Of a stretch of 60,756 bases of DNA, positions 1 through 60,756 are shown one piece after another. The DNA lies in IMG/VR virus record IMGVR_UViG_3300031977_001837, positions 1 through 60,756 of that record; one strand, 5' to 3'. A program made the position numbers and the translations under genes. This DNA comes from a virus (taxonomy: Duplodnaviria > Caudoviricetes). The notes below the pieces were generated by a model. The model was given only the letters and a program-made list of their open reading frames with translations, was not told the origin of the DNA and did no database searches. Positions within the stretch are counted from its first letter, which is position 1, and every line of letters starts with the position of its first letter.

Positions 1-1385
1 GGGTCGCTTGCGTCAGCAATACCGACCTTGATTCTGTTGCTTCCGCCAATCTCGCCTTTAGAATAAAGTGGCGCACCAAGAGGAATTGTTGAACCTTCAT
101 CGTTGCGAACATTGAAATGCACTGTGGACTCAACATCTCTATCGCCACGATACAAATGGCCGTCTTCGTTGTTAAGCCAAATAGTATCTTGGGGATTTGT
201 GCTTTCGGGATTCACAGCCTGCGGCGTAAATACCATACCCGTTGGGTCAATTAAACCACTAACTGTTAATTTACCATTAATATTAAAGTCTGAACCATCC
301 CATGTTAAATTAGAAGAATGACTTAATTTTTGTGAATTATTTCCAAAAAGTATTCTATTAGCGGGAATATAATTTAATCCTGTTCCACCAAATGAAACAT
401 TAAGATTGTAAAGTCCTTTGTAATAATATATTCCGTCTGCAATTGGAGTAAAACCCCATGTTCCTTTTATATTTGGTCTATTTACTAAATGAATAGTTGC
501 GCCATATGAGTCGTTTCCTTTTAATGACGAACCACGATTAATTGTTAAATCATTAAGAGAAACAACAGAACCAAAAGGCAAAAAAGCAAAAGAACCGCTA
601 CCATCTGCTGTTGAATCTAATATCCATTTACGCCAAGTAAAAGTCCATGTTCCCATTGTAGTATTTCCGCTAACTGGTAAAGTCCAACCGGAAGTTGTTG
701 TTTGAAAAGTCCATGTCCCATACCCTCCATCAAAAAAATAATTGCTTGTATTGTTAACTAATGAAAATTGCGCAGAAGTCCCAACAAGGTCTGTTGTTCC
801 TTCTATAATAAAATTCATCAATCTATCATCACTTGATGGAGTAGCAGAAGATGGCTCAACATTGACATCGCCAAACTTCATAGATAATACTTTTACATTA
901 TATTTATTATCTGCTAATGTTGGCGCAATATATTCTGGTCTAAAGCCATTTGTAAATTGTAAATGAGGATATGTGCCAGCATCTAAAGTAATGTAATAAG
1001 AACCATCAAACTTAAAAAGTAAATTATTTCTTGCTGAACTTGTTCTAAACATATCTGTTGTATTTATTTGAACATAAGTTTTGTTAGTATTGTATGCAGG
1101 CGCACCAGAAAATGTAATTGTAGTATTAGTTGTCGAATCAATGCAGTTATCAAGACTTACTGATAAACCAGTTTCTATTTCACAATTTGTATCAAATGTA
1201 ACAATACTTGTATAAGTTGAATCTATTTGTATTATTCCAACAGTAGCAATATCCCAATAACAAGCAAATGCGCTTAAATTATTAAATTGCGCAGTATCAC
1301 CAGTAGCGGGAACTCCTGTGGGTTTCCAATTTGCAGAATTATTTGCATTGCTATTAGAAGTAGCAACCCATTCATAAACAGTCAT
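1..1385 (-). CDS. Tail fibre / virion structural protein, N-terminal part (runs off the left edge; missing from the ORF track)
   Basis: ATG at 1385 (MTVYEWVATSNSNANNSANWKPTGVP...). The segments I translated (start and 1-300) are in the same open frame, ending ...GKLTVSGLIDPTG...NVRNDEGSTIPLGAPLYSKGEIGGSNRIKVGIADASDP. Rich in T/S/G/N and beta-like. Confidence 0.7.
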   Translation of the reverse strand, partial: MTVYEWVATSNSNANNSANWKPTGVPATGDTAQFNNLSAFACYWDIATVGIIQIDSTYTSIVTFDTNCEIETGLSVSLDNCIDSTTNTTITFSGAPAYNTNKTYVQINTTDMFRTSSARNNLLFKFDGSYYITLDAGTYPHLQFTNGFRPEYIAPTLADNKYNVKVLSMKFGDVNVEPSSATPSSDDRLMNFIIEGTTDLVGTSAQFSLVNNTSNYFFDGGYGTWTFQTTTSGWTLPVSGNTTMGTWTFTWRKWILDSTADGSGSFAFLPFGSVVSLNDLTINRGSSLKGNDSYGATIHLVNRPNIKGTWGFTPIADGIYYYKGLYNLNVSFGGTGLNYIPANRILFGNNSQKLSHSSNLTWDGSDFNINGKLTVSGLIDPTGMVFTPQAVNPESTNPQDTIWLNNEDGHLYRGDRDVESTVHFNVRNDEGSTIPLGAPLYSKGEIGGSNRIKVGIADASD

Positions 1386-1390
1386 TTAAC

Positions 1391-1789
1391 TTACACCTGC
1401 CTTGAGTCGCTACTATTTATGTGAAAAGCAGACCCTTCGGCTTCGGCTATTTGTTTTACTAATCTGTCTGCTTGTGTTTCAAAGGATTTCATCTGAGCAG
1501 TTAATCTTATATCAGTCCTTCTTTGTTCCGGTTCTGGAACATACATAGGGATGGTATCAATCATTACTCTTAGACAATCAACACAAACTAAAAATTTAAT
1601 TGCTGATTCGCACTCTGTATCAGTAACTCCACTACCTTCTGCTACTCCATATAATGAAGAACTTCTGCGCATTCTTGTAATTTGCGCAGAACGAATAGTA
1701 ATGTATTCAGTGATTGTTGCGTCATTCAAACCTCTCGGTCTGTTTAACAAATCACGAATCTGACTTACTGTTGGATTTGTTATTGCCAC
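1391..1789 (-). CDS. Putative head-tail connector/adaptor protein
   Basis: 132 aa helical protein downstream of MCP; N-terminal PTVSQIRDLL pattern resembles connector proteins. Confidence 0.5.
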   Translation of the reverse strand: MAITNPTVSQIRDLLNRPRGLNDATITEYITIRSAQITRMRRSSSLYGVAEGSGVTDTECESAIKFLVCVDCLRVMIDTIPMYVPEPEQRRTDIRLTAQMKSFETQADRLVKQIAEAEGSAFHINSSDSRQV

Positions 1790-2186
1790 TCTTCTTCACC
1801 TTTTCACTGCTTTTCTTCTTTGGTGTTGATTTCTTTTCAACCTTTGGCTTTTCTGCTTTAGGCTCTGAATAAGTTTCTGTTTTAGGAACATCAATTAAAG
1901 TATGAACATCTTCACTGTAAAAAGCACGACCCATAGGGAACATTGCGCCTGTTTTAATCAAAGTGCGTGCAAAATCACTATTAGGAACAAAGACCACTGT
2001 TCCAAAAGGAATCTCGGCAGGTAAAGACTGCTTTGCATAAAATCGAGTTTTAATTCTGCGAAAAAGATAACCTTTACCTTCTCCCCAAGTGTTAAGTCTG
2101 TGCATCATTGCATCATAAGAATCTTCTTTTGGTAAAGGAATACCTTTATCTTTCAAAGCCTTAGCAACTGATGCTTTACTCTTCAT
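1752..2186 (-). CDS. Hypothetical protein with Lys-rich C-terminal tail
   Basis: ORF in the head operon; likely start at ATG 2186 (MKSKAS). Confidence 0.6.
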   Translation of the reverse strand: MKSKASVAKALKDKGIPLPKEDSYDAMMHRLNTWGEGKGYLFRRIKTRFYAKQSLPAEIPFGTVVFVPNSDFARTLIKTGAMFPMGRAFYSEDVHTLIDVPKTETYSEPKAEKPKVEKKSTPKKKSSEKVKKSGNNKSNSKSDS

Positions 2187-2400
2187 CCTTAACAACCTCT
2201 TCGATTATTTTGTCAATAGGCTTGTCTTCTTTTTTAGCCTTAGTCTTTGGTTTAGACTTTGGCTTAGAAAAAGTTGCGCACAAGTCTGCAACTTTGCGTC
2301 TGCTTGTTTCAAGAGAAACTAAGTCGGCTTCATCCTTAGACAAAGCACGACCTAATCTCTTTTCAGCGTATGCTATCAGAAAACTTGCTCTTTCAGACAA
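2176..2400 (-). CDS. Hypothetical basic protein
   Basis: TTG start preceded by a GGTGA RBS, directly after MCP. Confidence 0.6.
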   Translation of the reverse strand: MSERASFLIAYAEKRLGRALSKDEADLVSLETSRRKVADLCATFSKPKSKPKTKAKKEDKPIDKIIEEVVKDEE

Positions 2401-2419
2401 CTTAAATCACCGCCTAACT

Positions 2420-3322
2420 TCAAGCGGTAATGTTAGTAATCTTACAAATTCTGTTGTTCTTTCCGCTTGCTGCACCGTCTTGGTGTTCGTGAACAACACA
2501 AGCCATGTAGCCAGTTAGCATCCAATCGTAACCAACGCCCGGAATACGGGTTAGTTCAGTCTCTTGGAAACCATCACCGTTGTATTGAAGGAACTCTGCT
2601 GTTTCTGCACCCGGAATAAGTAGCAAAGCAGTGTCGTCAAGTAGTGAATCACGGCTGTAATAGATAGTTAGGTTAGCCATTCTTGACAAATGCTCTGCAA
2701 GTGACTCAACAACATTTCCGTATAGAGTTGTTTGCATCAAAACGCTTCGGTGCTTTGTTGGAACAATTAGAGCCATTGGCTCGTCACCAGAAACACGACC
2801 AAATTCAAAGATTTTATCCATAGCATCAAGAATGTTTGCTTCTGCGTCACCGCTTCCGCTATCCCATTCTGCACCACCGCCAACTGTCACGCTTTGGCCT
2901 GCACCATCAATAAGAGCAGAAATGATTAGGTTGTCAATAACAGATGCCCTGTTTCTAACAATAGCCATTTGTTGTCTATCCATGTTCTCAAAGGTTTCTC
3001 CACGAAGTAGTGTGGAGTCAAGGAAAATACATCGGCCTTGACCCTTCTTTAAGTGAACTGAGTAGTTTTCTGTTCCAATCTTGGTTGGGTCTGCTACTGC
3101 ATTGTCAGCAAGAGGATAAGTAAATGTTCCTTCTGCGCCAGTATACCATGTGAACTCAAGGTATGGAACAGAGCGAACTCCGACAACCTGTGTTCCTACT
3201 GCGATAGTAGTTGATTGTAGTTCGATAAAGTCTCTTAGAGTCTGCTCAAGAACTGCATCGGCTTGTCCGAATGGCCCTGCTGCTGCTTCAACTGTCAAAA
3301 TCTCTTCTAATGTTTTGTTCAT
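2420..3322 (-). CDS. Major capsid protein (probable HK97 fold)
   Basis: About 300 aa, follows protease/scaffold and cement genes; GGAG RBS before ATG 3322; C-terminal RICKITNITA-type ending typical of MCPs. Confidence 0.8.
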   Translation of the reverse strand: MNKTLEEILTVEAAAGPFGQADAVLEQTLRDFIELQSTTIAVGTQVVGVRSVPYLEFTWYTGAEGTFTYPLADNAVADPTKIGTENYSVHLKKGQGRCIFLDSTLLRGETFENMDRQQMAIVRNRASVIDNLIISALIDGAGQSVTVGGGAEWDSGSGDAEANILDAMDKIFEFGRVSGDEPMALIVPTKHRSVLMQTTLYGNVVESLAEHLSRMANLTIYYSRDSLLDDTALLLIPGAETAEFLQYNGDGFQETELTRIPGVGYDWMLTGYMACVVHEHQDGAASGKNNRICKITNITA

Positions 3323-3350
3323 ATTTTTCATCTCCTATTTTTTTTTAATT

Positions 3351-3746
3351 TTAAGCAATCGCTGCCCCTTGTGTGTTAACTGGAATAAGGTCTCCATCAG
3401 CAGAAGTTGTTTCGCCGGAACCTACATAAAGTCCGAGTTTCTTGTTAGAACCAACAGTCTTTGAAGCAAGTCCACTTGCGTCAACATATACTGTGTCTCC
3501 CAAAGCCCATGTTAGACCTGTCTTAGATGCTACCATAAGGACTCCGCCAAGTGGGTAATAAGATACTGTTCCGCCCGATACAAGACCGCTTGCATCACGC
3601 TCTGATTCATCAGCAGATACACCGATACATACTTCGGTGACTGCGCTCAAGTCAAGAGTATTTGTTCCATCTTGTGCAAGCAAGTAGCCAATACCAGTGA
3701 CGGTTGTTCCCGCCTTTAGTGTTCCGTTTCTTGGGTTATTCAACAT
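3351..3746 (-). CDS. Capsid cement/decoration protein (DUF2190-like)
   Basis: Small G/T/V-rich protein with CIGVS, GDTVYVDASG and KKLGLYV motifs, between scaffold and MCP. Confidence 0.6.
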   Translation of the reverse strand: MLNNPRNGTLKAGTTVTGIGYLLAQDGTNTLDLSAVTEVCIGVSADESERDASGLVSGGTVSYYPLGGVLMVASKTGLTWALGDTVYVDASGLASKTVGSNKKLGLYVGSGETTSADGDLIPVNTQGAAIA

Positions 3747-3762
3747 TTTTTTCATCTCCTAA

Positions 3763-4287
3763 TTATAGTTTATTTTGTTCTTTTGCCTGTTCAAAAGTTA
3801 GTGCGCCCATTCTTTCACGCTCAGATGCAGACAAGGTTTGGTTCCAAGCCTTAGCCCATGCGTTATATGCCTTTGCATAAATGTCAACGGGAGTTTCAAG
3901 TCTTTTTCTGTTAAGGAAGTTAGCGACTACTTCTGTTGTCTTTTCGACTCTTTCAGTAGCCTCAACATTTGAAGCAACTGGTGTCATTTCCTTTACTTCT
4001 TCTGTTGGGATTTTTGCTTCAAAGGATGCAATAATTGATTCAATGGTTTCTGCCGGCAAATCATTAACGCCTGCAATTCCCATTTTTGTTGCCTTTTCAA
4101 CAAGAGCAAGTCTTGCTTCTTCGACCTTTGCTTCTTCAGATGCTTTGATTTCAGCCAACTCGCTTTCCTTTTCTGCCAATGAAGCCTTTAGAGCCTCAAT
4201 TTCTGCGGAATAATCAATTTCTTCAGCGATAGGAGTTTCAACAACTTCCTCTTCGCTAATTTCGGATGCAATAATTTCTTCGGACAT
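3763..4287 (-). CDS. Possible separately translated scaffold protein (internal in-frame start, 174 aa)
   Basis: In-frame ATG at 4287 (MSEEIIASE) preceded by GGAGAG and a TTTATTAA box at 4331-4338. Confidence 0.55.
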   Translation of the reverse strand: MSEEIIASEISEEEVVETPIAEEIDYSAEIEALKASLAEKESELAEIKASEEAKVEEARLALVEKATKMGIAGVNDLPAETIESIIASFEAKIPTEEVKEMTPVASNVEATERVEKTTEVVANFLNRKRLETPVDIYAKAYNAWAKAWNQTLSASERERMGALTFEQAKEQNKL

Positions 4288-6258
4288 TGGGTTTCTCTCC
4301 GTTGCGATAGAAGGCACAGAATCTATATGATTAATAAAAGATTCTGAAGATTCGGCCATTTTTACCCTTGAAACGCTTTCAATCTTTGCGCCGGAGTAAG
4401 CAGGCTTGTGAACAATAGCAAGATGGTCAAATTGAAAATCGCTTTCAAAGGTCATAATCATTCTGCCATCTTCTGCTTCAACCATATCATCGGGAATGCC
4501 ACTACCACCAATAGATACTCCATACCCTTGTCTTAACCAAAGACCGGATTCAAGAGCCTCAAACAATTCTTTGCGGTGAACTTCTGCTTTGAAGCGAACT
4601 TCCCAAGAGCCTCCAAATTTGTCAACAACAGATGCCTCAGTAACAAATCCAACAACTGCTTCTTCGACTCCGCCATTCATATTACGCTTAAAGCGACCAT
4701 TTTCAGAAGTCGGATGATTTAATGTTAAATCTGCACCAACCATTTGCGCAACTGCTAAATCTGCGCCAGTTCTGGTTATTTCCCAACCATTTTTATTTAC
4801 GCCTTGATGAAATGCAATACCGGATATAGCAATAATATATTCTCCTGTATCTGCTTGTAATACCATATCATCAACAGAAATATCATCAATATCTAATTCA
4901 AATGCTACTTTAACACACATACCATTTTTCTTTTCATATCCGCTTCTGCATTCACCATCTGTATGATAAGATGCTTCTTCTTTGAAATTATGTCCTTCAT
5001 GCGCCTTCATACATTCTTGACTGCTAAAGCCCATTTGTGTGCAACGACTCATAAATTCATCATGAGTTTCATCATTAGAAGGTGCAGGCACAGTATGTTC
5101 GTCTGCTTTTACATCATCACAACTATTACAGCCACAACCACAGCCCATAACTGTATGTGAGTTTTTGGATGATTTATTAAATTCGCTACTTGTATAATCT
5201 GTCACTGACTTGTCTCTTTCCCACATTTTACAAGACCAATATCGGGGAGTAGTCTTATCTTTAGCAGTATCACAAGAATGTCTATCACGGAATGCTTTGC
5301 GTCTTTTTGGGTCATCACGCTTGATTTCCATATTAGGGTCGCCAAACCTTACTATAATGACATTACCTTTTTCATTTTGAACATAAACTGCAAACTTCTT
5401 TTTTTCTTTAGGTGTTCTAAATGGTTTGTTAAGTTTTACTTTGCGACCTTGATATTCTGCGCCTTCAAACTCAACTCCATCCCAATCTTCATAGTCTTCT
5501 CCATCTTCACTTGCTCTGGGGTGAGACTTAGGCAATAAGTCATTGTCTTGCTTGTAATTTGGGTTGCTTGGTCTTCCGTTTCGCAAAAGATAAAGGAAGG
5601 CTTTGACTCTTGCGATTCCCCAACCTGTTCTTGACATGTTTGGTGCATGACTACGGCTAAAAGCACCAGCACCCCTACGAAAGACAGACTTTAACCTACC
5701 CATAGTAGCCTTTGAGCCTTTACCTTTCTTTTCGACTTTTTTGTTATGCTCTTGCATCATTTTGCGCAATCGGGCTTCGGTTTCCTTACTAACTTGAATA
5801 TTTTTGTTAGGTTTTTTAGCAGAACCCGGTTTATTTTTCTTTGACCCTTTTTTGCGCTCACTTGGTTTAGCGGGAGTCTTACGAGGGTCATTTTTACCCG
5901 GCCTTCCATATTGTAGTGCGCTTAATTCTTGTTCAGCATCGGGGTCATTTTTACGATACCATTCGATAAACTCTTTTTCTGTTTTTGCGGGAAAATACAT
6001 AATTGTGCCGTCTGCCATTTTTGACTCATGTATTTCTCCACCAAAACCAATTTCCATAGATTTTTTGCGTGCGCCTTCGGGAGTTGAAAAAATATAGTCT
6101 TCCATTTTTGCTTCAACTCCCTTTTCAAAATAAGAATTGCATACCGCAGCCCTTTGTTGTGGATTACCAAATTCGTCAACCATTTTATTATCTCCCATAC
6201 AACGGGACATAAAGTCATCTTTACTCTCATTAGGTCGAGGGTCGGGCATAATAATCAC
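3763..6258 (-). CDS. Prohead protease-scaffold polyprotein with N-terminal basic modules
   Basis: Protease-like core (GIAFHQGVNKNG, LTLNHP, VSIGG, FDHLAIVHKPAY) and acidic coiled-coil scaffold C-terminus; located between portal and MCP. Confidence 0.75.
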   Translation of the reverse strand: MIIMPDPRPNESKDDFMSRCMGDNKMVDEFGNPQQRAAVCNSYFEKGVEAKMEDYIFSTPEGARKKSMEIGFGGEIHESKMADGTIMYFPAKTEKEFIEWYRKNDPDAEQELSALQYGRPGKNDPRKTPAKPSERKKGSKKNKPGSAKKPNKNIQVSKETEARLRKMMQEHNKKVEKKGKGSKATMGRLKSVFRRGAGAFSRSHAPNMSRTGWGIARVKAFLYLLRNGRPSNPNYKQDNDLLPKSHPRASEDGEDYEDWDGVEFEGAEYQGRKVKLNKPFRTPKEKKKFAVYVQNEKGNVIIVRFGDPNMEIKRDDPKRRKAFRDRHSCDTAKDKTTPRYWSCKMWERDKSVTDYTSSEFNKSSKNSHTVMGCGCGCNSCDDVKADEHTVPAPSNDETHDEFMSRCTQMGFSSQECMKAHEGHNFKEEASYHTDGECRSGYEKKNGMCVKVAFELDIDDISVDDMVLQADTGEYIIAISGIAFHQGVNKNGWEITRTGADLAVAQMVGADLTLNHPTSENGRFKRNMNGGVEEAVVGFVTEASVVDKFGGSWEVRFKAEVHRKELFEALESGLWLRQGYGVSIGGSGIPDDMVEAEDGRMIMTFESDFQFDHLAIVHKPAYSGAKIESVSRVKMAESSESFINHIDSVPSIATERNPMSEEIIASEISEEEVVETPIAEEIDYSAEIEALKASLAEKESELAEIKASEEAKVEEARLALVEKATKMGIAGVNDLPAETIESIIASFEAKIPTEEVKEMTPVASNVEATERVEKTTEVVANFLNRKRLETPVDIYAKAYNAWAKAWNQTLSASERERMGALTFEQAKEQNKL

Positions 6259-6674
6259 TTAGTTTTTTTAGTATCGCCTTTACACATTTCATGTTCGTGC
6301 GATTGTTGTAAAGTATGGATTTTGTGTTCGTGTTCTTGAGCAAGGCTTTCTAATTTCATTGTATGAGTTTGATGCTGTTGCTCTAATTCTCTTTGATGTT
6401 TTTGTTCAGTTGGTATATTATCAACTTCTTGGGTTTGTTCTGATTCCCACATGCGCAAAACAGTTTGTAGCGCAGGCGCAGCAGTTCCACCAATAATAGC
6501 AATAAGTGCGATAAATCCATCAAGATTCATCAAAACTACATCGGGTTTCCATATACCCATACCAACAACTGCACCACAAGAAAGTAACCAAAGATAAATT
6601 GCAGGCAAAACAGTGCGTTTTACCATTCTATCGTTGAATGACATACTCTTTGAGCGAGAGTTAGCACTACCCAT
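6255..6674 (-). CDS. Two-TM membrane protein with His/Gln-rich coiled tail (possible holin/lysis protein)
   Basis: Two hydrophobic segments; likely start ATG 6674. Confidence 0.5.
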   Translation of the reverse strand: MGSANSRSKSMSFNDRMVKRTVLPAIYLWLLSCGAVVGMGIWKPDVVLMNLDGFIALIAIIGGTAAPALQTVLRMWESEQTQEVDNIPTEQKHQRELEQQHQTHTMKLESLAQEHEHKIHTLQQSHEHEMCKGDTKKTK

Positions 6675-6712
6675 GATTTTTCGACTGTATGTGTGTCTTT
6701 TAATCATTATTA

Positions 6713-6961
6713 TTAAATTACCATTTGACTACCAGTAATTACTATACTAATAAATCCTATACCTGTTAACATTACTTTTTTAATCAAATCAAAGCCTTCT
6801 TGTAAAACTTTATTCTGAATGCGCAATTCTCCTTCAAGTCCAGCAAGCCTTGCTTCTGCTTTTGATTGCGCTTTTACAATTTGCGCAGAAAGAGTTTTTA
6901 AGTCCTTTACATCTTCTTCAAGACTTTCAACTCTAAACTCTAACACATCGTCAGACATCAC
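6713..6961 (-). CDS. Coiled-coil protein with C-terminal TM helix (XhlA/holin-like architecture)
   Basis: RVESLEEDVKDLK coiled coil followed by a hydrophobic C-terminus. Confidence 0.5.
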   Translation of the reverse strand: MMSDDVLEFRVESLEEDVKDLKTLSAQIVKAQSKAEARLAGLEGELRIQNKVLQEGFDLIKKVMLTGIGFISIVITGSQMVI

Positions 6962-8334
6962 ATTTCACCTTCTCTCGGCAATTCGCCAGTTGGTGTTCTT
7001 GTTCCGCCTTCTTTTCTGGTATCTGCGCCTTCTTCGACAGGAAGCGCAACAACATCAAGGGCTTGATTTAGCGTTAATACGCCTGCATCATACCCTAATG
7101 TGGCTCGACGCATTTTGTCAAGACGAGTTTCTTCATCAACTGGTTCAAACACAAGGTCAGGTAAGTCAGATTTTACATGGTTAATTTTTAACAAATTTAA
7201 GTGCGCAGAAAATAATTCCATTACAGACTGTCGCAAAATGCTTTGTATGCGTCGAATTGCATTGCTTGCCCATAAGTTTGCAGTATAAGATGCCGCAAAA
7301 GTGCTACCTTTCTCTTGACCGGCTGCTGTGCGTGGCACTTGTAAAACTGCTGCAATGTCTGCATTTACATTGTCAAGGAATGATGTTGTGTCGGGTATTG
7401 CGCTTCTTTGGTCTATATGTTGTATCTTTACATAGTCTGGGAAAATTGGCACTTGGTCGCCACGAAGCGACTCCATTGTGTCAATTACTTGATTCATAAT
7501 GTAAAGCAGTCTATCTCTTTGCTCATCGGGGTTTTGTATGTGCTTTACTGCTTCCATATCAATTGTAATAAATTGTTTTGTCATTGCATCTTCAATAGCA
7601 ATTCTGTTGTTAATACTATTATACTTTGCACGAATGGCTTGCTTTAGTGCTGTAAAACGGGATGAACCCCAAATACCATAAGTTATCCTTGCTTCGTTAT
7701 CTGTGAACCAATTACTTCTGTAATCCATGCGTATGTGCAATATTTCGTCTGATGGAAACTCTTGCATTGTTGTTTCTCCTTCACGCAAAAAATACCTTTG
7801 CGGTTCGATAACAGGGTCATTTTCATCAGCAGTTGCAGTTCTATTTCTATCGTCAAGTATTGTAATTTGACCTATCGGTAAGTTTTGCACATCAGTTATA
7901 CCTTCACGGCTTGTTCCTACAAGTTTATTGACATCATTTCCATAAACCATAAGATTTCTCATAGCATTAATAAGAATATCATCAAAATCTATTTTATCAA
8001 TCATTTCTTGTAAAGCATTTCTAATTCGTGCATTTTTTGCGCTGCGCCAATTGATTGTATAATTGTTAGCAGTTAGCGATACTGCACGCACTGCACCATT
8101 AAGTTCGGGGTCAAGTTTAAGCATTTCGTCAAAAAGATAAAAGTCATTATCAAAGTTAGAGTCATCTCTTAACTGATTTGTTTCATTTACAATATCCGAC
8201 AAACCTGCAATCATAGTGAATGGGCTTCTGTGGCCTACATTATATCGTAAGTCACCTTCAAAGGCCATAACTACTTTTGGTTCCTCATTTTTCGATGGAG
8301 ATTTTTTAGAACCAAAAAAGGGAAATCGTGCCAT
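6958..8334 (-). CDS. Portal protein
   Basis: 458 aa with MRNLMVYGN, EILHIR, YGIWGSS, DIAAVLQVP and GVLTLNQA motifs typical of portals; first gene of the head operon. Confidence 0.85.
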   Translation of the reverse strand: MARFPFFGSKKSPSKNEEPKVVMAFEGDLRYNVGHRSPFTMIAGLSDIVNETNQLRDDSNFDNDFYLFDEMLKLDPELNGAVRAVSLTANNYTINWRSAKNARIRNALQEMIDKIDFDDILINAMRNLMVYGNDVNKLVGTSREGITDVQNLPIGQITILDDRNRTATADENDPVIEPQRYFLREGETTMQEFPSDEILHIRMDYRSNWFTDNEARITYGIWGSSRFTALKQAIRAKYNSINNRIAIEDAMTKQFITIDMEAVKHIQNPDEQRDRLLYIMNQVIDTMESLRGDQVPIFPDYVKIQHIDQRSAIPDTTSFLDNVNADIAAVLQVPRTAAGQEKGSTFAASYTANLWASNAIRRIQSILRQSVMELFSAHLNLLKINHVKSDLPDLVFEPVDEETRLDKMRRATLGYDAGVLTLNQALDVVALPVEEGADTRKEGGTRTPTGELPREGEM

Positions 8335-8504
8335 GTTGCGTCTTATGAAGGGTTATCTCTTAAAGGTATTCCCAAAGAACGATAATAAAACACGAAAAAG
8401 CCACATAACATTGATAGCGAATGAATAATTTAATAATCGGAACTGCCACATTAGTAATACTTGAACTTCTTTGGTGGACTTGTGTATTATTTATTCTTTT
8501 TACG

Positions 8505-8720
8505 AGAAAAAAAGAATTGAGAAAAAATAAATGGAAAGCAGTCATGCTTTTATCGTTTATTCTTTTAATTATTCTAATAGTATTAAAATTATTTAACTAA
8601 GAATAAATAGCGGGCTTTTTTTCTAAATACCTAAGAAGAAATAAAAAAATAAATAAAACAGGCTTTTAGTAAGTTGATTATTTCTTTTTTAATTCTTTCA
8701 GAGACCTAAAAAGAATTAAT
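8505..8720. repeat. AT-rich element copy A (homologous to 25098-25300), inverted-arm structure
   Basis: Shares blocks AAAGAATT..GAAA.AAATAAA, TTTATTCTTT.AATTATTCT, TAAGAAGAAATAAAAAAATAA and AATTCTTTCAGA...AAAAAGAATTA in the same order as copy B. Confidence 0.8.
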
Positions 8721-8762
8721 TTGAGGGAACTATTAAAAGGTAAATGCTCTTAGGTAATATCA

Positions 8763-9989
8763 ATGAAGTCTGACGAGTATAGGCAGGTAGTAATTGAGCA
8801 AATGGATAACTATGATGGTAATGTTGCTGCATTCGCAAGGCATATGGCCGGCATTATTACAGATATGAACCCAGAAGCACATCGTTGGAGACTACGAATA
8901 CTAAAAGAAGATGAACCAGAAATATTTACAGATATAGAAGTTATTGACTATAATGCGCATATTCCTTTAGAGTTTGAAGGTAGCAAATTAGAATTAGCAA
9001 GACTTATGAACAGAAGGTTTCCAGAAATTTCTTGTGTTGGTTGGGAAAATAGAATTAGACGAGCCTACGAAAGAAATGCTATAACTAAAAAAGAAACTCC
9101 ACACTTTATTGTTGAACACTTGAAAAAAGAGTCCGGTAGTTTAGAAAGTCTTTGGGATGCAGTTGAAAAACAATCTAAAAAGGCTATTTTGGCAACAGAA
9201 GATGCTCGATGGGCTACAATTCATGTAAATGATAGTGATAGATATATTGGTATAGCATTTCAAAGCGACCAACATATCGGCAATCCTTTCTGCGACCATG
9301 AGCGTTTGCGCAAAGATACAGAATTAATTGCTAAAAATCCCGATTGTTATGTTATTCATGCCGGTGACTATATTGATAACTTTGTTATTGACAAACCACG
9401 ACCTGCTATGAAAGCACCAATCCCCCCTTCTATTCAGTGGCAACTTTGCGAACACTATATTAATATGAGTAAAGATTCACTAATGGCTATTGTTGCGGGC
9501 AATCATGACCTTTGGACTGCCGGTATGACAGATTATGACCCACTAAAGAAACTTGCTTCCAGTAATGGAATCTTATATCATCCTTATGAATTAAATATTA
9601 AATTAGTTCACGGCGAAGTAGCATATCATTTATCAATTAGACATAAGCGCAGAGGTAACTCAAATCTTGACCCAAGCCGTGTTGTCAAAAAAATGTGGGA
9701 TGACGGAGAGTGTGATTTTGATATTGGGGTAATAGGACACCACCATACACCTTCTGTTGTGCCATTTACACGACATGCAGTTGAAAGATGGTCTGTAAGA
9801 CCGGGGGCTTATAAAATTGTTGATTCGTTTGGAGAAATGTGTGGTTTCCCAAGAGAAAGACCAACAAGCCCAATAGTAATTCTTTGCTCTAAGACAAGAG
9901 ATATTCAAGCATTTACAGACCTAAGACATGGTTTAAGATTATTAAATACACTTAATGGGAGAGAACCTAATGCCTATATGGATGAGTAA
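8763..9989 (+). CDS. Calcineurin-like metallophosphoesterase with N-terminal extension
   Basis: SDQHIG, GDYID, GNHD and GHHH motifs. Confidence 0.85.
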   Translation: MKSDEYRQVVIEQMDNYDGNVAAFARHMAGIITDMNPEAHRWRLRILKEDEPEIFTDIEVIDYNAHIPLEFEGSKLELARLMNRRFPEISCVGWENRIRRAYERNAITKKETPHFIVEHLKKESGSLESLWDAVEKQSKKAILATEDARWATIHVNDSDRYIGIAFQSDQHIGNPFCDHERLRKDTELIAKNPDCYVIHAGDYIDNFVIDKPRPAMKAPIPPSIQWQLCEHYINMSKDSLMAIVAGNHDLWTAGMTDYDPLKKLASSNGILYHPYELNIKLVHGEVAYHLSIRHKRRGNSNLDPSRVVKKMWDDGECDFDIGVIGHHHTPSVVPFTRHAVERWSVRPGAYKIVDSFGEMCGFPRERPTSPIVILCSKTRDIQAFTDLRHGLRLLNTLNGREPNAYMDE

Positions 9990-10200
9990 CGACAAAGAGT
10001 TGCGATTTGCAGATATGGGCGAAGATTGCGTAGCAGTAAATATGTTTCTTTCAGATGAAGACTTAATACTCGGCGTTATGCTAACAAGAGATGAAATTGA
10101 AAACTTAGTGTATAAGTTAGCAGAATACTGCGGAATCCCGTTTTTTAATAAAGGAGGGATAAATCTAAATGGTTCGCTTAATGACAACCTTTCATCTTGA
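9970..10200 (+). CDS. Hypothetical protein
   Basis: GGAGAG RBS before ATG 9970; overlaps both neighbours. Confidence 0.6.
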   Translation: MPIWMSNDKELRFADMGEDCVAVNMFLSDEDLILGVMLTRDEIENLVYKLAEYCGIPFFNKGGINLNGSLNDNLSS

Positions 10201-11662
10201 GCGTAGTCGCTATGATATACGCCATTTTTATGAATGGCTTGGCTACAAATGGGGCGACCATATAGGTGAATGGTTAGAATTATATGGAAATACCGAAGGT
10301 AAGCAAGTTCATCGTGTTTGTATTATTGCGCCCAGAGACCATAGTAAGTCAACAACTCTTCGTGTAAAAATACTACACATGTTACTTTTTGAAAAGTGGC
10401 GTGGCAAACCTTTTACTATTTGGTTATTTTCTGCAAATAAAGACCTTGCTATGAATCGTCTTGAAGAAATACGCCAAGACTTAAAAAGGCATCCCGAATT
10501 ATCTAAAAAAATAGATACAACAAAAGGTAATAGATTTGAATTGCGCTTAACAAACGGCGCATGGATTAAGGCTACATCAGTTGGTTCTGGTATTCGTGGT
10601 GAGCATCCGGCAGCAATTGCTCTTGATGATATTATTGACGACCAAAATGATATGTCTTATGACACATACCAACAGTGGTTTAGAAAAAAACTAACACCTA
10701 TGCTGTCACCTAAAACTTGTTTATTCTGTGTCGGAACACCAATGTCTATGAATGACCTTTACCATACTGAAATGTTAAACAACGACGCATGGGAAACATG
10801 GCAAAAAGGCGCAATTGTAAATTATGATGAGTGGCGCAATGACCCAGACAATGAAAAACCTGTTTGTCTATGGCCTTCTGAAAGACCTCTTGAGTTTTTA
10901 CTTGAGCAAAAAGAAGCAATTGGAGAGTTGGCTTTTGCGCAAGAATATCTTTGTAAGGTAGTTGACGACGATAGCGCAGTTTTCCCACAAAGCATTACCA
11001 GAAAAAATCTTAGTATGGATTCTATACTGCAAAAAAATAAATTGCATGAAGGCGATTATGTTGTTGGGTTCGACCCTTCTCACGGCATAGGAAAGGACTA
11101 TACGGTAGCAATGGTGCTAAGACAAGACAAAGACGGCAATGTTCACATAGTAAATATGTGGAGGCGCAACGATTTCCCGCCTGCAAAACAAATTGAAATA
11201 ATTGCAGAGTTAGATGATTCATATAAGCATCCTATTTTTGCTTTTGAAAGCGCAGGGTTTCAGTCTTTGTATCAATCACTAATAAATCAACATGGTTTAA
11301 CGCTAAATATGAAAATGAGCAAAGTATCTAACAAAACTCTCAAGCAAGGACTGTTAAATCGGCTTCGTGTGTGGTTTGAGCAAGAAAAAGTCATTATACC
11401 TTATGGAAACGATGAAACAAGGCGTGTTATGAGCATATTACTTGACGAATTAGAGTCACATGTATGGAAAAACGGCGATATAGTTGACAAAGGTAAGCAT
11501 AACGACACTGTAATGGCACTTGCGCACGCCATAGACCAAATAAAAACGGCCACAAACGGCGGTTTAGCAGTCGTTGGAGGCACTTTAGACGCATCACAGT
11601 GGACTACGGGAAAAAAATCTAAAAAAATAACAAGAAATAGGCGTTTTGTGCCGTTTTTTTAG
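10181..11662 (+). CDS. terL: Terminase large subunit
   Basis: Walker A PRDHSKST, Walker B IALDDI, GTP motif, FAQEY, nuclease GFDPS and HNDTVMA. Confidence 0.93.
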   Translation: MTTFHLERSRYDIRHFYEWLGYKWGDHIGEWLELYGNTEGKQVHRVCIIAPRDHSKSTTLRVKILHMLLFEKWRGKPFTIWLFSANKDLAMNRLEEIRQDLKRHPELSKKIDTTKGNRFELRLTNGAWIKATSVGSGIRGEHPAAIALDDIIDDQNDMSYDTYQQWFRKKLTPMLSPKTCLFCVGTPMSMNDLYHTEMLNNDAWETWQKGAIVNYDEWRNDPDNEKPVCLWPSERPLEFLLEQKEAIGELAFAQEYLCKVVDDDSAVFPQSITRKNLSMDSILQKNKLHEGDYVVGFDPSHGIGKDYTVAMVLRQDKDGNVHIVNMWRRNDFPPAKQIEIIAELDDSYKHPIFAFESAGFQSLYQSLINQHGLTLNMKMSKVSNKTLKQGLLNRLRVWFEQEKVIIPYGNDETRRVMSILLDELESHVWKNGDIVDKGKHNDTVMALAHAIDQIKTATNGGLAVVGGTLDASQWTTGKKSKKITRNRRFVPFF

Positions 11663-11750
11663 TTTATAAACGCAATTTGGAAAAAATATGGGTAATTTTT
11701 TGAGGTGGTTGGCGTTGCGTGCGCCGTCAGTGCGCATAGGTTTTGGCGCA

Positions 11751-12983
11751 AAAAAACGCATGACTGCGAGCCTGTTATTACTTTTCAGCGCAATTTTATT
11801 AATTTTGACAAAATCGGTCTTTTCTGAACATTATTGATACTATCTATTCGATGCACTGCAAGCCATTTTGCGCAAATGGAGGTCGTCGGTTGAAAATAGG
11901 CCGTTGTAAAATCGAATGACGGCGAGCCTGTTTTGAGTCATATCTCTGCTGATTTGTTCGATTGTTGGCAAAATTGCGCCGTTTGAAACCGATGGACTGA
12001 GAGCCTACCGTCAAACAATAGGCTTCCAGTGATGCGTTTTTGATAATTCAGTGGTTGATTTTCAAATTGACTTCATTGATTGAAAACCGATAGACTGCGA
12101 CCCTCCCGACTTCCATAATTACCGTATATTTTCATAAATCAGCACCCTTTTTTCTCGATTCCGGTAATTTTTGCGCTGTTATGGTAATTTTACGGAAATG
12201 AGCAAAATGAGCAAAATTGAGTAATATCCACTATTGAAAAACGACGCACTGAAAAATTGACAGTTGAAAAAATCAAAAAAATTGCTCAAAATTTCAGCCT
12301 CGCAGTCTTCATATCTCGCCTTCTTGCATCATCATTTTGCGCCGTGATTTTCAAAACCGTTGCACTGCGTTTTTCAGAGAGACCGAAATCCAAAGTCGAA
12401 ATCCGGTAATTCAAACTCTAAACGATAGACTGAGAAGCCGACAAAATCTCAAACCGTTATACTGCTCTGCATTCGATGGACTGCGAGACCGACGGCCCCT
12501 ATCGGCCTGTTTTTCTCGGACATCATTGGCTTGCAGTGTCCCATTTAGTGAAATCCGGCGAAATTGCCAAAATCGGCGCAATCGGTGACGGAAACCGGAA
12601 AAATGGAAAATTGCTCTTAGTCCTAACAGGCTTGCAGTGTTGCGTTTTCATTTTCTAATCGTGGCACTGAGAGCCTGCTCTGCTCAGAGAATCTCAACAG
12701 GCTTGCAGTCCATCGAATAGCCCGAAATGCGCCGAATTGAGCCGACTCCTAAACGATAGACTGCGAGGCTGTTTTTTCCGGCGCAATTTCAAAACCGTGA
12801 CACTGCGAGGCTGTCAAGATTCTGGAAAAAAACCGTTGCACTGCATCTTGAAAACGATAGACTGAGAGCCTGCTGAAGATGCGCCATTTCGCTGAAACCG
12901 TGATACTGCGAGGCTTATGGCTCTCTATACAACGGTTTTACTCAAAAAAGTGGTGTAAAAAGTAAATCGAGGGACTGCAAGGA
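11751..12983. repeat. Dispersed array of about 22-bp repeats, consensus AAA(A/C)CG-NNNN-ACTG(C/A)(G/A)AG(C/G)CTGTT
   Basis: 19 perfect CG-N4-ACTG cores. On +: 11757, 11849, 11990, 12088, 12242, 12358, 12423, 12455, 12474, 12660, 12754, 12796, 12834, 12855, 12899, 12968. On -: 12027, 12635, 12706. Three near matches near 11913, 12303, 12534. Confidence 0.9.
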
Positions 12984-13044
12984 AGTTTATATGTAGTTTA
13001 TCCACCCCTGCATCCAATTTTTGCGCCACTTTCAACCGAAATCG

Positions 13045-13054
13045 GTTATAACCT
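13045..13054 (+). promoter_or_regulatory. Archaeal TATA-box promoter (GGTTATAA) of the first early operon
   Basis: GG(T)TTATA-like boxes recur upstream of + genes (about 16658, 19046, 21824, 24245, 25305, 30866, 33657, 36142, 40429, 41745, 42971). Confidence 0.6.
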
Positions 13055-13085
13055 GAAGGAATAAGGAGTAAAGCGAGGTATAGTA

Positions 13086-15188
13086 ATGTTGCAGAACATC
13101 GTAACCAAAATTATGATTGTATTGCTCGCAGTTGGCTTATTTGCGCCAGTTGTAGCAATCGCAATCAATCAGCATGAAGAACGACCGACCCCAGTAATGG
13201 AGACCAGTGAGCCGATGGCAGAACTCCCAGAGTTCAAACCACCAATGAGCAGACATGCGTTTAAGCGAGCAGTTCACCGTTTAGAATTAGCAAGCAAGCG
13301 CAAAAATCTCAAGGGCGCACTTCTTAGAAGGGTGCTAAATGGCACGCAGTCTAACGATTCAACCGAGGAAAATGACACGGTTGAAATCAAAACAGGCTTG
13401 CAGTGTGCCGATTGTGGATGCCTTGAAGAACATGGATATGCAATAGATGAAGAACTAAATCCGGCGCAGTGTGCCGATTGTTACTATTATCCAACCGTTG
13501 AAGAGGTTGAAATTACGACGAGGAAACACGCAAAAAGCCGAGCAGTTGACTGTTTTGCATGTGGGGTTTCAATCCATCAAGGAGAAACTAAGCACATGAT
13601 GAAATACGAAAATATGCACACCAAAAAGGCACACTGCGACCAATGCGCTGATGAAATCATAGGTCTAAAGGCTGATGAAATCATTACCAAACAGGCCCGC
13701 AGTCAATCGTTAAGCGCATTAATTGCGCCGATTTTCCTTGCCCTCGTAGTTTCCATATTTGCGCCTAAACTGGCTTTCAGTGTGCCATTCTTAGCAGTTG
13801 GAAAAATGCACTTGAGCGCAGAATTAGAAGCATGTAAAGCGGAAGGCTACAAAATACGCAGTCATTCAAAGTCAAATCCTGCTAAGTGCATTTCCTGCAA
13901 ATGCGAGATAACCAAAGGTGAATTGAAAGCAATGCTTCCTTACGCCGGATATACTCAAAATAAGGCACATTGCAGAGAATGCGCCCATATTACATGGGTC
14001 AAGATTTCAGCAAATCCAACCCCAAAAGTTGAGCCAAAAACCGACCCCGTTCCAGAGCCAAAACCGGAACCGGCAACCCAACCAAATGAGCCGACTGCGC
14101 CAAAGGTCGCAGAGAAAATTAAGACACAAATCAAAGGAGATAAGGGGTCTCAATTGGTTGAATTAATTGCTCAATTGGGTGGAGTTGATGAAGCGGAAGT
14201 CCGTCGAATTGTCAATGAGGAAACGGCGCAAATTCAAGAGAAGTTTGCCGACCAAATCAACGACCAGTTAAGCAAAATCAGCAAGCCGACACTTCTTGAA
14301 ATCAAGCCTATGAAGGGCGAGAAAATCAAGATTGAAGGAGTCCAACACCACAAGATGACTCAATTGCTGTTCTATATCATGAAGACACGCAATGAGAATA
14401 ATCTGTATCTATGGGGTGACGCCGGAACCGGAAAAACTCGCATTTGTGTGGATTTATTCGGACTATTGAAAGCCGGTGGATGGTTCAAGGAAATGGGCTT
14501 GAAGAAGGCCACAGTTGAGAAGAATGTGTTCATTCTCAGTTGTAACAAAGACATCCAATCTCAAGAGTTGTTAGGCCGTGAAAGTCCGAGATTCTTTGAT
14601 GATGGAAGCGGAAGGCCTGCCGGCGAATGGGACTTCATTCTCGGCGCACTATTGCCCGTTTTCCGTGATGGTGGAATAATTTGTCTTGATGAGATTGACC
14701 GTCTTCATGAATCAACTTTGAGCGCATTGAATGCAATCTTAGCGAATGGGTTCGTATATACTCCAAAAGGCGAGAAAATTGTGCGCCATCCGGCTTGCGT
14801 TATTGTTGGCACTGCTAACACAAAGGGCAACGGTGGAAGCGGAAAATACTCGGCCACAAGACAGCAAGACGGCGCAACTCTTGACCGTTTCACAGGTCGG
14901 AAAATCCACATTGATTATGACCCTGCAATTGAAGATTCAATCGCCGGAAGTGCTGAACTGGCGCAAAAGTTCAGAGACATGAGAAACGCATTTGAGGCAC
15001 ATGGACTTGATGAAGCAATTATCTCATACCGTTCTATAATCGTTGCACGCAATGACATTGAAGCCGGTATATCTCAAGAATATGCGCTGTATAATATCGC
15101 TTCCCAATGGGGAGAGGAAAACGCATTCAAGGCCGGATTTACCGAAGTCCCTACCTTTGACTTTTCAAGTGCGTGGGGTGGCGCATAA
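13086..15188 (+). CDS. MoxR/CbbQ/CobS-like AAA+ ATPase with TM segments and two zinc-finger modules
   Basis: Walker A GDAGTGKT, Walker B CLDEID, TANT sensor, ATLDRF Arg finger; N-terminal and internal hydrophobic helices; two CxxC...HCxxC modules. Confidence 0.85.
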   Translation: MLQNIVTKIMIVLLAVGLFAPVVAIAINQHEERPTPVMETSEPMAELPEFKPPMSRHAFKRAVHRLELASKRKNLKGALLRRVLNGTQSNDSTEENDTVEIKTGLQCADCGCLEEHGYAIDEELNPAQCADCYYYPTVEEVEITTRKHAKSRAVDCFACGVSIHQGETKHMMKYENMHTKKAHCDQCADEIIGLKADEIITKQARSQSLSALIAPIFLALVVSIFAPKLAFSVPFLAVGKMHLSAELEACKAEGYKIRSHSKSNPAKCISCKCEITKGELKAMLPYAGYTQNKAHCRECAHITWVKISANPTPKVEPKTDPVPEPKPEPATQPNEPTAPKVAEKIKTQIKGDKGSQLVELIAQLGGVDEAEVRRIVNEETAQIQEKFADQINDQLSKISKPTLLEIKPMKGEKIKIEGVQHHKMTQLLFYIMKTRNENNLYLWGDAGTGKTRICVDLFGLLKAGGWFKEMGLKKATVEKNVFILSCNKDIQSQELLGRESPRFFDDGSGRPAGEWDFILGALLPVFRDGGIICLDEIDRLHESTLSALNAILANGFVYTPKGEKIVRHPACVIVGTANTKGNGGSGKYSATRQQDGATLDRFTGRKIHIDYDPAIEDSIAGSAELAQKFRDMRNAFEAHGLDEAIISYRSIIVARNDIEAGISQEYALYNIASQWGEENAFKAGFTEVPTFDFSSAWGGA

Positions 15189-15256
15189 TCGGGACACTGC
15201 GCTAATGAAACAGTTTGAAAATATGCGCAAATTCTGAAATAAAACGAGGTGAAAAA

Positions 15257-16273
15257 ATGTTCAATCCAATCTATGAATATGTCTGGAACGCAGACACAGA
15301 AACTATGGAGAAGGGCAAGAAAGTTGAGGTCTTCCCTAACAAAGTAATGCTTGAGGAAAATCGCAACCCAAAACCGATGAACGGCGTTCAATTCCTTGAG
15401 GTTGAAGGGTGGTCTAAGTTCAACTTCTTTGAAAGCCCACTTCACTTGAACAAATTTTTGCGCAATGAGGTGATTAAGAAGAACCCTCAGAACGGTGAAA
15501 AGAAGATACGCCACGCTGAATGGTTAGGTGTCCCAAAGGAATTGAGAAAGACCTGCGGAACATATCAAGACCTATACGACCAGTTGATTGTTCACCCATC
15601 AAAAGCACCAGAAAAAATCAAGCAGGCTGTTGTTAATGCACTGCCTAATGCAATACGCAATATTTTGGTTGAATCCGAGCGATGGAGTGACATCAAAGGC
15701 GATTTGAACCTTGATAGAATCTTTGCAGGAAAGCGCAAATTTATGAGAGAACAAATCATTCAAAACGAGCCTACCAAAGTTATTGGTATCGGCGTTCAAA
15801 TGAATGCACTGAGCCACATTAACGCAGAGGTTTTGAGCATTAGGGGAGTCGTTGCCAGTATTGCGGTTGAGTGCCTTGAAAAATTAGGCCACTCGGTTGA
15901 ACTGTTTGGATATACTCATTCAAGTGGGACTTACGGAAACGGCGCAAGCACCAATACATTTGTCTGCAAAATCAAGAAGGCAGGCGAGAAAATGGCGACC
16001 AGTGCGCTGATGAACCTAACCTCTTCATGGTGTTTTAGAACTGCGGTTTTCGCAGTCAATAACCACGCAAGCAGGAACAGCAGAAAAGCAGAGGCAAGAG
16101 GTCAAGGCGGTTCATTGAAGATGAACGACACAAGCGCAAAATACCTTGAGCAACTCATACCGTCAATCACCAATTTCGCTATACTGCGCTATGTCCCAGA
16201 GTCTAACGGCTTCATCGGCGAGATTGAAAAGGCAGTGGATGCGCTTCTTGATGTTCTTGAGCCATACATTTGA
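15257..16273 (+). CDS. VWA-like (CobT-like) partner of the AAA+ ATPase
   Basis: Follows the AAA gene; GDLNLDRIFAG then a degenerate VWA core (VIGIGVQMNAL, LEKLGHSVELF, IKKAGE, FRTAVFA). GAGGTGA RBS before ATG 15257. Confidence 0.65.
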   Translation: MFNPIYEYVWNADTETMEKGKKVEVFPNKVMLEENRNPKPMNGVQFLEVEGWSKFNFFESPLHLNKFLRNEVIKKNPQNGEKKIRHAEWLGVPKELRKTCGTYQDLYDQLIVHPSKAPEKIKQAVVNALPNAIRNILVESERWSDIKGDLNLDRIFAGKRKFMREQIIQNEPTKVIGIGVQMNALSHINAEVLSIRGVVASIAVECLEKLGHSVELFGYTHSSGTYGNGASTNTFVCKIKKAGEKMATSALMNLTSSWCFRTAVFAVNNHASRNSRKAEARGQGGSLKMNDTSAKYLEQLIPSITNFAILRYVPESNGFIGEIEKAVDALLDVLEPYI

Positions 16274-16383
16274 GCAAAACGATAGACTGCGAGCAAGTTG
16301 GAGGTGAAAATAAACTAAAAAAAGGGCATAACGATTTGATGTTGAACCGTGTCAAATCGGCCCACTGAAAGGCATAACGGTTC

Positions 16384-16399
16384 ATTTTTTTATTTTTTT
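16384..16399 (+). terminator. Possible T-rich archaeal terminator after the AAA/VWA operon
   Basis: Two consecutive T runs about 110 bp after the VWA stop codon. Confidence 0.35.
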
Positions 16400-16688
16400 G
16401 CGCTAAATTTTTCTTCATTGGCGCAATTTTTCAAAATCGAATCAGCGCAAGCCTTGAAAATTATCCGAGCAGATTTCCCAGACCAAAAACCCAAACCGAA
16501 AAAAAAGTGCGCTCTGAAAAAAAATTGCTCGGCGCAGAAAAAATCGGTCTCGGTGTGCCTATATGCGCATGAAGTTAATACAGAATTATTTTGATATTTT
16601 ACGGAGTCGAAACCAGTCCTTCAAAATCACCATTTCAACGAGTCAATCAAGTAGGGGGTTTATATCCCTCTATATGATAGGGGAGTGC

Positions 16689-16934
16689 ATGGGAGATAGC
16701 AACACCGACCCACCACAGTCCGACGAACAGCCGACCTTATTCAGTGCAGAAATGCAACACTGCGACACTATGGAAGTGTCAACAGTGGTGTATATTATGC
16801 CGGAAGAAACCGAGTTGAATACTGAAACTCTGATGCAATTCGTTGAAGATGTAGCCAACGAAACGCAATCCATGCCATTGACATTCATGGTTTCAAAAGG
16901 CGACACAATCATAGTAAGAGGTGGAACACAATGA
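16689..16934 (+). CDS. Hypothetical acidic protein
   Basis: ATG about 29 nt after a GGTTTATA box; the ORF-track start at 16563 is probably too early. Confidence 0.6.
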   Translation: MGDSNTDPPQSDEQPTLFSAEMQHCDTMEVSTVVYIMPEETELNTETLMQFVEDVANETQSMPLTFMVSKGDTIIVRGGTQ

Positions 16935-17203
16935 ACGCAAGCGATAGAAGAAAGATAGCAAAATTGGCGAAGACTGCGCAGAATGCTTTGGGAGTTCTCG
17001 AAGACCTTCGCAGTGCAATAGAAGAGATGGTTTCAGACGAGGAATCGAAATACGATAACATGTGCGAGCGTGGGCTTGAATCCTCTCCTATGGGAGAGGC
17101 AATCGAAGAAGCAATGAACGCACTTGAAGAAGCATTCGCAGAAGTTGACGAGGCGCATACCAATCTTGAAAGCGCAATCACTACAATGGAGGAATTACAA
17201 TGA
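16931..17203 (+). CDS. Coiled-coil phage-type hypothetical protein
   Basis: MNxxxRRK...EExKYDNM...GEAIEE pattern recalled from small phage proteins; coupled start/stop. Confidence 0.7.
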   Translation: MNASDRRKIAKLAKTAQNALGVLEDLRSAIEEMVSDEESKYDNMCERGLESSPMGEAIEEAMNALEEAFAEVDEAHTNLESAITTMEELQ

Positions 17204-17730
17204 GCGCACCACAGGACAACGAAACGATTTACAGCCGAGGCTCTAAGATTGTCAAGCCTAACGGCGAAGACTGGCGCAAGACCGTTCTTCATGTGTGCAG
17301 AACGGGCGAAAAAGAGCAGTTCTATACCTTGTATATCACGCACATAGTAAAAGAATCAAAGTCAAGGTTCCACTATTCCCGATGTTGGTTTCAAAAGAAT
17401 CTATCATTAAAACTCGATAAAGCGTTAGACTGCGCAGTTAATTATGCCCAAACTGTCAATGTGTGCATTAACTCTGATGAGGTCGAGGTCAAGTATCACG
17501 AAGAACCGAGGTTCGTTTATCAAGAAATGGATGCCTTCGGCGCAAAATTCAAGATGGCTAAAAAGCGCACCGTATGGTGGGCAAACGCAACATCAGAGTT
17601 TTGGGATGAATGGAAACAGCGCAAACAGCAAATCAAGGATGCAGGTTATTGGGTCAAGAGAGTTGACGGCGGTAAGTGGCTTGTATTCAAGCGCATAGAG
17701 GACATTGAAAAAGTGTGGGAGAGTGATTGA
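17200..17730 (+). CDS. Hypothetical protein
   Basis: Coupled ATGA junction and RBS. Confidence 0.7.
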   Translation: MSAPQDNETIYSRGSKIVKPNGEDWRKTVLHVCRTGEKEQFYTLYITHIVKESKSRFHYSRCWFQKNLSLKLDKALDCAVNYAQTVNVCINSDEVEVKYHEEPRFVYQEMDAFGAKFKMAKKRTVWWANATSEFWDEWKQRKQQIKDAGYWVKRVDGGKWLVFKRIEDIEKVWESD

Positions 17731-17731
17731 G

Positions 17732-18484
17732 ATGAGTGGAGAACCAAACTGGCTACCAGAGAACCCCGAAGTAAAGCCATGCGCAAACTGCACATGGCGA
17801 TATACCGTTGACGAAATGGCTAAACTGCACTACATGTATAACAACGATAGAGTTCCACTTGCCGAGCCTGCGCACATCTGTCCGGTGTGCTTAGAGTCCA
17901 AAGAGGTTCAAGACAAGTTCCAAATCGAAGTCGCTCGCAGTGGAAAAATCAGAAGAAATGGTGATTGGGAGGCGCATAAGAGTTTCATGAGAGTTCTGCG
18001 CCATACCCATGAGGCCTATATTATGGGTAAGAAAATGAGCAAGCCGATTGAGCCGAAGCACATAACGCAGTCCATAGTGCGCAAAGAGATTGACGGCACT
18101 AAGTTTGATATTGGCTTCGTCATTATACCTAAGCGCAAGTGGGTCAATAAGATAATTCTGCGCTATGCGATTGACGGAAACCCTGCAATCATTTCAAAAT
18201 TGAAAAAGGCAATTGACTTTTACTCTAAGCCTCTCAAGCATACACACCACATATACGGGTTAAAAATCCTAAAGAACGCAGTTCTAAAAGGTATGCCGGA
18301 CATACACAGCAAAGAAATTGAGTTTCACATTATATCGAAACCAGTTGAGGGAGATGTCGCATGGTGTAGCAAAAGCGCAAATGATTTCTTGGGCTTTTTT
18401 GAGAGAATCATCAAAGAAAACATTGACGAGGACAAAATCAAAATCTTTGATATGTTCATTCAATCAAAGGAGTTGGTCGCTTGA
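17732..18484 (+). CDS. Hypothetical protein with N-terminal CxxC-CxxC zinc finger
   Basis: CANC...CPVC. Confidence 0.65.
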   Translation: MSGEPNWLPENPEVKPCANCTWRYTVDEMAKLHYMYNNDRVPLAEPAHICPVCLESKEVQDKFQIEVARSGKIRRNGDWEAHKSFMRVLRHTHEAYIMGKKMSKPIEPKHITQSIVRKEIDGTKFDIGFVIIPKRKWVNKIILRYAIDGNPAIISKLKKAIDFYSKPLKHTHHIYGLKILKNAVLKGMPDIHSKEIEFHIISKPVEGDVAWCSKSANDFLGFFERIIKENIDEDKIKIFDMFIQSKELVA

Positions 18485-18945
18485 TTAGCGCAACTCTTGA
18501 AACTCTGCTCTGCTTGCTGTTCATCATTTGCGTAGCATGGGTATATTCGACACTTACCGAGTTCCTACTCAATAATGCGTCTGTGGCGGTTTCTGACGGC
18601 GTTGACTCCCCTCCTGTCAACAATGTTGCTATACCTGCCGAAAACGAAACACCACAGCGCACCCAATCTCATCAAGACGACTGCCACGCTTGCGCAGGCA
18701 CTTGCAGAGCATCCCACATGAAGTGGGCTAAAGGGAGGGCTTTGGATTATCTGCCCCACGACCCACAGAACGCAGTTGCGTCATTCATTTCAGATATGGG
18801 TAAGCATCCAAAAACGCAAGACCTTGCGCTAATCGCAATCCCTATGGCGCAACTTGCCTTAGTTGATACCCCCGAAGGATTGAAGCGCATGATTGAAGGA
18901 TTCAATGAGCATTCATGCGATTGCTCAAGAGGTGATGCGCAATGA
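18481..18945 (+). CDS. Hypothetical membrane-anchored protein with a phage-type C-terminal domain
   Basis: N-terminal TM helix; KGRALDYL...AVASFISDMGKHP motif. Confidence 0.6.
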   Translation: MISATLETLLCLLFIICVAWVYSTLTEFLLNNASVAVSDGVDSPPVNNVAIPAENETPQRTQSHQDDCHACAGTCRASHMKWAKGRALDYLPHDPQNAVASFISDMGKHPKTQDLALIAIPMAQLALVDTPEGLKRMIEGFNEHSCDCSRGDAQ

Positions 18946-19091
18946 GTTTCATTCTCTATATTTTGGGCGCATCCATTTACTTGATTATTTTCCCGTTGCT
19001 TATGGCATGGCTAATCGAAGCGGTTGAAACTAAGAATCGCACAAGGGTTATAAACAGGTTAAGCATCGGAAATAACAAGGAGGCATAAAGT

Positions 19092-19424
19092 ATGGCTACA
19101 CTAAGAACATTTGGCGAAGGACTTTTTATTGACGCATTTGGCGAGCGGTATAAGGTTTTGAAAGGTTGGGAATCAATGACCGGATGGTATTGGTTCGCAA
19201 CAGAATTAAACGACGACGGGGTTCATTTTGGATTCGTTCAAGGATTTGAAGAAGAGTTCGGTTACTTCAGCGAAGAAGAATTGAAATCAAGTCCTATGGT
19301 GTGGGAAATCAAGAAGATAGACCTACCCTACGCAGGGCGCAGAGACAGACCACAAGAGAGATTAGGTAACGACCCCTTCAAGAAGCACTTCAGAAGGCAC
19401 AGCAAAAAGGGGGCATCACAATGA
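19092..19424 (+). CDS. DUF2958-like protein
   Basis: WYWFATE...FGFVQGFEEEFGYFSEEEL signature; own promoter and GGAGG RBS. Confidence 0.65.
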   Translation: MATLRTFGEGLFIDAFGERYKVLKGWESMTGWYWFATELNDDGVHFGFVQGFEEEFGYFSEEELKSSPMVWEIKKIDLPYAGRRDRPQERLGNDPFKKHFRRHSKKGASQ

Positions 19425-19852
19425 GCGCAGACTTCTTGAGGAATGTTAGAGAAATCCCTGCGGATTATGAGCCGGTCAAGGTTCTATCCCTTGCAGGTGA
19501 AGACTCCGTAGGAGTTCTATGCAAGAGGCCCGACGGTGGCATTTCTGATATACTGGTTCGCTTGAAAGGCAAAGCCTGCGCAGGCGTATGCCCTGCGTGT
19601 GGCAGAGATATGAAAGAGATTCAAACCGGAACTTTGGTTTGCTCTGTGAATCACATTCTGGTTGTTATGACTAATGCGCAAGCAACCTCAGTTACATTAT
19701 CCCCTTCTTCTAAGAAGAAGGTGCGCATCCTAAACAACAAGAGAAGCGCAGTTATTCCACCATCTAAGAAAACAACAATCAAAGAAAAGCACGACGCAGA
19801 CATTGCTGAAATTGTGCGCAGTGCTATGCAGAGCAGGGGGGTGAACCAATGA
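19421..19852 (+). CDS. Hypothetical zinc-ribbon protein
   Basis: CPAC...CSVNH. Confidence 0.65.
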   Translation: MSADFLRNVREIPADYEPVKVLSLAGEDSVGVLCKRPDGGISDILVRLKGKACAGVCPACGRDMKEIQTGTLVCSVNHILVVMTNAQATSVTLSPSSKKKVRILNNKRSAVIPPSKKTTIKEKHDADIAEIVRSAMQSRGVNQ

Positions 19853-20121
19853 GCAAACCAAACTTTAGGAGTCGTCTCAATCCGGCGCATGACGCACAAC
19901 AACAATGGGTTGACTCAAACCTTTGGTGTGCTTGCTCAATGTGCGGTAAGGCACTGAACAAACCCTTCGGGAGAGAGCGCAGTCATGCCGAGTATATCAT
20001 AATCGAATCGAGGGCATCCGTCGGTTCGCCATCCACCCACAAAATGCGTGACGCATTGCCACAAAAAATGCACATCGGACTTTGTTGCATAGACAAATTG
20101 ACGCAGGGGGTGAACAACTGA
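19849..20121 (+). CDS. Hypothetical Cys-rich protein
   Basis: CSMC...GLCC; GGTGA RBS. Confidence 0.65.
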   Translation: MSKPNFRSRLNPAHDAQQQWVDSNLWCACSMCGKALNKPFGRERSHAEYIIIESRASVGSPSTHKMRDALPQKMHIGLCCIDKLTQGVNN

Positions 20122-20516
20122 TGCGCAGAAACGAATGGGGCGAGCCTGTTGAAGATGTTGACATGTTCGGCAACCCTGCCGGATTGACTGACGGTAGCGG
20201 TGTAATCAATATGCGCAACGGCACTTTCGTCGGAACACATGACTATGACACCATCAGACTGCCCGATGAATTAGGCGGTCAATGGTGCGCAGTTTTACAT
20301 TCAGAAATTGTCAACCTGCCCGACGGCAGAATTGGCAGATACCACACACTTTCCCATGATGAGATTGACTGCATCAGCCTGCTTAACGGCGACGGTGCGC
20401 TATGGGTGCGCAAGGTCAAACCTGCACCCTGCCAACACATCAACTATGTTGAGACTTTAGATGGCGCAGAATGTCTTGATTGCGGAGAAAAATATGAAGG
20501 AGAGGAAGAAGAATGA
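20121..20516 (+). CDS. Hypothetical protein
   Basis: GGTGA RBS; C-terminal CQH...CLDC. Confidence 0.65.
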   Translation: MRRNEWGEPVEDVDMFGNPAGLTDGSGVINMRNGTFVGTHDYDTIRLPDELGGQWCAVLHSEIVNLPDGRIGRYHTLSHDEIDCISLLNGDGALWVRKVKPAPCQHINYVETLDGAECLDCGEKYEGEEEE

Positions 20517-20818
20517 GCGAAGAAACATATAGAGACCCGTCTAAGTTTTATGAAGTTGACAAAGAGCGAGCATCACAAAGAGCGCACATGGTCGGTTTCA
20601 GATTGCGTGATGCGTGGGAAGTATGCGGTTTTGAGAATGAAGATGGAGAAAGATGCACAAAGGAGTATTACCCTCACAGAACTGGAACAAGCCCTCACTG
20701 CGCAGACTGCACACCAAAGGCACAAATCAAGAAATTGAGAAAGGCGCACAGAGAGCAACATGATGAGATAATCAGATTGCGCCGAATGTTAAACGGAATC
20801 AAGGAGTTGATAGAATGA
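20513..20818 (+). CDS. Hypothetical zinc-finger/coiled-coil protein
   Basis: Coupled ORF with C...C...HCADC. Confidence 0.65.
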   Translation: MSEETYRDPSKFYEVDKERASQRAHMVGFRLRDAWEVCGFENEDGERCTKEYYPHRTGTSPHCADCTPKAQIKKLRKAHREQHDEIIRLRRMLNGIKELIE

Positions 20819-21027
20819 GTGATACAGATGAAGTGAACAAGTCATTGAATTATTTGATTGGATTCAAGGCGGAAATGACTTCCGATAAGAAGCATCATAC
20901 TGAAGTCTTGATAAAAGAAGTTAAGCGACTACGAGCGTTGCTTGAAGAAACGAATCAGCACCTTGACCTAATGGTTGAGCGATTTGGTATTGAAGCGTTG
21001 GTGGAAATGGTAGGTGAACAGGAATGA
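20815..21027 (+). CDS. Hypothetical coiled-coil protein
   Basis: Coupled ORF, LIKEVKRLR motif. Confidence 0.6.
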   Translation: MSDTDEVNKSLNYLIGFKAEMTSDKKHHTEVLIKEVKRLRALLEETNQHLDLMVERFGIEALVEMVGEQE

Positions 21028-21362
21028 GCAAAATATACTGCGGAATCGCAGACGCATACGGAATTGACTCTTTCTTTGAGGTTGAGGAAATAGGCTCTGC
21101 GCCTTCGCCCGTAGCAATGAGAGCAAACTGCAACAGACACAGGCACGCCGTTCTGTATTGGGTCGAGTTGTCAGATGAAAAAGCGCAAACTATGTTTGAA
21201 GAATTAAAGAAGGCAGAGCAGGCGCAAGATTATACAAAGCCGTTGTTGTTGCTCAAAGACCCCGACTTCGTTGAGAACATTTCATTTGAGGCGCAATTCG
21301 CCGGTTCATGGATGCAAATACCTAACCCAAAGTTAGACCCGTATTACGGAGGTGATGAGTGA
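21024..21362 (+). CDS. Hypothetical protein
   Basis: GGTGA RBS, coupled junction. Confidence 0.65.
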   Translation: MSKIYCGIADAYGIDSFFEVEEIGSAPSPVAMRANCNRHRHAVLYWVELSDEKAQTMFEELKKAEQAQDYTKPLLLLKDPDFVENISFEAQFAGSWMQIPNPKLDPYYGGDE

Positions 21363-21763
21363 TGGTGCAATTTCCCGCAGTCGTTGTTGATGTTGGAGAT
21401 GGCGCAGACTTCACCATATTCTCATTCGGCACAGTGAACAGACCTTCAACAGTCGCAAGAAATGAGGCTAATGAATACGCAAAGAAATGTTTGCTATCTG
21501 CGCAACCACCAATACCGCATGAAATCTATGTCGTCAATTCGCAAGAAGATTTTGACGCAATTCTTGAGAAGAGAACAGAAGGCTTGAGAAGAAGGGAAGA
21601 GATTCAAGCAAAAATATGGCGACTTGAGAATGAATTGGCGCAGGCTAAGAAGGAATTGAAGCAGGTGAAGGCGGAAGAACACTACGCAAAGATTCAAAGG
21701 GGGTTGCGCAGACAGGTGGCGAGCAGACGATTGGGTGAAAAGACATGGGAGGCGAAACAATGA
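21359..21763 (+). CDS. Hypothetical coiled-coil protein
   Basis: GGAGGTGA RBS, coupled junction. Confidence 0.65.
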   Translation: MMVQFPAVVVDVGDGADFTIFSFGTVNRPSTVARNEANEYAKKCLLSAQPPIPHEIYVVNSQEDFDAILEKRTEGLRRREEIQAKIWRLENELAQAKKELKQVKAEEHYAKIQRGLRRQVASRRLGEKTWEAKQ

Positions 21764-21869
21764 GCAACGCATTCACCGCAGACCGAGAAAGCCCGAAGTC
21801 AAACAGAAGAAATCTTTTGATAAGGTTTATATCACTGGTTTCGATGGGAGTATCAAGGAGAGTAAGAAA

Positions 21870-22325
21870 ATGACTCAAACAACATGGATTGAAATTAAGC
21901 CGTCGGGCGAGACTAATGTAATCTCGCATGACGAGGACATAACGATGGAACTACTTCAAGAGAAGGTCGGAGGATATTTTGAGAACTGCAATTTTTCAAG
22001 AGGAACGCCGTTCTTCTTGAGGGTATCAGAAGACACATTCGATTGCTTTGAAGTCGAAGAGTTGTGGTGTGATGAAGATGGGCAGGCCAAACAATTACAA
22101 TTCAACCCTCTGGGAACCTACTGCGCATATAACAAATCACCCGAGCATTCACCTAATTTGATTGTCGGGGTCGTTGTTGCTAAACTGCGCAAACTCGATT
22201 ATCAAGCAAACCAAAGCACAGTTTTTGAAACTATGACGGGACTCAGTATGTTTGAGTTGCGCAAGGAGTATTTTCAAAGTCACATGTTGCCTATCTTCGG
22301 CTATGAAGAGGGGGTGTATGAATGA
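21870..22325 (+). CDS. DUF3846-like protein
   Basis: LQEKVGGYFE...LWCDEDG...FNPLGT...LIVGVVV pattern; promoter and GGAG RBS upstream of ATG 21870. Confidence 0.65.
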   Translation: MTQTTWIEIKPSGETNVISHDEDITMELLQEKVGGYFENCNFSRGTPFFLRVSEDTFDCFEVEELWCDEDGQAKQLQFNPLGTYCAYNKSPEHSPNLIVGVVVAKLRKLDYQANQSTVFETMTGLSMFELRKEYFQSHMLPIFGYEEGVYE

Positions 22326-23035
22326 ATAACATGAAAGAAGTAGTCAATGAAGCGGTTGACTTGTTTATGTTTTTCCTTGAGAATAGAATGGTTGTTAATC
22401 CCGATTTGGGAGTTCTCAAATCAGACGGAACCAGTGCATTCAAAGCCCTTTCAGACGAGAATGCGCAGAAGATGCAAGAGTGTATTGATATATGCGTAAC
22501 CATTCTGAAAGAAGATTATGAGATTGATGCGTATGAAATCGCTATGTGGCTCACTGTTCACATGGGGATTGGTCGTCATGTTCAACTTAGGTTAGACGGT
22601 GACGGTGGGGAAGAATCGAGATACTTCAACAGAGAGTATATAGAGAGGATTAGAAGCAACATGTTTGACAATTTCGGAGTCAATGTAATCAAAGATTATG
22701 CCAACGAGAGTGCGCAAACCCGTTCAGAAAGGCGTGCTTCTTACATGATAAAGTTGATTTCAGAAGTCCAAAACCTTCACCCGATTTTTGACGACAGCGA
22801 GCAAACAAGCGCAAGCAGTGGAGGCTTTACAGCGATTGCCTTAGTCACCGACCTTACTCCTTTGGGATGGTCTGACATAGTCACAAAGGCAGTAACAAAG
22901 GACTTAGGGGGCGCATATACCGGACAAATCGAGTCTGCGCCCGAAGATATGAAAGACGAAGTGGTTAGTTGCCTTGATGATTATTTGTTGAAGACCGGAG
23001 ACTATGATGACGACCCGACTAAGGAGTGGGACTAA
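22322..23035 (+). CDS. Hypothetical protein
   Basis: 237 aa ORF, coupled junction. Confidence 0.7.
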   Translation: MNNMKEVVNEAVDLFMFFLENRMVVNPDLGVLKSDGTSAFKALSDENAQKMQECIDICVTILKEDYEIDAYEIAMWLTVHMGIGRHVQLRLDGDGGEESRYFNREYIERIRSNMFDNFGVNVIKDYANESAQTRSERRASYMIKLISEVQNLHPIFDDSEQTSASSGGFTAIALVTDLTPLGWSDIVTKAVTKDLGGAYTGQIESAPEDMKDEVVSCLDDYLLKTGDYDDDPTKEWD

Positions 23036-23185
23036 ATGAGTGAAGAAAATCTTACAACTATTTGCATGGAAGCGATGAAGAAAATGACAGATAAGCAGTT
23101 AGAATGGATAATCAAATATGGCACAAGTCGTTTGCATGACCGCTTGTATTATCTCAAAAAGAAAACAGAAGGAGGTGAAAAATAA

Positions 23186-23461
23186 ATGAGCGCAGAAGAT
23201 TTAGATTGGAGAGAATTGAGAGAGAATTTCAAGCGTGCGATAGAGCCGGTTGCAGAAATAGCAGAAAGAAACTTAGTAAAGTTGACAGAGATAACAGACT
23301 TGACAAAGTGCGCAATCTCAGAATTAGCAGAAGTTCTAATATCAATATCACAAACAAGTGACGACCCAGAAATAGCGCAAAAAAGCATGAAGGGTTTGAC
23401 AACTCTGAAAGATTTCGGTTTCAACTTCAAAGAAATCATCACAAGGGAAATAGAGGACTGA
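23186..23461 (+). CDS. Hypothetical protein
   Basis: GGAGGTGA RBS. Confidence 0.65.
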   Translation: MSAEDLDWRELRENFKRAIEPVAEIAERNLVKLTEITDLTKCAISELAEVLISISQTSDDPEIAQKSMKGLTTLKDFGFNFKEIITREIED

Positions 23462-23463
23462 GT

Positions 23464-23652
23464 ATGCGCCGAGTTTTTGAGCGCAAAAATGCGAATCCTA
23501 TCAAGGGGATGCCGAGAAGAAAGCGAAAGCGTTGTCCCGTTTGCGATAAGTGCGTAAAGAAAGCGACACACTTAAACGAAGATATACTCACGACATATTA
23601 CTGCCAAAACATACAGTGCAGAAGGTTCGGTTTTTTGACGGTAATTAATTAG
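23464..23652 (+). CDS. Small zinc-ribbon protein
   Basis: CPVC...CQNIQC. Confidence 0.6.
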   Translation: MRRVFERKNANPIKGMPRRKRKRCPVCDKCVKKATHLNEDILTTYYCQNIQCRRFGFLTVIN

Positions 23653-24237
23653 GTGAATAAAATGAATATGTTTCCAACAGAAGAAGATGAGAACGGCAAC
23701 CCCTGCCCGTTTAGGTCTGGGCGCACGCTATGCGACAAGCACATGAAGATACTGGTTGAAGTCTATCAAATGGGTGGCTCTGCGGTGATTAGACACGGTG
23801 CTACACCGGACATGATGCCACTTACAAAAGCGCAAACGCCACTAAGAGGGGGTTATCCACATCACCCGATGACAAAGTGGATAGGTGACTCAAGAGCAAA
23901 TTATCTTTGGGCTATGTATTACGGCGCAACTATCGCCATCGAGTATGAAAAGCGATATGGCAAAGAGCATTTTTGCGCCGAGAAGATAGAAGAATTATTT
24001 GAGTTGGCGCATCTTATTCCCGAAGGCGAAATGACTCCGATGCCTCGTTGTTTTAATCAGAGCAAAGGAGAGAACCTTGACCTTCTTGATGAATCCGTTT
24101 GGCCCAACACCACCAAAGCCTATCGAGAGTTTTACCGCAGAGATAAAAAGAACATAGCGAAATGGGAAAGGGGGCGCAGTGCGCCGTTCTGGTGGACTAA
24201 CGATTTCATGTATGGCGTTCAGTATCATGTATCTTGA
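23653..24237 (+). CDS. Pyrimidine-dimer DNA glycosylase (T4 endonuclease V-like family) homologue
   Basis: CDKHMKILVE, HHPMTKW, NYLW, EYEKRYGKEH and AYREFY...KW...APFWW motifs. Confidence 0.7.
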   Translation: MNKMNMFPTEEDENGNPCPFRSGRTLCDKHMKILVEVYQMGGSAVIRHGATPDMMPLTKAQTPLRGGYPHHPMTKWIGDSRANYLWAMYYGATIAIEYEKRYGKEHFCAEKIEELFELAHLIPEGEMTPMPRCFNQSKGENLDLLDESVWPNTTKAYREFYRRDKKNIAKWERGRSAPFWWTNDFMYGVQYHVS

Positions 24238-24276
24238 TGCGCAGATTTATAACAACAAGTTAAGTTGACATTTCCA

Positions 24277-25110
24277 ATGCAACCGTTTAGATACTGCGCA
24301 GAATGGATAGTTTCAAAGACAGAAGATGTTGTTGTTGAGCGTTTTATTGGTTGGCGCAGAGCAGGCAAGCGCAGACTGTTTCAGCCCTTTGCTATTCTGA
24401 AAGTAGGACAATATCGCATTGCTCTCGATGGAAAGAGCGCAGTTTGGGATTTCATTAACGCAATACAACCCAACATGCCAAAGGCAGTAGTCAATCAAGG
24501 TATGAAGGGCGAGTTTGTTCATGAGCAACCGTTTGCTCAAGACCTGCAAGATTTCATAGTGGAATCGCAAACAGACATTTTGGTTTTTCAGTGCGCAATA
24601 CAATCAATCCCCGAACCAAACTCAACTTCGGTTTATTCGGGCTACACCGCTACACACATTAAAGCGCAAACTACCCCCGATGTTGTTTTGATACCGCCTG
24701 TGTCGTGGGGAGAATCTATGTTCGTTTGTTTGCCTATGCGCACGCACGACAAGATAAGTTGGTTGCCTTCACTGGTAGTTGGAGACTACCCTCGGATAGT
24801 CATTGCGCAATCGTTGAGCGAAAGCAAACAGTTTGATTTGGAAACCAGTGTTTTGATTTCAAGTGTAGTGTTAGGAAAAGGTGACTGTGCAGACATGCGC
24901 CCACATACTTCGTTCAAGCGCACAGAACCACAAGCAATTATTTCTTCTATCGCAGAAACTCATCATGCTCTTTGCGACTCCGACTACATGCCTGCGCCTT
25001 GCGCTATGCGTTGGTTCGATGATAGAACGGGAATGCGTTTCAATGAGATTGATGAGATTGAGTTTTCAAGAGCAGGCAATCTATTCTTTTTGGTCGCCGG
25101 AAAGAATTAG
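24277..25110 (+). CDS. Hypothetical protein
   Basis: ATG about 30 nt after a TTTATAA box. Confidence 0.65.
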   Translation: MQPFRYCAEWIVSKTEDVVVERFIGWRRAGKRRLFQPFAILKVGQYRIALDGKSAVWDFINAIQPNMPKAVVNQGMKGEFVHEQPFAQDLQDFIVESQTDILVFQCAIQSIPEPNSTSVYSGYTATHIKAQTTPDVVLIPPVSWGESMFVCLPMRTHDKISWLPSLVVGDYPRIVIAQSLSESKQFDLETSVLISSVVLGKGDCADMRPHTSFKRTEPQAIISSIAETHHALCDSDYMPAPCAMRWFDDRTGMRFNEIDEIEFSRAGNLFFLVAGKN

Positions 25111-25300
25111 GAAAGAAATAAACGGCGCACTGCGTTACGATTTAATTTATTCTTTCAATTATTCTTAGGGTTTTAGAATTAAAGGCGACCTTTATTATTA
25201 ACTTTCAAACATATAAGAAGAAATAAAAAAATAATCCGTGAAAGGGCGACTGCGTGCTATTTATTTTTTCTCAATTCTTTCAGAACCGTAAAAAGAATTA
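25098..25300. repeat. AT-rich element copy B (candidate origin or regulatory element upstream of the replication operon)
   Basis: Block-by-block homology with 8505-8720; contains a perfect CGGCGCACTG core at 25123. Confidence 0.8.
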
Positions 25301-25336
25301 GGTAGGTTTATACCAAGCACCCACTTAGTCCGTATC

Positions 25337-26143
25337 ATGGCAGATAGTTATATGTTCAGCACAGTCGGAGAAACAGATTTCTATATCAAACCCGAATGCT
25401 TGACTGCTACTCATCTATTGATAATCAACGGCCAGTCACCGAGCAACTTGCCTTCTATCTTAGGTATAGAGTTGGGAAGAGTGATTCATGAAGAGGCTAA
25501 GGTCGGCTTCATTACCTCAAAGCATGTTCTAACGAAACCGCACAGGATATTGAACGAAGGCAACCCAATGTGGTCTATCTTTAGATACAAAGATACATTG
25601 GTTGTAATCATAAATGCGCCTCCCATTGTGAGCCGACAGATGGCAGTTCAGCGTAATGAATGGCTTTTCAATTATCCGCCCATCAGAGATATTGTTATGC
25701 GCTTTAGAAATGTCAAGAAGATAGGGACTCTAACGACATTTGCGTTAAACAGATTATACATTGAAGACACTACATTCCCAGACGAATGCGTAAAAATCAA
25801 AGGCGCAGAGTTGGGACAAGAAGAAACGATTGATGCGCTTCAAGATATGTGGTCGTGGTTGCCGGTTGAGATAGGCACTATGATGGGCATTGATTCTGCA
25901 ATGTATGTTATGCCTCCCGAAACGGCAAAGGCCACAAACGCTAAACAGATTTTGCCTGCAAAATTCAAAGAAATGTGCGACATGCTTCGCAAAGACGGCT
26001 TCGCAATACCTCCTTATTCAGCGAAAAGAGCGCAAGATACTTATACTGAATTAACTTCGGAGGCTTTAGAAGCAATCAAAGAATTGATTGGTGCAAAGAT
26101 TGAGGAATCAAAAATATCGAATGCAGGTGTGATGTTTCAATGA
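25337..26143 (+). CDS. Possible PAC2 (proteasome assembly chaperone)-like protein
   Basis: Alpha/beta pattern (LLIING, VGFITS, LVVIINAP, VKKIGTL) reminiscent of PAC2; weak match. Confidence 0.4.
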   Translation: MADSYMFSTVGETDFYIKPECLTATHLLIINGQSPSNLPSILGIELGRVIHEEAKVGFITSKHVLTKPHRILNEGNPMWSIFRYKDTLVVIINAPPIVSRQMAVQRNEWLFNYPPIRDIVMRFRNVKKIGTLTTFALNRLYIEDTTFPDECVKIKGAELGQEETIDALQDMWSWLPVEIGTMMGIDSAMYVMPPETAKATNAKQILPAKFKEMCDMLRKDGFAIPPYSAKRAQDTYTELTSEALEAIKELIGAKIEESKISNAGVMFQ

Positions 26144-27447
26144 CGGAGGATATATTCGACAGAGTGCAAAGGTTTTGCGACATGAACCATCTTGTTGATG
26201 TTGCAGACAAAGTTCCTATATTCATTTGTAGCATCGGCGCACACATGTTCAATTCTGTGAACAAGTGCCACATGTGCGACTTTGACCCGTTGACCGCAGA
26301 CGAAGGCGCATTTGTAATTGACAATTGTCCTTTGCGTCATAGCGACTACCCGATATACATGCCTGCATCCCGCCTTACAGATACAAGAATACACATTTTG
26401 ATGAGAGGCGCAAAGGGTTCTGGTAAGAATGTATTGTTGGATTTGTTTTGCGCTGAACACACTGGACTTTTGTGGAACAGTAAGGCAGACGAAGGAGAGG
26501 GATTCAGAACCATGATTGGCGCAAACAGCATCACAGAAGCAGGTATGTTTGGCTCGGTTAATGATGAGGGGCAGATTATGGGCAACCCGATTGCGAGACA
26601 CATGTGCGGAGGATTTCTTTGCTTTGAAGAGTTTAGTAGTATGTCCGACGCATCCCGTAAAGACCACAGCGTTGACATGAAGAATCAATTGCTCACATCT
26701 TTGGACAGTGGCAGAGTCAACAAATCAATGCGCAGTGGTTGGGTCAGATACAATACTCGTTATACAATGTGGGCCGGAACACAGCCTGCAAGATTTGAAT
26801 TAGAATCCGGTCTCGATAGACGATTCTTCATTATTGACATTGAAATGTCACCGGAAAAGGAATTAGAATACAAGAAGGCGCAGAATGCTCAAGCCAGTAT
26901 AAGCGCAGAAGAAAGGGCTAAATTAATTGAAGAAGGTATTGAGATGCGCAAGTGGTTCATCGAAAGGCAGAAGAAAGTCTTTGCGAATAAGCCACAAGGA
27001 TTATCGTTTTCGGAAGAGTTTGAGCAGTGGGTTTTACAGGAATCGGTGCGCAGTTTTGAGAGTGACTTATTCCGCAGACTGGCTATCGGTTATACTATGA
27101 TGAAGGGCGATTGGGTTGACAAAGAATTGCTTATCATCGAATTGGATGATAGGCTGAAACAGATACTTGAGTCTTCACTGGCTATGCGCAGAAATGTGAT
27201 GGATGAAGACATTCGCTTGATTCGCACTACATTTTGGGAGAAAGACATTCCTCGCTCAACTCTGTTGAAAGAGGTAGCCAAACTGATTACCGGCAACGAC
27301 TACACTTCTGCTAAAAGATGGATTGAAGAGTATCTTGTCGGGCAGGCGTGGTTCAAAGAATTTACTCCTAAGAAGATAGGCAGAGGGCGCAAAGGCGTTA
27401 TGTGCCGATTTGGATTTGATGAGGTGCGTGCGCATGAAAAAGAATAG
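26140..27447 (+). CDS. MCM-like AAA+ ATPase (putative replicative helicase)
   Basis: IHILMRGAKGSGK, SITEAGMFGSV, GGFLCFEEF and GLDRRF align with MCM Walker A, SxAGL, Walker B and Arg finger. Confidence 0.75.
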   Translation: MTEDIFDRVQRFCDMNHLVDVADKVPIFICSIGAHMFNSVNKCHMCDFDPLTADEGAFVIDNCPLRHSDYPIYMPASRLTDTRIHILMRGAKGSGKNVLLDLFCAEHTGLLWNSKADEGEGFRTMIGANSITEAGMFGSVNDEGQIMGNPIARHMCGGFLCFEEFSSMSDASRKDHSVDMKNQLLTSLDSGRVNKSMRSGWVRYNTRYTMWAGTQPARFELESGLDRRFFIIDIEMSPEKELEYKKAQNAQASISAEERAKLIEEGIEMRKWFIERQKKVFANKPQGLSFSEEFEQWVLQESVRSFESDLFRRLAIGYTMMKGDWVDKELLIIELDDRLKQILESSLAMRRNVMDEDIRLIRTTFWEKDIPRSTLLKEVAKLITGNDYTSAKRWIEEYLVGQAWFKEFTPKKIGRGRKGVMCRFGFDEVRAHEKE

Positions 27448-27709
27448 AATACATTACATCAGTGGTCGAAAGCACAAGAGGTATCAAGCGTTTTTAGATT
27501 CTTGCGAAAGGCAGATGAAAAGGCATGGCGCAATGCACAAAAAGGACTTGATTGCAGGGGCTACTAACAAAGAAGGTCAACCTATGCGCTGTGGAGTCCC
27601 GATGTCGAGAGCAATTATGTCTTGTCTGAAAAACGACTTGAAGGGAAGGTTCGTCTATCTCGGTGACGGAGTATATGATTTGGCGCAGAGAGGGGTGATT
27701 GAGCAATGA
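27434..27709 (+). CDS. Hypothetical basic (wHTH-like) protein
   Basis: GAGGTG RBS; RFVYLGDGVYDL wing-like ending. Confidence 0.55.
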   Translation: MKKNRIHYISGRKHKRYQAFLDSCERQMKRHGAMHKKDLIAGATNKEGQPMRCGVPMSRAIMSCLKNDLKGRFVYLGDGVYDLAQRGVIEQ

Positions 27710-27996
27710 GCAGAGTGAGAAAGCCCACAAAACCGAGCGCAAGGAAAAGACGCTATTCTCATTGGGTCGAAAGAGTTGTCGAGTATCTGAAAGAAACAGG
27801 AGAAGAGAGAACTGTGAGGTGGCTGTTGGAAAACTTACCGTATGATAGATATTCTCCCACAAGCGCAACAAGTGGTGCGCAAAAATTAACAAGAGAGCCG
27901 AGAATAGGCTCTGTTATGGGGGTTTCAAGCGACTTACATGGGTATGATTACCCAATAAAATTGTATTTTTACATAGGTGATTGTGATGAAGAGTAA
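27706..27996 (+). CDS. Hypothetical (wHTH-like) protein
   Basis: GGTGA RBS, coupled junction. Confidence 0.55.
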   Translation: MSRVRKPTKPSARKRRYSHWVERVVEYLKETGEERTVRWLLENLPYDRYSPTSATSGAQKLTREPRIGSVMGVSSDLHGYDYPIKLYFYIGDCDEE

Positions 27997-28612
27997 ATGG
28001 TTAATCGAACAGAGGCTTGCGCAAGAAGAAGATGCTACGGCTATCGAAGTTTTGAAGTGGATTTTAGAATCCCCCGAATGTCCTCTGTGCGCACATAGAG
28101 ATAGAAGAGATTTAGAAATACAAGTTTTCAACGGCGGAATCACTACTGCTTATCTTGAATCTAAATACAATTGGGAGATAGGAATAGTTGAAGAACACAT
28201 GACTGCGCACATGGACTATGACCCAGAAGAGGCGCAAGATGTCGAAAAGGCTCGCAGTGAAGCGATTACTACTCTTGATATGGCGGAAGATGTATTCTCC
28301 CGTATCACGACATGGCTTGATGAATGGGAAGCGCAGAAATCTAAAGACGGTATTGACGCAGAATGGCTATCCACTGCTACCCGTCTTGTTGCTCAAGCGA
28401 ATACCAACATTAAGTTGATTGGCACATTGAAGAAAGAAATCGGTGTTGATTCGCAGATGCTACTTGCGCATCAGCAGGTCAACGGTGTGATGGGTATTCT
28501 TGTTGATGTGTTGCGCACTGAACCGAAGTTGTTGAACCAAATTGAAATGCGTATAGGCGCACTGAAAGCCCCGACAATTATTGAAGATGCAGAATGGGAG
28601 TTGGTTGACTAA
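27986..28612 (+). CDS. Zinc-finger/HTH plus coiled-coil protein
   Basis: CPLCAH...HMTAH followed by a helical region. Confidence 0.65.
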   Translation: MKSKWLIEQRLAQEEDATAIEVLKWILESPECPLCAHRDRRDLEIQVFNGGITTAYLESKYNWEIGIVEEHMTAHMDYDPEEAQDVEKARSEAITTLDMAEDVFSRITTWLDEWEAQKSKDGIDAEWLSTATRLVAQANTNIKLIGTLKKEIGVDSQMLLAHQQVNGVMGILVDVLRTEPKLLNQIEMRIGALKAPTIIEDAEWELVD

Positions 28613-28782
28613 TGGGCGTTTCATACAACGGTGGTCGAGATAACTTAGGTTATTCTGTTCGCAGAACTGCTAAAAGAACATGTAACAGTTGCGGTTTTAC
28701 TACTGTTGCCCGATATAATACGCATCACAAATATGTTGATGGTAAAAAGAAATATTGCGGATATATGAGGTTGGTCGAATGA
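28612..28782 (+). CDS. Small zinc-finger protein (56 aa; below the ORF-track cutoff)
   Basis: TAATG-coupled start; CNSC...H...YCG. Confidence 0.55.
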   Translation: MGVSYNGGRDNLGYSVRRTAKRTCNSCGFTTVARYNTHHKYVDGKKKYCGYMRLVE

Positions 28783-29066
28783 GCGCAGGCGAACCTATCC
28801 AATGGCGTGCGCATTTCAATCAAATGATTAGCAGACCAATTCCCGAATCGGAGTTTCCCAGAATCGTTGAGCGCATGTTTAACGATGGTCTAATTGCTAT
28901 TCTTACCAAAGACGGGTTGCGTTGGTTCAGTGGCAGATACCGTGTTAGTGCAACGGTGGTTCGTGAAATGTGGCATCTAAGTGAGCATCAATTTAAGCGT
29001 TTCAGCCGGTGGGTTTATATGAACGACTCATTTATGGATTTATGCGAGAGGGAAGAAGATGAGTAA
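28779..29066 (+). CDS. Hypothetical protein
   Basis: Coupled ATGA start. Confidence 0.6.
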   Translation: MSAGEPIQWRAHFNQMISRPIPESEFPRIVERMFNDGLIAILTKDGLRWFSGRYRVSATVVREMWHLSEHQFKRFSRWVYMNDSFMDLCEREEDE

Positions 29067-29274
29067 AGGACTTGTTTGCGTTGTTGATTTCACAAGCATT
29101 GTAGTTTGTGATGATGACTGGTCGCCTAATCATATTGAGCATGTTGGTATCAATACAGTAATTAGTAAAATTAAAACTATTTCAGATGACCCTAAAGCAA
29201 AGGGTTATTTGAGAGTCGAAACTTCTGACGATAGACATTTGATGGTTAACGCAGGCGATTGGGGGCCGAAGTAA
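29059..29274 (+). CDS. Hypothetical protein
   Basis: Overlapping ORF in the operon. Confidence 0.55.
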   Translation: MSKGLVCVVDFTSIVVCDDDWSPNHIEHVGINTVISKIKTISDDPKAKGYLRVETSDDRHLMVNAGDWGPK

Positions 29275-29371
29275 TGGAGTGCAAGAAGTGCAAGCGTCCA
29301 ACCATGAATGACGATAACATAGAAGGAATGTGCGTTGATTGTTATTATGATGAAAAGCATGGGGTGGTATT

Positions 29372-29638
29372 ATGAGTGGAAAATCATACAGGAAATTCGC
29401 AGTGGAGAGAGCAGTGCAAGATTGGGATGATAGTATTGATTGGTTCAGCGCAGATGCGCTTTTACCCAGAGCAATACAAGCGTTGCCTCAAAACCACTGT
29501 CACATCAGCGTGTTCGCAGTCGGAAAAGCACTTACTATTCTTGAACTGAAAGGCGCATTAGAATCCCGAAAGGTGAACGGCACTAAACAATACAGAAGAT
29601 TGGGTGAATGGGATGGGCGTAGTCATTTTCACGCATGA
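29372..29638 (+). CDS. wHTH-like DNA-binding protein
   Basis: VGKALTILELKGALESRK...QYR wHTH-like pattern. Confidence 0.55.
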   Translation: MSGKSYRKFAVERAVQDWDDSIDWFSADALLPRAIQALPQNHCHISVFAVGKALTILELKGALESRKVNGTKQYRRLGEWDGRSHFHA

Positions 29639-30257
29639 TGCGCAAAAATACAGAGTCGGCAATTACATCGAAGGCAATGAGATTACAGCAGACCCTCGAT
29701 GCGAAGGACTGACTGTTATTGTTCACGACAGAAAACCCAAAGCCAAAACTTATCTTGATTGGCTACCTTATGTTGCGCATAGATTAGTGGTTGTTTGCGA
29801 AACCCCACCAAAGGTCAAAAATGAATCAGTGATTTTCGATGGTAAATTTTCCAAAGATGATTACATCAGAGACATAGATGCTACTATGCGTTGGAATGAC
29901 AGAGCAAAAACTCTTGATAGATGCGCAAGAATACCAATCCCGTTGATGTTGTCTTTTCTGCGGGCAAACAACAAAGACATACGCCTTTGGAGAAATCTTG
30001 CTCACGGATTTACTCATGTTCCAGAATCTTTTCAGAGTGCGCTTATCAACTTCGGACACAAGCCGGTGCGCAGAATGAACTACCCGAAGAAAAAGAAAAG
30101 CGCAGAAGAATTGCCCAACGGTATAAGATTGAGCGATATTCACTGGCAGTCAATCATAAAATGCGATACCAAAAGCGCAAACTCACTACGCAACACGAAT
30201 AAGGAACTGCTACCGAATGGTATGAAGAAAACACAGCAAGGTGATGGTTGGTTATGA
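29613..30257 (+). CDS. Hypothetical protein (possible clamp-loader large/accessory subunit)
   Basis: Located in the replication operon; basic C-terminus ending QQGDGWL. Function is inference. Confidence 0.4.
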   Translation: MGVVIFTHDAQKYRVGNYIEGNEITADPRCEGLTVIVHDRKPKAKTYLDWLPYVAHRLVVVCETPPKVKNESVIFDGKFSKDDYIRDIDATMRWNDRAKTLDRCARIPIPLMLSFLRANNKDIRLWRNLAHGFTHVPESFQSALINFGHKPVRRMNYPKKKKSAEELPNGIRLSDIHWQSIIKCDTKSANSLRNTNKELLPNGMKKTQQGDGWL

Positions 30258-30439
30258 ATTACGGAACTCTTTTTGGATTATCAGTTGTGTTTTACATTTT
30301 TTGCTATCTTTTATACGCATACTTTGCGCCAATTTACTATACGCAAAAGGCTCTTAGCGAAGGAATAGTTAGTCACGACAACATAAGTGCAGAAGGTATG
30401 ACAAATGCCTCGATGTATATGTCGTTGGGCGATGATTAA
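30254..30439 (+). CDS. Small membrane protein
   Basis: N-terminal hydrophobic helix. Confidence 0.55.
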   Translation: MNYGTLFGLSVVFYIFCYLLYAYFAPIYYTQKALSEGIVSHDNISAEGMTNASMYMSLGDD

Positions 30440-30466
30440 TATACCTTTTCTAACAGGACATACACC

Positions 30467-30865
30467 GTGACAAAGAATAATGCTAAGTTGCGCAGAACAA
30501 TAGTGCGCATCTTATTCAACAACGGTGAACTAAGTCGTTTTCAAGTCGCAGAAAAACTACACGAACAAGGTCTTTTCAGAGAGGTTCCGAGCGAATCCAG
30601 TCTTTCTGCTCTCATAAGCAAAAATGCGCAAATAGTAAGCGTGGGTTACACAAAGATAGAATTGAGTAACGGAACAACCGTTAGAAACATGCTGTTTGAT
30701 GTTGACAGGAACTTAATACGGACAGAAGAAGATATTCAGTTGACGATGCCATTCTCAAGTATGAGTAATTCTCTGAAGGAAAAGTGCGAAAGATGCCCTA
30801 AGTGCAAACAGATGAGGTATATGCCGGACATGGATGAGTGTTTGGTGTGCATTAGAAAAGGATAG
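30467..30865 (+). CDS. wHTH plus zinc-ribbon protein
   Basis: Helical N-terminus and CPKC...CLVC. Confidence 0.6.
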   Translation: MTKNNAKLRRTIVRILFNNGELSRFQVAEKLHEQGLFREVPSESSLSALISKNAQIVSVGYTKIELSNGTTVRNMLFDVDRNLIRTEEDIQLTMPFSSMSNSLKEKCERCPKCKQMRYMPDMDECLVCIRKG

Positions 30866-30897
30866 GGTTTATTAGAGTATAACCTTTCGTTTGATAC

Positions 30898-31119
30898 ATG
30901 GGAGAAAGATACCTTCACAAATCCAACAAAGATACTGGTTTGGATAAAGCCTCTTTTTATGACTGCGGAGAACCTATTCCGCCTAACCAAAAGATGCTTA
31001 CTAATGAACAGGCTATGGCTTTGAAAACTTGTCCTAAGTGCTTTGCTGAGAATGAAGTTACGCACTTAATATCGCAGAATGGTGCGTCGAAGAAAATAGG
31101 TTCAAAGGGGTGGCTGTGA
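30898..31119 (+). CDS. Small zinc-finger protein
   Basis: H...C...CPKC; ATG about 30 nt after a TATA-like box. Confidence 0.6.
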   Translation: MGERYLHKSNKDTGLDKASFYDCGEPIPPNQKMLTNEQAMALKTCPKCFAENEVTHLISQNGASKKIGSKGWL

Positions 31120-31733
31120 TGTTGATTATCGGAATTGCAGGGAGAATGAGAACGGGTAAGACAACTCTTGCGCTTGAATTGCGAAGAAAAATAAAGAAAG
31201 TTTCTGGTGGTAAAAAGGTAGTCGCCATTGACTCTTTCGCAGAACAACTAAGGGTCGAAGTGTCTAAAGCACTTTGGCCTAAACTTGGAGATTCTTCTTC
31301 AAGATTTTTACTTTTTGAAAAAGAATCTAATGACAAAGAAAGTATTAGACCCTTGTTACAGGCTCTCGGTCAAGCGAAGCGAGATATAATTTCAGTTGAT
31401 TATTGGGTTGATGCTCTTGAGAAGAATTATTCTAATAAGGGTGCGCATGTTCTTATTGTTGATGATGTGCGTCATCAGAATGAAGCAGACTGGATTCTAA
31501 GAAGTGGTGGTATCTTGATTAGACTTAGTGCAAACGAACAGACTCTAAAGGAAAGGGGCGCAAAAGAAGATAGACTTGCGCACTATTCTGAAAACGCAAT
31601 GAAGCAATCTTCTGACGAAGAATTAGCAAAACCACACAGAGTATTAACTCTCGATACTGGCGGGTTATCCCCGTTGGGTATGATAAAGGCGTTATGGCCT
31701 TTTGTTGAAGAAATGATAGGTGATGAACAATGA
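31119..31733 (+). CDS. Deoxynucleoside monophosphate kinase
   Basis: IIGIAGRMRTGKTT, SFAEQLR, RPLLQALG, DYWV, VDDVRHQNE and HYSE. Confidence 0.85.
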   Translation: MLIIGIAGRMRTGKTTLALELRRKIKKVSGGKKVVAIDSFAEQLRVEVSKALWPKLGDSSSRFLLFEKESNDKESIRPLLQALGQAKRDIISVDYWVDALEKNYSNKGAHVLIVDDVRHQNEADWILRSGGILIRLSANEQTLKERGAKEDRLAHYSENAMKQSSDEELAKPHRVLTLDTGGLSPLGMIKALWPFVEEMIGDEQ

Positions 31734-32002
31734 AATACACAGGATGGAATATAACTACATTTGATGAAGAAGGTAAAGAGCATATCATAACAGATGTGCC
31801 TAAGTTTGTAGCCGAAGCGGTTGATGAATACTTACAGGAACTTGAAGAAGATTGGATTGAGGATAGAATCGAAGAAATACACAATGAAATCAGATACTAT
31901 CGAGAAGTGGAAGCCGTAGCAAGTCTAAGTAAAGCGCAGTTGTTGGATTGGTTGGCGTTAGAGGATGAATTAAACAAATTAGAGGGCGGTGAGGAAGAAT
32001 GA
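31730..32002 (+). CDS. Hypothetical acidic protein
   Basis: GGTGA RBS, coupled junction. Confidence 0.6.
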   Translation: MKYTGWNITTFDEEGKEHIITDVPKFVAEAVDEYLQELEEDWIEDRIEEIHNEIRYYREVEAVASLSKAQLLDWLALEDELNKLEGGEEE

Positions 32003-32144
32003 CATTTAAGATTGAAGGTTCGTTTGACGGCGAGACATGGAAACTGTTTGCTTACAAAGGAAATGAGATTGAAGCGAGAGAAGTTGCGCAAAACGCATTT
32101 AGAAAGACAAAGTATTTTCAAATCAGAATCGTGGAGATGAAAGA

Positions 32145-32417
32145 ATGAGTGACACGGAAGAAATAGCAAGATGGTGTGGTTACAATACCGCATGGGATAT
32201 GCTTGTATCTCACAAGACGACAGAAGAGTTGTTAGATTTGCTCAAAGACCTTTTGGCAGAAGATACTGATGGTTGGTTCCTTGAAGAAATACAGGAGATT
32301 GCGCATGATGTTTTTGATTGGAATGACCCAGAACAAGCAAGGGCAGACGCAGAGGAAGCGCAATATCAAGCATACCGTGATATGGATGCTGACAATGATG
32401 ATATGGTGGGATGCTGA
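32145..32417 (+). CDS. Hypothetical acidic protein
   Basis: GGAG RBS. Confidence 0.6.
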   Translation: MSDTEEIARWCGYNTAWDMLVSHKTTEELLDLLKDLLAEDTDGWFLEEIQEIAHDVFDWNDPEQARADAEEAQYQAYRDMDADNDDMVGC

Positions 32418-32584
32418 TTGCGCAGAATCATAAGATACATTTTGAAAAAGATGGGGCTACCTATTTGCGAAATGTGTCAAGATGCTCTTGCGACAGAACC
32501 CAAAGATGTTTGTAAAGGATGCGCAGACGAATTACTGGATATTGAAATGCAATACTATCACAGAAATGAAATGGAGAGGATGGC

Positions 32585-32767
32585 ATGAGTGATACGAAAG
32601 AGAAAGTAATGAATTGGATTAAACATGAGTGTTTGAATCACTACGGATGGCGTGAAGATTATGCGCTTGAGGTATTGGTTGGAATTATTGCAGGTGCAAT
32701 TGATGGTAATGATGAGCCATACGGCTATGCTTCGTGGGATGAGATTATGGCGGAGGTGACGGCATGA
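32585..32767 (+). CDS. Hypothetical protein
   Basis: GAGG RBS, coupled to the RFC gene. Confidence 0.55.
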   Translation: MSDTKEKVMNWIKHECLNHYGWREDYALEVLVGIIAGAIDGNDEPYGYASWDEIMAEVTA

Positions 32768-33651
32768 ACATATGGTGGGAAAAACACAGACCTTCTTCTC
32801 TGAATGATTTTGTCGGTCAAGAACATTTGCGCAAAGAAATGTCCGAAATAATATCGGGCGCACCTATGCAACATTTTGTTTTCTATTCACCAGAAGCGGG
32901 AACTGGCAAAACAACTCTTGCTCACATTCTTGCGCAGGGATTAGGTTACACTATCCACACATTCAATGCTTCGTCGAAGAGAACGAGAGGGATTGAGTTC
33001 ATCGAAGAAGAAATTGTTTTCCTTGCGAACAGTGGCTACGGTGAAACGATAATACTACTGGATGAAGCAGACCAACTAACCTTGCCTGCGCAGAGCGCAC
33101 TGAAAGGAGTCATAGAAAACTCCAATGCTTACTTCATATTAACATGCAACGACTTGAGCAAAATAAGCGGGTGGCTTCAATCCCGTTGTCAAGTGCGCAC
33201 TTTCAAAAGGCACAGTCACGAAACTATGGTTGCGAGATTAGAGCAAATAGCAGACCTTGAGGGTTATGTTTGTGATGAAGAGATTGAGTTTATCGCTCAT
33301 TATCATGACGGTGATTTGCGCAATGCAATCGGCGCACTTCAAACAGTCTGTCATTTATCAACCGAAGATGCGTGGAATTTCCTCAACTCTTTAGGAACGG
33401 GTTTTGACGAAAGAAAATATTTGAGATTGGCTTCGACTGAAAAGGAAGTCGAGCAAGCCGTGAAACTTACTGGCGACATGAATATGCGTAGCGTAATCCG
33501 CAAAGTTTTCAACTACGCAATATCCAGTGGCGCAGACCCGAAGTTGATTTACAAAGTGGTCGAAAGCGCAGTTATTTCTGAAAGAGATTTGGTGAACGGC
33601 GTGGATGAAAGCATAGTTAGGTGGGACTTCGCAAGAATGCTTTCTGCATAG
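32764..33651 (+). CDS. rfcS: Replication factor C small subunit (clamp loader)
   Basis: WWEKHRP, GTGKTT, NASS, LLDEAD, LQSRC and GDLRNAI RFC boxes. Confidence 0.92.
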   Translation: MNIWWEKHRPSSLNDFVGQEHLRKEMSEIISGAPMQHFVFYSPEAGTGKTTLAHILAQGLGYTIHTFNASSKRTRGIEFIEEEIVFLANSGYGETIILLDEADQLTLPAQSALKGVIENSNAYFILTCNDLSKISGWLQSRCQVRTFKRHSHETMVARLEQIADLEGYVCDEEIEFIAHYHDGDLRNAIGALQTVCHLSTEDAWNFLNSLGTGFDERKYLRLASTEKEVEQAVKLTGDMNMRSVIRKVFNYAISSGADPKLIYKVVESAVISERDLVNGVDESIVRWDFARMLSA

Positions 33652-33707
33652 CGAGGGGTTTATATGAACATCGAGTTTAGGGTAAAATAAGTCGGAGATG
33701 AAGAACG

Positions 33708-34940
33708 ATGGTTGACGCAAATATTATTGAAAGAGTAGCAAAGAATGTTGGATGCCCTGTTGACACACTGTTGGCAAAACACCAATCTGTCTTAGAGGCA
33801 AACCGTTCAAACTTAGAAAAGACTGGTCTTAGCGCAGAAGATATTGATATGAAGTGCTTGAGAATGGCTTCTGCTGAATTAAGAGTCATTAGCGCAAGAC
33901 TGCAAAGAAGCGGTTGTGAAAATATCGAAGGCATGTTCATTAGTGTTCCGAGAACAAAAGACATTGCTCAAGCGCAATACAAGAACATGAGTAATCAATT
34001 GATGAGTCTTAATGAAGAAGCAAGAAAGGCACTGGTTGCGCAAGGCGTATGTGTCCTGTTTGAGCATGACTCTATCAACGGTGGCTTTACTTATACACAC
34101 AATCCTTCTTTGGAAACTAAGAAGCCATTTGAAGTTGCTGTCGCAGAAAAGCACTTAGAACAACTACCAAAGGTTGCTAAAGAGTTAGATGACGGCACAT
34201 TCTTTGCGCTAATTGCTGACAAATCCGCACCTTCATGGCCGTCGGGTAGCCCTAATTACAGATACGGCAGATACAAGCCTCAGAGCGAGCCTATGAGAGA
34301 CTGTTTATTCTTAGGTCGCAGTGCTGACGATGCTACTATCAGACCTATTACTATCAAGTTCAACGGCGCAGATGCAAAGTTGATACACCCGACCTTTACC
34401 ACTGGCCGAATACCTGTAAAGATGGGCAAGAACGGTGATGTTGCTTATACTAAGAGTGGTGTTTCGGTATTCAGCGAGGACTCTTCTCTTGTGAGCCTAT
34501 TCGATGCGCCACCTATGGATGAAGACGGCAAGGGGTTACTGGCAGACCTAACAGATATTGCTTTGTTAACTGGACTTTCAGAGATTGAAACATGGCTCGG
34601 TTCTCTTGACGATAAAGCAAGGTGGAATGCGCTGTGCGCACTACCTCTTGAAGTTGCGCACATTGACCCCAGAGAAAACGGTGGCTTCGTCGTGACTTTA
34701 GCGGATTTGGATATTACTTCTCCTGTTCCTCCTATTGACTTGTGGGTTTCAAAAGAAGAGGCATTCAAGGTTGACTTCGCAGTTGGTTCAATTGTTTTGG
34801 CTTCCGGTGGCGCATGGATTGGTAAGGATGACGGGCTACCACGAATGAGCATCAGTGGTTGGTGGGTCATGGACTCTATCGAAGGCGCAGAAATTGTCGA
34901 AGAAGAAGTTGACGAAGAAGGCGCAGAAATGGGATGGTGA
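33708..34940 (+). CDS. Putative single-stranded DNA-binding (RPA-like) protein
   Basis: Replication context, beta-rich C-terminal half, acidic tail EEEVDEEGAEMGW. Confidence 0.5.
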   Translation: MVDANIIERVAKNVGCPVDTLLAKHQSVLEANRSNLEKTGLSAEDIDMKCLRMASAELRVISARLQRSGCENIEGMFISVPRTKDIAQAQYKNMSNQLMSLNEEARKALVAQGVCVLFEHDSINGGFTYTHNPSLETKKPFEVAVAEKHLEQLPKVAKELDDGTFFALIADKSAPSWPSGSPNYRYGRYKPQSEPMRDCLFLGRSADDATIRPITIKFNGADAKLIHPTFTTGRIPVKMGKNGDVAYTKSGVSVFSEDSSLVSLFDAPPMDEDGKGLLADLTDIALLTGLSEIETWLGSLDDKARWNALCALPLEVAHIDPRENGGFVVTLADLDITSPVPPIDLWVSKEEAFKVDFAVGSIVLASGGAWIGKDDGLPRMSISGWWVMDSIEGAEIVEEEVDEEGAEMGW

Positions 34941-34945
34941 AATAG

Positions 34946-35914
34946 ATGGCAAACGCATGGGCTAAAGCAAAGGGCGCAAACAAGTCTGTTCCGGCAGACG
35001 AACCTCCAATGCGTGACATGAGGGCGCATTACGCAGAGTTATTCAGTCGCCAACGAGAGCGCACACAAGCAATCCGCATGGCTATGGTCGGTAAGGAAAA
35101 TACCGCAAAGACTGGAACCGCAATCTCTCTCGCTTTACAGCACTTAGAGAAGGTAGGCAAGCAAGATTCTAATGTAGTGATTATTGATGTTGATAACAGC
35201 GCAGTCCAAACTGTGTCTGCTAACTATCCCGATAAGGAAAATATTCAAGTCATTCCTCTCTATGATGAATTGGATGACACAATCTTCAACGAAGATAATT
35301 CGACTAACTATACTGCGCTCGTTGACAAGATGGGTTATTTCATTAACATTATTGCGCAAAAATGCCGTGATGGTGAAATCGGCGCAGTGATTATGGATGG
35401 CATGTCAACATTCCTAAAGTGGTGTGAACATGCTATGACCGATGTTCTGATGAATCGCTCTAAGAATCCAGTCAATGTTGAAGACGGAGAGAAGTTTAAT
35501 CAAGCAGAATGGCGCATACGCAATCAATTGTTCAGAGACATTGCTAATCGTGCGCACCAACTACCTGTTGACGCAGTATTCTTTACATTCCATCTAAAGG
35601 ACAAGAAGCAGTTTGCTGATATTGGTAACGGTCAAAAGGGACTTATGAAGATTGGTGAAGAACCGGAATGGGAAAAAGGCACTATGCGCCTATTCTCTCA
35701 ACAACTTTGGATGAGCAGATACACTAAGAAGGGCGATTTAGCCAGTGGTGTGAAGGCCGACTCTGCGCTTGAAGAAGGCGCATGGGAAATCCGATGCTCA
35801 ATTGAAGAAATGAAGGGGTTCAATCAAGAATATCTCGGCACTACTCACACGGTATTGTCGGTGAAAGACGGTAAAGTTGTATGGAATGGCTTACCCTTCT
35901 TGACATGGGGTTGA
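34946..35914 (+). CDS. RecA-fold/AAA_24 (Sak4-like) ATPase, putative recombinase
   Basis: Walker A GKENTAKT, IIDVD, Walker B VIMDG and FTFH; adjacent to the SSB-like gene. Confidence 0.65.
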   Translation: MANAWAKAKGANKSVPADEPPMRDMRAHYAELFSRQRERTQAIRMAMVGKENTAKTGTAISLALQHLEKVGKQDSNVVIIDVDNSAVQTVSANYPDKENIQVIPLYDELDDTIFNEDNSTNYTALVDKMGYFINIIAQKCRDGEIGAVIMDGMSTFLKWCEHAMTDVLMNRSKNPVNVEDGEKFNQAEWRIRNQLFRDIANRAHQLPVDAVFFTFHLKDKKQFADIGNGQKGLMKIGEEPEWEKGTMRLFSQQLWMSRYTKKGDLASGVKADSALEEGAWEIRCSIEEMKGFNQEYLGTTHTVLSVKDGKVVWNGLPFLTWG

Positions 35915-35917
35915 GGC

Positions 35918-36142
35918 ATGACTTCTAAGGCCGTCAAGACGGTTAGAATACATGGCAGGTCTGAAAAGATACATTACGCTGTCGAATGCACGCCTTCGGG
36001 AGAGTTTTCATACATTCTTTGCCGAGGATTTCCTTCTGTTGGCAAGCATCAACGAGTTGAGGGAGAGCCTTCTTGCGCACAGTGCAAAAAGATTGCTCAA
36101 AAAATGTTCAGAAGAAATAATCAATTTTACCTCAAGCAATAG
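35918..36142 (+). CDS. Small zinc-finger protein
   Basis: IH...LC...CAQC. Confidence 0.55.
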   Translation: MTSKAVKTVRIHGRSEKIHYAVECTPSGEFSYILCRGFPSVGKHQRVEGEPSCAQCKKIAQKMFRRNNQFYLKQ

Positions 36143-36174
36143 GGTTTATAACTACATGGAGATAAGGGATTAAT

Positions 36175-37011
36175 ATGTGGGAGTTTATCACTATTGACAC
36201 AGCAGATTTGACAAATCTTCTAAAGAGAACACAGAGAATGGCTAACATTAACGGGAAGACTATCCCGCAAGTTGAAGGCACAATCTTGTATATTGAAAAC
36301 GACGAAGTGCGCACATTTGCCATAGTTAGAGATGGTGTGTCGAGCATATCTTCTTTTAGCGCAGACATAGAAACTACTATTGAAAAGGACTGGATTGCTG
36401 TCTCAAATATATCTTCGCTTTTGGGCGCACTTGCTCATCATAAAGCCAAACAGGTAAAGTTACAGTATAATGATAACAAATTAGTTTTGAAGTCGGCAGG
36501 CAAACAGACTACAATTTTGAGCAGTCCAGAAAACCCTGCTTTTGCGCACACTAAAAATACGCTTATGCAGTGGTCGCAAGATAGCAAAGAAAGATTCCTT
36601 CATTCAGTAGGGGCAGGCGCAAAATATACTTTGAGGAATGGTGAAGAAGTTGATGCTTGTTGCGAAGTCTTAGTCAATAGCGACGATTTGCGCAGTGCCA
36701 TTGAGAGTGGTTCGATGAACGGGCAGAAGATACAGGACTATACATTCTATGTTGAAGACGGAAGGTTTTGTGTTGAGATTGGCGCAGAGAGCAAAGGTAA
36801 AACAAAGACCGTCTTAGCAGAAGGGGTAGCAGAAACACTGGAACCATCTAAGATTGCCGGCGGTCTCGATAACATTTTGCGCACAGTGAAAAACGAAAGT
36901 GTTTCTCTGAAATTCTTTGACTTAACTCCTTATGGGGGCGGTATGTCTCTCATGCTTAGTTTCTATGGCGGTTGTGTATTCCAAAGGGAGTGTGCGAAGG
37001 TTGGCAATTGA
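36175..37011 (+). CDS. Putative DNA sliding clamp (PCNA-like)
   Basis: 278 aa, repeated beta-alpha-beta-beta-beta pattern, located between RFC and PolB. Confidence 0.55.
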   Translation: MWEFITIDTADLTNLLKRTQRMANINGKTIPQVEGTILYIENDEVRTFAIVRDGVSSISSFSADIETTIEKDWIAVSNISSLLGALAHHKAKQVKLQYNDNKLVLKSAGKQTTILSSPENPAFAHTKNTLMQWSQDSKERFLHSVGAGAKYTLRNGEEVDACCEVLVNSDDLRSAIESGSMNGQKIQDYTFYVEDGRFCVEIGAESKGKTKTVLAEGVAETLEPSKIAGGLDNILRTVKNESVSLKFFDLTPYGGGMSLMLSFYGGCVFQRECAKVGN

Positions 37012-37411
37012 TTTGATTCAGACTATGCTTGACAATCCGCAATTCTCTAAGTCTCTGCGTAGCAGAACATTTAGGAGAGACCCAGAATCACCAACTAAAG
37101 AGTTGTATGTGTCTCAAGAAGAAGTTGACGACATACTGCGCAAGATGAGCAATGTGATGTCTTTGAGCAAATTGAGCAGAAAAATCGGCATCATGGCCGT
37201 TGTTATGAGAATGGAAATAGGCGCATCTTTGAGCGCAGAACAGATAGCAGAAAGGGTAAATGAAATCATACTTCCACAGCAGAGTCTAAGTGCAACATCG
37301 GTTGGTTCGCTAATGAAACTTGTTTGTAGGTGGGGCTTTATTGAAAGGCGTTTCCATACATCAAGAACCGAAGGACTAAAGGGAAGATATGAATACATAA
37401 GGGTGAAATAA
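37001..37411 (+). CDS. wHTH-like protein
   Basis: LSAEQIAERV...SVGSLMK...WGFIERR...YEY. Confidence 0.55.
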   Translation: MAIDLIQTMLDNPQFSKSLRSRTFRRDPESPTKELYVSQEEVDDILRKMSNVMSLSKLSRKIGIMAVVMRMEIGASLSAEQIAERVNEIILPQQSLSATSVGSLMKLVCRWGFIERRFHTSRTEGLKGRYEYIRVK

Positions 37412-37412
37412 A

Positions 37413-37736
37413 ATGAATTACGGAATAACTTTTGATTGTAAAGAATGTGGCGCAGAATTGGTAACGGTAATCAAGATAAAGAATGGAATCGAAGCATCTT
37501 CAAAGGCTATATGCCTTGAGTGTGGCGAACCTCACCATATCTTGCTTGAAATTAGCCATCCTAAATCTTCCTCTCAAACATACAGAAAGGAATCATGGCT
37601 AAAAGACCAGTATGAAACCAATGGTCGAAGTATGGCAAGTATAGCAAAGGAATGCGCAGTTTCTCCGATGACTATTCACAAGTGGTTGAAAACTCACGGA
37701 ATAAAAACAAGACCGACAGGACAGCGCAAGAAGTGA
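37413..37736 (+). CDS. Zinc ribbon plus HTH protein
   Basis: CKEC/CLEC and YRKESWLKDQY...SMASIAKECAVSPMTIHKWLKTHGI HTH. Confidence 0.7.
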   Translation: MNYGITFDCKECGAELVTVIKIKNGIEASSKAICLECGEPHHILLEISHPKSSSQTYRKESWLKDQYETNGRSMASIAKECAVSPMTIHKWLKTHGIKTRPTGQRKK

Positions 37737-37740
37737 GAGC

Positions 37741-38220
37741 ATGGATAACAACATGCGCATAGAAGTGATAGAAGGTCATCCCCTTCTTGAAGCGGTTTGG
37801 GGCGGTAATTTACCAAAGGCTTCTCAAAAAGGCTACCCTTCTTTCTATGACGGGATGAAGTTTTGGGTTTTATTTATTGACGAAGAACCAGTTGGTTACA
37901 CAGGCTCATTAGAGATGGAATCAATTGTGTTTGTCGGAAATACATTCGTGCGCAAAGAGTGGCGCAGTAAAGGGTTGCATAGACACATTCTGAAAGTGCG
38001 CAATTCCTCGTTACCTAACAAAACTAAGATAACTATACTAAATCCTTTGAAGGGAACACAAATGAAAAATCTTGAAAGTGTGGTATCTTCTCTCGGATAT
38101 ACAAAGGTCGAGTCCTATGAAGATGTTGAAGACTGTATGCACCAAAGGATTTATGAGGACATAGAGAATCATAATATTTGGAGGCTTGACAGTGATAGTG
38201 GAGAGAACGAAGAAGAATGA
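37741..38220 (+). CDS. GNAT-family acetyltransferase
   Basis: EEPVGY and FVRKEWRSKGL acetyl-CoA-binding motif A. Confidence 0.65.
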   Translation: MDNNMRIEVIEGHPLLEAVWGGNLPKASQKGYPSFYDGMKFWVLFIDEEPVGYTGSLEMESIVFVGNTFVRKEWRSKGLHRHILKVRNSSLPNKTKITILNPLKGTQMKNLESVVSSLGYTKVESYEDVEDCMHQRIYEDIENHNIWRLDSDSGENEEE

Positions 38221-40423
38221 TATTTTAGTTCGATACCGAACAGAAGACGGTAAGCGTGCCGAAGAAAGGTATTCGTGTAGCCCATTTTGTTATGTCGAAG
38301 AAAGTAGCATAGGTAAATTGACCCCTCCCTTCGCAGTTTTGCCCGATGAGGACTACACTGGACTTTACGGAGAGAAACTGCGCAGAGTTGTTTTTCAAAA
38401 TACCGATGATTTGTCGAAAGCGTCTAAGAAAGTTAAGACATGGGAGGCAAACATTGCGCACAGCAACAGAGTTCTGGTTGAACACAATGTCAATATCCCG
38501 ATGTATGAACATAGAACATGGTATTTCGACATGGAATGGATGATTAATTCCGGTAAAATAACAATCATAGTAATACATGACTCCTTTGAAGGTGAGTTTG
38601 TGTTGGCGCATCATTCAGACTATGAAGAAGGAATGTATGACGCAATACCTTGTTTGAATCACCCAGAAGGTCTGCAAGAGTGCGCAAAGACGGATAGACC
38701 TTTCAAGTTGTTCAAGGATGAAAAAAGCATGTTGGAGTTTTTTGCGCAACTTATGAGAAGAAAAGACCCAGATATTTTGACAGGGTGGAATGTTGTAAAT
38801 GCTGACATTCAGCAACTATTCAAGAGGTTCAAGGCCAATGGGATTGATATTCGCTCACTATCCCCTATGCGTAAAGTGCGCTTCGACTTCGGAGAATGGG
38901 CGCAACCAATCGCAGGCTACAATACAATTGATTTGATGATTGCTTTCAAGAAACTATGGACTTTGAAGAATGGACAATTACCTGCAATGGGATTAGGCGC
39001 AGTATCAGAATACTGTCTCAAGGAAACTAAGGTTGAGTTAGAAAACGGACACGATACATATTACAGCGACTTCGGCACTTACTTAGATTACGCAAGACAA
39101 GATGTGCGCCTTTTGCCTAAGTTAGATGGTTTGGTTGGCGCACTTGATTACTTTACTGCTATTCAGCACATCGTTCAATGCGACATACGCACGACCCCGT
39201 ATGTGAGCAAAATATTTCCAATTCTTGCGCTTCGTGATAGAGAGTTTGACAAACAGATACCGAGCAAACCGCAATTCGCTAAGGTTGACTACACTGGCGC
39301 AGATATTCAAGACCCCGTTATCGGTGTCTATGAGAACATAGGAATAATGGATATTAAGGCAATGTATCATAGTAATGTGAAACTACACAACATTTGTTGG
39401 ACTACTCTTGACGAAACAGGTTTTGACTGCGGAAATGGTGTCATGTTTAGCAAAAGCAAAACTGGTTTGCTCGGCAGACAGATGGATAACATGACTGTTT
39501 TGCGCAACAAATACAAGAAACTTATGAAGGGTGCAACAACTGATAAAGAGCGCAAGAAATATGATGCGCTACAATATGCGACAAAATCTTTAGTTGCCTC
39601 CATGTATGGTGTAGCGGGAGACAGCAAGTGCGGTTTCTATCATCCCGATATTGCCTCTGCCATTACATACACAAGCAGGCAGACCTTGTTCAAACTTAGA
39701 GATATTGCGAATGAGTTAGGTTGCACAGTGCGCTACGGACATACTGATTCGATTATGTGTGATGTTGATTCTCCCGAAAAAGGGCTTGAATTGTTGGGCG
39801 TAGTGAATCGGCGCATGAGTCCTATTGAAACCGAGTTTGAAAAGTGGTGTGATACCTTCTTAATCATGGCTAAGAACCGATACGCAGGCAGTGTTTCATG
39901 GACTGAGGGCGAGCATCACCCTGCGCAGATTTATGTTAAGGGTATTGAGATGAAACAAGGCAGACTACCACAAGCCTTGAAAAGCGCAATGGGTTCTGTT
40001 ATCGAAGGTATTTTACAGCGCAAAAATGAAAATGAAATCACTTCTTCAATTGAAGAATTGCTTAGAAAGGTTGTGCGCAAAGAAGTCGCAGTTCGTGATT
40101 TGTGTATCAAGGCGAAGTTGAGTAAGAATCTTAACCAGTATAGAGTTCTGGGAGAAGCAAGAGCAGGTGCGCAGTGGGCTAATACCCACTTAGGAAAGGG
40201 CTACCGAAAGGATGATTATTTCTTGACAACTCTAAACGAAGAAGGGGATTACATAGCCTTTGACGACCCATCAGAAATAGAAGGGATTGCGCAAATAGGT
40301 TACTCTAATATCGCTAAGAAGTTTATTTTCGACAAAGTTTTACCATACTATGAAGTCATGGGGTGGGACATTATCAAACTTGAAACCGCTTTGTCGGGAG
40401 AAGATGAAATCGTTTGGCTGTGA
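38186..40423 (+). CDS. polB: Family B DNA polymerase with variant catalytic motifs
   Basis: Exonuclease motifs YFDME, LTGWN, YARQD; polymerase motifs DIKAMYHS, KSLVASMYG, YGHTDS, KNRY, VKGIE. Confidence 0.93.
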   Translation: MTVIVERTKKNDILVRYRTEDGKRAEERYSCSPFCYVEESSIGKLTPPFAVLPDEDYTGLYGEKLRRVVFQNTDDLSKASKKVKTWEANIAHSNRVLVEHNVNIPMYEHRTWYFDMEWMINSGKITIIVIHDSFEGEFVLAHHSDYEEGMYDAIPCLNHPEGLQECAKTDRPFKLFKDEKSMLEFFAQLMRRKDPDILTGWNVVNADIQQLFKRFKANGIDIRSLSPMRKVRFDFGEWAQPIAGYNTIDLMIAFKKLWTLKNGQLPAMGLGAVSEYCLKETKVELENGHDTYYSDFGTYLDYARQDVRLLPKLDGLVGALDYFTAIQHIVQCDIRTTPYVSKIFPILALRDREFDKQIPSKPQFAKVDYTGADIQDPVIGVYENIGIMDIKAMYHSNVKLHNICWTTLDETGFDCGNGVMFSKSKTGLLGRQMDNMTVLRNKYKKLMKGATTDKERKKYDALQYATKSLVASMYGVAGDSKCGFYHPDIASAITYTSRQTLFKLRDIANELGCTVRYGHTDSIMCDVDSPEKGLELLGVVNRRMSPIETEFEKWCDTFLIMAKNRYAGSVSWTEGEHHPAQIYVKGIEMKQGRLPQALKSAMGSVIEGILQRKNENEITSSIEELLRKVVRKEVAVRDLCIKAKLSKNLNQYRVLGEARAGAQWANTHLGKGYRKDDYFLTTLNEEGDYIAFDDPSEIEGIAQIGYSNIAKKFIFDKVLPYYEVMGWDIIKLETALSGEDEIVWL

Positions 40424-40460
40424 CGGCAGGTTTATAACGATTACAATAGGTGGCAGAGGT

Positions 40461-40745
40461 ATGGCGAGAGATAGTAAGAAGCCGACTGTGAAGCAAATCA
40501 AGAATTTGGTTGAAGCGCAGACTGGAATGATAGAAGAACAGACACAAATGCTAAGAGTTTGTTTTCATGAAATAGACAAGTTGAATATGGTAGTGATTAG
40601 ACTTCTTGATTCTCAAGGAATGCTACACAAGCAAGAATGTCCTAAGTGCGCATTTAAGATTCACACACCTCTTCTTGAAGACATCGAGTTGCCTACACAC
40701 TGCCCTGCTTGTCAAGAGCAACTACCTAATAACGAAGAGGAATAG
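40461..40745 (+). CDS. Coiled-coil plus zinc-ribbon protein
   Basis: CPKC...CPAC; ATG about 30 nt after GGTTTATAA. Confidence 0.65.
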   Translation: MARDSKKPTVKQIKNLVEAQTGMIEEQTQMLRVCFHEIDKLNMVVIRLLDSQGMLHKQECPKCAFKIHTPLLEDIELPTHCPACQEQLPNNEEE

Positions 40746-40762
40746 ACGCAGGGTGATTTAGA

Positions 40763-41617
40763 TTGAAAGACCCATCTGAAATGTCAATTGAAGAATTGAA
40801 AGCCAATTCAAGTTATGACCCGACAGAGCATGGGAAACTTCTCAAGTTGAGCAAGTCGTCTTTTATGACCTATTCAAAATGCCCTCGTCAGTTTTGGATG
40901 CAGAAAGTCGTGCTTAAAGATTTAAGAGTCCCTGCTACCGAAGAAATGGAGAGAGGCACACGCATTCACACTGGATTAGAGACTGTTTATGACAATTGGG
41001 ATGGGCAAAGCACGCTTGCGCCTTTGATACCAGTTGAAGCCTATGAAGAAGGTATGGATGAAATGATAAATCTTGAAGAACAGCGCATCGAGTTATGGGG
41101 ATTAGAAAATTTCAAACCCATAGAGTATGAAGAGTATCGTGCGGTTTGGGATGAAGAGAACGGAGTCGTTCTTGTCGGTTTGATAGACGCAATACTTGAG
41201 CATCCCGACGGTGGCCTCTGTATCTATGAATTGAAGACAGGAAATATGAATGACGGCAAATTATCTCGCACACGCAGAGAATTATGCTACTACTCACGAA
41301 TGTTGCGCCTAATGGGTGAAACCCGACCAATCACGCATTTTGCGTATCTTGCGCCGGACTGCGATAACTTAGACTTTGTAATGAAAATGGTTAACGATAC
41401 TAAGCGGGAAGTAATGATGGGCAAGGAAAAGGGTATTCTGATTATCGAAAAGGTAAGTCAGCGCAGTCATAACGCCTTTGAGAAGGCACTGAAAAAGGCG
41501 GTTGAGGGATTAAAGGCGCATGAAAACCCTATGAAGTGGAATGATTACTTCTGCCCTCAGTGGTGCGACTTTTCGCCTGCCTGCGAAGATGAATTGACAG
41601 GAGTTTCGATATTATGA
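40763..41617 (+). CDS. Cas4/RecB-like PD-(D/E)XK exonuclease with putative Fe-S cysteines
   Basis: CPRQF, GTRIH, GLIDA, ELKTG, ELCYY and C-terminal CPQWCDFSPAC. Confidence 0.85.
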   Translation: MKDPSEMSIEELKANSSYDPTEHGKLLKLSKSSFMTYSKCPRQFWMQKVVLKDLRVPATEEMERGTRIHTGLETVYDNWDGQSTLAPLIPVEAYEEGMDEMINLEEQRIELWGLENFKPIEYEEYRAVWDEENGVVLVGLIDAILEHPDGGLCIYELKTGNMNDGKLSRTRRELCYYSRMLRLMGETRPITHFAYLAPDCDNLDFVMKMVNDTKREVMMGKEKGILIIEKVSQRSHNAFEKALKKAVEGLKAHENPMKWNDYFCPQWCDFSPACEDELTGVSIL

Positions 41618-41760
41618 TTTGCGCAGAATGCGACGGTGAAATGACCGTTAGTGACGAAAAGGGCAAACCTATGATGCTACTAACTGGCGACATAGAAACA
41701 GGTAGTGAGAGAATCGCTATCTGTAAAGTGTGCGGTCATAGGCAGGTTATTAAGGACTAA
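41614..41760 (+). CDS. Small zinc-ribbon protein (48 aa)
   Basis: MICAEC...CKVCGH, coupled start. Confidence 0.5.
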   Translation: MICAECDGEMTVSDEKGKPMMLLTGDIETGSERIAICKVCGHRQVIKD

Positions 41761-41778
41761 TACTTTCGGTTGGTTTGT

Positions 41779-42774
41779 ATGCTAACCTTTCCTCGACAGG
41801 TCGGACTTAAAAGAACATTTTGCTTTTCTAAGAAAGAGTTTGTTGACTATGTGCGCAAACTGAACGGTAAGACATCAATCTATACATCTCTATTTAGTTT
41901 TGATGAAGTCGGCAACTATGATTCTGCCGTCATGGATAGAGCATGGTGGGACTTCGATATGAATGATGATTTCACTATGGATGAAGTAAAGAACGATGTG
42001 GCTACCCTAATTCATCGTTTAGAGGGCGGTGTGAGGCTTGTAGCCACCGGAAGAGGGTTTCATGTGCATCAGTTATTCAAACGGCCAGTAAGGGGCCGAG
42101 AGTGGGCTATACACCTCGATAGGTATGAGCGTAAGATGGCAGAGGGGTTGAGCAGTCTTGATGGGGTAGGTTATCCCGAAAAAATGACAAGAGTAGCGGG
42201 AACATATAATCCAAAAAGAGGGAAGTGGGCAGTTTCCATTCCGGCAGAAGATTTCGCTAAAGACCCTCTGAATTACCGAATACCGGAAAAACCTGCCTCG
42301 GAATACAGACATTTATGCCCGTTTCAAGGCACTTTTGCGGAAACTGATTGCTTTGATTTGGTAAAATGGGCTAAGGATTTCCCAGAACAAGTGCGCAAAA
42401 AAAGCATTTCGTTTGTTGGAAACGAGGAATCCGTTGGTATGATAGACGGAGAATGCGCACTTCCGACTTGTCTTGAAAGAGCAATCAATGTTAGTAACCC
42501 TCCGCACCATGTCCGTGTAGCACTGGTTCAAGAGATGCGCAGACAGTTGGCATTTTACGCACCCCCTTCTGCTTTATCCGATGAAGAAAACTATGAAATT
42601 ACAGACAAAATATGCGTTTTCATAGAAGGTCTTGATTGGCAAGACTACAATGAGGCTATTACAAGAAAATATGTGTCGGGTGCAGTGCGCAAATATGAAC
42701 ATGCGCCTTCTCCGCTTTGGTATAAGAAACACAATTTATGTAACGGACAAGGGTGTTGGTTCTGTGCGCAGTGA
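41779..42774 (+). CDS. Archaeo-eukaryotic primase, PriS fused to a PriL C-terminal-like domain
   Basis: WWDFD, TGRGFHVH, RVAGTYN; then LPTCLE, PPHHVRVAL, WQDYNEAIT and terminal cysteines. Confidence 0.85.
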   Translation: MLTFPRQVGLKRTFCFSKKEFVDYVRKLNGKTSIYTSLFSFDEVGNYDSAVMDRAWWDFDMNDDFTMDEVKNDVATLIHRLEGGVRLVATGRGFHVHQLFKRPVRGREWAIHLDRYERKMAEGLSSLDGVGYPEKMTRVAGTYNPKRGKWAVSIPAEDFAKDPLNYRIPEKPASEYRHLCPFQGTFAETDCFDLVKWAKDFPEQVRKKSISFVGNEESVGMIDGECALPTCLERAINVSNPPHHVRVALVQEMRRQLAFYAPPSALSDEENYEITDKICVFIEGLDWQDYNEAITRKYVSGAVRKYEHAPSPLWYKKHNLCNGQGCWFCAQ

Positions 42775-42967
42775 AGAAGAATTGAAAGAGATGCTAAAAG
42801 AAGCCTCTGCGCTTCGTGATAAATGGTTGCAGTGCCTAACTGACAAGACTTACAGAGATTCAAGGGAACAAATATCAGCGATACGCAATTACAATGCGCT
42901 TCGTGGTGTTATCAAAACTTTGCGTTGGGCTTTGAAACAACCTATGGCAGAGTCTCCGCTTTATTAG
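42764..42967 (+). CDS. Hypothetical helical protein
   Basis: GTG start overlapping the primase end; RSEEELKEML...LRGVIKTLRWAL. Confidence 0.55.
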   Translation: MRSEEELKEMLKEASALRDKWLQCLTDKTYRDSREQISAIRNYNALRGVIKTLRWALKQPMAESPLY

Positions 42968-43008
42968 AACGATTTATTAAATACTACTTTTGCGCAGAAT
43001 ACATTTTG

Positions 43009-43707
43009 ATGATAGTAGCAGACGACAGGGAGAATGAAAAACTCCTTCATCGTTTGTTTGTCAAGGTCGGAGATAGAAAAACAGACCCTAAAGGACAATG
43101 CTTAGTAAAGCGTTTGTTGACAGGAGACTATATCATAGGAGACTACGGTATAGAGGCAAAGGAGATTAATGACCTATATCGAAGTATTCTGGGTATTGGG
43201 CGCAATGGGCGCACAATCAAACACCAATTAGCAGAACTGTGTGAAGCGGTTGAATACCCGATACTCGCAGTGTATAACACTACTCTGAAGCCTTATTTCA
43301 AAGGGCGCAAACCGAAGCGTCAAGAAGTGGCGAGAGAAATATTGCGCCAACAAAGAGTTATCAAATCATTCAAAATGACTCTTTATTCACAATTCCCCAA
43401 AGTTAGATTGATTGAGTTTAGTGATATGGATGAGTTTGTTGAATGGCTTGCCATACTAAATATGAATAGTCATATGCGCACAAAATTTACTGCGCCTGCC
43501 AAAGAAATACCAGACGACCCACGACTTGCTTGCCTAATGTCTATTCATGGCATAAATGAACCGATAGCAACGGCACTTTTAGAAAGGTATGGCTCTATAC
43601 CGGAAATGCTCAAAGCAAAGACTACTCAAAAGGATTTGATGAAGGTTAAAGGGGTCGGGAGAACGATTGCTCGTAAGATAAAACAACTCCGTCAAGCGTG
43701 GGATTAA
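43009..43707 (+). CDS. XPF/ERCC4-type nuclease with C-terminal helix-hairpin-helix motifs
   Basis: IVADDRE, GDYII...IEAK..NDL..SI, HhH motifs IHGIN and VKGVG. Confidence 0.85.
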   Translation: MIVADDRENEKLLHRLFVKVGDRKTDPKGQCLVKRLLTGDYIIGDYGIEAKEINDLYRSILGIGRNGRTIKHQLAELCEAVEYPILAVYNTTLKPYFKGRKPKRQEVAREILRQQRVIKSFKMTLYSQFPKVRLIEFSDMDEFVEWLAILNMNSHMRTKFTAPAKEIPDDPRLACLMSIHGINEPIATALLERYGSIPEMLKAKTTQKDLMKVKGVGRTIARKIKQLRQAWD

Positions 43708-43810
43708 TAAGAGAGTCCTGTTGTGGTATATTTGCGGAGAGGGCTACAAAAAACACTTCTTTTGGTTCTTGTTACTGTGTCTTTCCTCCTTCAGTAGCCC
43801 AATCCGCACC

Positions 43811-46800
43811 TCAATATGGTCTCATGCTTAGGCTTTGCGCATTACCTGCATTGCTGTATCTTCTCATTTTAACAGACAAAGAATGGAATGTTATAGAGTC
43901 ATAACCCGAATTATCGTTGCCCTGTGCCGGCTTTCTCTCTATATTTACTTTCAAAGTGTTACCCGATACATTTGCGCCGTTAATAGTGTTAGGACTAAAG
44001 ATAGTCACTTGCTGTCTTGAAGAACTACCATTTATCAAAACGGTTTCCGATTTAGAGTCTCCTGTTTCAGAACAAGAAACGGTAGTTGTTATTTCACAAA
44101 TGTCTGATGATGACTCACCAAATGAAACTTGCGCAATCACACTAACGAATGAACCTGCGCTCACATCATTAGGCACACGGACATTTACAGAGTTGCTATG
44201 ACTTTCTCCCTGCGCACCCGCTTCTGGGTCTGTTATTCCGGCAAGCGCAAAGCCATCGTTTGTAAGAATGCTTGCGCCTTCGCTCGACATGATAGAAGAT
44301 TCAATCCCGTCAATATCTCTGTCGGCAGAAAGCGCAGTTGCCGGTCTGTTTTGACCGATAATGCCAAAGTCGCCAGTTGCCAAACCAACATCTGCTTTGA
44401 AGTCTGCTTTGCCCTTTAGACCTCTGAATGCGCCAACAGAAAGCATGTTATTAGAGAGACCGGCAAAGAAGGAAGATGCGTCACCTCCGCCAGTAATGCC
44501 AGTTGAAGGCAAGAATGGTTGCGCACTTACCCCTCCCCCTCCGCCAACCGGCGGTCTTGGGAAACTTGGGGGTAACGGTGGAACCGGAGATTGTGGTCTT
44601 GGAGGCGAGTTTGGAGAACCGCCGTCTGCGATAGTTTTGAACATACTCGCCAAACCATAACCGAAGTGCTTATCTGTCCTCTGCAAATCTAACTGAACAG
44701 TATCAACATCTCTTGAGTTCTTATTCCAATTTATGCCGTTGATAGTTAGAGTCTCCGAAGTTAAATCAATATGAGTATCTGTAAATGATATTGTGGTTGC
44801 AGGCTGATAGACCAAATCATCAACTATACACAATCTTGGCGCATAGTAAAGACCTCTTGTGTTGTGCGCTTTTGCGCCGGAAAATCCATCTAAACAATAA
44901 CCTAACGGGAATGCGCTGTATTCGTTTGTAGTGGAAAAGGAGTGTCCGAATACACTAACAGAGTTACTAAGTGTATCGTGTGCCGTTCCACTTTCTAACT
45001 CTTCATCCATTCTGCGCAAAAGACCTAATAGGTAATCATAATCAACTGAAAAGGTAATGTATTTATCTGTTGATGAATAAGTGTCTGGGGTTTTGACTCT
45101 GTATAATCCGTTTCCGTCAACTACAATAGAATTGTAATTACTTGCAGAGTAAGAGCCTGCGTCATATTCTGGTGGCAGATTGTTAATAGTATCTTCGACT
45201 TCATCAAAAGGTATGTCAAATAAATGCAGTCTAAATGTAGCAGTATCGTCAACCGGAGAAGTAGCCTGTCCTGTTGAAGCAGAACCTTCAATAGTTATGC
45301 AAAGTCTAATTTCTTGATTTGTGCCTTCGCTTAGTTTCGGTGTATTTTTATCAACATACATTACCTTTAGCGCACTTGTAAGACTTCTTGTTGCGTATTG
45401 AGGGTGGCCTCTGTATCTCGGTAGCCCATACGCATAATGAATGTCAACCGTAGCAGTGGGAACACTAAATCCAGTCTCACAAAATATGCTTATAGAGCCT
45501 CCGTCGGTCACATCGGTAAGGGTTTGCCATCCAGTAGTCAATGTGGTAACTGCGCCATAAACACCATTTCCTGTTGAATCATATCTTGCAGTTCCAGTTC
45601 CGCTTAAAAGGTCTATTACTCCTACTGCGCTTTGCGCAACCCCATCTGCTCTTTTAACAAGTATGCCGTTATTGGCAAGAGTATCATCTTGTGGTATTGC
45701 GTAAAGACCTGCGCCAGTCGTTGAGCCGTTAGTGCTTTGGATAGTAAAGTCTGCGTCAGTAGCAGAAGCATGTCTAAATCGAGTATTATTGCTGTCTCTA
45801 TAATCTTCTATACCCTTGTTAGCAAATCCTCCCCATATGCTACTCCATGAAGCGTTAGTCTTTCTATTATAATCATACAGCCTTACTACTGAATCTTGAA
45901 CATAGCCGTATCTGCCACCAGTAAGCATTTTGCTCTGTTCGTTTGCGCCCAACAAAACTTCTGCGCTAATAGCGACATTGCTATCCTTTTCACGCAAATA
46001 TTCTTGTTTTGCGAGAGCAAGTGCTTCATCTCTATTGAATATGTTTGGGTATTGTAAAGTGCGCCACCTTGTTATTGCGTTTTCCGTTGGTTCTGGGAAA
46101 TCGGCAAAGTTACTATTACCGTTGTAATAAACACGAACATTTGTTATTTGCGAACCTAACTTTGTAGTCATATTACTTTGTAGCAAGTTTGTTCTATCAA
46201 AACTTAGACCCGAAGGTATTCTTTGTCTAATTGTAAAAATATTATCTCTATCCATAAGCCATGAAAAAGTAGTTTGATGCGTGCCTCCGCTACCATCCTT
46301 TTCAGTAATATTCTTTGCTATGTTCATCATTGACATATTTCTTCCATCAAACATAGAACCAAAATCATCTTCATTAGAATCGTTGACTTCTTTTAACATG
46401 TGTCTTGTTTTTGGCATATAGAAAGAGCAAGGCATGTTTGTGTTTGTGGCCCATGTGTCTCCAAACGCAAGAGAAAACATACTGCGCATTTTATCATGCG
46501 AGTAATATGTTCCAATATTTTTACTTTTTACTAATCCTTCAATATTTACAGAAAGACGCAACGGGAATATAGCCGAAGGAGTATTATAGACCAAAACAGT
46601 TTGGAATACACCGTCGGGATTGGTTTCGGTTTTGCGCACAATATTTGCTCTCGATGAAGGAGTTTGCCCATTTCCAGTAATGTTTGACCTTTCAGCAGTT
46701 AGTAATGTGTTTATTGTGTTTATATCAACTATTGATTCTGGGTCAAAAGAAGTAATATAGACTCCTGTTAGTTTATCTCCTAATGTTGCGTCTGTTCCCT

Positions 46801-49800
46801 TTCCAGTCCATGAATAGTAATAAATTAAATCTTCTTGAGAACGACCTTCGCCAGTTTGACAAATAATTGCGCCAGTTCCGCTTGTATCAAATAAAGAATT
46901 ATCATCAACATAAATAGTAGTATCTAAAAGCGAAACATCTTGTGTTAAAATTGTTTTGTCATTTAGCATATACAAAGCGTTTGGATGATTGTCTATACCG
47001 GCAAAGGTATCAATGTTTTTGTAAGAGGAAATTGATGCTTTATAGTAAGCGTCTGTTAAATAAGGGAAACCTTGAATCGCAAGAACATAATCGCCAAAGT
47101 CAACAAGACCACCACTTGAATACCCGCTTCTGCCACCAGTAGCCATTGTATTAAGATTATAAAATCGAGATGCGTCAACTACTAAGAATGAACCTCCTTT
47201 GTTTTCCCAATTGTGGTATCTATCATCTAATTGTTCGTAGTTACTACAACCATCAAGGCTACTCCATGCGCTACCTGTAAATGGTTCTGTGTTTGCGTCA
47301 AACTGCCATAAGTCAACATCTTCGCCTATTTTTAATTCCGTAAATATGTCTGGGTTGCCGTTTTGGTCGAATTGGTCTGCTATTGAAACATTTACTTTGT
47401 AGTTTTTCGATGTAGGTAAAATGATACCAAAATCAGAAACTCTTTCCCCGCCATCAGCATTTGCTGTTCCGTCGTTGCGCATATCAGCCCAAAGAACATA
47501 ACAGTGTTTGTAACCATTACTTTCATTTATTTTGCGCAAAGTGTAAATTGTTTTAGAAGGGTCAAATGTCTTTTTTATTCCTTTTACTCCTGTAATGTCA
47601 ATGCTACCTTTTCTAAAAGTTGCGCCGGTTTGCGATAATGGCTTAAACGCAGAAGAAGAATTAGTAAAATCAACATCAACCCTATTTACCTTTATTGCAT
47701 CTGGGTCATTAAAGTAGTGCGCAGAACCTAAAGTCCACTGAGAGTTTCCTTGATATTGGTTTTTTACATAAGCAAACTCATCAATCATAGGCTCATAGAA
47801 TATTTTTTGCGCAGAATAAACATTGTGCGCAGTTGATGGATTGTTTGAAACTACTTGAAAAACTCCATTTAAGTCAGACTCCTTAAACCCTTCATGTATT
47901 ACAATGTCACCATTTCTAACTGTTGCGCTACCAGTGATTGTAAATAATTCCGTTGTTTTGTCATAATCAACTGTATCTGAAACTGATGGGTCGGTAACAC
48001 CATTGGCTATTACATATTGGCAATCGTTTGTTTCAGTATCTAACAACTCAAGAACAATTCCTGTATCTTCCATGTTATACTTCTTAATGTAATACCATAG
48101 ACCACATTCGTCAAACCGTAAAGTAGTTTGCGTCGAATCAATTTGATTTGAACCGGCTAAAGCATGGTAAGAAGTATCTAATCCTTCCCAACCTATACAT
48201 GTTCCATCTGAATTATATCCTGTTAAACTGGATGGGTGCGCTGTTGCCATATTTGGAGAAATAATATGATTTAGCGCAGAACCTTGACCTGCTCTCCAAT
48301 AAGGAATTGCTTCTATTATACCAAATTGCGCTCTAAAGAAAGGAGACTGAACTAAGTCACGCATCCATCTTGCATGTATTGTTCTATGCTTGACTCTTTC
48401 CATTACTGCGTTTGTTGTTGGGTGAGTTTCATAAATAATTGGTTTTGATTTTGGTATGCGCATTTCTGTTGCGTTTGGATTTGCGTTAAAAATTGAAGTT
48501 TTGGTAATGTAAGTTGAGTCTGCAAGAGTTGATGCGCTTTTTTGGGTTTCAGAAGCACCTAAAATATCATATGGCGCAAGAACTTGAAACTCTGTGTTAT
48601 TTATTGCTGATATAACTTGTAAAGGAACAGAAGCATAATATGTTCTATTATCTGTTGTATCATAGAATCCATCCGGCATAATTATCCAATCGCCCACTTC
48701 TAAACTATGAGTATCTGATGATGCTAATTCTATTTTCATAGACATTGGATTTTCACCGGCACTATTCCATGCGGGAGAAAAAGAACCGTCGTCTGTTAAT
48801 TGAGTAGCGTAAGGAGTTTCCGGTTGAGTATATCCTCTGTATAGTGTATCTATTCTAAATAATTCATCACCTGCAACAGCAGACCATGTAGTAGTTGTAA
48901 TAATTTTAACTGTATAGTCTTCTTCATTTACATTTATGTAATCAGTAGTAGCACTGCCATTTGGTCTGCTCATTCTTCTTTGAACAACTATACTATCAAT
49001 AGTATAAGTTGTGTCATATCCCTGCGAGCCTTCTAAAGTAATTGTATCGCTTGCTGATAATCCATTGTATGAACTAATAGTAACTGTGTTATCAGACGCA
49101 GAAGCCCATGTTGGCTCTGTGTATTTGTCTTTATCGAATTTCAAAAATATTGTAAAGTTACCAGTTGACTGTTCTTTACCTATTGCATAAACTTCATGCA
49201 GACCCCAACTGGTGTTATTCATGCCTTCCCAAAACTTTTCAACATTACTTGGCCCATATTCATCTTCATTTACATACATTTGAATGGTTTGCCCATTATA
49301 CAAATGTGTTCTTGCGTCATTATCTTTTGTGTGCAAGTTTCCACTTTCGTCTTCATTCCAATAATTAAATCCTAAACTATTATTTCCTATTGTTAAATAG
49401 TGCGCACCAAACAACATAGTGTTTAGCAATTCATTTGTGTCATACTGTCTTTTACTATTTGTTGAATCCATTGATATATGTTGATTCAAACTAAAATGCG
49501 CATTTTGTCCTGTTTCCCAAATAGGCAACACTCTATCTAAAATAAATGATGAATCTTGCGCAGTTATTCTGGTTGAAAGTGTTAAGTTTTTACTATCTTG
49601 ATTATGTTGAATAGACTCAAGAAATCCATACCAAATAGGTCTTTCTTCATAATTTCCAATAAATGAAATTAGTCTCCATTCAGAAGCAGAAGAACCAGTA
49701 GTTAAAGCAGACAAACTATATTCATTTAAGTCGTCAAGAATTTCAACAGCCATACTTGAAGTTTTATCTGCGCCACTTGAATAAGTCATGCTTTTTACTG

Positions 49801-51091
49801 GTGGCGGATATGTGCCTCCTAAACGCCAATTCAAAGGAAAACAAACTGCAACTCTGTCAATTAAAGTATCAAGAACTACACAATTTTCTGTTCCATTTGA
49901 AGTCCAAATAGCATCAAGACTCCATCCTTTTGCAGTAGTAAATGTAATTGCGCCATTTATTGCGCCACTATCAAATGCAACTGTGTCGTCATTTGCGTAT
50001 GCTTCCCATGTTAAAGCATCAAAATCAAAATAAACAAATATATCAGCCCACACTAAATTTGCGTCATAATTATTTTCCGTTGCGCCATCCCATTTATCTA
50101 ATACACCTACTAAACCTAAATTAGCAAGTGTTATATCAATAGAAGCAAGAACTCCTGTTGAACTAAAATCATCTGCTGTTGTGTCATATACCGCAGAAGT
50201 GTCATAGCCAATTTTTAATACATATTTATCTAATTGCCAGTCTCCAATTTGATGCGCAGAAATGCGCAAATGAAACATTTCTCCTATGCCTCTAAATCTT
50301 AAATTACCATCATATGTTAGTAATCTTGTTGTTCCGGTTGAGTTAGCATCATTGTATAAACTGTTAACCATAAAGTTTGTTCCCGAAGGTGATTTAACTT
50401 CAAATAAATATTTTTCCGGTCTTGTTAATGTTTTATCATAAGAACTTTGAGGTCTTTCACCAGTATAAACTCCTGTAAAAAAATTATGTTTAATTTCTGT
50501 TTCAAGATTTTCTGTAATCATTCTGCCGTAACTTCCTAAGTATAGGTTTTGTGTGCCTAAATCTGTTTGTGAAGACAATATTCTATCTCCGCCTAAAGTT
50601 GGGTCTATGTCTCCTGTTGGCGCATAATAATTTCCAAATGAATCAAAACTATTTGTAAATCTTAAATATCCTTCTGTTCCACTTCCACCCCATTTGTGTC
50701 TGTTTGCGCAAAAACTTGTTGGTATAGATAAAAATGATTGGTATTCGGGATATGAACCATCAGTATTTCCAATATCAACAGTTATCCATTCGTGAATACC
50801 ACGATTCACTGTAAGTTTATTATTATCTGTTGTAAAATAATCGTGATTTTCAGCAGTAATTAAAGGGTCTGTTGAAGCATGACTAAGTGAGCGCACCCTA
50901 TCAATGTATGAATAATAAAATTTTGGATTGAGATGATTGTAACCACCTAAAACGCTACCAAAATGTGTAATTGTATGGTCTGATGTTCTTGCGCTACCAC
51001 TATTTTTATCATCTGCTACCGCAATAGGCATATGAAAATCATCATAGTAACCTGTTAGCCAATATGTCTGTTCTAAATTAATTGATTTCAT
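43811..51091 (-). CDS. Large tail tip/baseplate protein (2426 aa)
   Basis: Directly follows the tape measure gene; beta-rich with tail-hub-like segments (ITNVRVYY, ALALAKQEY) and a Pro/Gly linker. Confidence 0.7.
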   Translation of the reverse strand: MKSINLEQTYWLTGYYDDFHMPIAVADDKNSGSARTSDHTITHFGSVLGGYNHLNPKFYYSYIDRVRSLSHASTDPLITAENHDYFTTDNNKLTVNRGIHEWITVDIGNTDGSYPEYQSFLSIPTSFCANRHKWGGSGTEGYLRFTNSFDSFGNYYAPTGDIDPTLGGDRILSSQTDLGTQNLYLGSYGRMITENLETEIKHNFFTGVYTGERPQSSYDKTLTRPEKYLFEVKSPSGTNFMVNSLYNDANSTGTTRLLTYDGNLRFRGIGEMFHLRISAHQIGDWQLDKYVLKIGYDTSAVYDTTADDFSSTGVLASIDITLANLGLVGVLDKWDGATENNYDANLVWADIFVYFDFDALTWEAYANDDTVAFDSGAINGAITFTTAKGWSLDAIWTSNGTENCVVLDTLIDRVAVCFPLNWRLGGTYPPPVKSMTYSSGADKTSSMAVEILDDLNEYSLSALTTGSSASEWRLISFIGNYEERPIWYGFLESIQHNQDSKNLTLSTRITAQDSSFILDRVLPIWETGQNAHFSLNQHISMDSTNSKRQYDTNELLNTMLFGAHYLTIGNNSLGFNYWNEDESGNLHTKDNDARTHLYNGQTIQMYVNEDEYGPSNVEKFWEGMNNTSWGLHEVYAIGKEQSTGNFTIFLKFDKDKYTEPTWASASDNTVTISSYNGLSASDTITLEGSQGYDTTYTIDSIVVQRRMSRPNGSATTDYINVNEEDYTVKIITTTTWSAVAGDELFRIDTLYRGYTQPETPYATQLTDDGSFSPAWNSAGENPMSMKIELASSDTHSLEVGDWIIMPDGFYDTTDNRTYYASVPLQVISAINNTEFQVLAPYDILGASETQKSASTLADSTYITKTSIFNANPNATEMRIPKSKPIIYETHPTTNAVMERVKHRTIHARWMRDLVQSPFFRAQFGIIEAIPYWRAGQGSALNHIISPNMATAHPSSLTGYNSDGTCIGWEGLDTSYHALAGSNQIDSTQTTLRFDECGLWYYIKKYNMEDTGIVLELLDTETNDCQYVIANGVTDPSVSDTVDYDKTTELFTITGSATVRNGDIVIHEGFKESDLNGVFQVVSNNPSTAHNVYSAQKIFYEPMIDEFAYVKNQYQGNSQWTLGSAHYFNDPDAIKVNRVDVDFTNSSSAFKPLSQTGATFRKGSIDITGVKGIKKTFDPSKTIYTLRKINESNGYKHCYVLWADMRNDGTANADGGERVSDFGIILPTSKNYKVNVSIADQFDQNGNPDIFTELKIGEDVDLWQFDANTEPFTGSAWSSLDGCSNYEQLDDRYHNWENKGGSFLVVDASRFYNLNTMATGGRSGYSSGGLVDFGDYVLAIQGFPYLTDAYYKASISSYKNIDTFAGIDNHPNALYMLNDKTILTQDVSLLDTTIYVDDNSLFDTSGTGAIICQTGEGRSQEDLIYYYSWTGKGTDATLGDKLTGVYITSFDPESIVDINTINTLLTAERSNITGNGQTPSSRANIVRKTETNPDGVFQTVLVYNTPSAIFPLRLSVNIEGLVKSKNIGTYYSHDKMRSMFSLAFGDTWATNTNMPCSFYMPKTRHMLKEVNDSNEDDFGSMFDGRNMSMMNIAKNITEKDGSGGTHQTTFSWLMDRDNIFTIRQRIPSGLSFDRTNLLQSNMTTKLGSQITNVRVYYNGNSNFADFPEPTENAITRWRTLQYPNIFNRDEALALAKQEYLREKDSNVAISAEVLLGANEQSKMLTGGRYGYVQDSVVRLYDYNRKTNASWSSIWGGFANKGIEDYRDSNNTRFRHASATDADFTIQSTNGSTTGAGLYAIPQDDTLANNGILVKRADGVAQSAVGVIDLLSGTGTARYDSTGNGVYGAVTTLTTGWQTLTDVTDGGSISIFCETGFSVPTATVDIHYAYGLPRYRGHPQYATRSLTSALKVMYVDKNTPKLSEGTNQEIRLCITIEGSASTGQATSPVDDTATFRLHLFDIPFDEVEDTINNLPPEYDAGSYSASNYNSIVVDGNGLYRVKTPDTYSSTDKYITFSVDYDYLLGLLRRMDEELESGTAHDTLSNSVSVFGHSFSTTNEYSAFPLGYCLDGFSGAKAHNTRGLYYAPRLCIVDDLVYQPATTISFTDTHIDLTSETLTINGINWNKNSRDVDTVQLDLQRTDKHFGYGLASMFKTIADGGSPNSPPRPQSPVPPLPPSFPRPPVGGGGGVSAQPFLPSTGITGGGDASSFFAGLSNNMLSVGAFRGLKGKADFKADVGLATGDFGIIGQNRPATALSADRDIDGIESSIMSSEGASILTNDGFALAGITDPEAGAQGESHSNSVNVRVPNDVSAGSFVSVIAQVSFGESSSDICEITTTVSCSETGDSKSETVLINGSSSRQQVTIFSPNTINGANVSGNTLKVNIERKPAQGNDNSGYDSITFHSLSVKMRRYSNAGNAQSLSMRPY

Positions 51092-54000
51092 GCTATCGGA
51101 ACTCCACGACTCTTCAACTCACTTACTACTCCATCTGATACTTTACTAACCATTTCTGGTAAAGTCATGCCGTTAAATACATTTGTTTGAATTATTTCTG
51201 TTTTATGCAACAAGTTTTCTATGCCACCTTGAGATACTTGTTTGTAAAGTGCGCCGGTAAAGTTTTGACGCTGACCGAAAAATAATTCTTCTCTTGCATT
51301 AGCAAAATTAAACATTTCTCCCATTGCTTGCTCGTTGCTTTCTGTAAGTAAATTAATAGATTGTTCTTGCGCTTCTTTTTCATTGTTAAGTAATGCGCTA
51401 AGATAGTCTTGTTGCGCATTTAATCCTTGTTCATTATATCTTTGGATTAACTCAGCCCTTCTATTTTCAGCATCATTATAAGTATCATAACTTTCTTCTA
51501 TAAATTCACCTTGTAAATTTGTATATTCAACAAAAAACTTTTCTCCTGTTTTTAGAGCGTTAAATCCTTCTCCTACTATTTCATAGCCAAGTGACCCTCT
51601 TTTTTGTTTCTTAAAAAAATACTCTTCTTCGCTTGTCATTTTAACGCCTGCGTCAAATCCTTTGCCTGCTAAAGCCTCATCAATTTTAGATAAGTTTAAT
51701 CTTGCATCTCTTAAACCTTCAAGATTATGTTGCGCCTTTTCCGCAGCCTCTATATCAGAAGTTAATTGATTGTAAAGTGCGCTATCTTTTGTTGTGCCAC
51801 TTCTCATTGCTGTTAACTCATCAATATGTTGTGATATTGCGGTTATGCCATTATCCATTTCACTTACAGAATTACTAATTTCTCCAAAGGATTTGTCAAC
51901 TACACCAGAAAGAATTGCGTCAGTATCGCTCATTATTCCGGCAAGATTGGATTCAGCAGTAACAAGACCGTCATTAAAGTCATTTAGATTATCAAGTGGT
52001 GATGATAAAAACTTGTCACCAATAAATGCGTCAACTAATAGTGTTGCTGCGAGCATTGCTGCGCCTGCTGCGACTAAAGACATACCCCCACTTACCGCAG
52101 CCTGCAAAACTACTGTTTTTGTCATTGCTATATTTTTTGCTTGAAATGCCATAACTGCTCTCATAACACCCATAGCAAGCATTCCGCCCATCATAACAGC
52201 CATTTGTTTTTCAGAATCAACAAGGAAAGGAACAATCATCATTAAAGGCATCATAGAACTTTGTAATCTTTGCATACTTAATCCTGCTTTCAAAGATGCG
52301 CCAGTAGTTTGCATTAGCGCAACTGTTTGTTGTCTAAAACTTAACGATGATTTTTGCGCAGAAACGGCTGATGCTTCATTTGCAGCCCTTTGTTGTCTGG
52401 AAGCAACAAGACCTTGTTCTAAAGTATTATTTTTTTGCTGTAATGCTTGTATTTCTTGGTCTAAAACTGCAATTTGTTCTTCCATTTCAAGTGTATTAAC
52501 GCCTGCAATTTGCGCTCTTAACATATCACTTCTGAGTAAGCCTTGCTTTATTCTTAGACTGTGCATTTCTGCATTATTAAGTTGAACGGTTTTTTGTAAC
52601 TCTTCTTCTTCTGCAACTGTTAAAGGTTGTAAAATAGCAATATGACTATTTAGTATAGCATGTTCTTGTTGTCTTGTAGTTAAAATTTCTCTTTGTGCTT
52701 GAACATGTTTCATTAAAGTTGGTAGTCCACCCGCCATTAAGTTGTTATAATTTGAAATAAGAACTGGCATTTTTGCTATTCTATTTGAATACAAATCAAT
52801 TGCCATCGAAGCCCTATTTTGTAACTGTTGAAACTTATTTAGTTCTATGTTGGCAAATGCGTGCGCATAAACTGCATCGGTTAAAGCAGCAGTGCTATAT
52901 CTTATTTTTTCACCAGTAATAGAGTGTGTTCTTGCGTTAAACTTACCTCTTTCAGAAAGAATTTCCTGTTGTCGAGTCATTATTTTTATAGTTTCACTAT
53001 GTATGCGCATTTCTTGGTCTAATTGTTTTACTGCGCCAGTAGTCATATTGTATGCGCTTAACGAAGTTTTTAGTTCGTTTGCATAAAAACTTTGATATTT
53101 CATGTTAGAAACAAGATAGTTATTACTTACGCTTAATTCTCCGGCTGCTGCGGCTTGAAGTTTTAATTGCGCAGTTAATTCAATATAACGATTTCTTGTA
53201 TTTACTGCATCTGCGCTCATTGCTCTTTGGACTGCGCCTAAAGTTTTGAATCCAATAATCATATTAAATACTTGAAAACCAACATTAGCAAATGGCGCAA
53301 TAAAGTTTTGATATAATCCTGCAAGATTAATTATATTTGTCATTGCGTTTAGACCAAAATCTGTTTCTGTAAAAGACTTAATAACATTCAAAAAGTTGTA
53401 AGCATGAATATTAGCATCTATGTATGCTTGAGCAAGATTTTCACCAATTTCCACACGAACATTTTCAGTAATAGCCTGCAACTGTTGCATTTGGAAAACA
53501 TTGCTTTCTGCTCTTTTTGTATATTCACCAATAGCATCATATGCACCGGCGTGGGCAGCACTTTGTAACTCAACAAGCCTTTCTTGATTTTCCATTATTT
53601 TAAGGAACTTTACATAGTGGCGGGAACCGGCAATTGCTACTGCAAGATTACGCTTTTGTTCAGCAGTCATTGTTGCATAAGCAGGCGCAATTTCTCTAAT
53701 AATATCAGAAAGTTTCATTTGTGTAACAACAGAGGCTTCAACACCACCCATCAATTCTTGTAAAACTTTAACGGCATCTGTATTAGCATTACCGATGCGC
53801 TGATAAATCATACGCAAACCTGTTCCGGCTCTGCTTACTTCTTCACCAGTTTCAAGTAGTAAAGCAGACATTGCGGCCATTTCACCAATACTTTCACCTG
53901 CAATATTTGCTTGTGAAGAAAACTGGTTAAGAACAAAAGTAATATCTTCCATTGTAGCAACAGAAGAGTTTTCAACAGTGTTTAATTGGTCTAATACACG

Positions 54001-54576
54001 AATTGTATTACCACGAACAACATTTGCTTGTTGTTCTGCGCTAAGAGCATCATATTGCGCTTTAGTTAAATTACCCATCATAAAGCCAGTCTGTTGCGCT
54101 AACTGAATAAGACGGTTCATACCCATTTCAGTTTCCATTTCACCAACGGCAGCCATTAATAGACCGCCTCTTGTGGCTTCAATAATTGCTTCTTGCGATT
54201 CAAGAACTTGTTTTAACTGCGCAGTTTTTGCGCTTGCCTTTAATGCTTCTGCACCACTAAATGCAAACCCTTCACCCAGAGCAATAGAAGATTGCGCAAA
54301 TCTTTCTGCTTCTCCCGCCATTCCACCGTAAAACTTACGGACACGAATCATTTGCGATTCAAACTCAAAAAATGATTCTGTAATTTCTCCTACGGAATCA
54401 AGAATCTGACTTGCCATATCATCAAAGTTTTCCGCTATGCTGTTTGCAGCATCAGCCATAATTGCCTGCTGCGCAGTTGCAGCCGACTGTGTATCTGAAA
54501 TTAGTCTATTGGCTTGAAAAGTTCCAACAATGTCGAAAAAGACTCTTGCTGCACCTGCCCTTGCCACACTACTCAC
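51088..54576 (-). CDS. Tail tape measure protein
   Basis: 1162 aa, Ala/Gln-rich and helical; TP901-like core (FESQMIRVRK, AGTGLRMI) and a hydrophobic segment. Confidence 0.9.
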   Translation of the reverse strand: MSSVARAGAARVFFDIVGTFQANRLISDTQSAATAQQAIMADAANSIAENFDDMASQILDSVGEITESFFEFESQMIRVRKFYGGMAGEAERFAQSSIALGEGFAFSGAEALKASAKTAQLKQVLESQEAIIEATRGGLLMAAVGEMETEMGMNRLIQLAQQTGFMMGNLTKAQYDALSAEQQANVVRGNTIRVLDQLNTVENSSVATMEDITFVLNQFSSQANIAGESIGEMAAMSALLLETGEEVSRAGTGLRMIYQRIGNANTDAVKVLQELMGGVEASVVTQMKLSDIIREIAPAYATMTAEQKRNLAVAIAGSRHYVKFLKIMENQERLVELQSAAHAGAYDAIGEYTKRAESNVFQMQQLQAITENVRVEIGENLAQAYIDANIHAYNFLNVIKSFTETDFGLNAMTNIINLAGLYQNFIAPFANVGFQVFNMIIGFKTLGAVQRAMSADAVNTRNRYIELTAQLKLQAAAAGELSVSNNYLVSNMKYQSFYANELKTSLSAYNMTTGAVKQLDQEMRIHSETIKIMTRQQEILSERGKFNARTHSITGEKIRYSTAALTDAVYAHAFANIELNKFQQLQNRASMAIDLYSNRIAKMPVLISNYNNLMAGGLPTLMKHVQAQREILTTRQQEHAILNSHIAILQPLTVAEEEELQKTVQLNNAEMHSLRIKQGLLRSDMLRAQIAGVNTLEMEEQIAVLDQEIQALQQKNNTLEQGLVASRQQRAANEASAVSAQKSSLSFRQQTVALMQTTGASLKAGLSMQRLQSSMMPLMMIVPFLVDSEKQMAVMMGGMLAMGVMRAVMAFQAKNIAMTKTVVLQAAVSGGMSLVAAGAAMLAATLLVDAFIGDKFLSSPLDNLNDFNDGLVTAESNLAGIMSDTDAILSGVVDKSFGEISNSVSEMDNGITAISQHIDELTAMRSGTTKDSALYNQLTSDIEAAEKAQHNLEGLRDARLNLSKIDEALAGKGFDAGVKMTSEEEYFFKKQKRGSLGYEIVGEGFNALKTGEKFFVEYTNLQGEFIEESYDTYNDAENRRAELIQRYNEQGLNAQQDYLSALLNNEKEAQEQSINLLTESNEQAMGEMFNFANAREELFFGQRQNFTGALYKQVSQGGIENLLHKTEIIQTNVFNGMTLPEMVSKVSDGVVSELKSRGVPIA

Positions 54577-54859
54577 CTAACCAATTACTTATTTGTGTTG
54601 ATACCTCTTTGCCGGAAACAGTTTCTCTTTGCGCTCTCCTTTGATTTCTTCTTGCTACCGCAGACTTGGCATCAGCCTTGCCTTTGGATTCATTCATCTG
54701 TTCTTTTATTCTTTCGCTGATTTCCCTTGCTATTTCCATATCGAATTGCATCTTTTCGTAGCCATTATCTTCATTATATTTCATGTATAATTCGTGTGGT
54801 AATTGTCCCTTAAATGTGCTACATAGTGATGGCAAAACTTTATGGATTAGCCCAAAGGG
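54569..54859 (-). CDS. Tail assembly chaperone C-terminal extension (gpT-like), probably reached by -1 frameshift
   Basis: Frame is open from the slippery site; the TTG at 54835 has no RBS. Confidence 0.65.
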   Translation of the reverse strand, partial: PFGLIHKVLPSLCSTFKGQLPHELYMKYNEDNGYEKMQFDMEIAREISERIKEQMNESKGKADAKSAVARRNQRRAQRETVSGKEVSTQISNWLGE

Positions 54860-55197
54860 ACTGCGCCCTCTAAGGTATCTCCACGAACAAATTGAAGAAT
54901 ATTTCTAATTTCTTCAGATGTTAATTGATTTATGTCAAAATCAGCAGGTTCAATAACGCAATTAGGAATCCATGCGTTAATTTGGTCTATCATTCCTCCG
55001 CCTGCTTCATCAAGCATATTAGCAAACTCTTCATTTTGCTCGGCAGTCCACTCGGCGGGATTGTCACCAAAATGTCTTGTTTGTCTAAATACTTTGGCTT
55101 GTATATTTTCTATTGGTAGTTTTTCCATACCGGATGCTTGTCGAACCCAAATTTTACTACCGTCATTCAATTCTATTTCTTTTTTCAATACTGGCAT
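54847..55197 (-). CDS. Tail assembly chaperone (gpG-like)
   Basis: Between tail tube and tape measure genes; ends in the slippery site. Confidence 0.75.
   Translation of the reverse strand: MPVLKKEIELNDGSKIWVRQASGMEKLPIENIQAKVFRQTRHFGDNPAEWTAEQNEEFANMLDEAGGGMIDQINAWIPNCVIEPADFDINQLTSEEIRNILQFVRGDTLEGAVPLG
54853..54859 (-). other. Programmed -1 ribosomal frameshift slippery site C CCT TTG
   Basis: X XXY YYZ heptamer just before the chaperone stop codon; the -1 frame continues into the downstream ORF. Confidence 0.7.
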
Positions 55198-55246
55198 ATT
55201 TTTTCACTTCTCTTTACTTTACTTTACTTTTTACTATACTAAACTA

Positions 55247-55444
55247 TCAAGGCGGGGACGGAGGGGCTTCATAAGTTATAACTGCTAAAAAGTTATTACC
55301 TACGCTTTTTCTAACAATGCTAATATCAAATATTTCTGTGTCTGCATCTAATGCTTGCAGAGCAGTTTCTATTTGGCTATGAATAGTTAATTGTGTTCCA
55401 TAAACAACAGTTGTCGCTACACTTGTTGGGTCTGTTATTGGCAT
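55247..55444 (-). CDS. Hypothetical tail-region protein
   Basis: 65 aa ORF with a GGTG RBS-like sequence. Confidence 0.55.
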   Translation of the reverse strand: MPITDPTSVATTVVYGTQLTIHSQIETALQALDADTEIFDISIVRKSVGNNFLAVITYEAPPSPP

Positions 55445-55461
55445 TTAAACACCACCCAACC

Positions 55462-56499
55462 TCACGCATCATAATCTGCTTGTCCGTCTGATGATTTACA
55501 CACTATTTGAACCATAGCGTTAGCGTCGCCTAAATCATAAAGACCATGAAAGTTAACAGTCATTGTTTGTGAATCACGACCACTAACTGATGTTTCCGGC
55601 ATTTCAAAGTGTATTTTGAAAAAGTCAAATCTAATGTAATGATTTGCGTCAACATAAAATAATGCTGATAAAGCAGGTGTTCCCGAAGCAGGATTAGAAA
55701 GAGCCTGTCCGTTAGTTGAAGTAGCACCCATTAATTCTTCAAAGTAAGGTTCTGCTGACGCTACATCACCAGCAAGAAGTGATTTGTGAAATGTAAGAGA
55801 GCCACTAACTTCTCTTAGTGTGACTGGTGGGACTCTTATACAAGTTTCACTTGACAAACTGTATGAGTTATCTATATCTCTATTTGTTTTAATTTCAAAG
55901 TCAATACTTTGAACAAGAGAAGAATAAGCAGAAGTTGTAGCAGTATCTTCAAACTCAACATAAGTTTTTGCGAAATGCGCAGCATCTCCTGTATAACTTG
56001 GCACAGCAGTAGCAAGAGTTTCTGTTGATGTATTTTGCGCAGCACCAGTAGTATTTACTGTTAGCATTGCATATTCTCCAATACTTGCAGAAACGCTAAT
56101 ACTTTCAATAACTTGACCTGCAAACACATGCTCTTTGTCATCACGACCAATTCTAAAAGTATAAGATGGTAATTGTGTTGCTACTCCAACACCTAATTCG
56201 CTAAATGTTCTTTCATCTGTTGCAGGGGTTGCGCCGGGGGTATCGCTACCCATAATACCGTGAAGCATCATAAAGGTAAAGTCATCGGGCTGTAAAGCCA
56301 TGCTAATAGAGCCTTCGGAAACCTTTTTGCTTACAATTGCTTTTGCAGCACCGTAGTAATTCATGTCGCTTCTTTTCATTACATCATAAGACTGTTGAAA
56401 GGTTTCTGATTCAACTTCACCAACTGCTTCTTCGGTAACAGCAGAATTATAAGTTGTTTCTTTTCCGGCAGCCACATATCGAGTATGGTGTGTTGGCAT
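55462..56499 (-). CDS. Major tail tube protein
   Basis: AAGKETTYN N-terminus, EGSISMALQP, LPSYTFRIG and REVSGSLTF patterns; position in the tail module. Confidence 0.8.
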   Translation of the reverse strand: MPTHHTRYVAAGKETTYNSAVTEEAVGEVESETFQQSYDVMKRSDMNYYGAAKAIVSKKVSEGSISMALQPDDFTFMMLHGIMGSDTPGATPATDERTFSELGVGVATQLPSYTFRIGRDDKEHVFAGQVIESISVSASIGEYAMLTVNTTGAAQNTSTETLATAVPSYTGDAAHFAKTYVEFEDTATTSAYSSLVQSIDFEIKTNRDIDNSYSLSSETCIRVPPVTLREVSGSLTFHKSLLAGDVASAEPYFEELMGATSTNGQALSNPASGTPALSALFYVDANHYIRFDFFKIHFEMPETSVSGRDSQTMTVNFHGLYDLGDANAMVQIVCKSSDGQADYDA

Positions 56500-56553
56500 G
56501 AATAATACGAAGCAATATATGCTTTATGAAGGTTGTGCTACAAAAGTTTATAA

Positions 56554-57651
56554 CTATGCTTCTCTTAAAAACATTCTAATCTTTTTCATGTATGTTAAGT
56601 TTAATGTATGTAGGCAAACATGCTCATCTTCATCAACCTTACTATCAAATCTTGCGTTATAAGCAATAATGCTATCAACACCATGTTCTAAACCAGTTTT
56701 TGTATATAGTTCATCAAATACTTCTCCGAGAATACTTGCACCTAATCTATACGCATTTTCATAATTTGTTCCTTTTGTAGTAACAAATATTAAAACTTCA
56801 TATCTTTGGTCGGTTCTTGTGCCTGCTAATGTTAGAAATTCTGGTGAATCTGCTTTTTGAATCATTACATGAACGCATGGAGTTGGAAATCTATTTATCA
56901 TACTTTCACTTGATAAATCATAAGCGTAAATTACACCACTTGGTTTTACATGAGTTTTAAGTAAAAGTCTATTGCTGTTTTGTAATATTTCAACAACCTT
57001 CATTCCTGTGCGCAAAAGACTTTGTGAAATAAAATCTGACATATCCATTTCATCGGGAGAATATGCGCCATGTGGTGTAAAATAAACACTGTAAAAATCT
57101 ATTGTGCCAGTTGTTGTTCCAAAAAATGCGCCTTGCGCAGAAGATGCTTGCGCAGAAACTTCAAGATAATGTTGTGTAGCATCATCATCTTCTATTATTT
57201 CACGAATGTATAATTTTGCATTTCCGCTACTATCAAGAGTTAATCTAAGAATACAAGGAACAGCATCTTCTTCACCCATACCTAAATCAAGACCACTTTT
57301 AGTTGCTGTTGTGGCCCCAACTAATTTTAATTTATTTAGACTACCATCACTTTGCACTTCAATTCTATGTGTGCCATTATCAAGTGCCATCAAAACTTCT
57401 CCATTGTCGGGAGTTGATTCCATGTGAATTGCGCACATTAAAGTTAATTCATTATCATCATTTGCGACTGTTTGTTTCCAAAATTGACCTCCGCTACTTG
57501 ATGATATTCGCCAGTAACCACTTTGAGAAACGCCATCACCTGCGTTGCCACTATCTAAAACCCACGCAGTATTATTATCTCCAACGGGACTTGTAGGGTC
57601 ATGCCCATTTAATCTTGAAGTCCAATAATCTGTTTGTTTTGATACTGTCAT
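56554..57651 (-). CDS. Tail terminator-like protein with N-terminal beta-sandwich (lectin-like) domain
   Basis: C-terminal FPTPCVHV...YEVLIFV...LNLTY pattern; upstream of the tube gene. Confidence 0.5.
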   Translation of the reverse strand: MTVSKQTDYWTSRLNGHDPTSPVGDNNTAWVLDSGNAGDGVSQSGYWRISSSSGGQFWKQTVANDDNELTLMCAIHMESTPDNGEVLMALDNGTHRIEVQSDGSLNKLKLVGATTATKSGLDLGMGEEDAVPCILRLTLDSSGNAKLYIREIIEDDDATQHYLEVSAQASSAQGAFFGTTTGTIDFYSVYFTPHGAYSPDEMDMSDFISQSLLRTGMKVVEILQNSNRLLLKTHVKPSGVIYAYDLSSESMINRFPTPCVHVMIQKADSPEFLTLAGTRTDQRYEVLIFVTTKGTNYENAYRLGASILGEVFDELYTKTGLEHGVDSIIAYNARFDSKVDEDEHVCLHTLNLTYMKKIRMFLREA

Positions 57652-57655
57652 AATA

Positions 57656-58375
57656 CTAACCTCTTGCTGATTTTATTCCTGTTCCACCAACTTTAGTTTT
57701 TGGTAACGAACCTTTACCTGCTGATTGCGCAATATCTTGTATAAAGAAACCTGCTTGTAATGCTGCGGGATATATTACATTTGATGGTGTATTATCTAAC
57801 ATACTTTTAATTCCTTTACTTTGTATTAATCCTATAAAATCAATTGTATCATGAAAACCCGGATGGTATCTTCTCATCATCATACCTGTTGAAATCCAAC
57901 TTCTTGCGCCAGTGTCCTTATACCATCGAGTGCTTGACATAACAAGAGCAGGTAATTTGCTTGCATATCTGAAAGGATTCATACCTTTTGAAATAATATG
58001 TGCTATTCGACCACCTCTTTGTCCTAATACTCCTATTTCTGCATCAGCAATTGTTTCTCCTGTATGAACAGCATACTCTAATTTTTTATACTTATGTATT
58101 TTCAAAGCATCAGCAACTTTTACATAAATATTTTTTGATGCGCCATATTTACCCCATGCAGGCGTTCTAACAGAAGCAAGATTACCTGCTTTTGATTTTA
58201 ATAATTCTTTAACTTTTTCTGTTTCTTCTATTAAGACTTGATTCATAAATCCATCCATTCTTGATTCGCCTTTATCTTGTAAAAACTGTATTGCTTTTTT
58301 TAGGTTTTTATCATCTTTTGTAATTTCAAAAGACGCATATGTTCCTCTTGCAGTTTTTACAGACATTTTATTCAC
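57656..58375 (-). CDS. Putative tail completion/neck protein
   Basis: Basic protein in neck position with a YHPG motif. Confidence 0.45.
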   Translation of the reverse strand: MNKMSVKTARGTYASFEITKDDKNLKKAIQFLQDKGESRMDGFMNQVLIEETEKVKELLKSKAGNLASVRTPAWGKYGASKNIYVKVADALKIHKYKKLEYAVHTGETIADAEIGVLGQRGGRIAHIISKGMNPFRYASKLPALVMSSTRWYKDTGARSWISTGMMMRRYHPGFHDTIDFIGLIQSKGIKSMLDNTPSNVIYPAALQAGFFIQDIAQSAGKGSLPKTKVGGTGIKSARG

Positions 58376-58905
58376 GCTTTACCAGAATGCGCAAGACGAC
58401 GCAAACAGTGTTCGCCTCTCATGCGTAAAGATTTTCCACGCAAACCACCATCTGCGCCAGTTTGATGTGTTCCTTCATCTTCAAGATATTGTGCTGCTGC
58501 CAAATCTGCGCAAACTTCTCTAAGAATATGCGCAAACTCACCTTCATAAACGGGACTTGCGTCATGGTGCGCAAATGAAATACCTGTGCATCCTGTTAAA
58601 TCATTACTTGATTTACCAGTCCAACTAAATGAATCTCCGTCAATACTACCAGAGCCACTTGTTGAAAAACTTGAAGCATCATTAAGTGTAATTGTTGTTG
58701 CATTTGCGCTTATTGCACCATCTAAACTATTGCTTGCTATATCTTCGGTTGGTTCATCACGACCATATTCTGAAAATGTTTGGTCTATGTAAATTGCAGC
58801 CTGTCTAATATGTCTTTCAATCCGAGATTCTGCTCTGGTTCTTTGCGCAGAATCAAGACCAATACGGGAACCAACATCAGCCACACTGCAATACATATCT
58901 GCCAT
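58372..58905 (-). CDS. Head-tail adaptor (Mu gp36-like) with inserted beta domain
   Basis: YCSVADV...IRQAAIYID...LREVCADLAA; insert LDGAISANATTITLNDASSF. Confidence 0.55.
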   Translation of the reverse strand: MADMYCSVADVGSRIGLDSAQRTRAESRIERHIRQAAIYIDQTFSEYGRDEPTEDIASNSLDGAISANATTITLNDASSFSTSGSGSIDGDSFSWTGKSSNDLTGCTGISFAHHDASPVYEGEFAHILREVCADLAAAQYLEDEGTHQTGADGGLRGKSLRMRGEHCLRRLAHSGKA

Positions 58906-58906
58906 T

Positions 58907-59218
58907 TTACTTCACCACTTCTTTTAGTTTAGCAATCAATTCATCTTTTGTTCCTTTAGTATCAATTCCATGCTCTGCGCAAAGATTCATAATTTCTGAT
59001 TTGCGCATTTTTTTCATAGCAGAGTATGACGGCAACGACTTTACTTCTTCAACAATTTCTTTAGCCTCTTCAACTATTTCCATTGCTTCTTCAAGAGTTA
59101 ATTGGCCGTCTTCAAGTGCCGCATCAAGTTTTGGTTTTAATTTATTCCAATACTTTAGTGCAAGACCTGCGCCAAACAATCCTATTGCGCCTATAATTCC
59201 TAATGTTTCTATATCCAT
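58907..59218 (-). CDS. Membrane-anchored SAP-domain protein
   Basis: N-terminal TM helix; C-terminal KMRKSEIMNLCAEHGIDTKGTKDELIAKL matches the SAP consensus. Confidence 0.7.
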   Translation of the reverse strand: MDIETLGIIGAIGLFGAGLALKYWNKLKPKLDAALEDGQLTLEEAMEIVEEAKEIVEEVKSLPSYSAMKKMRKSEIMNLCAEHGIDTKGTKDELIAKLKEVVK

Positions 59219-59222
59219 TTTA

Positions 59223-59396
59223 TCAATCTTCCTTGTATTCTATACTTATTGCTTTTGAAGTTGGCACTATCGCAAAATGACGAGTTTCACCATCCCTGTA
59301 TAATCGGTAGCCATGCGCTGTTTCTTCAATCTTTATATTAGTGTAACATTTTTCTGGGGGAATATAGACTATTTTTCCTCTTCTTTTTTCAGTCAT
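59223..59396 (-). CDS. Hypothetical small protein
   Basis: GGTGA RBS upstream of ATG (MTEKRRG). Confidence 0.55.
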   Translation of the reverse strand: MTEKRRGKIVYIPPEKCYTNIKIEETAHGYRLYRDGETRHFAIVPTSKAISIEYKED

Positions 59397-59509
59397 GCTT
59401 TTCACCTGTAATCAAATCTTTCTTTTGCTCTTTCTCTGCTTTGTCTAAGTCTTTTGACTTTGCGTCAAACCAACTATCTAACATTTTACATCTTGTCATT
59501 TTATTCACC

Positions 59510-60756
59510 TCACGGTATTATTCCGCCCACCAAAGGCGCAAGAGCATTTGCTAATCTTTCTATTGCTTCTTGAATATTAGCAGGGGGAGGAGCCGCCCAT
59601 GAAGGGGCTGAAATGGTTGGTGTAAAAATATCAGTTTCAGCCTGTCCTGCTTGTAAATAAGCAACATCAGCAAGAGTCGAAGCCGCCGTTAAATCTCCGT
59701 TAGCATCAGCAACTAATACTGCGTTTGTCACACCTTGTCTAAATGTTCCGGCTACTCTTGCTGAACCTTGAACCACTAAGCCACCTGTTGTAGCAATTCC
59801 TCCACCGGAATTAGCATCAACAAACCCTATTTCTTCTATGTCTAAAGTTTTCTTAACTGTCATACTTGTAGCAAAATCAACATAAGTGCGACTTGTATCA
59901 CCAAGAAGTGCATCATGACCCGCAGTATCAGAATCAGCGAGCATAGTTGAAAGTAAAGTCCAACCGTCACCTGTTCCTAAGTTAAATATCATGTGCAAAC
60001 TAAGGTCGTTTAGACTATTAGAAATGTAAATCTGCAACGCCGCCCCATCATATGTGCTACCTTCTTTAATTCTAAACTCAGTAAAAGGGATTTCATTACC
60101 ATACCCCGATACCGCAAAACAAGTAAGGGAATTAGAACCATCAACACCAAATTGATGACTTGCTTCTATTCGTGCGGTTCTATGTCTTGATGACCGTTTA
60201 TCTTGAATGTAAAATTGTGACATAGCCCTTTGGCTTGAAGAACCACCTAAAGCATCCCATCCTTTTACTACTGCAAAAGTCCACCATCCGGTAGCGTAAT
60301 CTATGGCTAAGTGTTCAGTTTGTATTATATCTGTATTAACTGTATAACTACCGCTACCTGTTCTTTCCATTAGACCATTAGCAGAAAAATCAGAATCCAT
60401 AATTGCGCCTGCCGAAGCAACATTAGTAGCATCGGTCACATCTGCCCCATCTTCAACATTAATATGACTTCTAAGAGTAGGTGCATCCACGCCAAGAGCG
60501 ATAGTGCCACTTGTTGTAATAGGAGAACCGGAATCAACTTCAATACCATCTGAACCCGATATTGCTACGCTTGTGACTGTTCCACTACCACCGCCACCGC
60601 CTCCACTTGCGGCGATAGTAAGGTCGCCACCCGCCCCACCGTCTGTAAGTGTAATGTTTGTTCCGGCAACAAGCCTTCGGGCTTGTGGGTGTGTGGATTC
60701 TGTGTTCACCATGAGAAATGAGCAGTTTGGACTATCATTCGTTCTGCCAATAGCGG
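59510..60756 (-). CDS. Tail fibre C-terminal part (runs off the right edge)
   Basis: Frame is open upstream of the ORF-track ATG (AIGRTNDSPNCSFLM...). Fibre motifs LVAGTNITLT, GGGGSGTVTSVAI, GSPITTSGTI, INVEDGADVTDATNV. Confidence 0.75.
   Translation of the reverse strand, partial: AIGRTNDSPNCSFLMVNTESTHPQARRLVAGTNITLTDGGAGGDLTIAASGGGGGGSGTVTSVAISGSDGIEVDSGSPITTSGTIALGVDAPTLRSHINVEDGADVTDATNVASAGAIMDSDFSANGLMERTGSGSYTVNTDIIQTEHLAIDYATGWWTFAVVKGWDALGGSSSQRAMSQFYIQDKRSSRHRTARIEASHQFGVDGSNSLTCFAVSGYGNEIPFTEFRIKEGSTYDGAALQIYISNSLNDLSLHMIFNLGTGDGWTLLSTMLADSDTAGHDALLGDTSRTYVDFATSMTVKKTLDIEEIGFVDANSGGGIATTGGLVVQGSARVAGTFRQGVTNAVLVADANGDLTAASTLADVAYLQAGQAETDIFTPTISAPSWAAPPPANIQEAIERLANALAPLVGGIIP

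Follow-up and report, generated by a model that had tools for sequence, protein, structure and literature searches.

The Window and Its Genes

The window, i.e., the whole stretch of 60,756 nucleotides analyzed here, is a 98%-complete IMG/VR record of a marine tailed virus. It encodes a family B DNA polymerase (polB; 38186–40423, + strand), an RFC-like protein, XPF, an Mre11-like protein, and CobS/CobT-like proteins, a gene set that is compatible with, but not diagnostic of, the magroviruses as described in section 3.5 of PMC11706807. Among named viruses, the closest polB sequences are those of haloarchaeal tailed viruses, at 22–24% identity, and the matches of the virus to MAGs are mis-binned viral contigs. 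Positions 30001–40000 are recovered in contigs from four runs of four studies, with 0–2 differences per long piece. The sequence is not an assembly artifact.

The most conspicuous feature of the window extends over its full length (1–60756). GCGC occurs 453 times, and all 453 copies carry a T on the 5′ side or an A on the 3′ side, as the first-pass annotation had reported for the instances it inspected. The flanks divide into T.A (155), G.A (89), T.C (74), A.A (71), and T.T (64). Both strands together harbor 608 copies of GCGCA, approximately one per 100 bp. The 6-mer TGCGCA, which is two overlapping copies of GCGCA, is present 155 times versus 9.1 expected (17-fold). Outward of the 6-mer, no conserved context is found. 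Among the one-letter deviants of TGCGCA, those altered in an outer letter are enriched 4–13-fold (GGCGCA 8–13-fold, AGCGCA 4–7-fold), while inner-letter variants remain at approximately 0.8–2.6-fold.

The GCGC counts first given for three stretches, 10 in 13141–13984, 25 in 33830–35785, and 9 in 43835–44435, are reproduced exactly. The accompanying expectation of about one GCGC per kb is an underestimate; base composition predicts 103.5 per window (1.7 per kb), such that the genome-wide excess is 4.4-fold and the near ten-fold enrichment proposed earlier is an overstatement. Enrichment ranges from 2.4- to 7.4-fold across all 5-kb windows and is weaker in structural genes. It is found in all three reading frames (169, 151, and 111 copies) and in intergenic DNA (23 versus 5.6 expected, 4.1-fold, compared to 4.4-fold in shared ORFs), in agreement with the initial description. 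The spacing of GCGC is Poisson-like, and no periodicity is seen across the window, leaving a regular array for a condensing protein, one of the roles suggested at first, unsupported.

The excess is not explained by composition or coding. Against 100 dinucleotide-preserving shuffles, the 608 copies of GCGCA compare with 110.4 ± 13.2, and none of the 100 reaches the observed number. In 75 ORFs, GCGC occurs 431 times, as opposed to 196.4 ± 10.5 in 200 synonymous-codon shuffles, 140.8 ± 11.8 in 200 codon permutations, and 153.5 ± 4.9 in 12 synonymous shuffles in which 33 absent words were held absent. Thus, the earlier assertion that codon use is insufficient as a cause survives both codon-preserving and dinucleotide-preserving shuffling.

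Palindrome Purge and the Flank Rule

The word resides in a genome that is otherwise purged of palindromes. ACGT, AGCT, CGCG, CTAG, GATC, and GTAC are all absent from the window, where 104–221 copies are expected, as are 40 of the 56 testable 6-bp palindromes. In contrast, only 186 of 1988 non-palindromic 6-mer pairs are missing. Palindromic words are therefore lost far more often than non-palindromic ones, the pattern of restriction-site avoidance, to which TGCGCA with its 155 copies is the exception. The first-pass annotation was correct in recognizing a highly iterated word beyond the reach of codon and dinucleotide effects but overlooked this background.

The flank rule can be traced to two causes. 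What is enriched is specifically the 5-mer GCGCA; in addition, CGCG and RGCGCY (zero copies in the window) are purged, and all other contexts of GCGC contain one of these. In the survey of Rusinov et al. (2018; PMC6286503), host sites are completely or nearly completely eliminated in about one tenth of viral genomes. Avoidance of this kind accounts for the zero counts of the six 4-mers, for the loss of 40 of the 56 testable 6-bp palindromes, and for the strictness of the flanks, whereas a concurrent strong enrichment of one restriction word is not part of what that survey describes in its account of site elimination. In the window, avoidance thus serves as the background, and the finding is the enriched word. 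The purge of GATC and AGCT is universal and resembles the marine archaeal methylomes presented in PMC8919816.

Origin, Conservation, and Turnover

With polB as the marker, the family tree comprises 80 rows. Enrichment of GCGC is confined to a single clade of 17 rows (SH-aLRT 98, one change); the trait arose once within the family. The remaining 63 rows have GCGC observed/expected (o/e) ratios of 0–1.15 and 0–5 copies of TGCGCA, as opposed to 168–227 copies in three enriched relatives. In sister lineages that share the purge, GCGC is depleted and TGCGCA is nearly excluded (3 observed versus 68 expected in seven genomes), which implies that restriction-modification systems in the host range of the family see the word. 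RGCGCY is absent from four enriched genomes where approximately 119 copies are expected. Because this absence holds despite a strong pressure to gain GCGC, GCGC as such is not protected.

The word is maintained, and its sites also turn over. Between genomes that are 73–75% identical, GCGC is positionally conserved in 48–54% of cases versus 32–37% for all 4-mers, and TGCGCA is conserved at 57–62 of 105–112 sites. Fourfold-degenerate third positions within GCGC are conserved in 145 of 202 cases versus 146 of 298 for the same codons outside GCGC (p = 3.5e-7); two further genomes give a similar result (overall 70–72% versus 46–49%). On the branch leading to the window, 61 sites were gained and 24 lost. 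Gained sites derive from many different precursor words, and no one-step neighbor word is depleted, including the deamination products GTGC/GCAC and TGCACA; together, these observations speak for the word itself being advantageous and not for one mutational path. An internal control is provided by a tail-fiber-like ORF (59510–60712, − strand; phrog_24456), which contains 2 GCGC (0.77-fold). It has no homolog in the three enriched relatives (G001–G003) but is 67% identical to its counterpart in a depleted genome (G009), and it looks like a recent import that lacks the enrichment.

The Same Word in Unrelated Viruses

Two further lineages carry the word. G012, which was located solely via its TGCGCA clusters, belongs to a group of eight loci with GCGC o/e of 2.35–4.2 and TGCGCA enriched 4.7–12-fold, and in G011, TGCGCA is enriched 4.2-fold. 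No protein is common to the window and either lineage (tblastn, E ≤ 1e-3); the word reflects convergence between unrelated viruses. The excess in G012 persists under synonymous shuffling (84 versus 41 ± 5.7).

The G012-like viruses tolerate CGCG and have no general palindrome purge, which exposes the unit under enrichment. In these genomes, the o/e values are 6.5 for AGCGCA, 6.0 for GGCGCA, 2.6 for CGCGCA, and 8.2 for TGCGCA, while GCGC without the T or A flank is close to 1 (AGCGCG 1.4, CGCGCC 1.0, CGCGCG 0.76). The double site TGCGCA corresponds to approximately the sum of its single sites and not to their product. The unit is the asymmetric 5-mer GCGCA, as first annotated, and not the palindrome.

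Overall, GCGCA in the window is, with a probability of about 0.9, a lineage-specific word that is actively maintained genome-wide on both strands of a genome that otherwise evades restriction by deleting nearly all 4- and 6-bp palindromes, with the flank rule arising from the two causes given above.

Genes Restricted to the Enriched Clade

No methyltransferase is recognized in the window with Pfam (37 ORFs with a length of ≥150 aa), PHROGs (69 ORFs), or NCBIfam (42 ORFs), nor in six-frame searches with PF00145 and PF01555, consistent with the initial annotation. G002 and G003 encode none either, and the sole methyltransferase of G001 is a lineage-specific N4/N6 enzyme. The same three family collections reveal no repair gene specific to the enriched clade.

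Several ORFs are restricted to this clade. ENR-71, a 71-aa ORF (29059–29274, + strand), is present in the window, in G001–G003, and in all enriched loci that span the site, but it is missing from seven depleted genomes and from five sister loci in which the two flanking genes are still present. In IMG/VR, 14 loci encode it, all of them with GCGC o/e of 2.4–4.8. Its structural model (pLDDT 94) predicts an SH3-like β-barrel, with bacterial SH3b domains as the best, albeit weak, PDB matches (Z 5–7.3). ENR-71 is thus a candidate correlate of the word. A block at 16563–18945 (ORFs 16563–16934, 16931–17203, 17200–17730, and 18481–18945, all + strand) has homologs in three enriched whole genomes and in none of seven depleted ones, and its ORFs have no Pfam or NCBIfam match. 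The model of ORF 17200–17730 (pLDDT 87.5) resembles no PDB entry clearly (top Z 5.7), and its predicted fold is not that of a Rossmann methyltransferase. Two other clade-specific ORFs encode a 144-aa protein with a Cys-rich, acidic C-terminus (20082–20516, + strand) and an acidic 237-aa protein without methyltransferase motifs (22322–23035, + strand).

Possible Readers of the Word

It is tentatively proposed that the word is retained because a host DNA-processing system that reads sequence takes word-rich DNA as “own” or “stop”. Unrelated viruses converged on the word yet share no gene with the window virus; therefore, the reader would be host-encoded. As a first choice, GCGCA would attenuate an end-processing helicase-nuclease in the manner of Chi, and the same signal may also curb spacer acquisition. 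The virus would then counter restriction enzymes by avoiding their sites and a second defense by enriching one.

Chi offers several parallels. The Chi of Bacillus subtilis is a 5-mer, phages that depend on host recombination accumulate the Chi of their host, and the density of Chi restrains CRISPR spacer acquisition from self DNA. Like Chi, GCGCA is short and asymmetric and is found on both strands; Chi is specific to a host clade, can feasibly be gained by unrelated viruses in convergence, and provides a selective rationale for linear viral DNA. The proposal is further consistent with an excess that withstands the dinucleotide, codon, and avoidance-constrained null models, the enrichment of GCGCA contexts alone where CGCG is tolerated, the positional and fourfold-site conservation, the surplus of gains from varied precursors, equal intergenic and coding enrichment alongside an unenriched imported gene, and a single origin in the clade with convergence in G011 and the G012-like viruses.

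There are several salient differences, however. No clear strand polarity of the kind expected of Chi is seen beyond coding bias; non-palindromic GCGCA lies on the sense strand in a ratio of 200:82 (71%) versus 65–68% in shuffles, and in the DTR-bounded G002, its orientation tracks gene blocks and not the ends. The density of GCGCA far exceeds known Chi densities. Archaea are not known to have a RecBCD/AddAB-type enzyme, which is relevant if the host is archaeal. The Poisson-like spacing, the equal intergenic enrichment, and the weaker enrichment of structural genes would also fit a neutral fixation bias. In addition, the universal GATC/AGCT purge is reminiscent of the marine archaeal methylomes in PMC8919816. 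GCGC, TGCGCA, and RGCGCY are classic restriction-modification words, making a link to methylation at least as natural.

Such a link is a serious, if doubtful, competitor, over which the host-read, protective Chi-like word is favored. Here, a methyltransferase, host-supplied for the window virus and virus-encoded in the second lineage, would modify GCGCA/TGCGCA, and the word would accumulate because its methylated form is of use or, alternatively, by a methyl-directed repair ratchet as proposed for cyanobacterial HIP1. The core is a classic restriction-modification word, and a gain of protection would fit the switch from exclusion to 17–20-fold enrichment. A C5 methyltransferase (PF00145, E 7.9e-70) is encoded by G012; its catalytic domain has M.HhaI as the closest solved structure, and eight loci encoding relatives of the enzyme (61–100% identity) are enriched. 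GCGC m4C methylation occurs in marine microbes according to PMC8919816. The HIPs described by Elhai (2015; PMC4390886) are 8-mers of cellular genomes, present at approximately 1 per kb together with an encoded cognate methyltransferase. HIP1 and the alternate HIPs in that account resemble the present word in being GC-rich, far above expectation, and found in all frames and in intergenic DNA; deviants of HIP1 are likewise biased to the first and last letters, and HIP1 overlaps a restriction-modification site.

In contrast to these HIPs (PMC4390886), the word of the window is a viral 5-mer with a 6-mer double, reaches 2.6–7.5 per kb, and is found in a genome with no methyltransferase and with other palindromes purged. 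Neither G002 nor G003 supplies an enzyme, and G001 has only its lineage-specific one; nor is a methyltransferase specific for the word or its core, such as accompanies HIPs, found in the window. The palindrome is not the selected unit either, as a single GCGCA is enriched nearly like the double. RGCGCY stays at zero in four genomes, and the deamination products are undepleted. The G012 enzyme also has relatives at 60–73% identity in genomes without excess, and its target-recognition region does not align to M.HhaI.

A broader and rather speculative version of host reading holds that an undescribed host system, possibly archaeal, gauges GCGCA density to tell own from foreign DNA and that unrelated marine viruses load the word as an anti-defense. 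A helicase-nuclease, an adaptation machine, and a methyl-reader are candidate readers for such a system.

It is unlikely that GCGCA is bound by an architectural or protective protein of the virus itself, such as ENR-71 or another clade-specific ORFan, that coats or marks the genome. Several ORFs are confined to the enriched clade, and ENR-71 tracks the trait perfectly (15 of 15 records, and none of the five sister loci with both flanking genes); its confidently predicted small β-barrel belongs to a fold class that includes DNA binders, e.g., Sso7d/Cren7 and integrase C-terminal domains. However, ENR-71 and the enrichment both have one origin, within one and the same clade; their correlation thus amounts to a single event, and G011 and the G012-like viruses have the word but no homolog of any window protein. 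The weak structural matches are to cell-wall-binding SH3b domains, and the spacing is aperiodic.

Improbable, too, is a functionless fixation bias, in which a lineage-specific property of replication or repair makes and restores GCGCA; very-short-patch repair and biased gene conversion are analogues. The equal enrichment of intergenic and coding DNA, the Poisson-like spacing, the weaker enrichment of constrained structural genes, the unenriched import, and the excess of gains over losses are all compatible with it. No precursor word is depleted, however, gains stem from many precursors, the same word is found in viruses with unrelated replication genes, and no clade-specific repair gene is recognized.

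Recognition sites of a viral primase, kept dense for lagging-strand priming, are a very improbable source. Phage primases read trinucleotides, that of SP6 reads GCA, and GCA/TGC is the most over-represented trinucleotide (1.66-fold). Nevertheless, a primase is not among the proteins identified in the window, none of its replication proteins is shared by the converging lineages, and the word is missing from sister lineages whose replication genes are orthologous.

A by-product of codon or amino acid usage and the purge is refuted by the synonymous and purge-constrained shuffles (196 ± 10 and 153.5 ± 4.9 versus 431), the 4.1-fold intergenic enrichment, and the depletion of GCGC in sister lineages with the same purge, even though the purge accounts for the absence of GCGC without a T or A flank and GCG, CGC, and GCA are abundant in the codon usage of the window.

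DNA uptake sequences, another analogy raised at first, are 9–12-nt words of competent cell genomes; here, no context extends beyond the 6-mer and the carrier is a virus, for which a 5-mer uptake word is unlikely. Phage T5 DNA, another viral genome with a feature linked to a GCGC core, has a handful of strand-specific, GCGC-associated nicks but no enrichment of the word.

Significance

Highly iterated short words (Chi, HIP1, and uptake sequences) are a familiar feature of cellular genomes, as is restriction-site avoidance of viral ones. The genome of the window does both at the extreme, with palindromes near zero and one restriction-type word at 17–20-fold, and this word is excluded by sister lineages and convergently gained by an unrelated one. 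In the literature searched, no description of such a combined purge and enrichment was found. If density-based self reading were true, GCGCA would be the first Chi-like “self” word discovered through viruses and a mirror image of restriction-site avoidance in the same genome. The reader may be a component of self-recognition or defense in uncultured marine microbes. A single gain, a known sister state, few clade-specific ORFans, and an imported-gene control make this family a comparative system for finding it. A near-identical virus is present in 18 public runs from approximately seven studies; thus, material exists for modification-aware sequencing.

Magnitude and Distribution of the GCGCA Excess

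The tetranucleotide GCGC occurs 453 times in the window, and the 10, 9, and 25 copies that the first-pass annotation counted in three stretches were recovered exactly. All 453 copies have a T before or an A after them, so that the proposed GCGCA/TGCGC flank rule holds without exception. The enrichment itself had been overestimated at close to ten-fold; base composition predicts 103.5 GCGC, and the genome-wide excess is 4.4-fold. Dinucleotide-preserving shuffles yield 110.4 ± 13.2 copies of GCGCA on both strands versus 608 observed, a count reached by 0 of 100 shuffles. Within the 75 ORFs, 431 GCGC are present versus 196.4 ± 10.5 upon synonymous-codon shuffling and 140.8 ± 11.8 upon codon permutation (200 replicates of each type). 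As was also claimed initially, the word occurs in every reading frame (169, 151, and 111 GCGC per frame) and in intergenic DNA (23 versus 5.6 expected, a 4.1-fold excess, compared with 4.4-fold in coding DNA). Since the excess persists under dinucleotide and codon shuffles, in all frames, and between genes, the shuffle test put forward with the original observation does not refute it. A codon or dinucleotide artefact is ruled out by the synonymous-codon, purge-constrained, and dinucleotide shuffles.

All 5-kb windows are enriched for GCGC, with the lowest enrichment in the structural modules. Periodic or regular spacing was rejected, as pair distances show no peak and the spacing is Poisson-like, with a coefficient of variation (CV) of 1.07–1.24. 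The composition is not an assembly artefact, because positions 30001–40000 recur, with 0–2 differences per long piece, in contigs from four runs, each belonging to a separate study; one of these runs carries no flag as a possible source.

Palindrome Avoidance

The background to this excess is a purge of palindromes. ACGT, AGCT, CGCG, CTAG, GATC, and GTAC are each absent from the window versus 104–221 expected copies, and of the 56 6-bp palindromes for which 5 or more copies are expected, 40 are missing, compared with 186 of 1,988 non-palindromic pairs. TGCGCA, in which two copies of the word overlap, is the outlier among palindromes, with 155 copies versus 9.1 expected (17-fold). Some non-palindromic words have also disappeared: GTAGA/TCTAC is absent where a Markov model predicts about 80 copies and composition 131, GGAGC/GCTCC occurs once versus 51 expected, and both CCWGG and GGWCC are at zero. 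The loss of non-palindromic words suggests additional pressure from asymmetric-site nucleases. GTAAAC, GGATAC, ATCGAC, GCCAGA, CTACAG, GAGCAC, and others are likewise absent versus 13–31 expected. The flank rule is absolute because every GCGC context lacking the T or A flank contains CGCG or RGCGCY, both of which are at zero.

The purge is family-wide yet fluid. Among 11 whole genomes of the family (GC 36–48%), GATC is absent from all 11 and AGCT from 10, yet CTAG, GTAC, TTGCAA, and TCCGGA switch between zero and at least the expected count in close relatives. TTGCAA, absent from the window, occurs 51–61 times (about 3-fold) in the three close enriched genomes, G001–G003; CTAG and GTAC, also absent, number 36 and 61 in G002; and TCCGGA, again at zero, has 18–26 copies in G003–G005. 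Conversely, ACATGT, CATATG, and GTTAAC are present in the window and absent from G001.

Origin and Maintenance of the Word

Relatives were collected by their family B DNA polymerase (polB) as the best 80 of 137 IMG/VR stretches, with 48–85% identity. Among these best 80, 17 loci combine a GCGC excess (observed/expected 2.0–4.4) with dense TGCGCA, and the remaining 63 have GCGC ratios of 0–1.15 and 0–5 copies of TGCGCA. In the polB tree, from which one short row was omitted, the window and 16 enriched loci form one clade (SH-aLRT 98) that requires one state change. On this tree, the excess arose once in the window's family. The four whole genomes of the clade carry 155, 196, 168, and 227 TGCGCA, and the seven outside it carry 0, 0, 0, 1, 1, 0, and 1.

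Between the window and the three close genomes, at 73–75% DNA identity, 48–54% of GCGC copies are kept in place compared with 32–37% of all 4-mers. TGCGCA sites are conserved at 62/112, 61/107, and 57/105 positions, respectively. Fourfold-degenerate third positions within GCGC are conserved in 145/202, 138/197, and 127/182 cases versus 146/298, 125/273, and 129/263 for matching codons outside it (p 3.5e-7 to 1.7e-5). Sites nevertheless turn over, such that in the four genomes 85 are common to all, 61 occur in the window only, and 24 are missing only there. A VSP-like drain of GTGC/GCAC was considered and rejected, as both words are undepleted.

A tail-fibre-like ORF (59510–60712, minus strand) serves as an internal control, with 2 GCGC (0.77-fold). 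Homologues are lacking in the three close relatives, but a distant genome of the depleted type has one at 67% identity. Together with the low count, this fits a gene that was acquired recently and has still to accumulate GCGCA, and it points to recent horizontal exchange of the host-recognition module.

Enriched Unit and Convergence in Unrelated Viruses

An IMG/VR pattern scan for clustered (triple) TGCGCA returned at least 118 stretches at at least 80 loci, so that the number of lineages is a lower bound; most of the loci listed are merely local clusters. The scan identified G012, a 24.5-kb virus with a GC content of 36.6%. By tblastn (E ≤ 1e-3), it has no protein in common with the window, and GATC, AGCT, CTAG, and CGCG are not purged from it. 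G012 contains 98 GCGC versus 26 expected, with TGCGCA at 9.8-fold, and the excess holds under synonymous shuffling (84 versus 41 ± 5.7). A milder case is G011, a temperate phage-like record encoding an integrase, RecT, and YqaJ, with TGCGCA at 4.2-fold.

Because the G012 lineage tolerates CGCG, it reveals the unit of enrichment. In seven pooled loci (116 kb), the observed/expected ratios are 6.5 for AGCGCA, 6.0 for GGCGCA, 2.6 for CGCGCA, and 8.2 for TGCGCA, compared with 1.4, 1.0, and 0.76 for AGCGCG, CGCGCC, and CGCGCG, which lack the T or A flank, and 0–0.25 for RGCGCY. The enriched word is thus GCGCA, as first written, and not GCGC at large. The palindromic double TGCGCA scores roughly what two single sites would add up to. 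The corresponding ratios for the window's clade are 4.8 for AGCGCA, 11.6 for GGCGCA, and 18.6 for TGCGCA, with all other contexts at 0, including RGCGCY (0 versus about 119 expected). A longer hidden motif was rejected, as no conserved context exists outside the hexamer.

Other marine viral contigs with C5 methyltransferases show an excess of AGCT (about 3.5-fold; L316, L317) or of CCGG and GGCC (about 3-fold and 2.2-fold; L340, L345, L346). Palindrome enrichment may therefore be more general in viruses.

Candidate Mechanisms

GCGCA is a genuine, specific, and maintained word, with a single origin in this family and an independent origin elsewhere. Its reader is most likely host-encoded, since unrelated viruses converge on it without shared genes. 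Among known phenomena, it comes nearest to HIP-type iterated palindromes, to Chi sites, and to the avoidance of restriction sites (PMC6286503). The literature searched contained no account of a virus over-representing TGCGCA/GCGCA, nor of a single genome that combines avoidance with enrichment.

The favored reading, held at a probability of roughly 0.3, is a Chi-like or other "self/stop" word, in which a DNA-processing defense of the host would read GCGCA as "self" or "stop". It is preferred on the basis of the asymmetric 5-mer unit, the counts that add across strands, and the clear benefit for linear viral DNA. Its weak points are the very high density of the word, a host that may be an archaeon, and a polarity that does not exceed what coding gives: the sense-strand share of GCGCA is 71% versus 65–68% in shuffles, and in G002, which is bounded by direct terminal repeats, the orientation of GCGCA tracks gene blocks.

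A methylation-linked, HIP-like origin is a tentative alternative, nearly as good as the Chi-like word. The core of the word is a restriction–modification word that sister lineages exclude, and its outer letters deviate in the pattern of HIP1 (PMC4390886). A C5 methyltransferase occurs in the second lineage, that of G012; its catalytic domain most resembles M.HhaI, but its target-recognition region fails to align with that enzyme. Relatives of the G012 methyltransferase at 61–100% identity occur in eight loci that are enriched, and others at 60–73% identity in loci that are not. However, RGCGCY remains purged in the window's clade, no drain of deamination products is seen, and the half-site is the unit, which departs from HIP. 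The window also departs from HIP in encoding no methyltransferase, as the first-pass annotation had stated; none was detected by Pfam, PHROGs, NCBIfam, or six-frame PF00145/PF01555 searches. A virus-encoded writer was rejected because none was found in the window, G002, or G003. G001 alone among the three close genomes has a methyltransferase, an N4/N6 enzyme of 283 aa (G001:C1:50411-51142, L267; PF01555, E 5e-55).

Recognition by a viral binding protein is unlikely. In the comparison of whole genomes, nine ORFs are confined to the enriched clade, and none of the clade-specific genes is present in G011 or G012. The 71-aa ENR-71 (29059–29274, plus strand) is found in all enriched records covering its locus and is missing from five sister loci that keep both neighbor genes. 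The gene occurs at 14 IMG/VR loci, every one of them enriched, although this co-occurrence is still one evolutionary event. Its predicted structure is an SH3-like barrel (pLDDT 94) with weak matches to bacterial SH3b domains (Z 5–7.3). For the ORF at 17200–17730 (plus strand), the predicted structure (pLDDT 87.5) does not clearly resemble any known one and differs from a Rossmann fold, and an atlas look-up for the ORF at 20082–20516 gave no lead. Searches of the clade-specific proteins against Pfam at E ≤ 0.5 returned coiled-coil noise only.

A neutral fixation bias, by which copies would accumulate without a reader, is improbable; the precursor words of gained sites are many and different, and none of the one-step neighbors of the word is depleted. 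Use of the copies as primase sites is more doubtful still, and a compositional by-product of the palindrome purge is hardly credible, given that synonymous shuffles keeping 33 absent words absent reach 153.5 ± 4.9 GCGC versus 431 observed (12 replicates) and that sister lineages lack the excess.

The Virus and Its Host

The window is the whole IMG/VR record (60,756 bp, GC 40.7%), estimated to be 98% complete. Nearly identical sequence occurs in 18 public runs, which belong to about seven marine, estuarine, and sediment studies. The window encodes a portal, a large terminase, a tail tube, a tape measure, and, adjoining the latter, a 2,426-aa tail-region ORF (43811–51091, minus strand) that has no match in Pfam or PHROG and is 28–53% identical throughout the family. 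Further genes encode polB, an RFC-like clamp loader, and an AAA_5/MCM-like ATPase with a DUF7192 partner, accompanied by an Mre11-like phosphoesterase, a PD-(D/E)XK nuclease, an XPF/ERCC4-HhH2 nuclease, and a dNMP kinase.

Among named viruses, the closest polB sequences come from haloarchaeal tailed viruses and share just 22–24% identity. An atlas look-up for host leads returned only viral clusters. In MAG contigs, matches are limited to a 2.8-kb contig (Rhodobiaceae MAG), a contig of viral appearance binned with Opitutales, and a Nanohalarchaeota sequence at 23% identity. The Opitutales contig (L108) is genome-length at 61,226 bp, with a polB 46% identical to that of the window; it probably represents a member of the same virus family placed in the wrong bin, so that the bin is no evidence about the host. 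A Nanohalarchaeota MAG (G018) contains, in 1.2 Mb, 543 TGCGCA versus 36 of the reversed control ACGCGT, a contrast that CGCG avoidance may explain in part.

Shine–Dalgarno motifs (GGAGG/GGTGA-type) lie 5–10 nt 5′ of many start codons of the window (e.g., 19092, 21359, and 32764), which argues against a Bacteroidota host but fits archaea as well as other bacteria. In PMC8919816, GATC is methylated in MAGs of marine archaea, and AGCT in Thaumarchaeota, the latter at 82–91%. The GATC/AGCT purge of the window's family matches these methylomes and is a possible host clue; the host may be an archaeon.

What the first reader, a model, noticed from the sequence alone, without database searches (positions are those of the whole stretch)
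11751..12983. Dense array of a bipartite CG-N4-ACTG motif in the non-coding region after terminase
Seen: 19 perfect CG-NNNN-ACTG cores (16 on +, 3 on -) and 3 near matches in about 1.25 kb. They are usually embedded as AAA(A/C)CG-N4-ACTG(C/A)(G/A)AG(C/G)CTGTT, with a variable N4 and irregular spacing (about 20-150 bp). A rough base-composition estimate gives about one such core per 3-4 kb. Fixed half-sites around a free spacer suggest a protein-binding site, not a tandem duplication. Inference: iterons for a viral initiator or terminase, an injection-control signal, or a decoy/loading field for a host DNA-binding or restriction-modification enzyme (the bipartite form resembles Type I recognition sites).
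Basis: partly seen in the sequence, partly recalled or inferred. Interest (0 to 1): 0.85.

Follow-up and report, generated by a model that had tools for sequence, protein, structure and literature searches.

The report
Viral array of a host-type DNA motif
A marine archaeal virus packs about 21 copies of a 24-base DNA signal into a 1.4-kb gene-free gap, and the same signal sits singly beside tRNA and rRNA genes of its likely host, so the array probably binds, captures or recruits a host DNA-binding protein.

Summary
The window has 19 perfect CG-N4-ACTG cores (16+, 3-) at 11757-12977, against about 0.5 expected. They belong to a ~24-bp asymmetric element, (C)TAAACG-N4-ACTGCGAGCCTGTT. There are 21 copies in the non-coding gap between TerL and a Zn-ribbon/AAA_5 ATPase gene.

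All relatives with TerL at least 80% identical keep the array, although the DNA between copies has diverged beyond alignment. More distant relatives carry 1-4 copies, again next to TerL.

The main new result is that the element also occurs in Poseidoniales chromosomes. There it is single-copy: abutting tRNA 3' ends, ~300 nt upstream of a tRNA-Val operon, and upstream of the 16S rRNA gene in 2 of 3 genomes checked.

The element has no RNA fold, no helical phasing and no fixed orientation.

Best reading (0.42): a dense platform of binding sites for a sequence-specific, probably host-encoded, DNA-binding protein linked to stable-RNA genes, used as a decoy or for recruitment.

Rivals are an RNA-level or terminator-type element, origin iterons, a packaging site, and selfish repeats. 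The Type I restriction-site idea is not supported. No binding protein was identified, and nothing here shows binding.

The parts
10169..11662 (+). Terminase large subunit gene (TerL), left border of the gap
   Evidence: PHROG phrog_38 at E=1.8e-42. Pfam Terminase_6C and TerL_ATPase match weakly. A T7 run sits at the stop codon.
11663..13085 (.). Non-coding gap that holds the array
   Evidence: No ORF above 83 aa. No Rfam match in it (the one E=0.67 match lies at 13442-13488, outside it). No tRNA. Mildly AT-rich at 12100-12350, 31-37% GC.
11663..11670 (+). TATA-box-like TTTATAAA right after the TerL stop
   Evidence: Aligned as (T)TTATAA in 9 of the 13 relatives, variant in L031, L008, L014 and L013; none of these columns is invariant. 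Its role as a promoter is my inference.
11691..11714 (+). Conserved block (TTTTTTG.GGTG.TTGGCG), function unknown
   Evidence: Mostly invariant columns across 13 relatives, including the 76% TerL clade.
11752..11776 (+). motif copy 1
   Evidence: PWM 30.7 bits
11844..11868 (+). motif copy 2
   Evidence: 26.2 bits
11908..11932 (+). motif copy 3 (core ACGG, a near match)
   Evidence: 28.0 bits
11985..12009 (+). motif copy 4
   Evidence: 30.7 bits
12017..12041 (-). motif copy 5
   Evidence: 23.5 bits
12083..12107 (+). motif copy 6
   Evidence: 29.1 bits
12237..12261 (+). motif copy 7 (3' half degenerate)
   Evidence: 19.0 bits
12353..12377 (+). motif copy 8 (3' half degenerate)
   Evidence: 17.3 bits
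12418..12442 (+). motif copy 9
   Evidence: 24.7 bits
12450..12474 (+). motif copy 10 (3' half degenerate)
   Evidence: 16.0 bits
12469..12493 (+). motif copy 11
   Evidence: 23.4 bits
12524..12548 (-). motif copy 12 (near match)
   Evidence: 19.1 bits
12625..12649 (-). motif copy 13
   Evidence: 30.9 bits
12655..12679 (+). motif copy 14
   Evidence: 29.8 bits
12696..12720 (-). motif copy 15
   Evidence: 30.6 bits
12749..12773 (+). motif copy 16
   Evidence: 33.3 bits
12791..12815 (+). motif copy 17
   Evidence: 32.9 bits
12829..12853 (+). motif copy 18 (3' half degenerate)
   Evidence: 12.5 bits
12850..12874 (+). motif copy 19
   Evidence: 31.9 bits
12894..12918 (+). motif copy 20
   Evidence: 26.8 bits
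12963..12987 (+). motif copy 21
   Evidence: 23.5 bits
13086..15188 (+). 700-aa protein: N-terminal hydrophobic stretch (putative membrane helix, by eye), several CxxC (Zn-ribbon-like) pairs, C-terminal AAA_5/CobS-like ATPase; right border of the gap
   Evidence: Pfam AAA_5 at 1.4e-13. The MCM P-loop match scores 23.2 bits, below its cut-off of 23.3. PHROG phrog_249 at 8.5e-35. The N-terminus is conserved as protein in relatives.
13337..13361 (-). outlying motif copy inside the ATPase ORF, antisense
   Evidence: 16.9 bits
13391..13415 (-). outlying motif copy inside the ATPase ORF, antisense
   Evidence: 24.6 bits; antisense copies are also found in this ORF in relatives
13690..13714 (-). outlying motif copy inside the ATPase ORF, antisense
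   Evidence: 18.6 bits
15215..16273 (+). DUF7192 protein gene
   Evidence: Pfam DUF7192 at 8.2e-13
16275..16299 (+). single motif copy 2 nt after the DUF7192 stop, in a second short non-coding stretch
   Evidence: 29.1 bits. Relatives have 1-3 copies 4.2-5.5 kb downstream of TerL. Sequence.
28245..28269 (-). isolated motif copy inside a + strand ORF, antisense
   Evidence: 27.8 bits

Best explanation
The gap between TerL and the ATPase gene is a dense field of about 21 binding sites for one sequence-specific DNA-binding protein. Three to five more sites spill into the next gene.

The site is a ~24-bp asymmetric bipartite element, (C)TAAACG-N4-ACTGCGAGCCTGTT. Poseidoniales chromosomes use the same element as single copies beside stable-RNA genes. 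So the protein is most likely host-encoded, or shared by host and virus.

The viral field would load many copies of that protein. Either it draws the protein away from its few chromosomal sites (a DNA decoy, multiplied by viral genome copy number), or it brings the protein onto viral DNA at the border between the packaging genes and the long rightward gene block. There the protein could act as an enhancer, an insulator or roadblock, or a helper for replication or packaging.

What is shown: the array exists, it is maintained while its surroundings diverge, and the element also occurs in host genomes.

What is inferred: that a protein binds it, that the protein is the host's, and which effect follows.
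For: 1. Enrichment and anatomy. 19 cores against 0.54 expected. The unit is 24 bp and N4 carries little information.

2. Maintained in relatives. All 12 loci whose TerL is at least 80% identical carry the cluster: 16-20 sites of at least 15 bits in the first ~1.5 kb after TerL in the 8 that are long enough (L001, L004, L006-L009, L011, L031), and 3-10 in the four truncated ones (L002, L003, L005, L010). The DNA between copies is only 10-70% identical per 100 alignment columns, while TerL is 80-91% identical as protein. Nearly all of the 8-mers most frequent across six arrays are pieces of the motif; the rest contain GCGCC. Five relatives' arrays give the same consensus from 92 cores.

3. Old element, recent expansion. 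The 76-77% TerL clade (5 loci) has one copy 168 nt after TerL, and 4 of the 5 have another in the portal/Mre11-like divergent gap. Relatives at ~54% TerL identity (L034, L043, L055, L088, L145) have 2-7 copies of at least 18 bits, again just after TerL or in the TerL-portal gap.

4. Present in hosts. A scan of 185,579 species' genomes with a 17-base-specified pattern gave 50 hits. Ten are from marine Thermoplasmatota or Poseidoniales-type MAGs. Eight of those ten lie within 350 nt of a tRNA: three abut tRNA-Glu(TTC), and five lie 280-343 nt upstream of a small-gene/tRNA-Val(GAC) unit. Further sites abut tRNA-Gly(TCC), tRNA-Gly(GCC) and tRNA-Asn. One sits between SecY and 16S rRNA in 2 of 3 genomes, 44-46 nt upstream of a shared ATATACAGGT box. 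The neighbouring host genes are housekeeping genes. In 121 sampled genomes of the order, the strict core occurs 99 times in 53 genomes, against 29 for the reversed control.

5. DNA-level, orientation-tolerant recognition. Eight copies tested have no RNA structure (z from -1.0 to +1.4). The first copy is flipped in place between close relatives with the same N4. One relative's array is mostly on the minus strand (L068, 6+/9-). Sites occur on both strands inside the ATPase ORF.
Against: - No binding protein was identified. Pfam scans of 50 window ORFs found only one weak HTH match, at 37413-37736.
- No experiment or read data show binding, titration or any effect on transcription.
- The strong + strand bias (17+/4- here; 71+/21- in five relatives) would fit a polar or RNA-level function at least as well.
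- Host sites that abut tRNA 3' ends suggest a role at transcript ends and not at promoters.
- Only 53 of 121 sampled host genomes have the strict core, and several host matches look like chance hits in coding DNA.
- That this virus infects Poseidoniales is inferred, not shown.
- The host loci L201-L213 were 13 of 41 pattern hits that I picked for the CGAGCC/CGAGGC form, so the counts of contexts are not an unbiased sample.
Confidence: 0.42

Rival explanations
1. The element works at the transcript level or as a polar stop: a sequence-specific terminator, roadblock or RNA 3'-end/processing signal that hosts place at the ends of stable-RNA genes. The viral array would be a multi-copy stop or insulator after TerL. 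If it is transcribed from the TATA-like box at 11663, it could instead be an RNA sponge for the factor that reads the signal.
For: - Host copies start at or within about 11 nt of the 3' end of four different tRNA genes, in sense orientation.
- In the window, one copy lies 2 nt after the DUF7192 stop, and the array follows the TerL stop.
- The motif often runs into a T tract.
- Copies are mostly in sense with the flanking genes (17+/4-). Strong copies inside real ORFs are mostly antisense, about 17 against 7 after I dropped a chance ORF inside the L008 array.
- A TATA-like box, shared by most close relatives, lies just upstream of the array.
Against: - Seven strong sense copies sit inside real ORFs, four of them deep in the ATPase ORF.
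- The rRNA and tRNA-Val sites point away from the stable-RNA gene.
- The first copy flips between relatives, and the L068 array is mostly on the minus strand.
- There is no RNA structure.
- No sequence-specific terminator of this kind is known in archaea (recalled, not searched).
Confidence: 0.22
2. The array is the viral origin of replication (or its control region): iterons bound by a virus-encoded initiator, possibly helped by a host factor.
For: - Many ~24-bp repeats lie in the largest non-coding gap, at the head of the long rightward block that ends with RFC-like, PolB and nuclease genes.
- A mildly AT-rich stretch at 12100-12350 lies between copy groups.
- Plus-strand copies are followed by minus-strand copies, a convergent layout seen here and in relatives.
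Against: - No initiator, Orc1/Cdc6 or MCM gene is adjacent. The ATPase is AAA_5/CobS-like.
- Spacing has no helical phase.
- The AT-rich stretch is weak (31-37% GC against a genome mean near 41%).
- GC skew turns near 8 kb and 44 kb, where gene direction turns, and not at the array.
- Relatives with one or two copies would need another origin design.
- Host copies at tRNA and rRNA genes are not explained.
Confidence: 0.15
3. The array is the packaging recognition region (pac/cos-like), where terminase, perhaps with a host bending protein, assembles.
For: The element keeps its place next to TerL in relatives down to ~54% TerL identity, whatever gene follows. No small terminase subunit was recognised in the Pfam/PHROG scans.
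Against: - Twenty-one sites over 1.3 kb is far more than known pac or cos regions have (recalled).
- Copies also lie 4.6 kb and 16.6 kb away.
- Contig ends of the window and of relatives do not fall in the array.
- Host chromosomal copies are unexplained.
Confidence: 0.08
4. The copies are selfish or neutral repeats (MITE-like, or ends of a tRNA-targeting integrative element) that spread by recombination and have no function for the virus.
For: - Copy number and order change quickly between relatives, and one copy is inverted in place.
- In ~54% relatives, pairs of copies flank a 400-aa ORF of unknown family.
- Host copies next to tRNA 3' ends recall integration sites.
Against: - The unit is only ~24 bp, without terminal inverted repeats or target duplications.
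- The pairs around the 400-aa ORF face outwards in L055 and inwards in L088.
- No integrase or transposase family was found.
- Host copies sit at matching positions in genomes of 37-58% GC, among housekeeping genes.
- The array is kept in every close relative.
Confidence: 0.08

Closest known systems
Iteron fields of plasmids and phages (P1 oriR/incA, lambda ori, R6K) - recalled
   Same: Many direct copies of a ~20-bp protein-binding site in a non-coding stretch. Extra copies can titrate the binder.
   Different: Iterons are regularly spaced and in helical phase, number about 4-14, lie beside or inside the initiator gene, and are bound by the element's own protein. Here the spacing is 19-154 bp without phase, no initiator gene lies nearby, and the site is shared with the host chromosome.
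Epstein-Barr virus oriP family of repeats (about 20 EBNA1 sites) - recalled
   Same: About 20 binding sites in under 1.5 kb of a viral genome, acting as a loading platform with several roles (enhancer, fork barrier, maintenance).
   Different: The family of repeats is a regular tandem of 30-bp units with palindromic sites for a virus-encoded protein. Here the units are asymmetric, irregularly spaced, and separated by unrelated DNA.
Sal-box terminators of mouse rDNA bound by TTF-I (Reb1/Nsi1 in yeast) - recalled
   Same: An asymmetric ~18-bp site repeated about ten times at irregular spacing and in one orientation after a gene, with a single copy just upstream of the rRNA promoter. Here one host copy lies upstream of the 16S gene, about 45 nt before a shared ATATACAGGT box that I take to be its promoter, and the viral array follows a gene.
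   Different: That system is eukaryotic and belongs to RNA polymerase I. Neither termination nor a barrier was tested here, and sense copies inside ORFs argue against a strict polar stop.
Tus-Ter / RTP-Ter replication fork traps - recalled
   Same: A ~23-bp asymmetric site in oppositely oriented groups. Here + copies are followed by - copies.
   Different: Ter sites are few and spread over hundreds of kilobases. No Tus- or RTP-like gene was recognised, and the direction of replication is unknown here.
Titration loci such as E. coli datA for DnaA - recalled
   Same: A cluster of sites whose job is to soak up a DNA-binding protein.
   Different: datA is the cell's own locus and has few sites. 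A virus-borne decoy for a host factor would be a different use of the principle.
Type I / IIB restriction-modification recognition sites
   Same: A bipartite form with a non-specific spacer.
   Different: Those sites specify 6-8 bases around N5-N8 (recalled). Here about 18 positions are constrained over 24 bp and the spacer is N4. The host keeps the site at conserved places beside stable-RNA genes.

Membership tests
Iteron-type replication origin | Several direct repeats of 17-25 bp | tested here: met
   21 copies of a ~24-bp unit
Iteron-type replication origin | Regular spacing or helical phasing of the repeats | tested here: not met
   Spacing is 19-154 bp, and the remainders modulo 10.5 are scattered
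Iteron-type replication origin | Adjacent initiator (Rep, Orc1/Cdc6, MCM-type) gene | tested here: not met
   The neighbours are TerL and an AAA_5/CobS-like ATPase. The MCM P-loop match is below its cut-off (23.2 against 23.3 bits)
Iteron-type replication origin | AT-rich unwinding element next to the repeats | tested here: inconclusive
   12100-12350 has 31-37% GC against about 41% for the genome, which is only a mild dip
Iteron-type replication origin | Replication starts there | not testable with these tools
   Needs marker-frequency or origin mapping
Type I restriction-modification target | Two short specific half-sites (3-5 bases each) around N5-N8, with nothing conserved outside | tested here: not met
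   The spacer is N4 and conservation extends over ~24 bp
CRISPR array | Identical repeats at a constant period with unique spacers of constant length | tested here: not met
   Irregular spacing, degenerate copies and both orientations. Tandem Repeats Finder reports only two short runs there (periods 9 and 10, 2.4 copies each), none with the motif's unit
pac/cos packaging site | Lies beside the terminase genes | tested here: met
   Directly downstream of TerL, here and in relatives
pac/cos packaging site | Genome ends or packaging series start there | not tested
   All runs available were contigs, which cannot show ends. Contig ends do not fall in the array
Structured non-coding RNA repeat | Stable or conserved secondary structure of the unit | tested here: not met
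   8 copies folded: z from -1.0 to +1.4, with no common fold. No Rfam match in the gap (the only match, E=0.67, lies at 13442-13488)
Polar protein roadblock (TTF-I Sal box, Tus-Ter type) | Asymmetric site of ~18-23 bp in oriented groups | tested here: met
   17+/4- in the gap, followed by minus-strand copies
Polar protein roadblock (TTF-I Sal box, Tus-Ter type) | The blocking orientation is excluded from inside transcription units | tested here: inconclusive
   Strong sites in real ORFs are about 17 antisense against 7 sense
Cluster of binding sites for a host transcription or chromatin factor (decoy or recruitment field) | The same site occurs at functional, conserved places in the host genome | tested here: met
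   Sites at tRNA-Glu, tRNA-Gly, tRNA-Asn, tRNA-Val and 16S rRNA loci in several Poseidoniales-type genomes. 99 matches against 29 control matches in 121 genomes
Cluster of binding sites for a host transcription or chromatin factor (decoy or recruitment field) | A protein binds the site | not testable with these tools
   Needs EMSA, pull-down or DAP-seq

The most novel reading that the evidence does not exclude
Poseidoniales mark their rRNA and tRNA genes with a so far undescribed 24-bp cis-element read by a dedicated protein: a regulator of stable-RNA synthesis, or a sequence-specific terminator or insulator. One clade of their tailed viruses has multiplied that element about twenty-fold into a DNA sponge. 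Once the viral genome replicates, the sponge strips the factor from the host chromosome or takes over its function. This would be host takeover by decoy DNA and not by a protein.
Probability: 0.2. Interest if true: 0.85.

Novelty: new variant of a known kind. Interest (0 to 1): 0.72.

Why it matters
Poseidoniales (Marine Group II archaea) are among the most abundant ocean microbes. None is cultured, and almost nothing is known about how they or their viruses control genes.

A 24-bp element shared between a widespread virus and the stable-RNA genes of its probable host provides three things:
- a concrete, testable handle on a host regulatory or termination factor;
- sequence-based support for the virus-host link;
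- a possible example of a virus using an array of host binding sites as a decoy or recruiting platform.

The stretch 9000-16600 is held near-whole in 19 DNA runs of 8 studies.

If the element proves to be a sequence-specific terminator or insulator, it would be a new kind of archaeal transcription signal.

Tried and rejected
Rejected readings
- Structured RNA or a known RNA family: the only Rfam match between 11000 and 13600 (E=0.67, 19.9 bits against a gathering score of 45) lies outside the gap, at 13442-13488, and the copies have no fold.
- Tandem duplication or CRISPR: Tandem Repeats Finder finds no array, and the DNA between copies is unrelated.
- A decayed tRNA gene cluster: no tRNA in the window or in 25 viral loci.
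- Provirus junctions in hosts: the flanking host genes are housekeeping genes, with no integrase.
- IS-like cassette around the 400-aa Zn-ribbon ORF in ~54% relatives: the flanking copies face outwards in L055 and inwards in L088, there is no Pfam or PHROG family, and its only relatives are hypothetical proteins without family or useful name, from metagenome sources.
- A second repeated word (TTTTGCGCC / GGCGCAAAA): it reflects a genome-wide 4.4-fold excess of GCGC and is not special to the array.
- A small conserved ORF at the start of the gap: the frame holds a stop (TAA) in the L004 row of alignment A2.

Searches with no useful result
- Deposited phages: no close relative. The best TerL matches are 23-24% identical.
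- Literature: the two magrovirus papers I searched by 'find' (PMC5434244, PMC11706807; passages only) mention no such repeats. A full-text search for the 10-base core strings listed 15 of 105 papers, and none of those 15 titles concerns archaea or their viruses; they look like primer matches (search listing only). Supplements were not seen and might list genome features.

RNA evidence
- One oligo-dT RNA library (X20) holds 8 short contigs at depth 2-3. They lie on 10918-11569, 12705-12860, 12931-13081, 15721-15871, 16121-16290 and 16406-16556.
- The tool warns that this does not show transcription, and I draw no conclusion from it.
- In the three DNA runs laid (X6, X13, X16) the array has no indels or joints. 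Its few base differences (11952-11969, 12075) lie between copies. These amount to about two events, too few to test.

Tools
- Structure prediction, fold search, complex prediction, the protein-atlas search and the RNA-model tools were not used.
Full report
WHAT IS THERE

The window is a whole 60,756-bp virus record.
- Structural genes run leftward at both ends: portal 6958-8334, tail tube, tape measure.
- A long rightward block runs from 8763 to 43707. It holds an Mre11-like phosphoesterase, TerL (10169-11662), the gap, a 700-aa Zn-ribbon/AAA_5 ATPase (13086-15188), DUF7192, a dNMP kinase, an RFC-like ATPase, PolB, a PD-(D/E)XK nuclease and an ERCC4 nuclease.
- The replication genes and the TATA-like box fit an archaeal tailed virus.
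- The gap 11663-13085 has no ORF above 83 aa, no tRNA and no Rfam match.

CHECK OF THE OBSERVATION

- The rest of the window predicts 0.54 in that interval (Poisson 4e-23).
- Markov models of order 1-3 trained on the region itself give at most 7 in 2000 simulations.
- The whole window has 45, against 15 +/- 4 in dinucleotide shuffles.

A count matrix from 21 copies shows a ~24-bp asymmetric unit, (A)AA(A/C/T)CG-nnRS-ACTG-C(G/A)AG(C/G)CTGTT.
- The fixed positions carry 1.5-2.3 bits and N4 carries 0.24-0.88 bits.
- Spacing is 19-154 bp, without helical phase.
- Scanning with the matrix finds 21 copies in the gap (17+, 4-).
- It also finds outliers: 13337-, 13391- and 13690- inside the ATPase ORF; 16275+ two bases after the DUF7192 stop; and 28245- inside a + ORF.

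RELATIVES

A TerL search gave 31 viral loci.
- All 12 loci with TerL at least 80% identical have the same cluster right after TerL. The 8 that are long enough have 16-20 sites of at least 15 bits in the first ~1.5 kb after TerL, mostly on +. A further array-bearing contig, L083, has 25 sites of at least 18 bits.
- The DNA between copies is barely alignable, 10-70% identical per 100 columns.
- Nearly all of the 8-mers most frequent across six arrays are motif pieces; the rest contain GCGCC.
- Five relatives give 92 cores (71+, 21-) with the same flanks and 21 different N4.
- The first copy sits at the same place in all, but is on + in four loci and on - in seven, in two of them (L001, L003) with an identical 22-base core and the same N4.
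- One relative's array is mostly on the minus strand (L068, 6+/9-).
- The 76-77% TerL clade keeps a 1.1-kb gap, but with only one copy (+168, -) plus one in the portal/Mre11-like divergent gap. The 72-73% clade has none, and the 56-59% clade has none next to TerL.
- A 14-mer scan of viral contigs followed by a matrix scan found the element in more distant viruses (TerL ~54%) as 2-7 copies. These again lie after TerL or between TerL and portal, often flanking a 400-aa Zn-ribbon ORF of unknown family.

So the element is old in this virus group, and the twenty-fold array is a clade-specific expansion that selection keeps.

HOSTS

One scan of 185,579 species' genomes with AAACG-N4-ACTGCGAGCCTG gave 50 hits (my estimate of the number expected by chance is about 70).
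- Ten come from marine Thermoplasmatota or Poseidoniales-type MAGs, judged by record title. Four of their genomes fall in one order sample.
- Three of the ten abut the 3' end of tRNA-Glu(TTC).
- Five lie 280-343 nt upstream of a small-gene/tRNA-Val(GAC) unit and point away from it.
- Further copies abut tRNA-Gly(TCC), tRNA-Gly(GCC) and tRNA-Asn(GTT).
- In 2 of 3 genomes checked, a copy lies between SecY and the 16S rRNA gene. It sits 44-46 nt upstream of a shared ATATACAGGT box and a shared leader. That this box is the TATA box is my inference.
- The flanking genes are housekeeping genes: amidohydrolase, GNAT, glycosyltransferase, SecY, an aminoacyl-tRNA synthetase.
- Of 28 host sites of at least 18 bits in the 52 loci I scanned, 10 lie within 400 nt of a tRNA and 4 abut one. 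The loci were partly hand-picked: 13 of the 41 hits.
- In 121 sampled genomes of the order, the strict 12-base-specified core occurs 99 times in 53 genomes, against 29 for the reversed control.

The element is therefore a host cis-element too. It occurs in a few copies per genome and is enriched at stable-RNA genes.

HOW IT MOST LIKELY WORKS

The following features fit duplex DNA read by a sequence-specific protein with two recognition parts:
- no RNA fold;
- two fixed half-sites around a semi-free N4;
- tolerance of both orientations;
- spill-over of copies into the neighbouring ORF on both strands;
- persistence while the DNA between copies turns over.

Because hosts keep the site at matching positions across 37-58% GC, the protein is probably the host's.

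A viral genome with about 25 sites, multiplied by its copy number, would far outnumber the one to six host sites. So the array would sequester the factor or concentrate it on viral DNA. I put this reading at 0.42.

I cannot tell sequestration from recruitment, and I found no candidate binder. The only hint is a weak HTH match at 37413-37736.

RIVALS

- Terminator, roadblock or RNA-end signal (0.22). It is favoured by the tight abutment to tRNA 3' ends, the copy 2 nt after a stop codon, the T tracts, the + bias and the antisense excess inside ORFs (about 17 against 7). It is weakened by sense copies deep inside the ATPase ORF and by host copies that point away from the rRNA and tRNA-Val units.
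- Origin iterons (0.15). They fit the position and the convergent layout. But no initiator lies nearby, the copies have no phasing, and the AT dip is only mild.
- Packaging site (0.08). It fits the constant TerL linkage, but not the number and spread of sites.
- Selfish repeats (0.08). They fit the turnover, but not the conservation.
- Type I restriction target. It fails on spacer length and on the extent of conservation.

OTHER DATA

- The stretch 9000-16600 is held near-whole in 19 DNA runs of 8 studies, five of them flagged as possible sources.
- In the three runs laid, the array is intact, and its few differences lie between copies.
- RNA evidence is limited to 8 tiny low-depth contigs in one oligo-dT library, which proves nothing.
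- I found no description of this element in the papers searched.

VERDICT

This is a real, strongly non-random, evolutionarily maintained array of a 24-bp element shared by a virus clade and Poseidoniales chromosomes.
- As a kind of thing it is known: a viral field of protein-binding sites.
- It is an unusual variant, being a host-type site with irregular spacing and a link to stable-RNA genes.
- The mechanism is still open.

Noticed in passing
whole window; also L001, L006, L011, L031, L014, L024, L025, L055, L088, L063, L145, L083: Six palindromic tetranucleotides are entirely absent from the 60.7-kb genome: GATC, CTAG, GTAC, AGCT and ACGT (about 221 expected each) and CGCG (104 expected). 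GCGC is 4.4-fold over-represented (453 against 104). GATC and AGCT are absent from, and ACGT absent or all but absent from (at most one copy each of GATC and ACGT), all 12 relatives' loci tested. CTAG, GTAC, CGCG and, in L011, CCGG and GGCC are avoided in some lineages only. This looks like an extreme and shifting signature of restriction avoidance.
   Followed up: partly
window 13086-14350 (N-terminal ~420 aa of the ATPase ORF): The AAA_5/CobS-like ATPase carries a long N-terminal extension with a hydrophobic stretch that looks like a membrane helix and several CxxC pairs. The extension is conserved as protein in close relatives, yet it holds 3-5 copies of the array motif, mostly antisense. 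One copy overlaps the codons for a CxxC pair. Either coding sequence is bent to carry binding sites, or the extension grew out of array DNA.
   Followed up: partly
window 11663-11750; alignment A2: Right after the TerL stop there is a TTTATAAA box shared by most close relatives, then a largely invariant block (TTTTTTG.GGTG.TTGGCG), then a TTTTGGC box. The block and the TTTTGGC box are also kept in the 76% TerL clade, which lacks the array. This may be a promoter plus the start of a transcript, or another protein site.
   Followed up: no
L055:12031-13227 (-), L088:11131-12387 (-), and relatives in L034, L043, L044, L089, L118, L101, L090, L092: A ~400-aa protein with one CxxC...CxxC ribbon and no Pfam or PHROG family sits just after TerL in viruses at ~54% TerL identity, bracketed by copies of the motif. 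Its only relatives in the 5.8-billion-protein search are hypothetical proteins without family or useful name, from metagenome sources.
   Followed up: partly
L168, L178, L183, L186, L192 (host loci near tRNA-Val): About 40-50 nt downstream of the host motif lies a conserved inverted repeat (GATAA-n6-TTATC followed by GCC). In L168 a similar box recurs about 1 kb further on, as if a segment had been inserted between two copies. No Rfam family matches.
   Followed up: no
L224, L228, L229, L233, L234, L242 (host loci): A GC-rich variant, GGTAGCG-n8-CGACCCACTGCGAGCCC, recurs in several host genomes, twice at contig ends. In L233 it is paired with an inverted copy 27 nt upstream. It may be a separate structured element that shares the core.
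   Followed up: no
window 1-1385 and 59510-60756: ORFs on the minus strand run off both ends of the record, as if one gene were cut by the linearisation point. The record is probably a circularly permuted or circular assembly. The frames do not join exactly (four leftover bases).
   Followed up: no
window 16274-16562: A second short non-coding stretch after DUF7192 repeats the make-up of the array in miniature: one strong and one weak motif copy, plus GCGC-rich words.
   Followed up: partly
L014:7513-8625: The 76% TerL clade keeps a 1.1-kb non-coding gap after TerL, but with other short repeats (ATTTTTGG-n-TTTTTTGAAT, TTTTTCTAAGATTTT) in place of the array.
   Followed up: no
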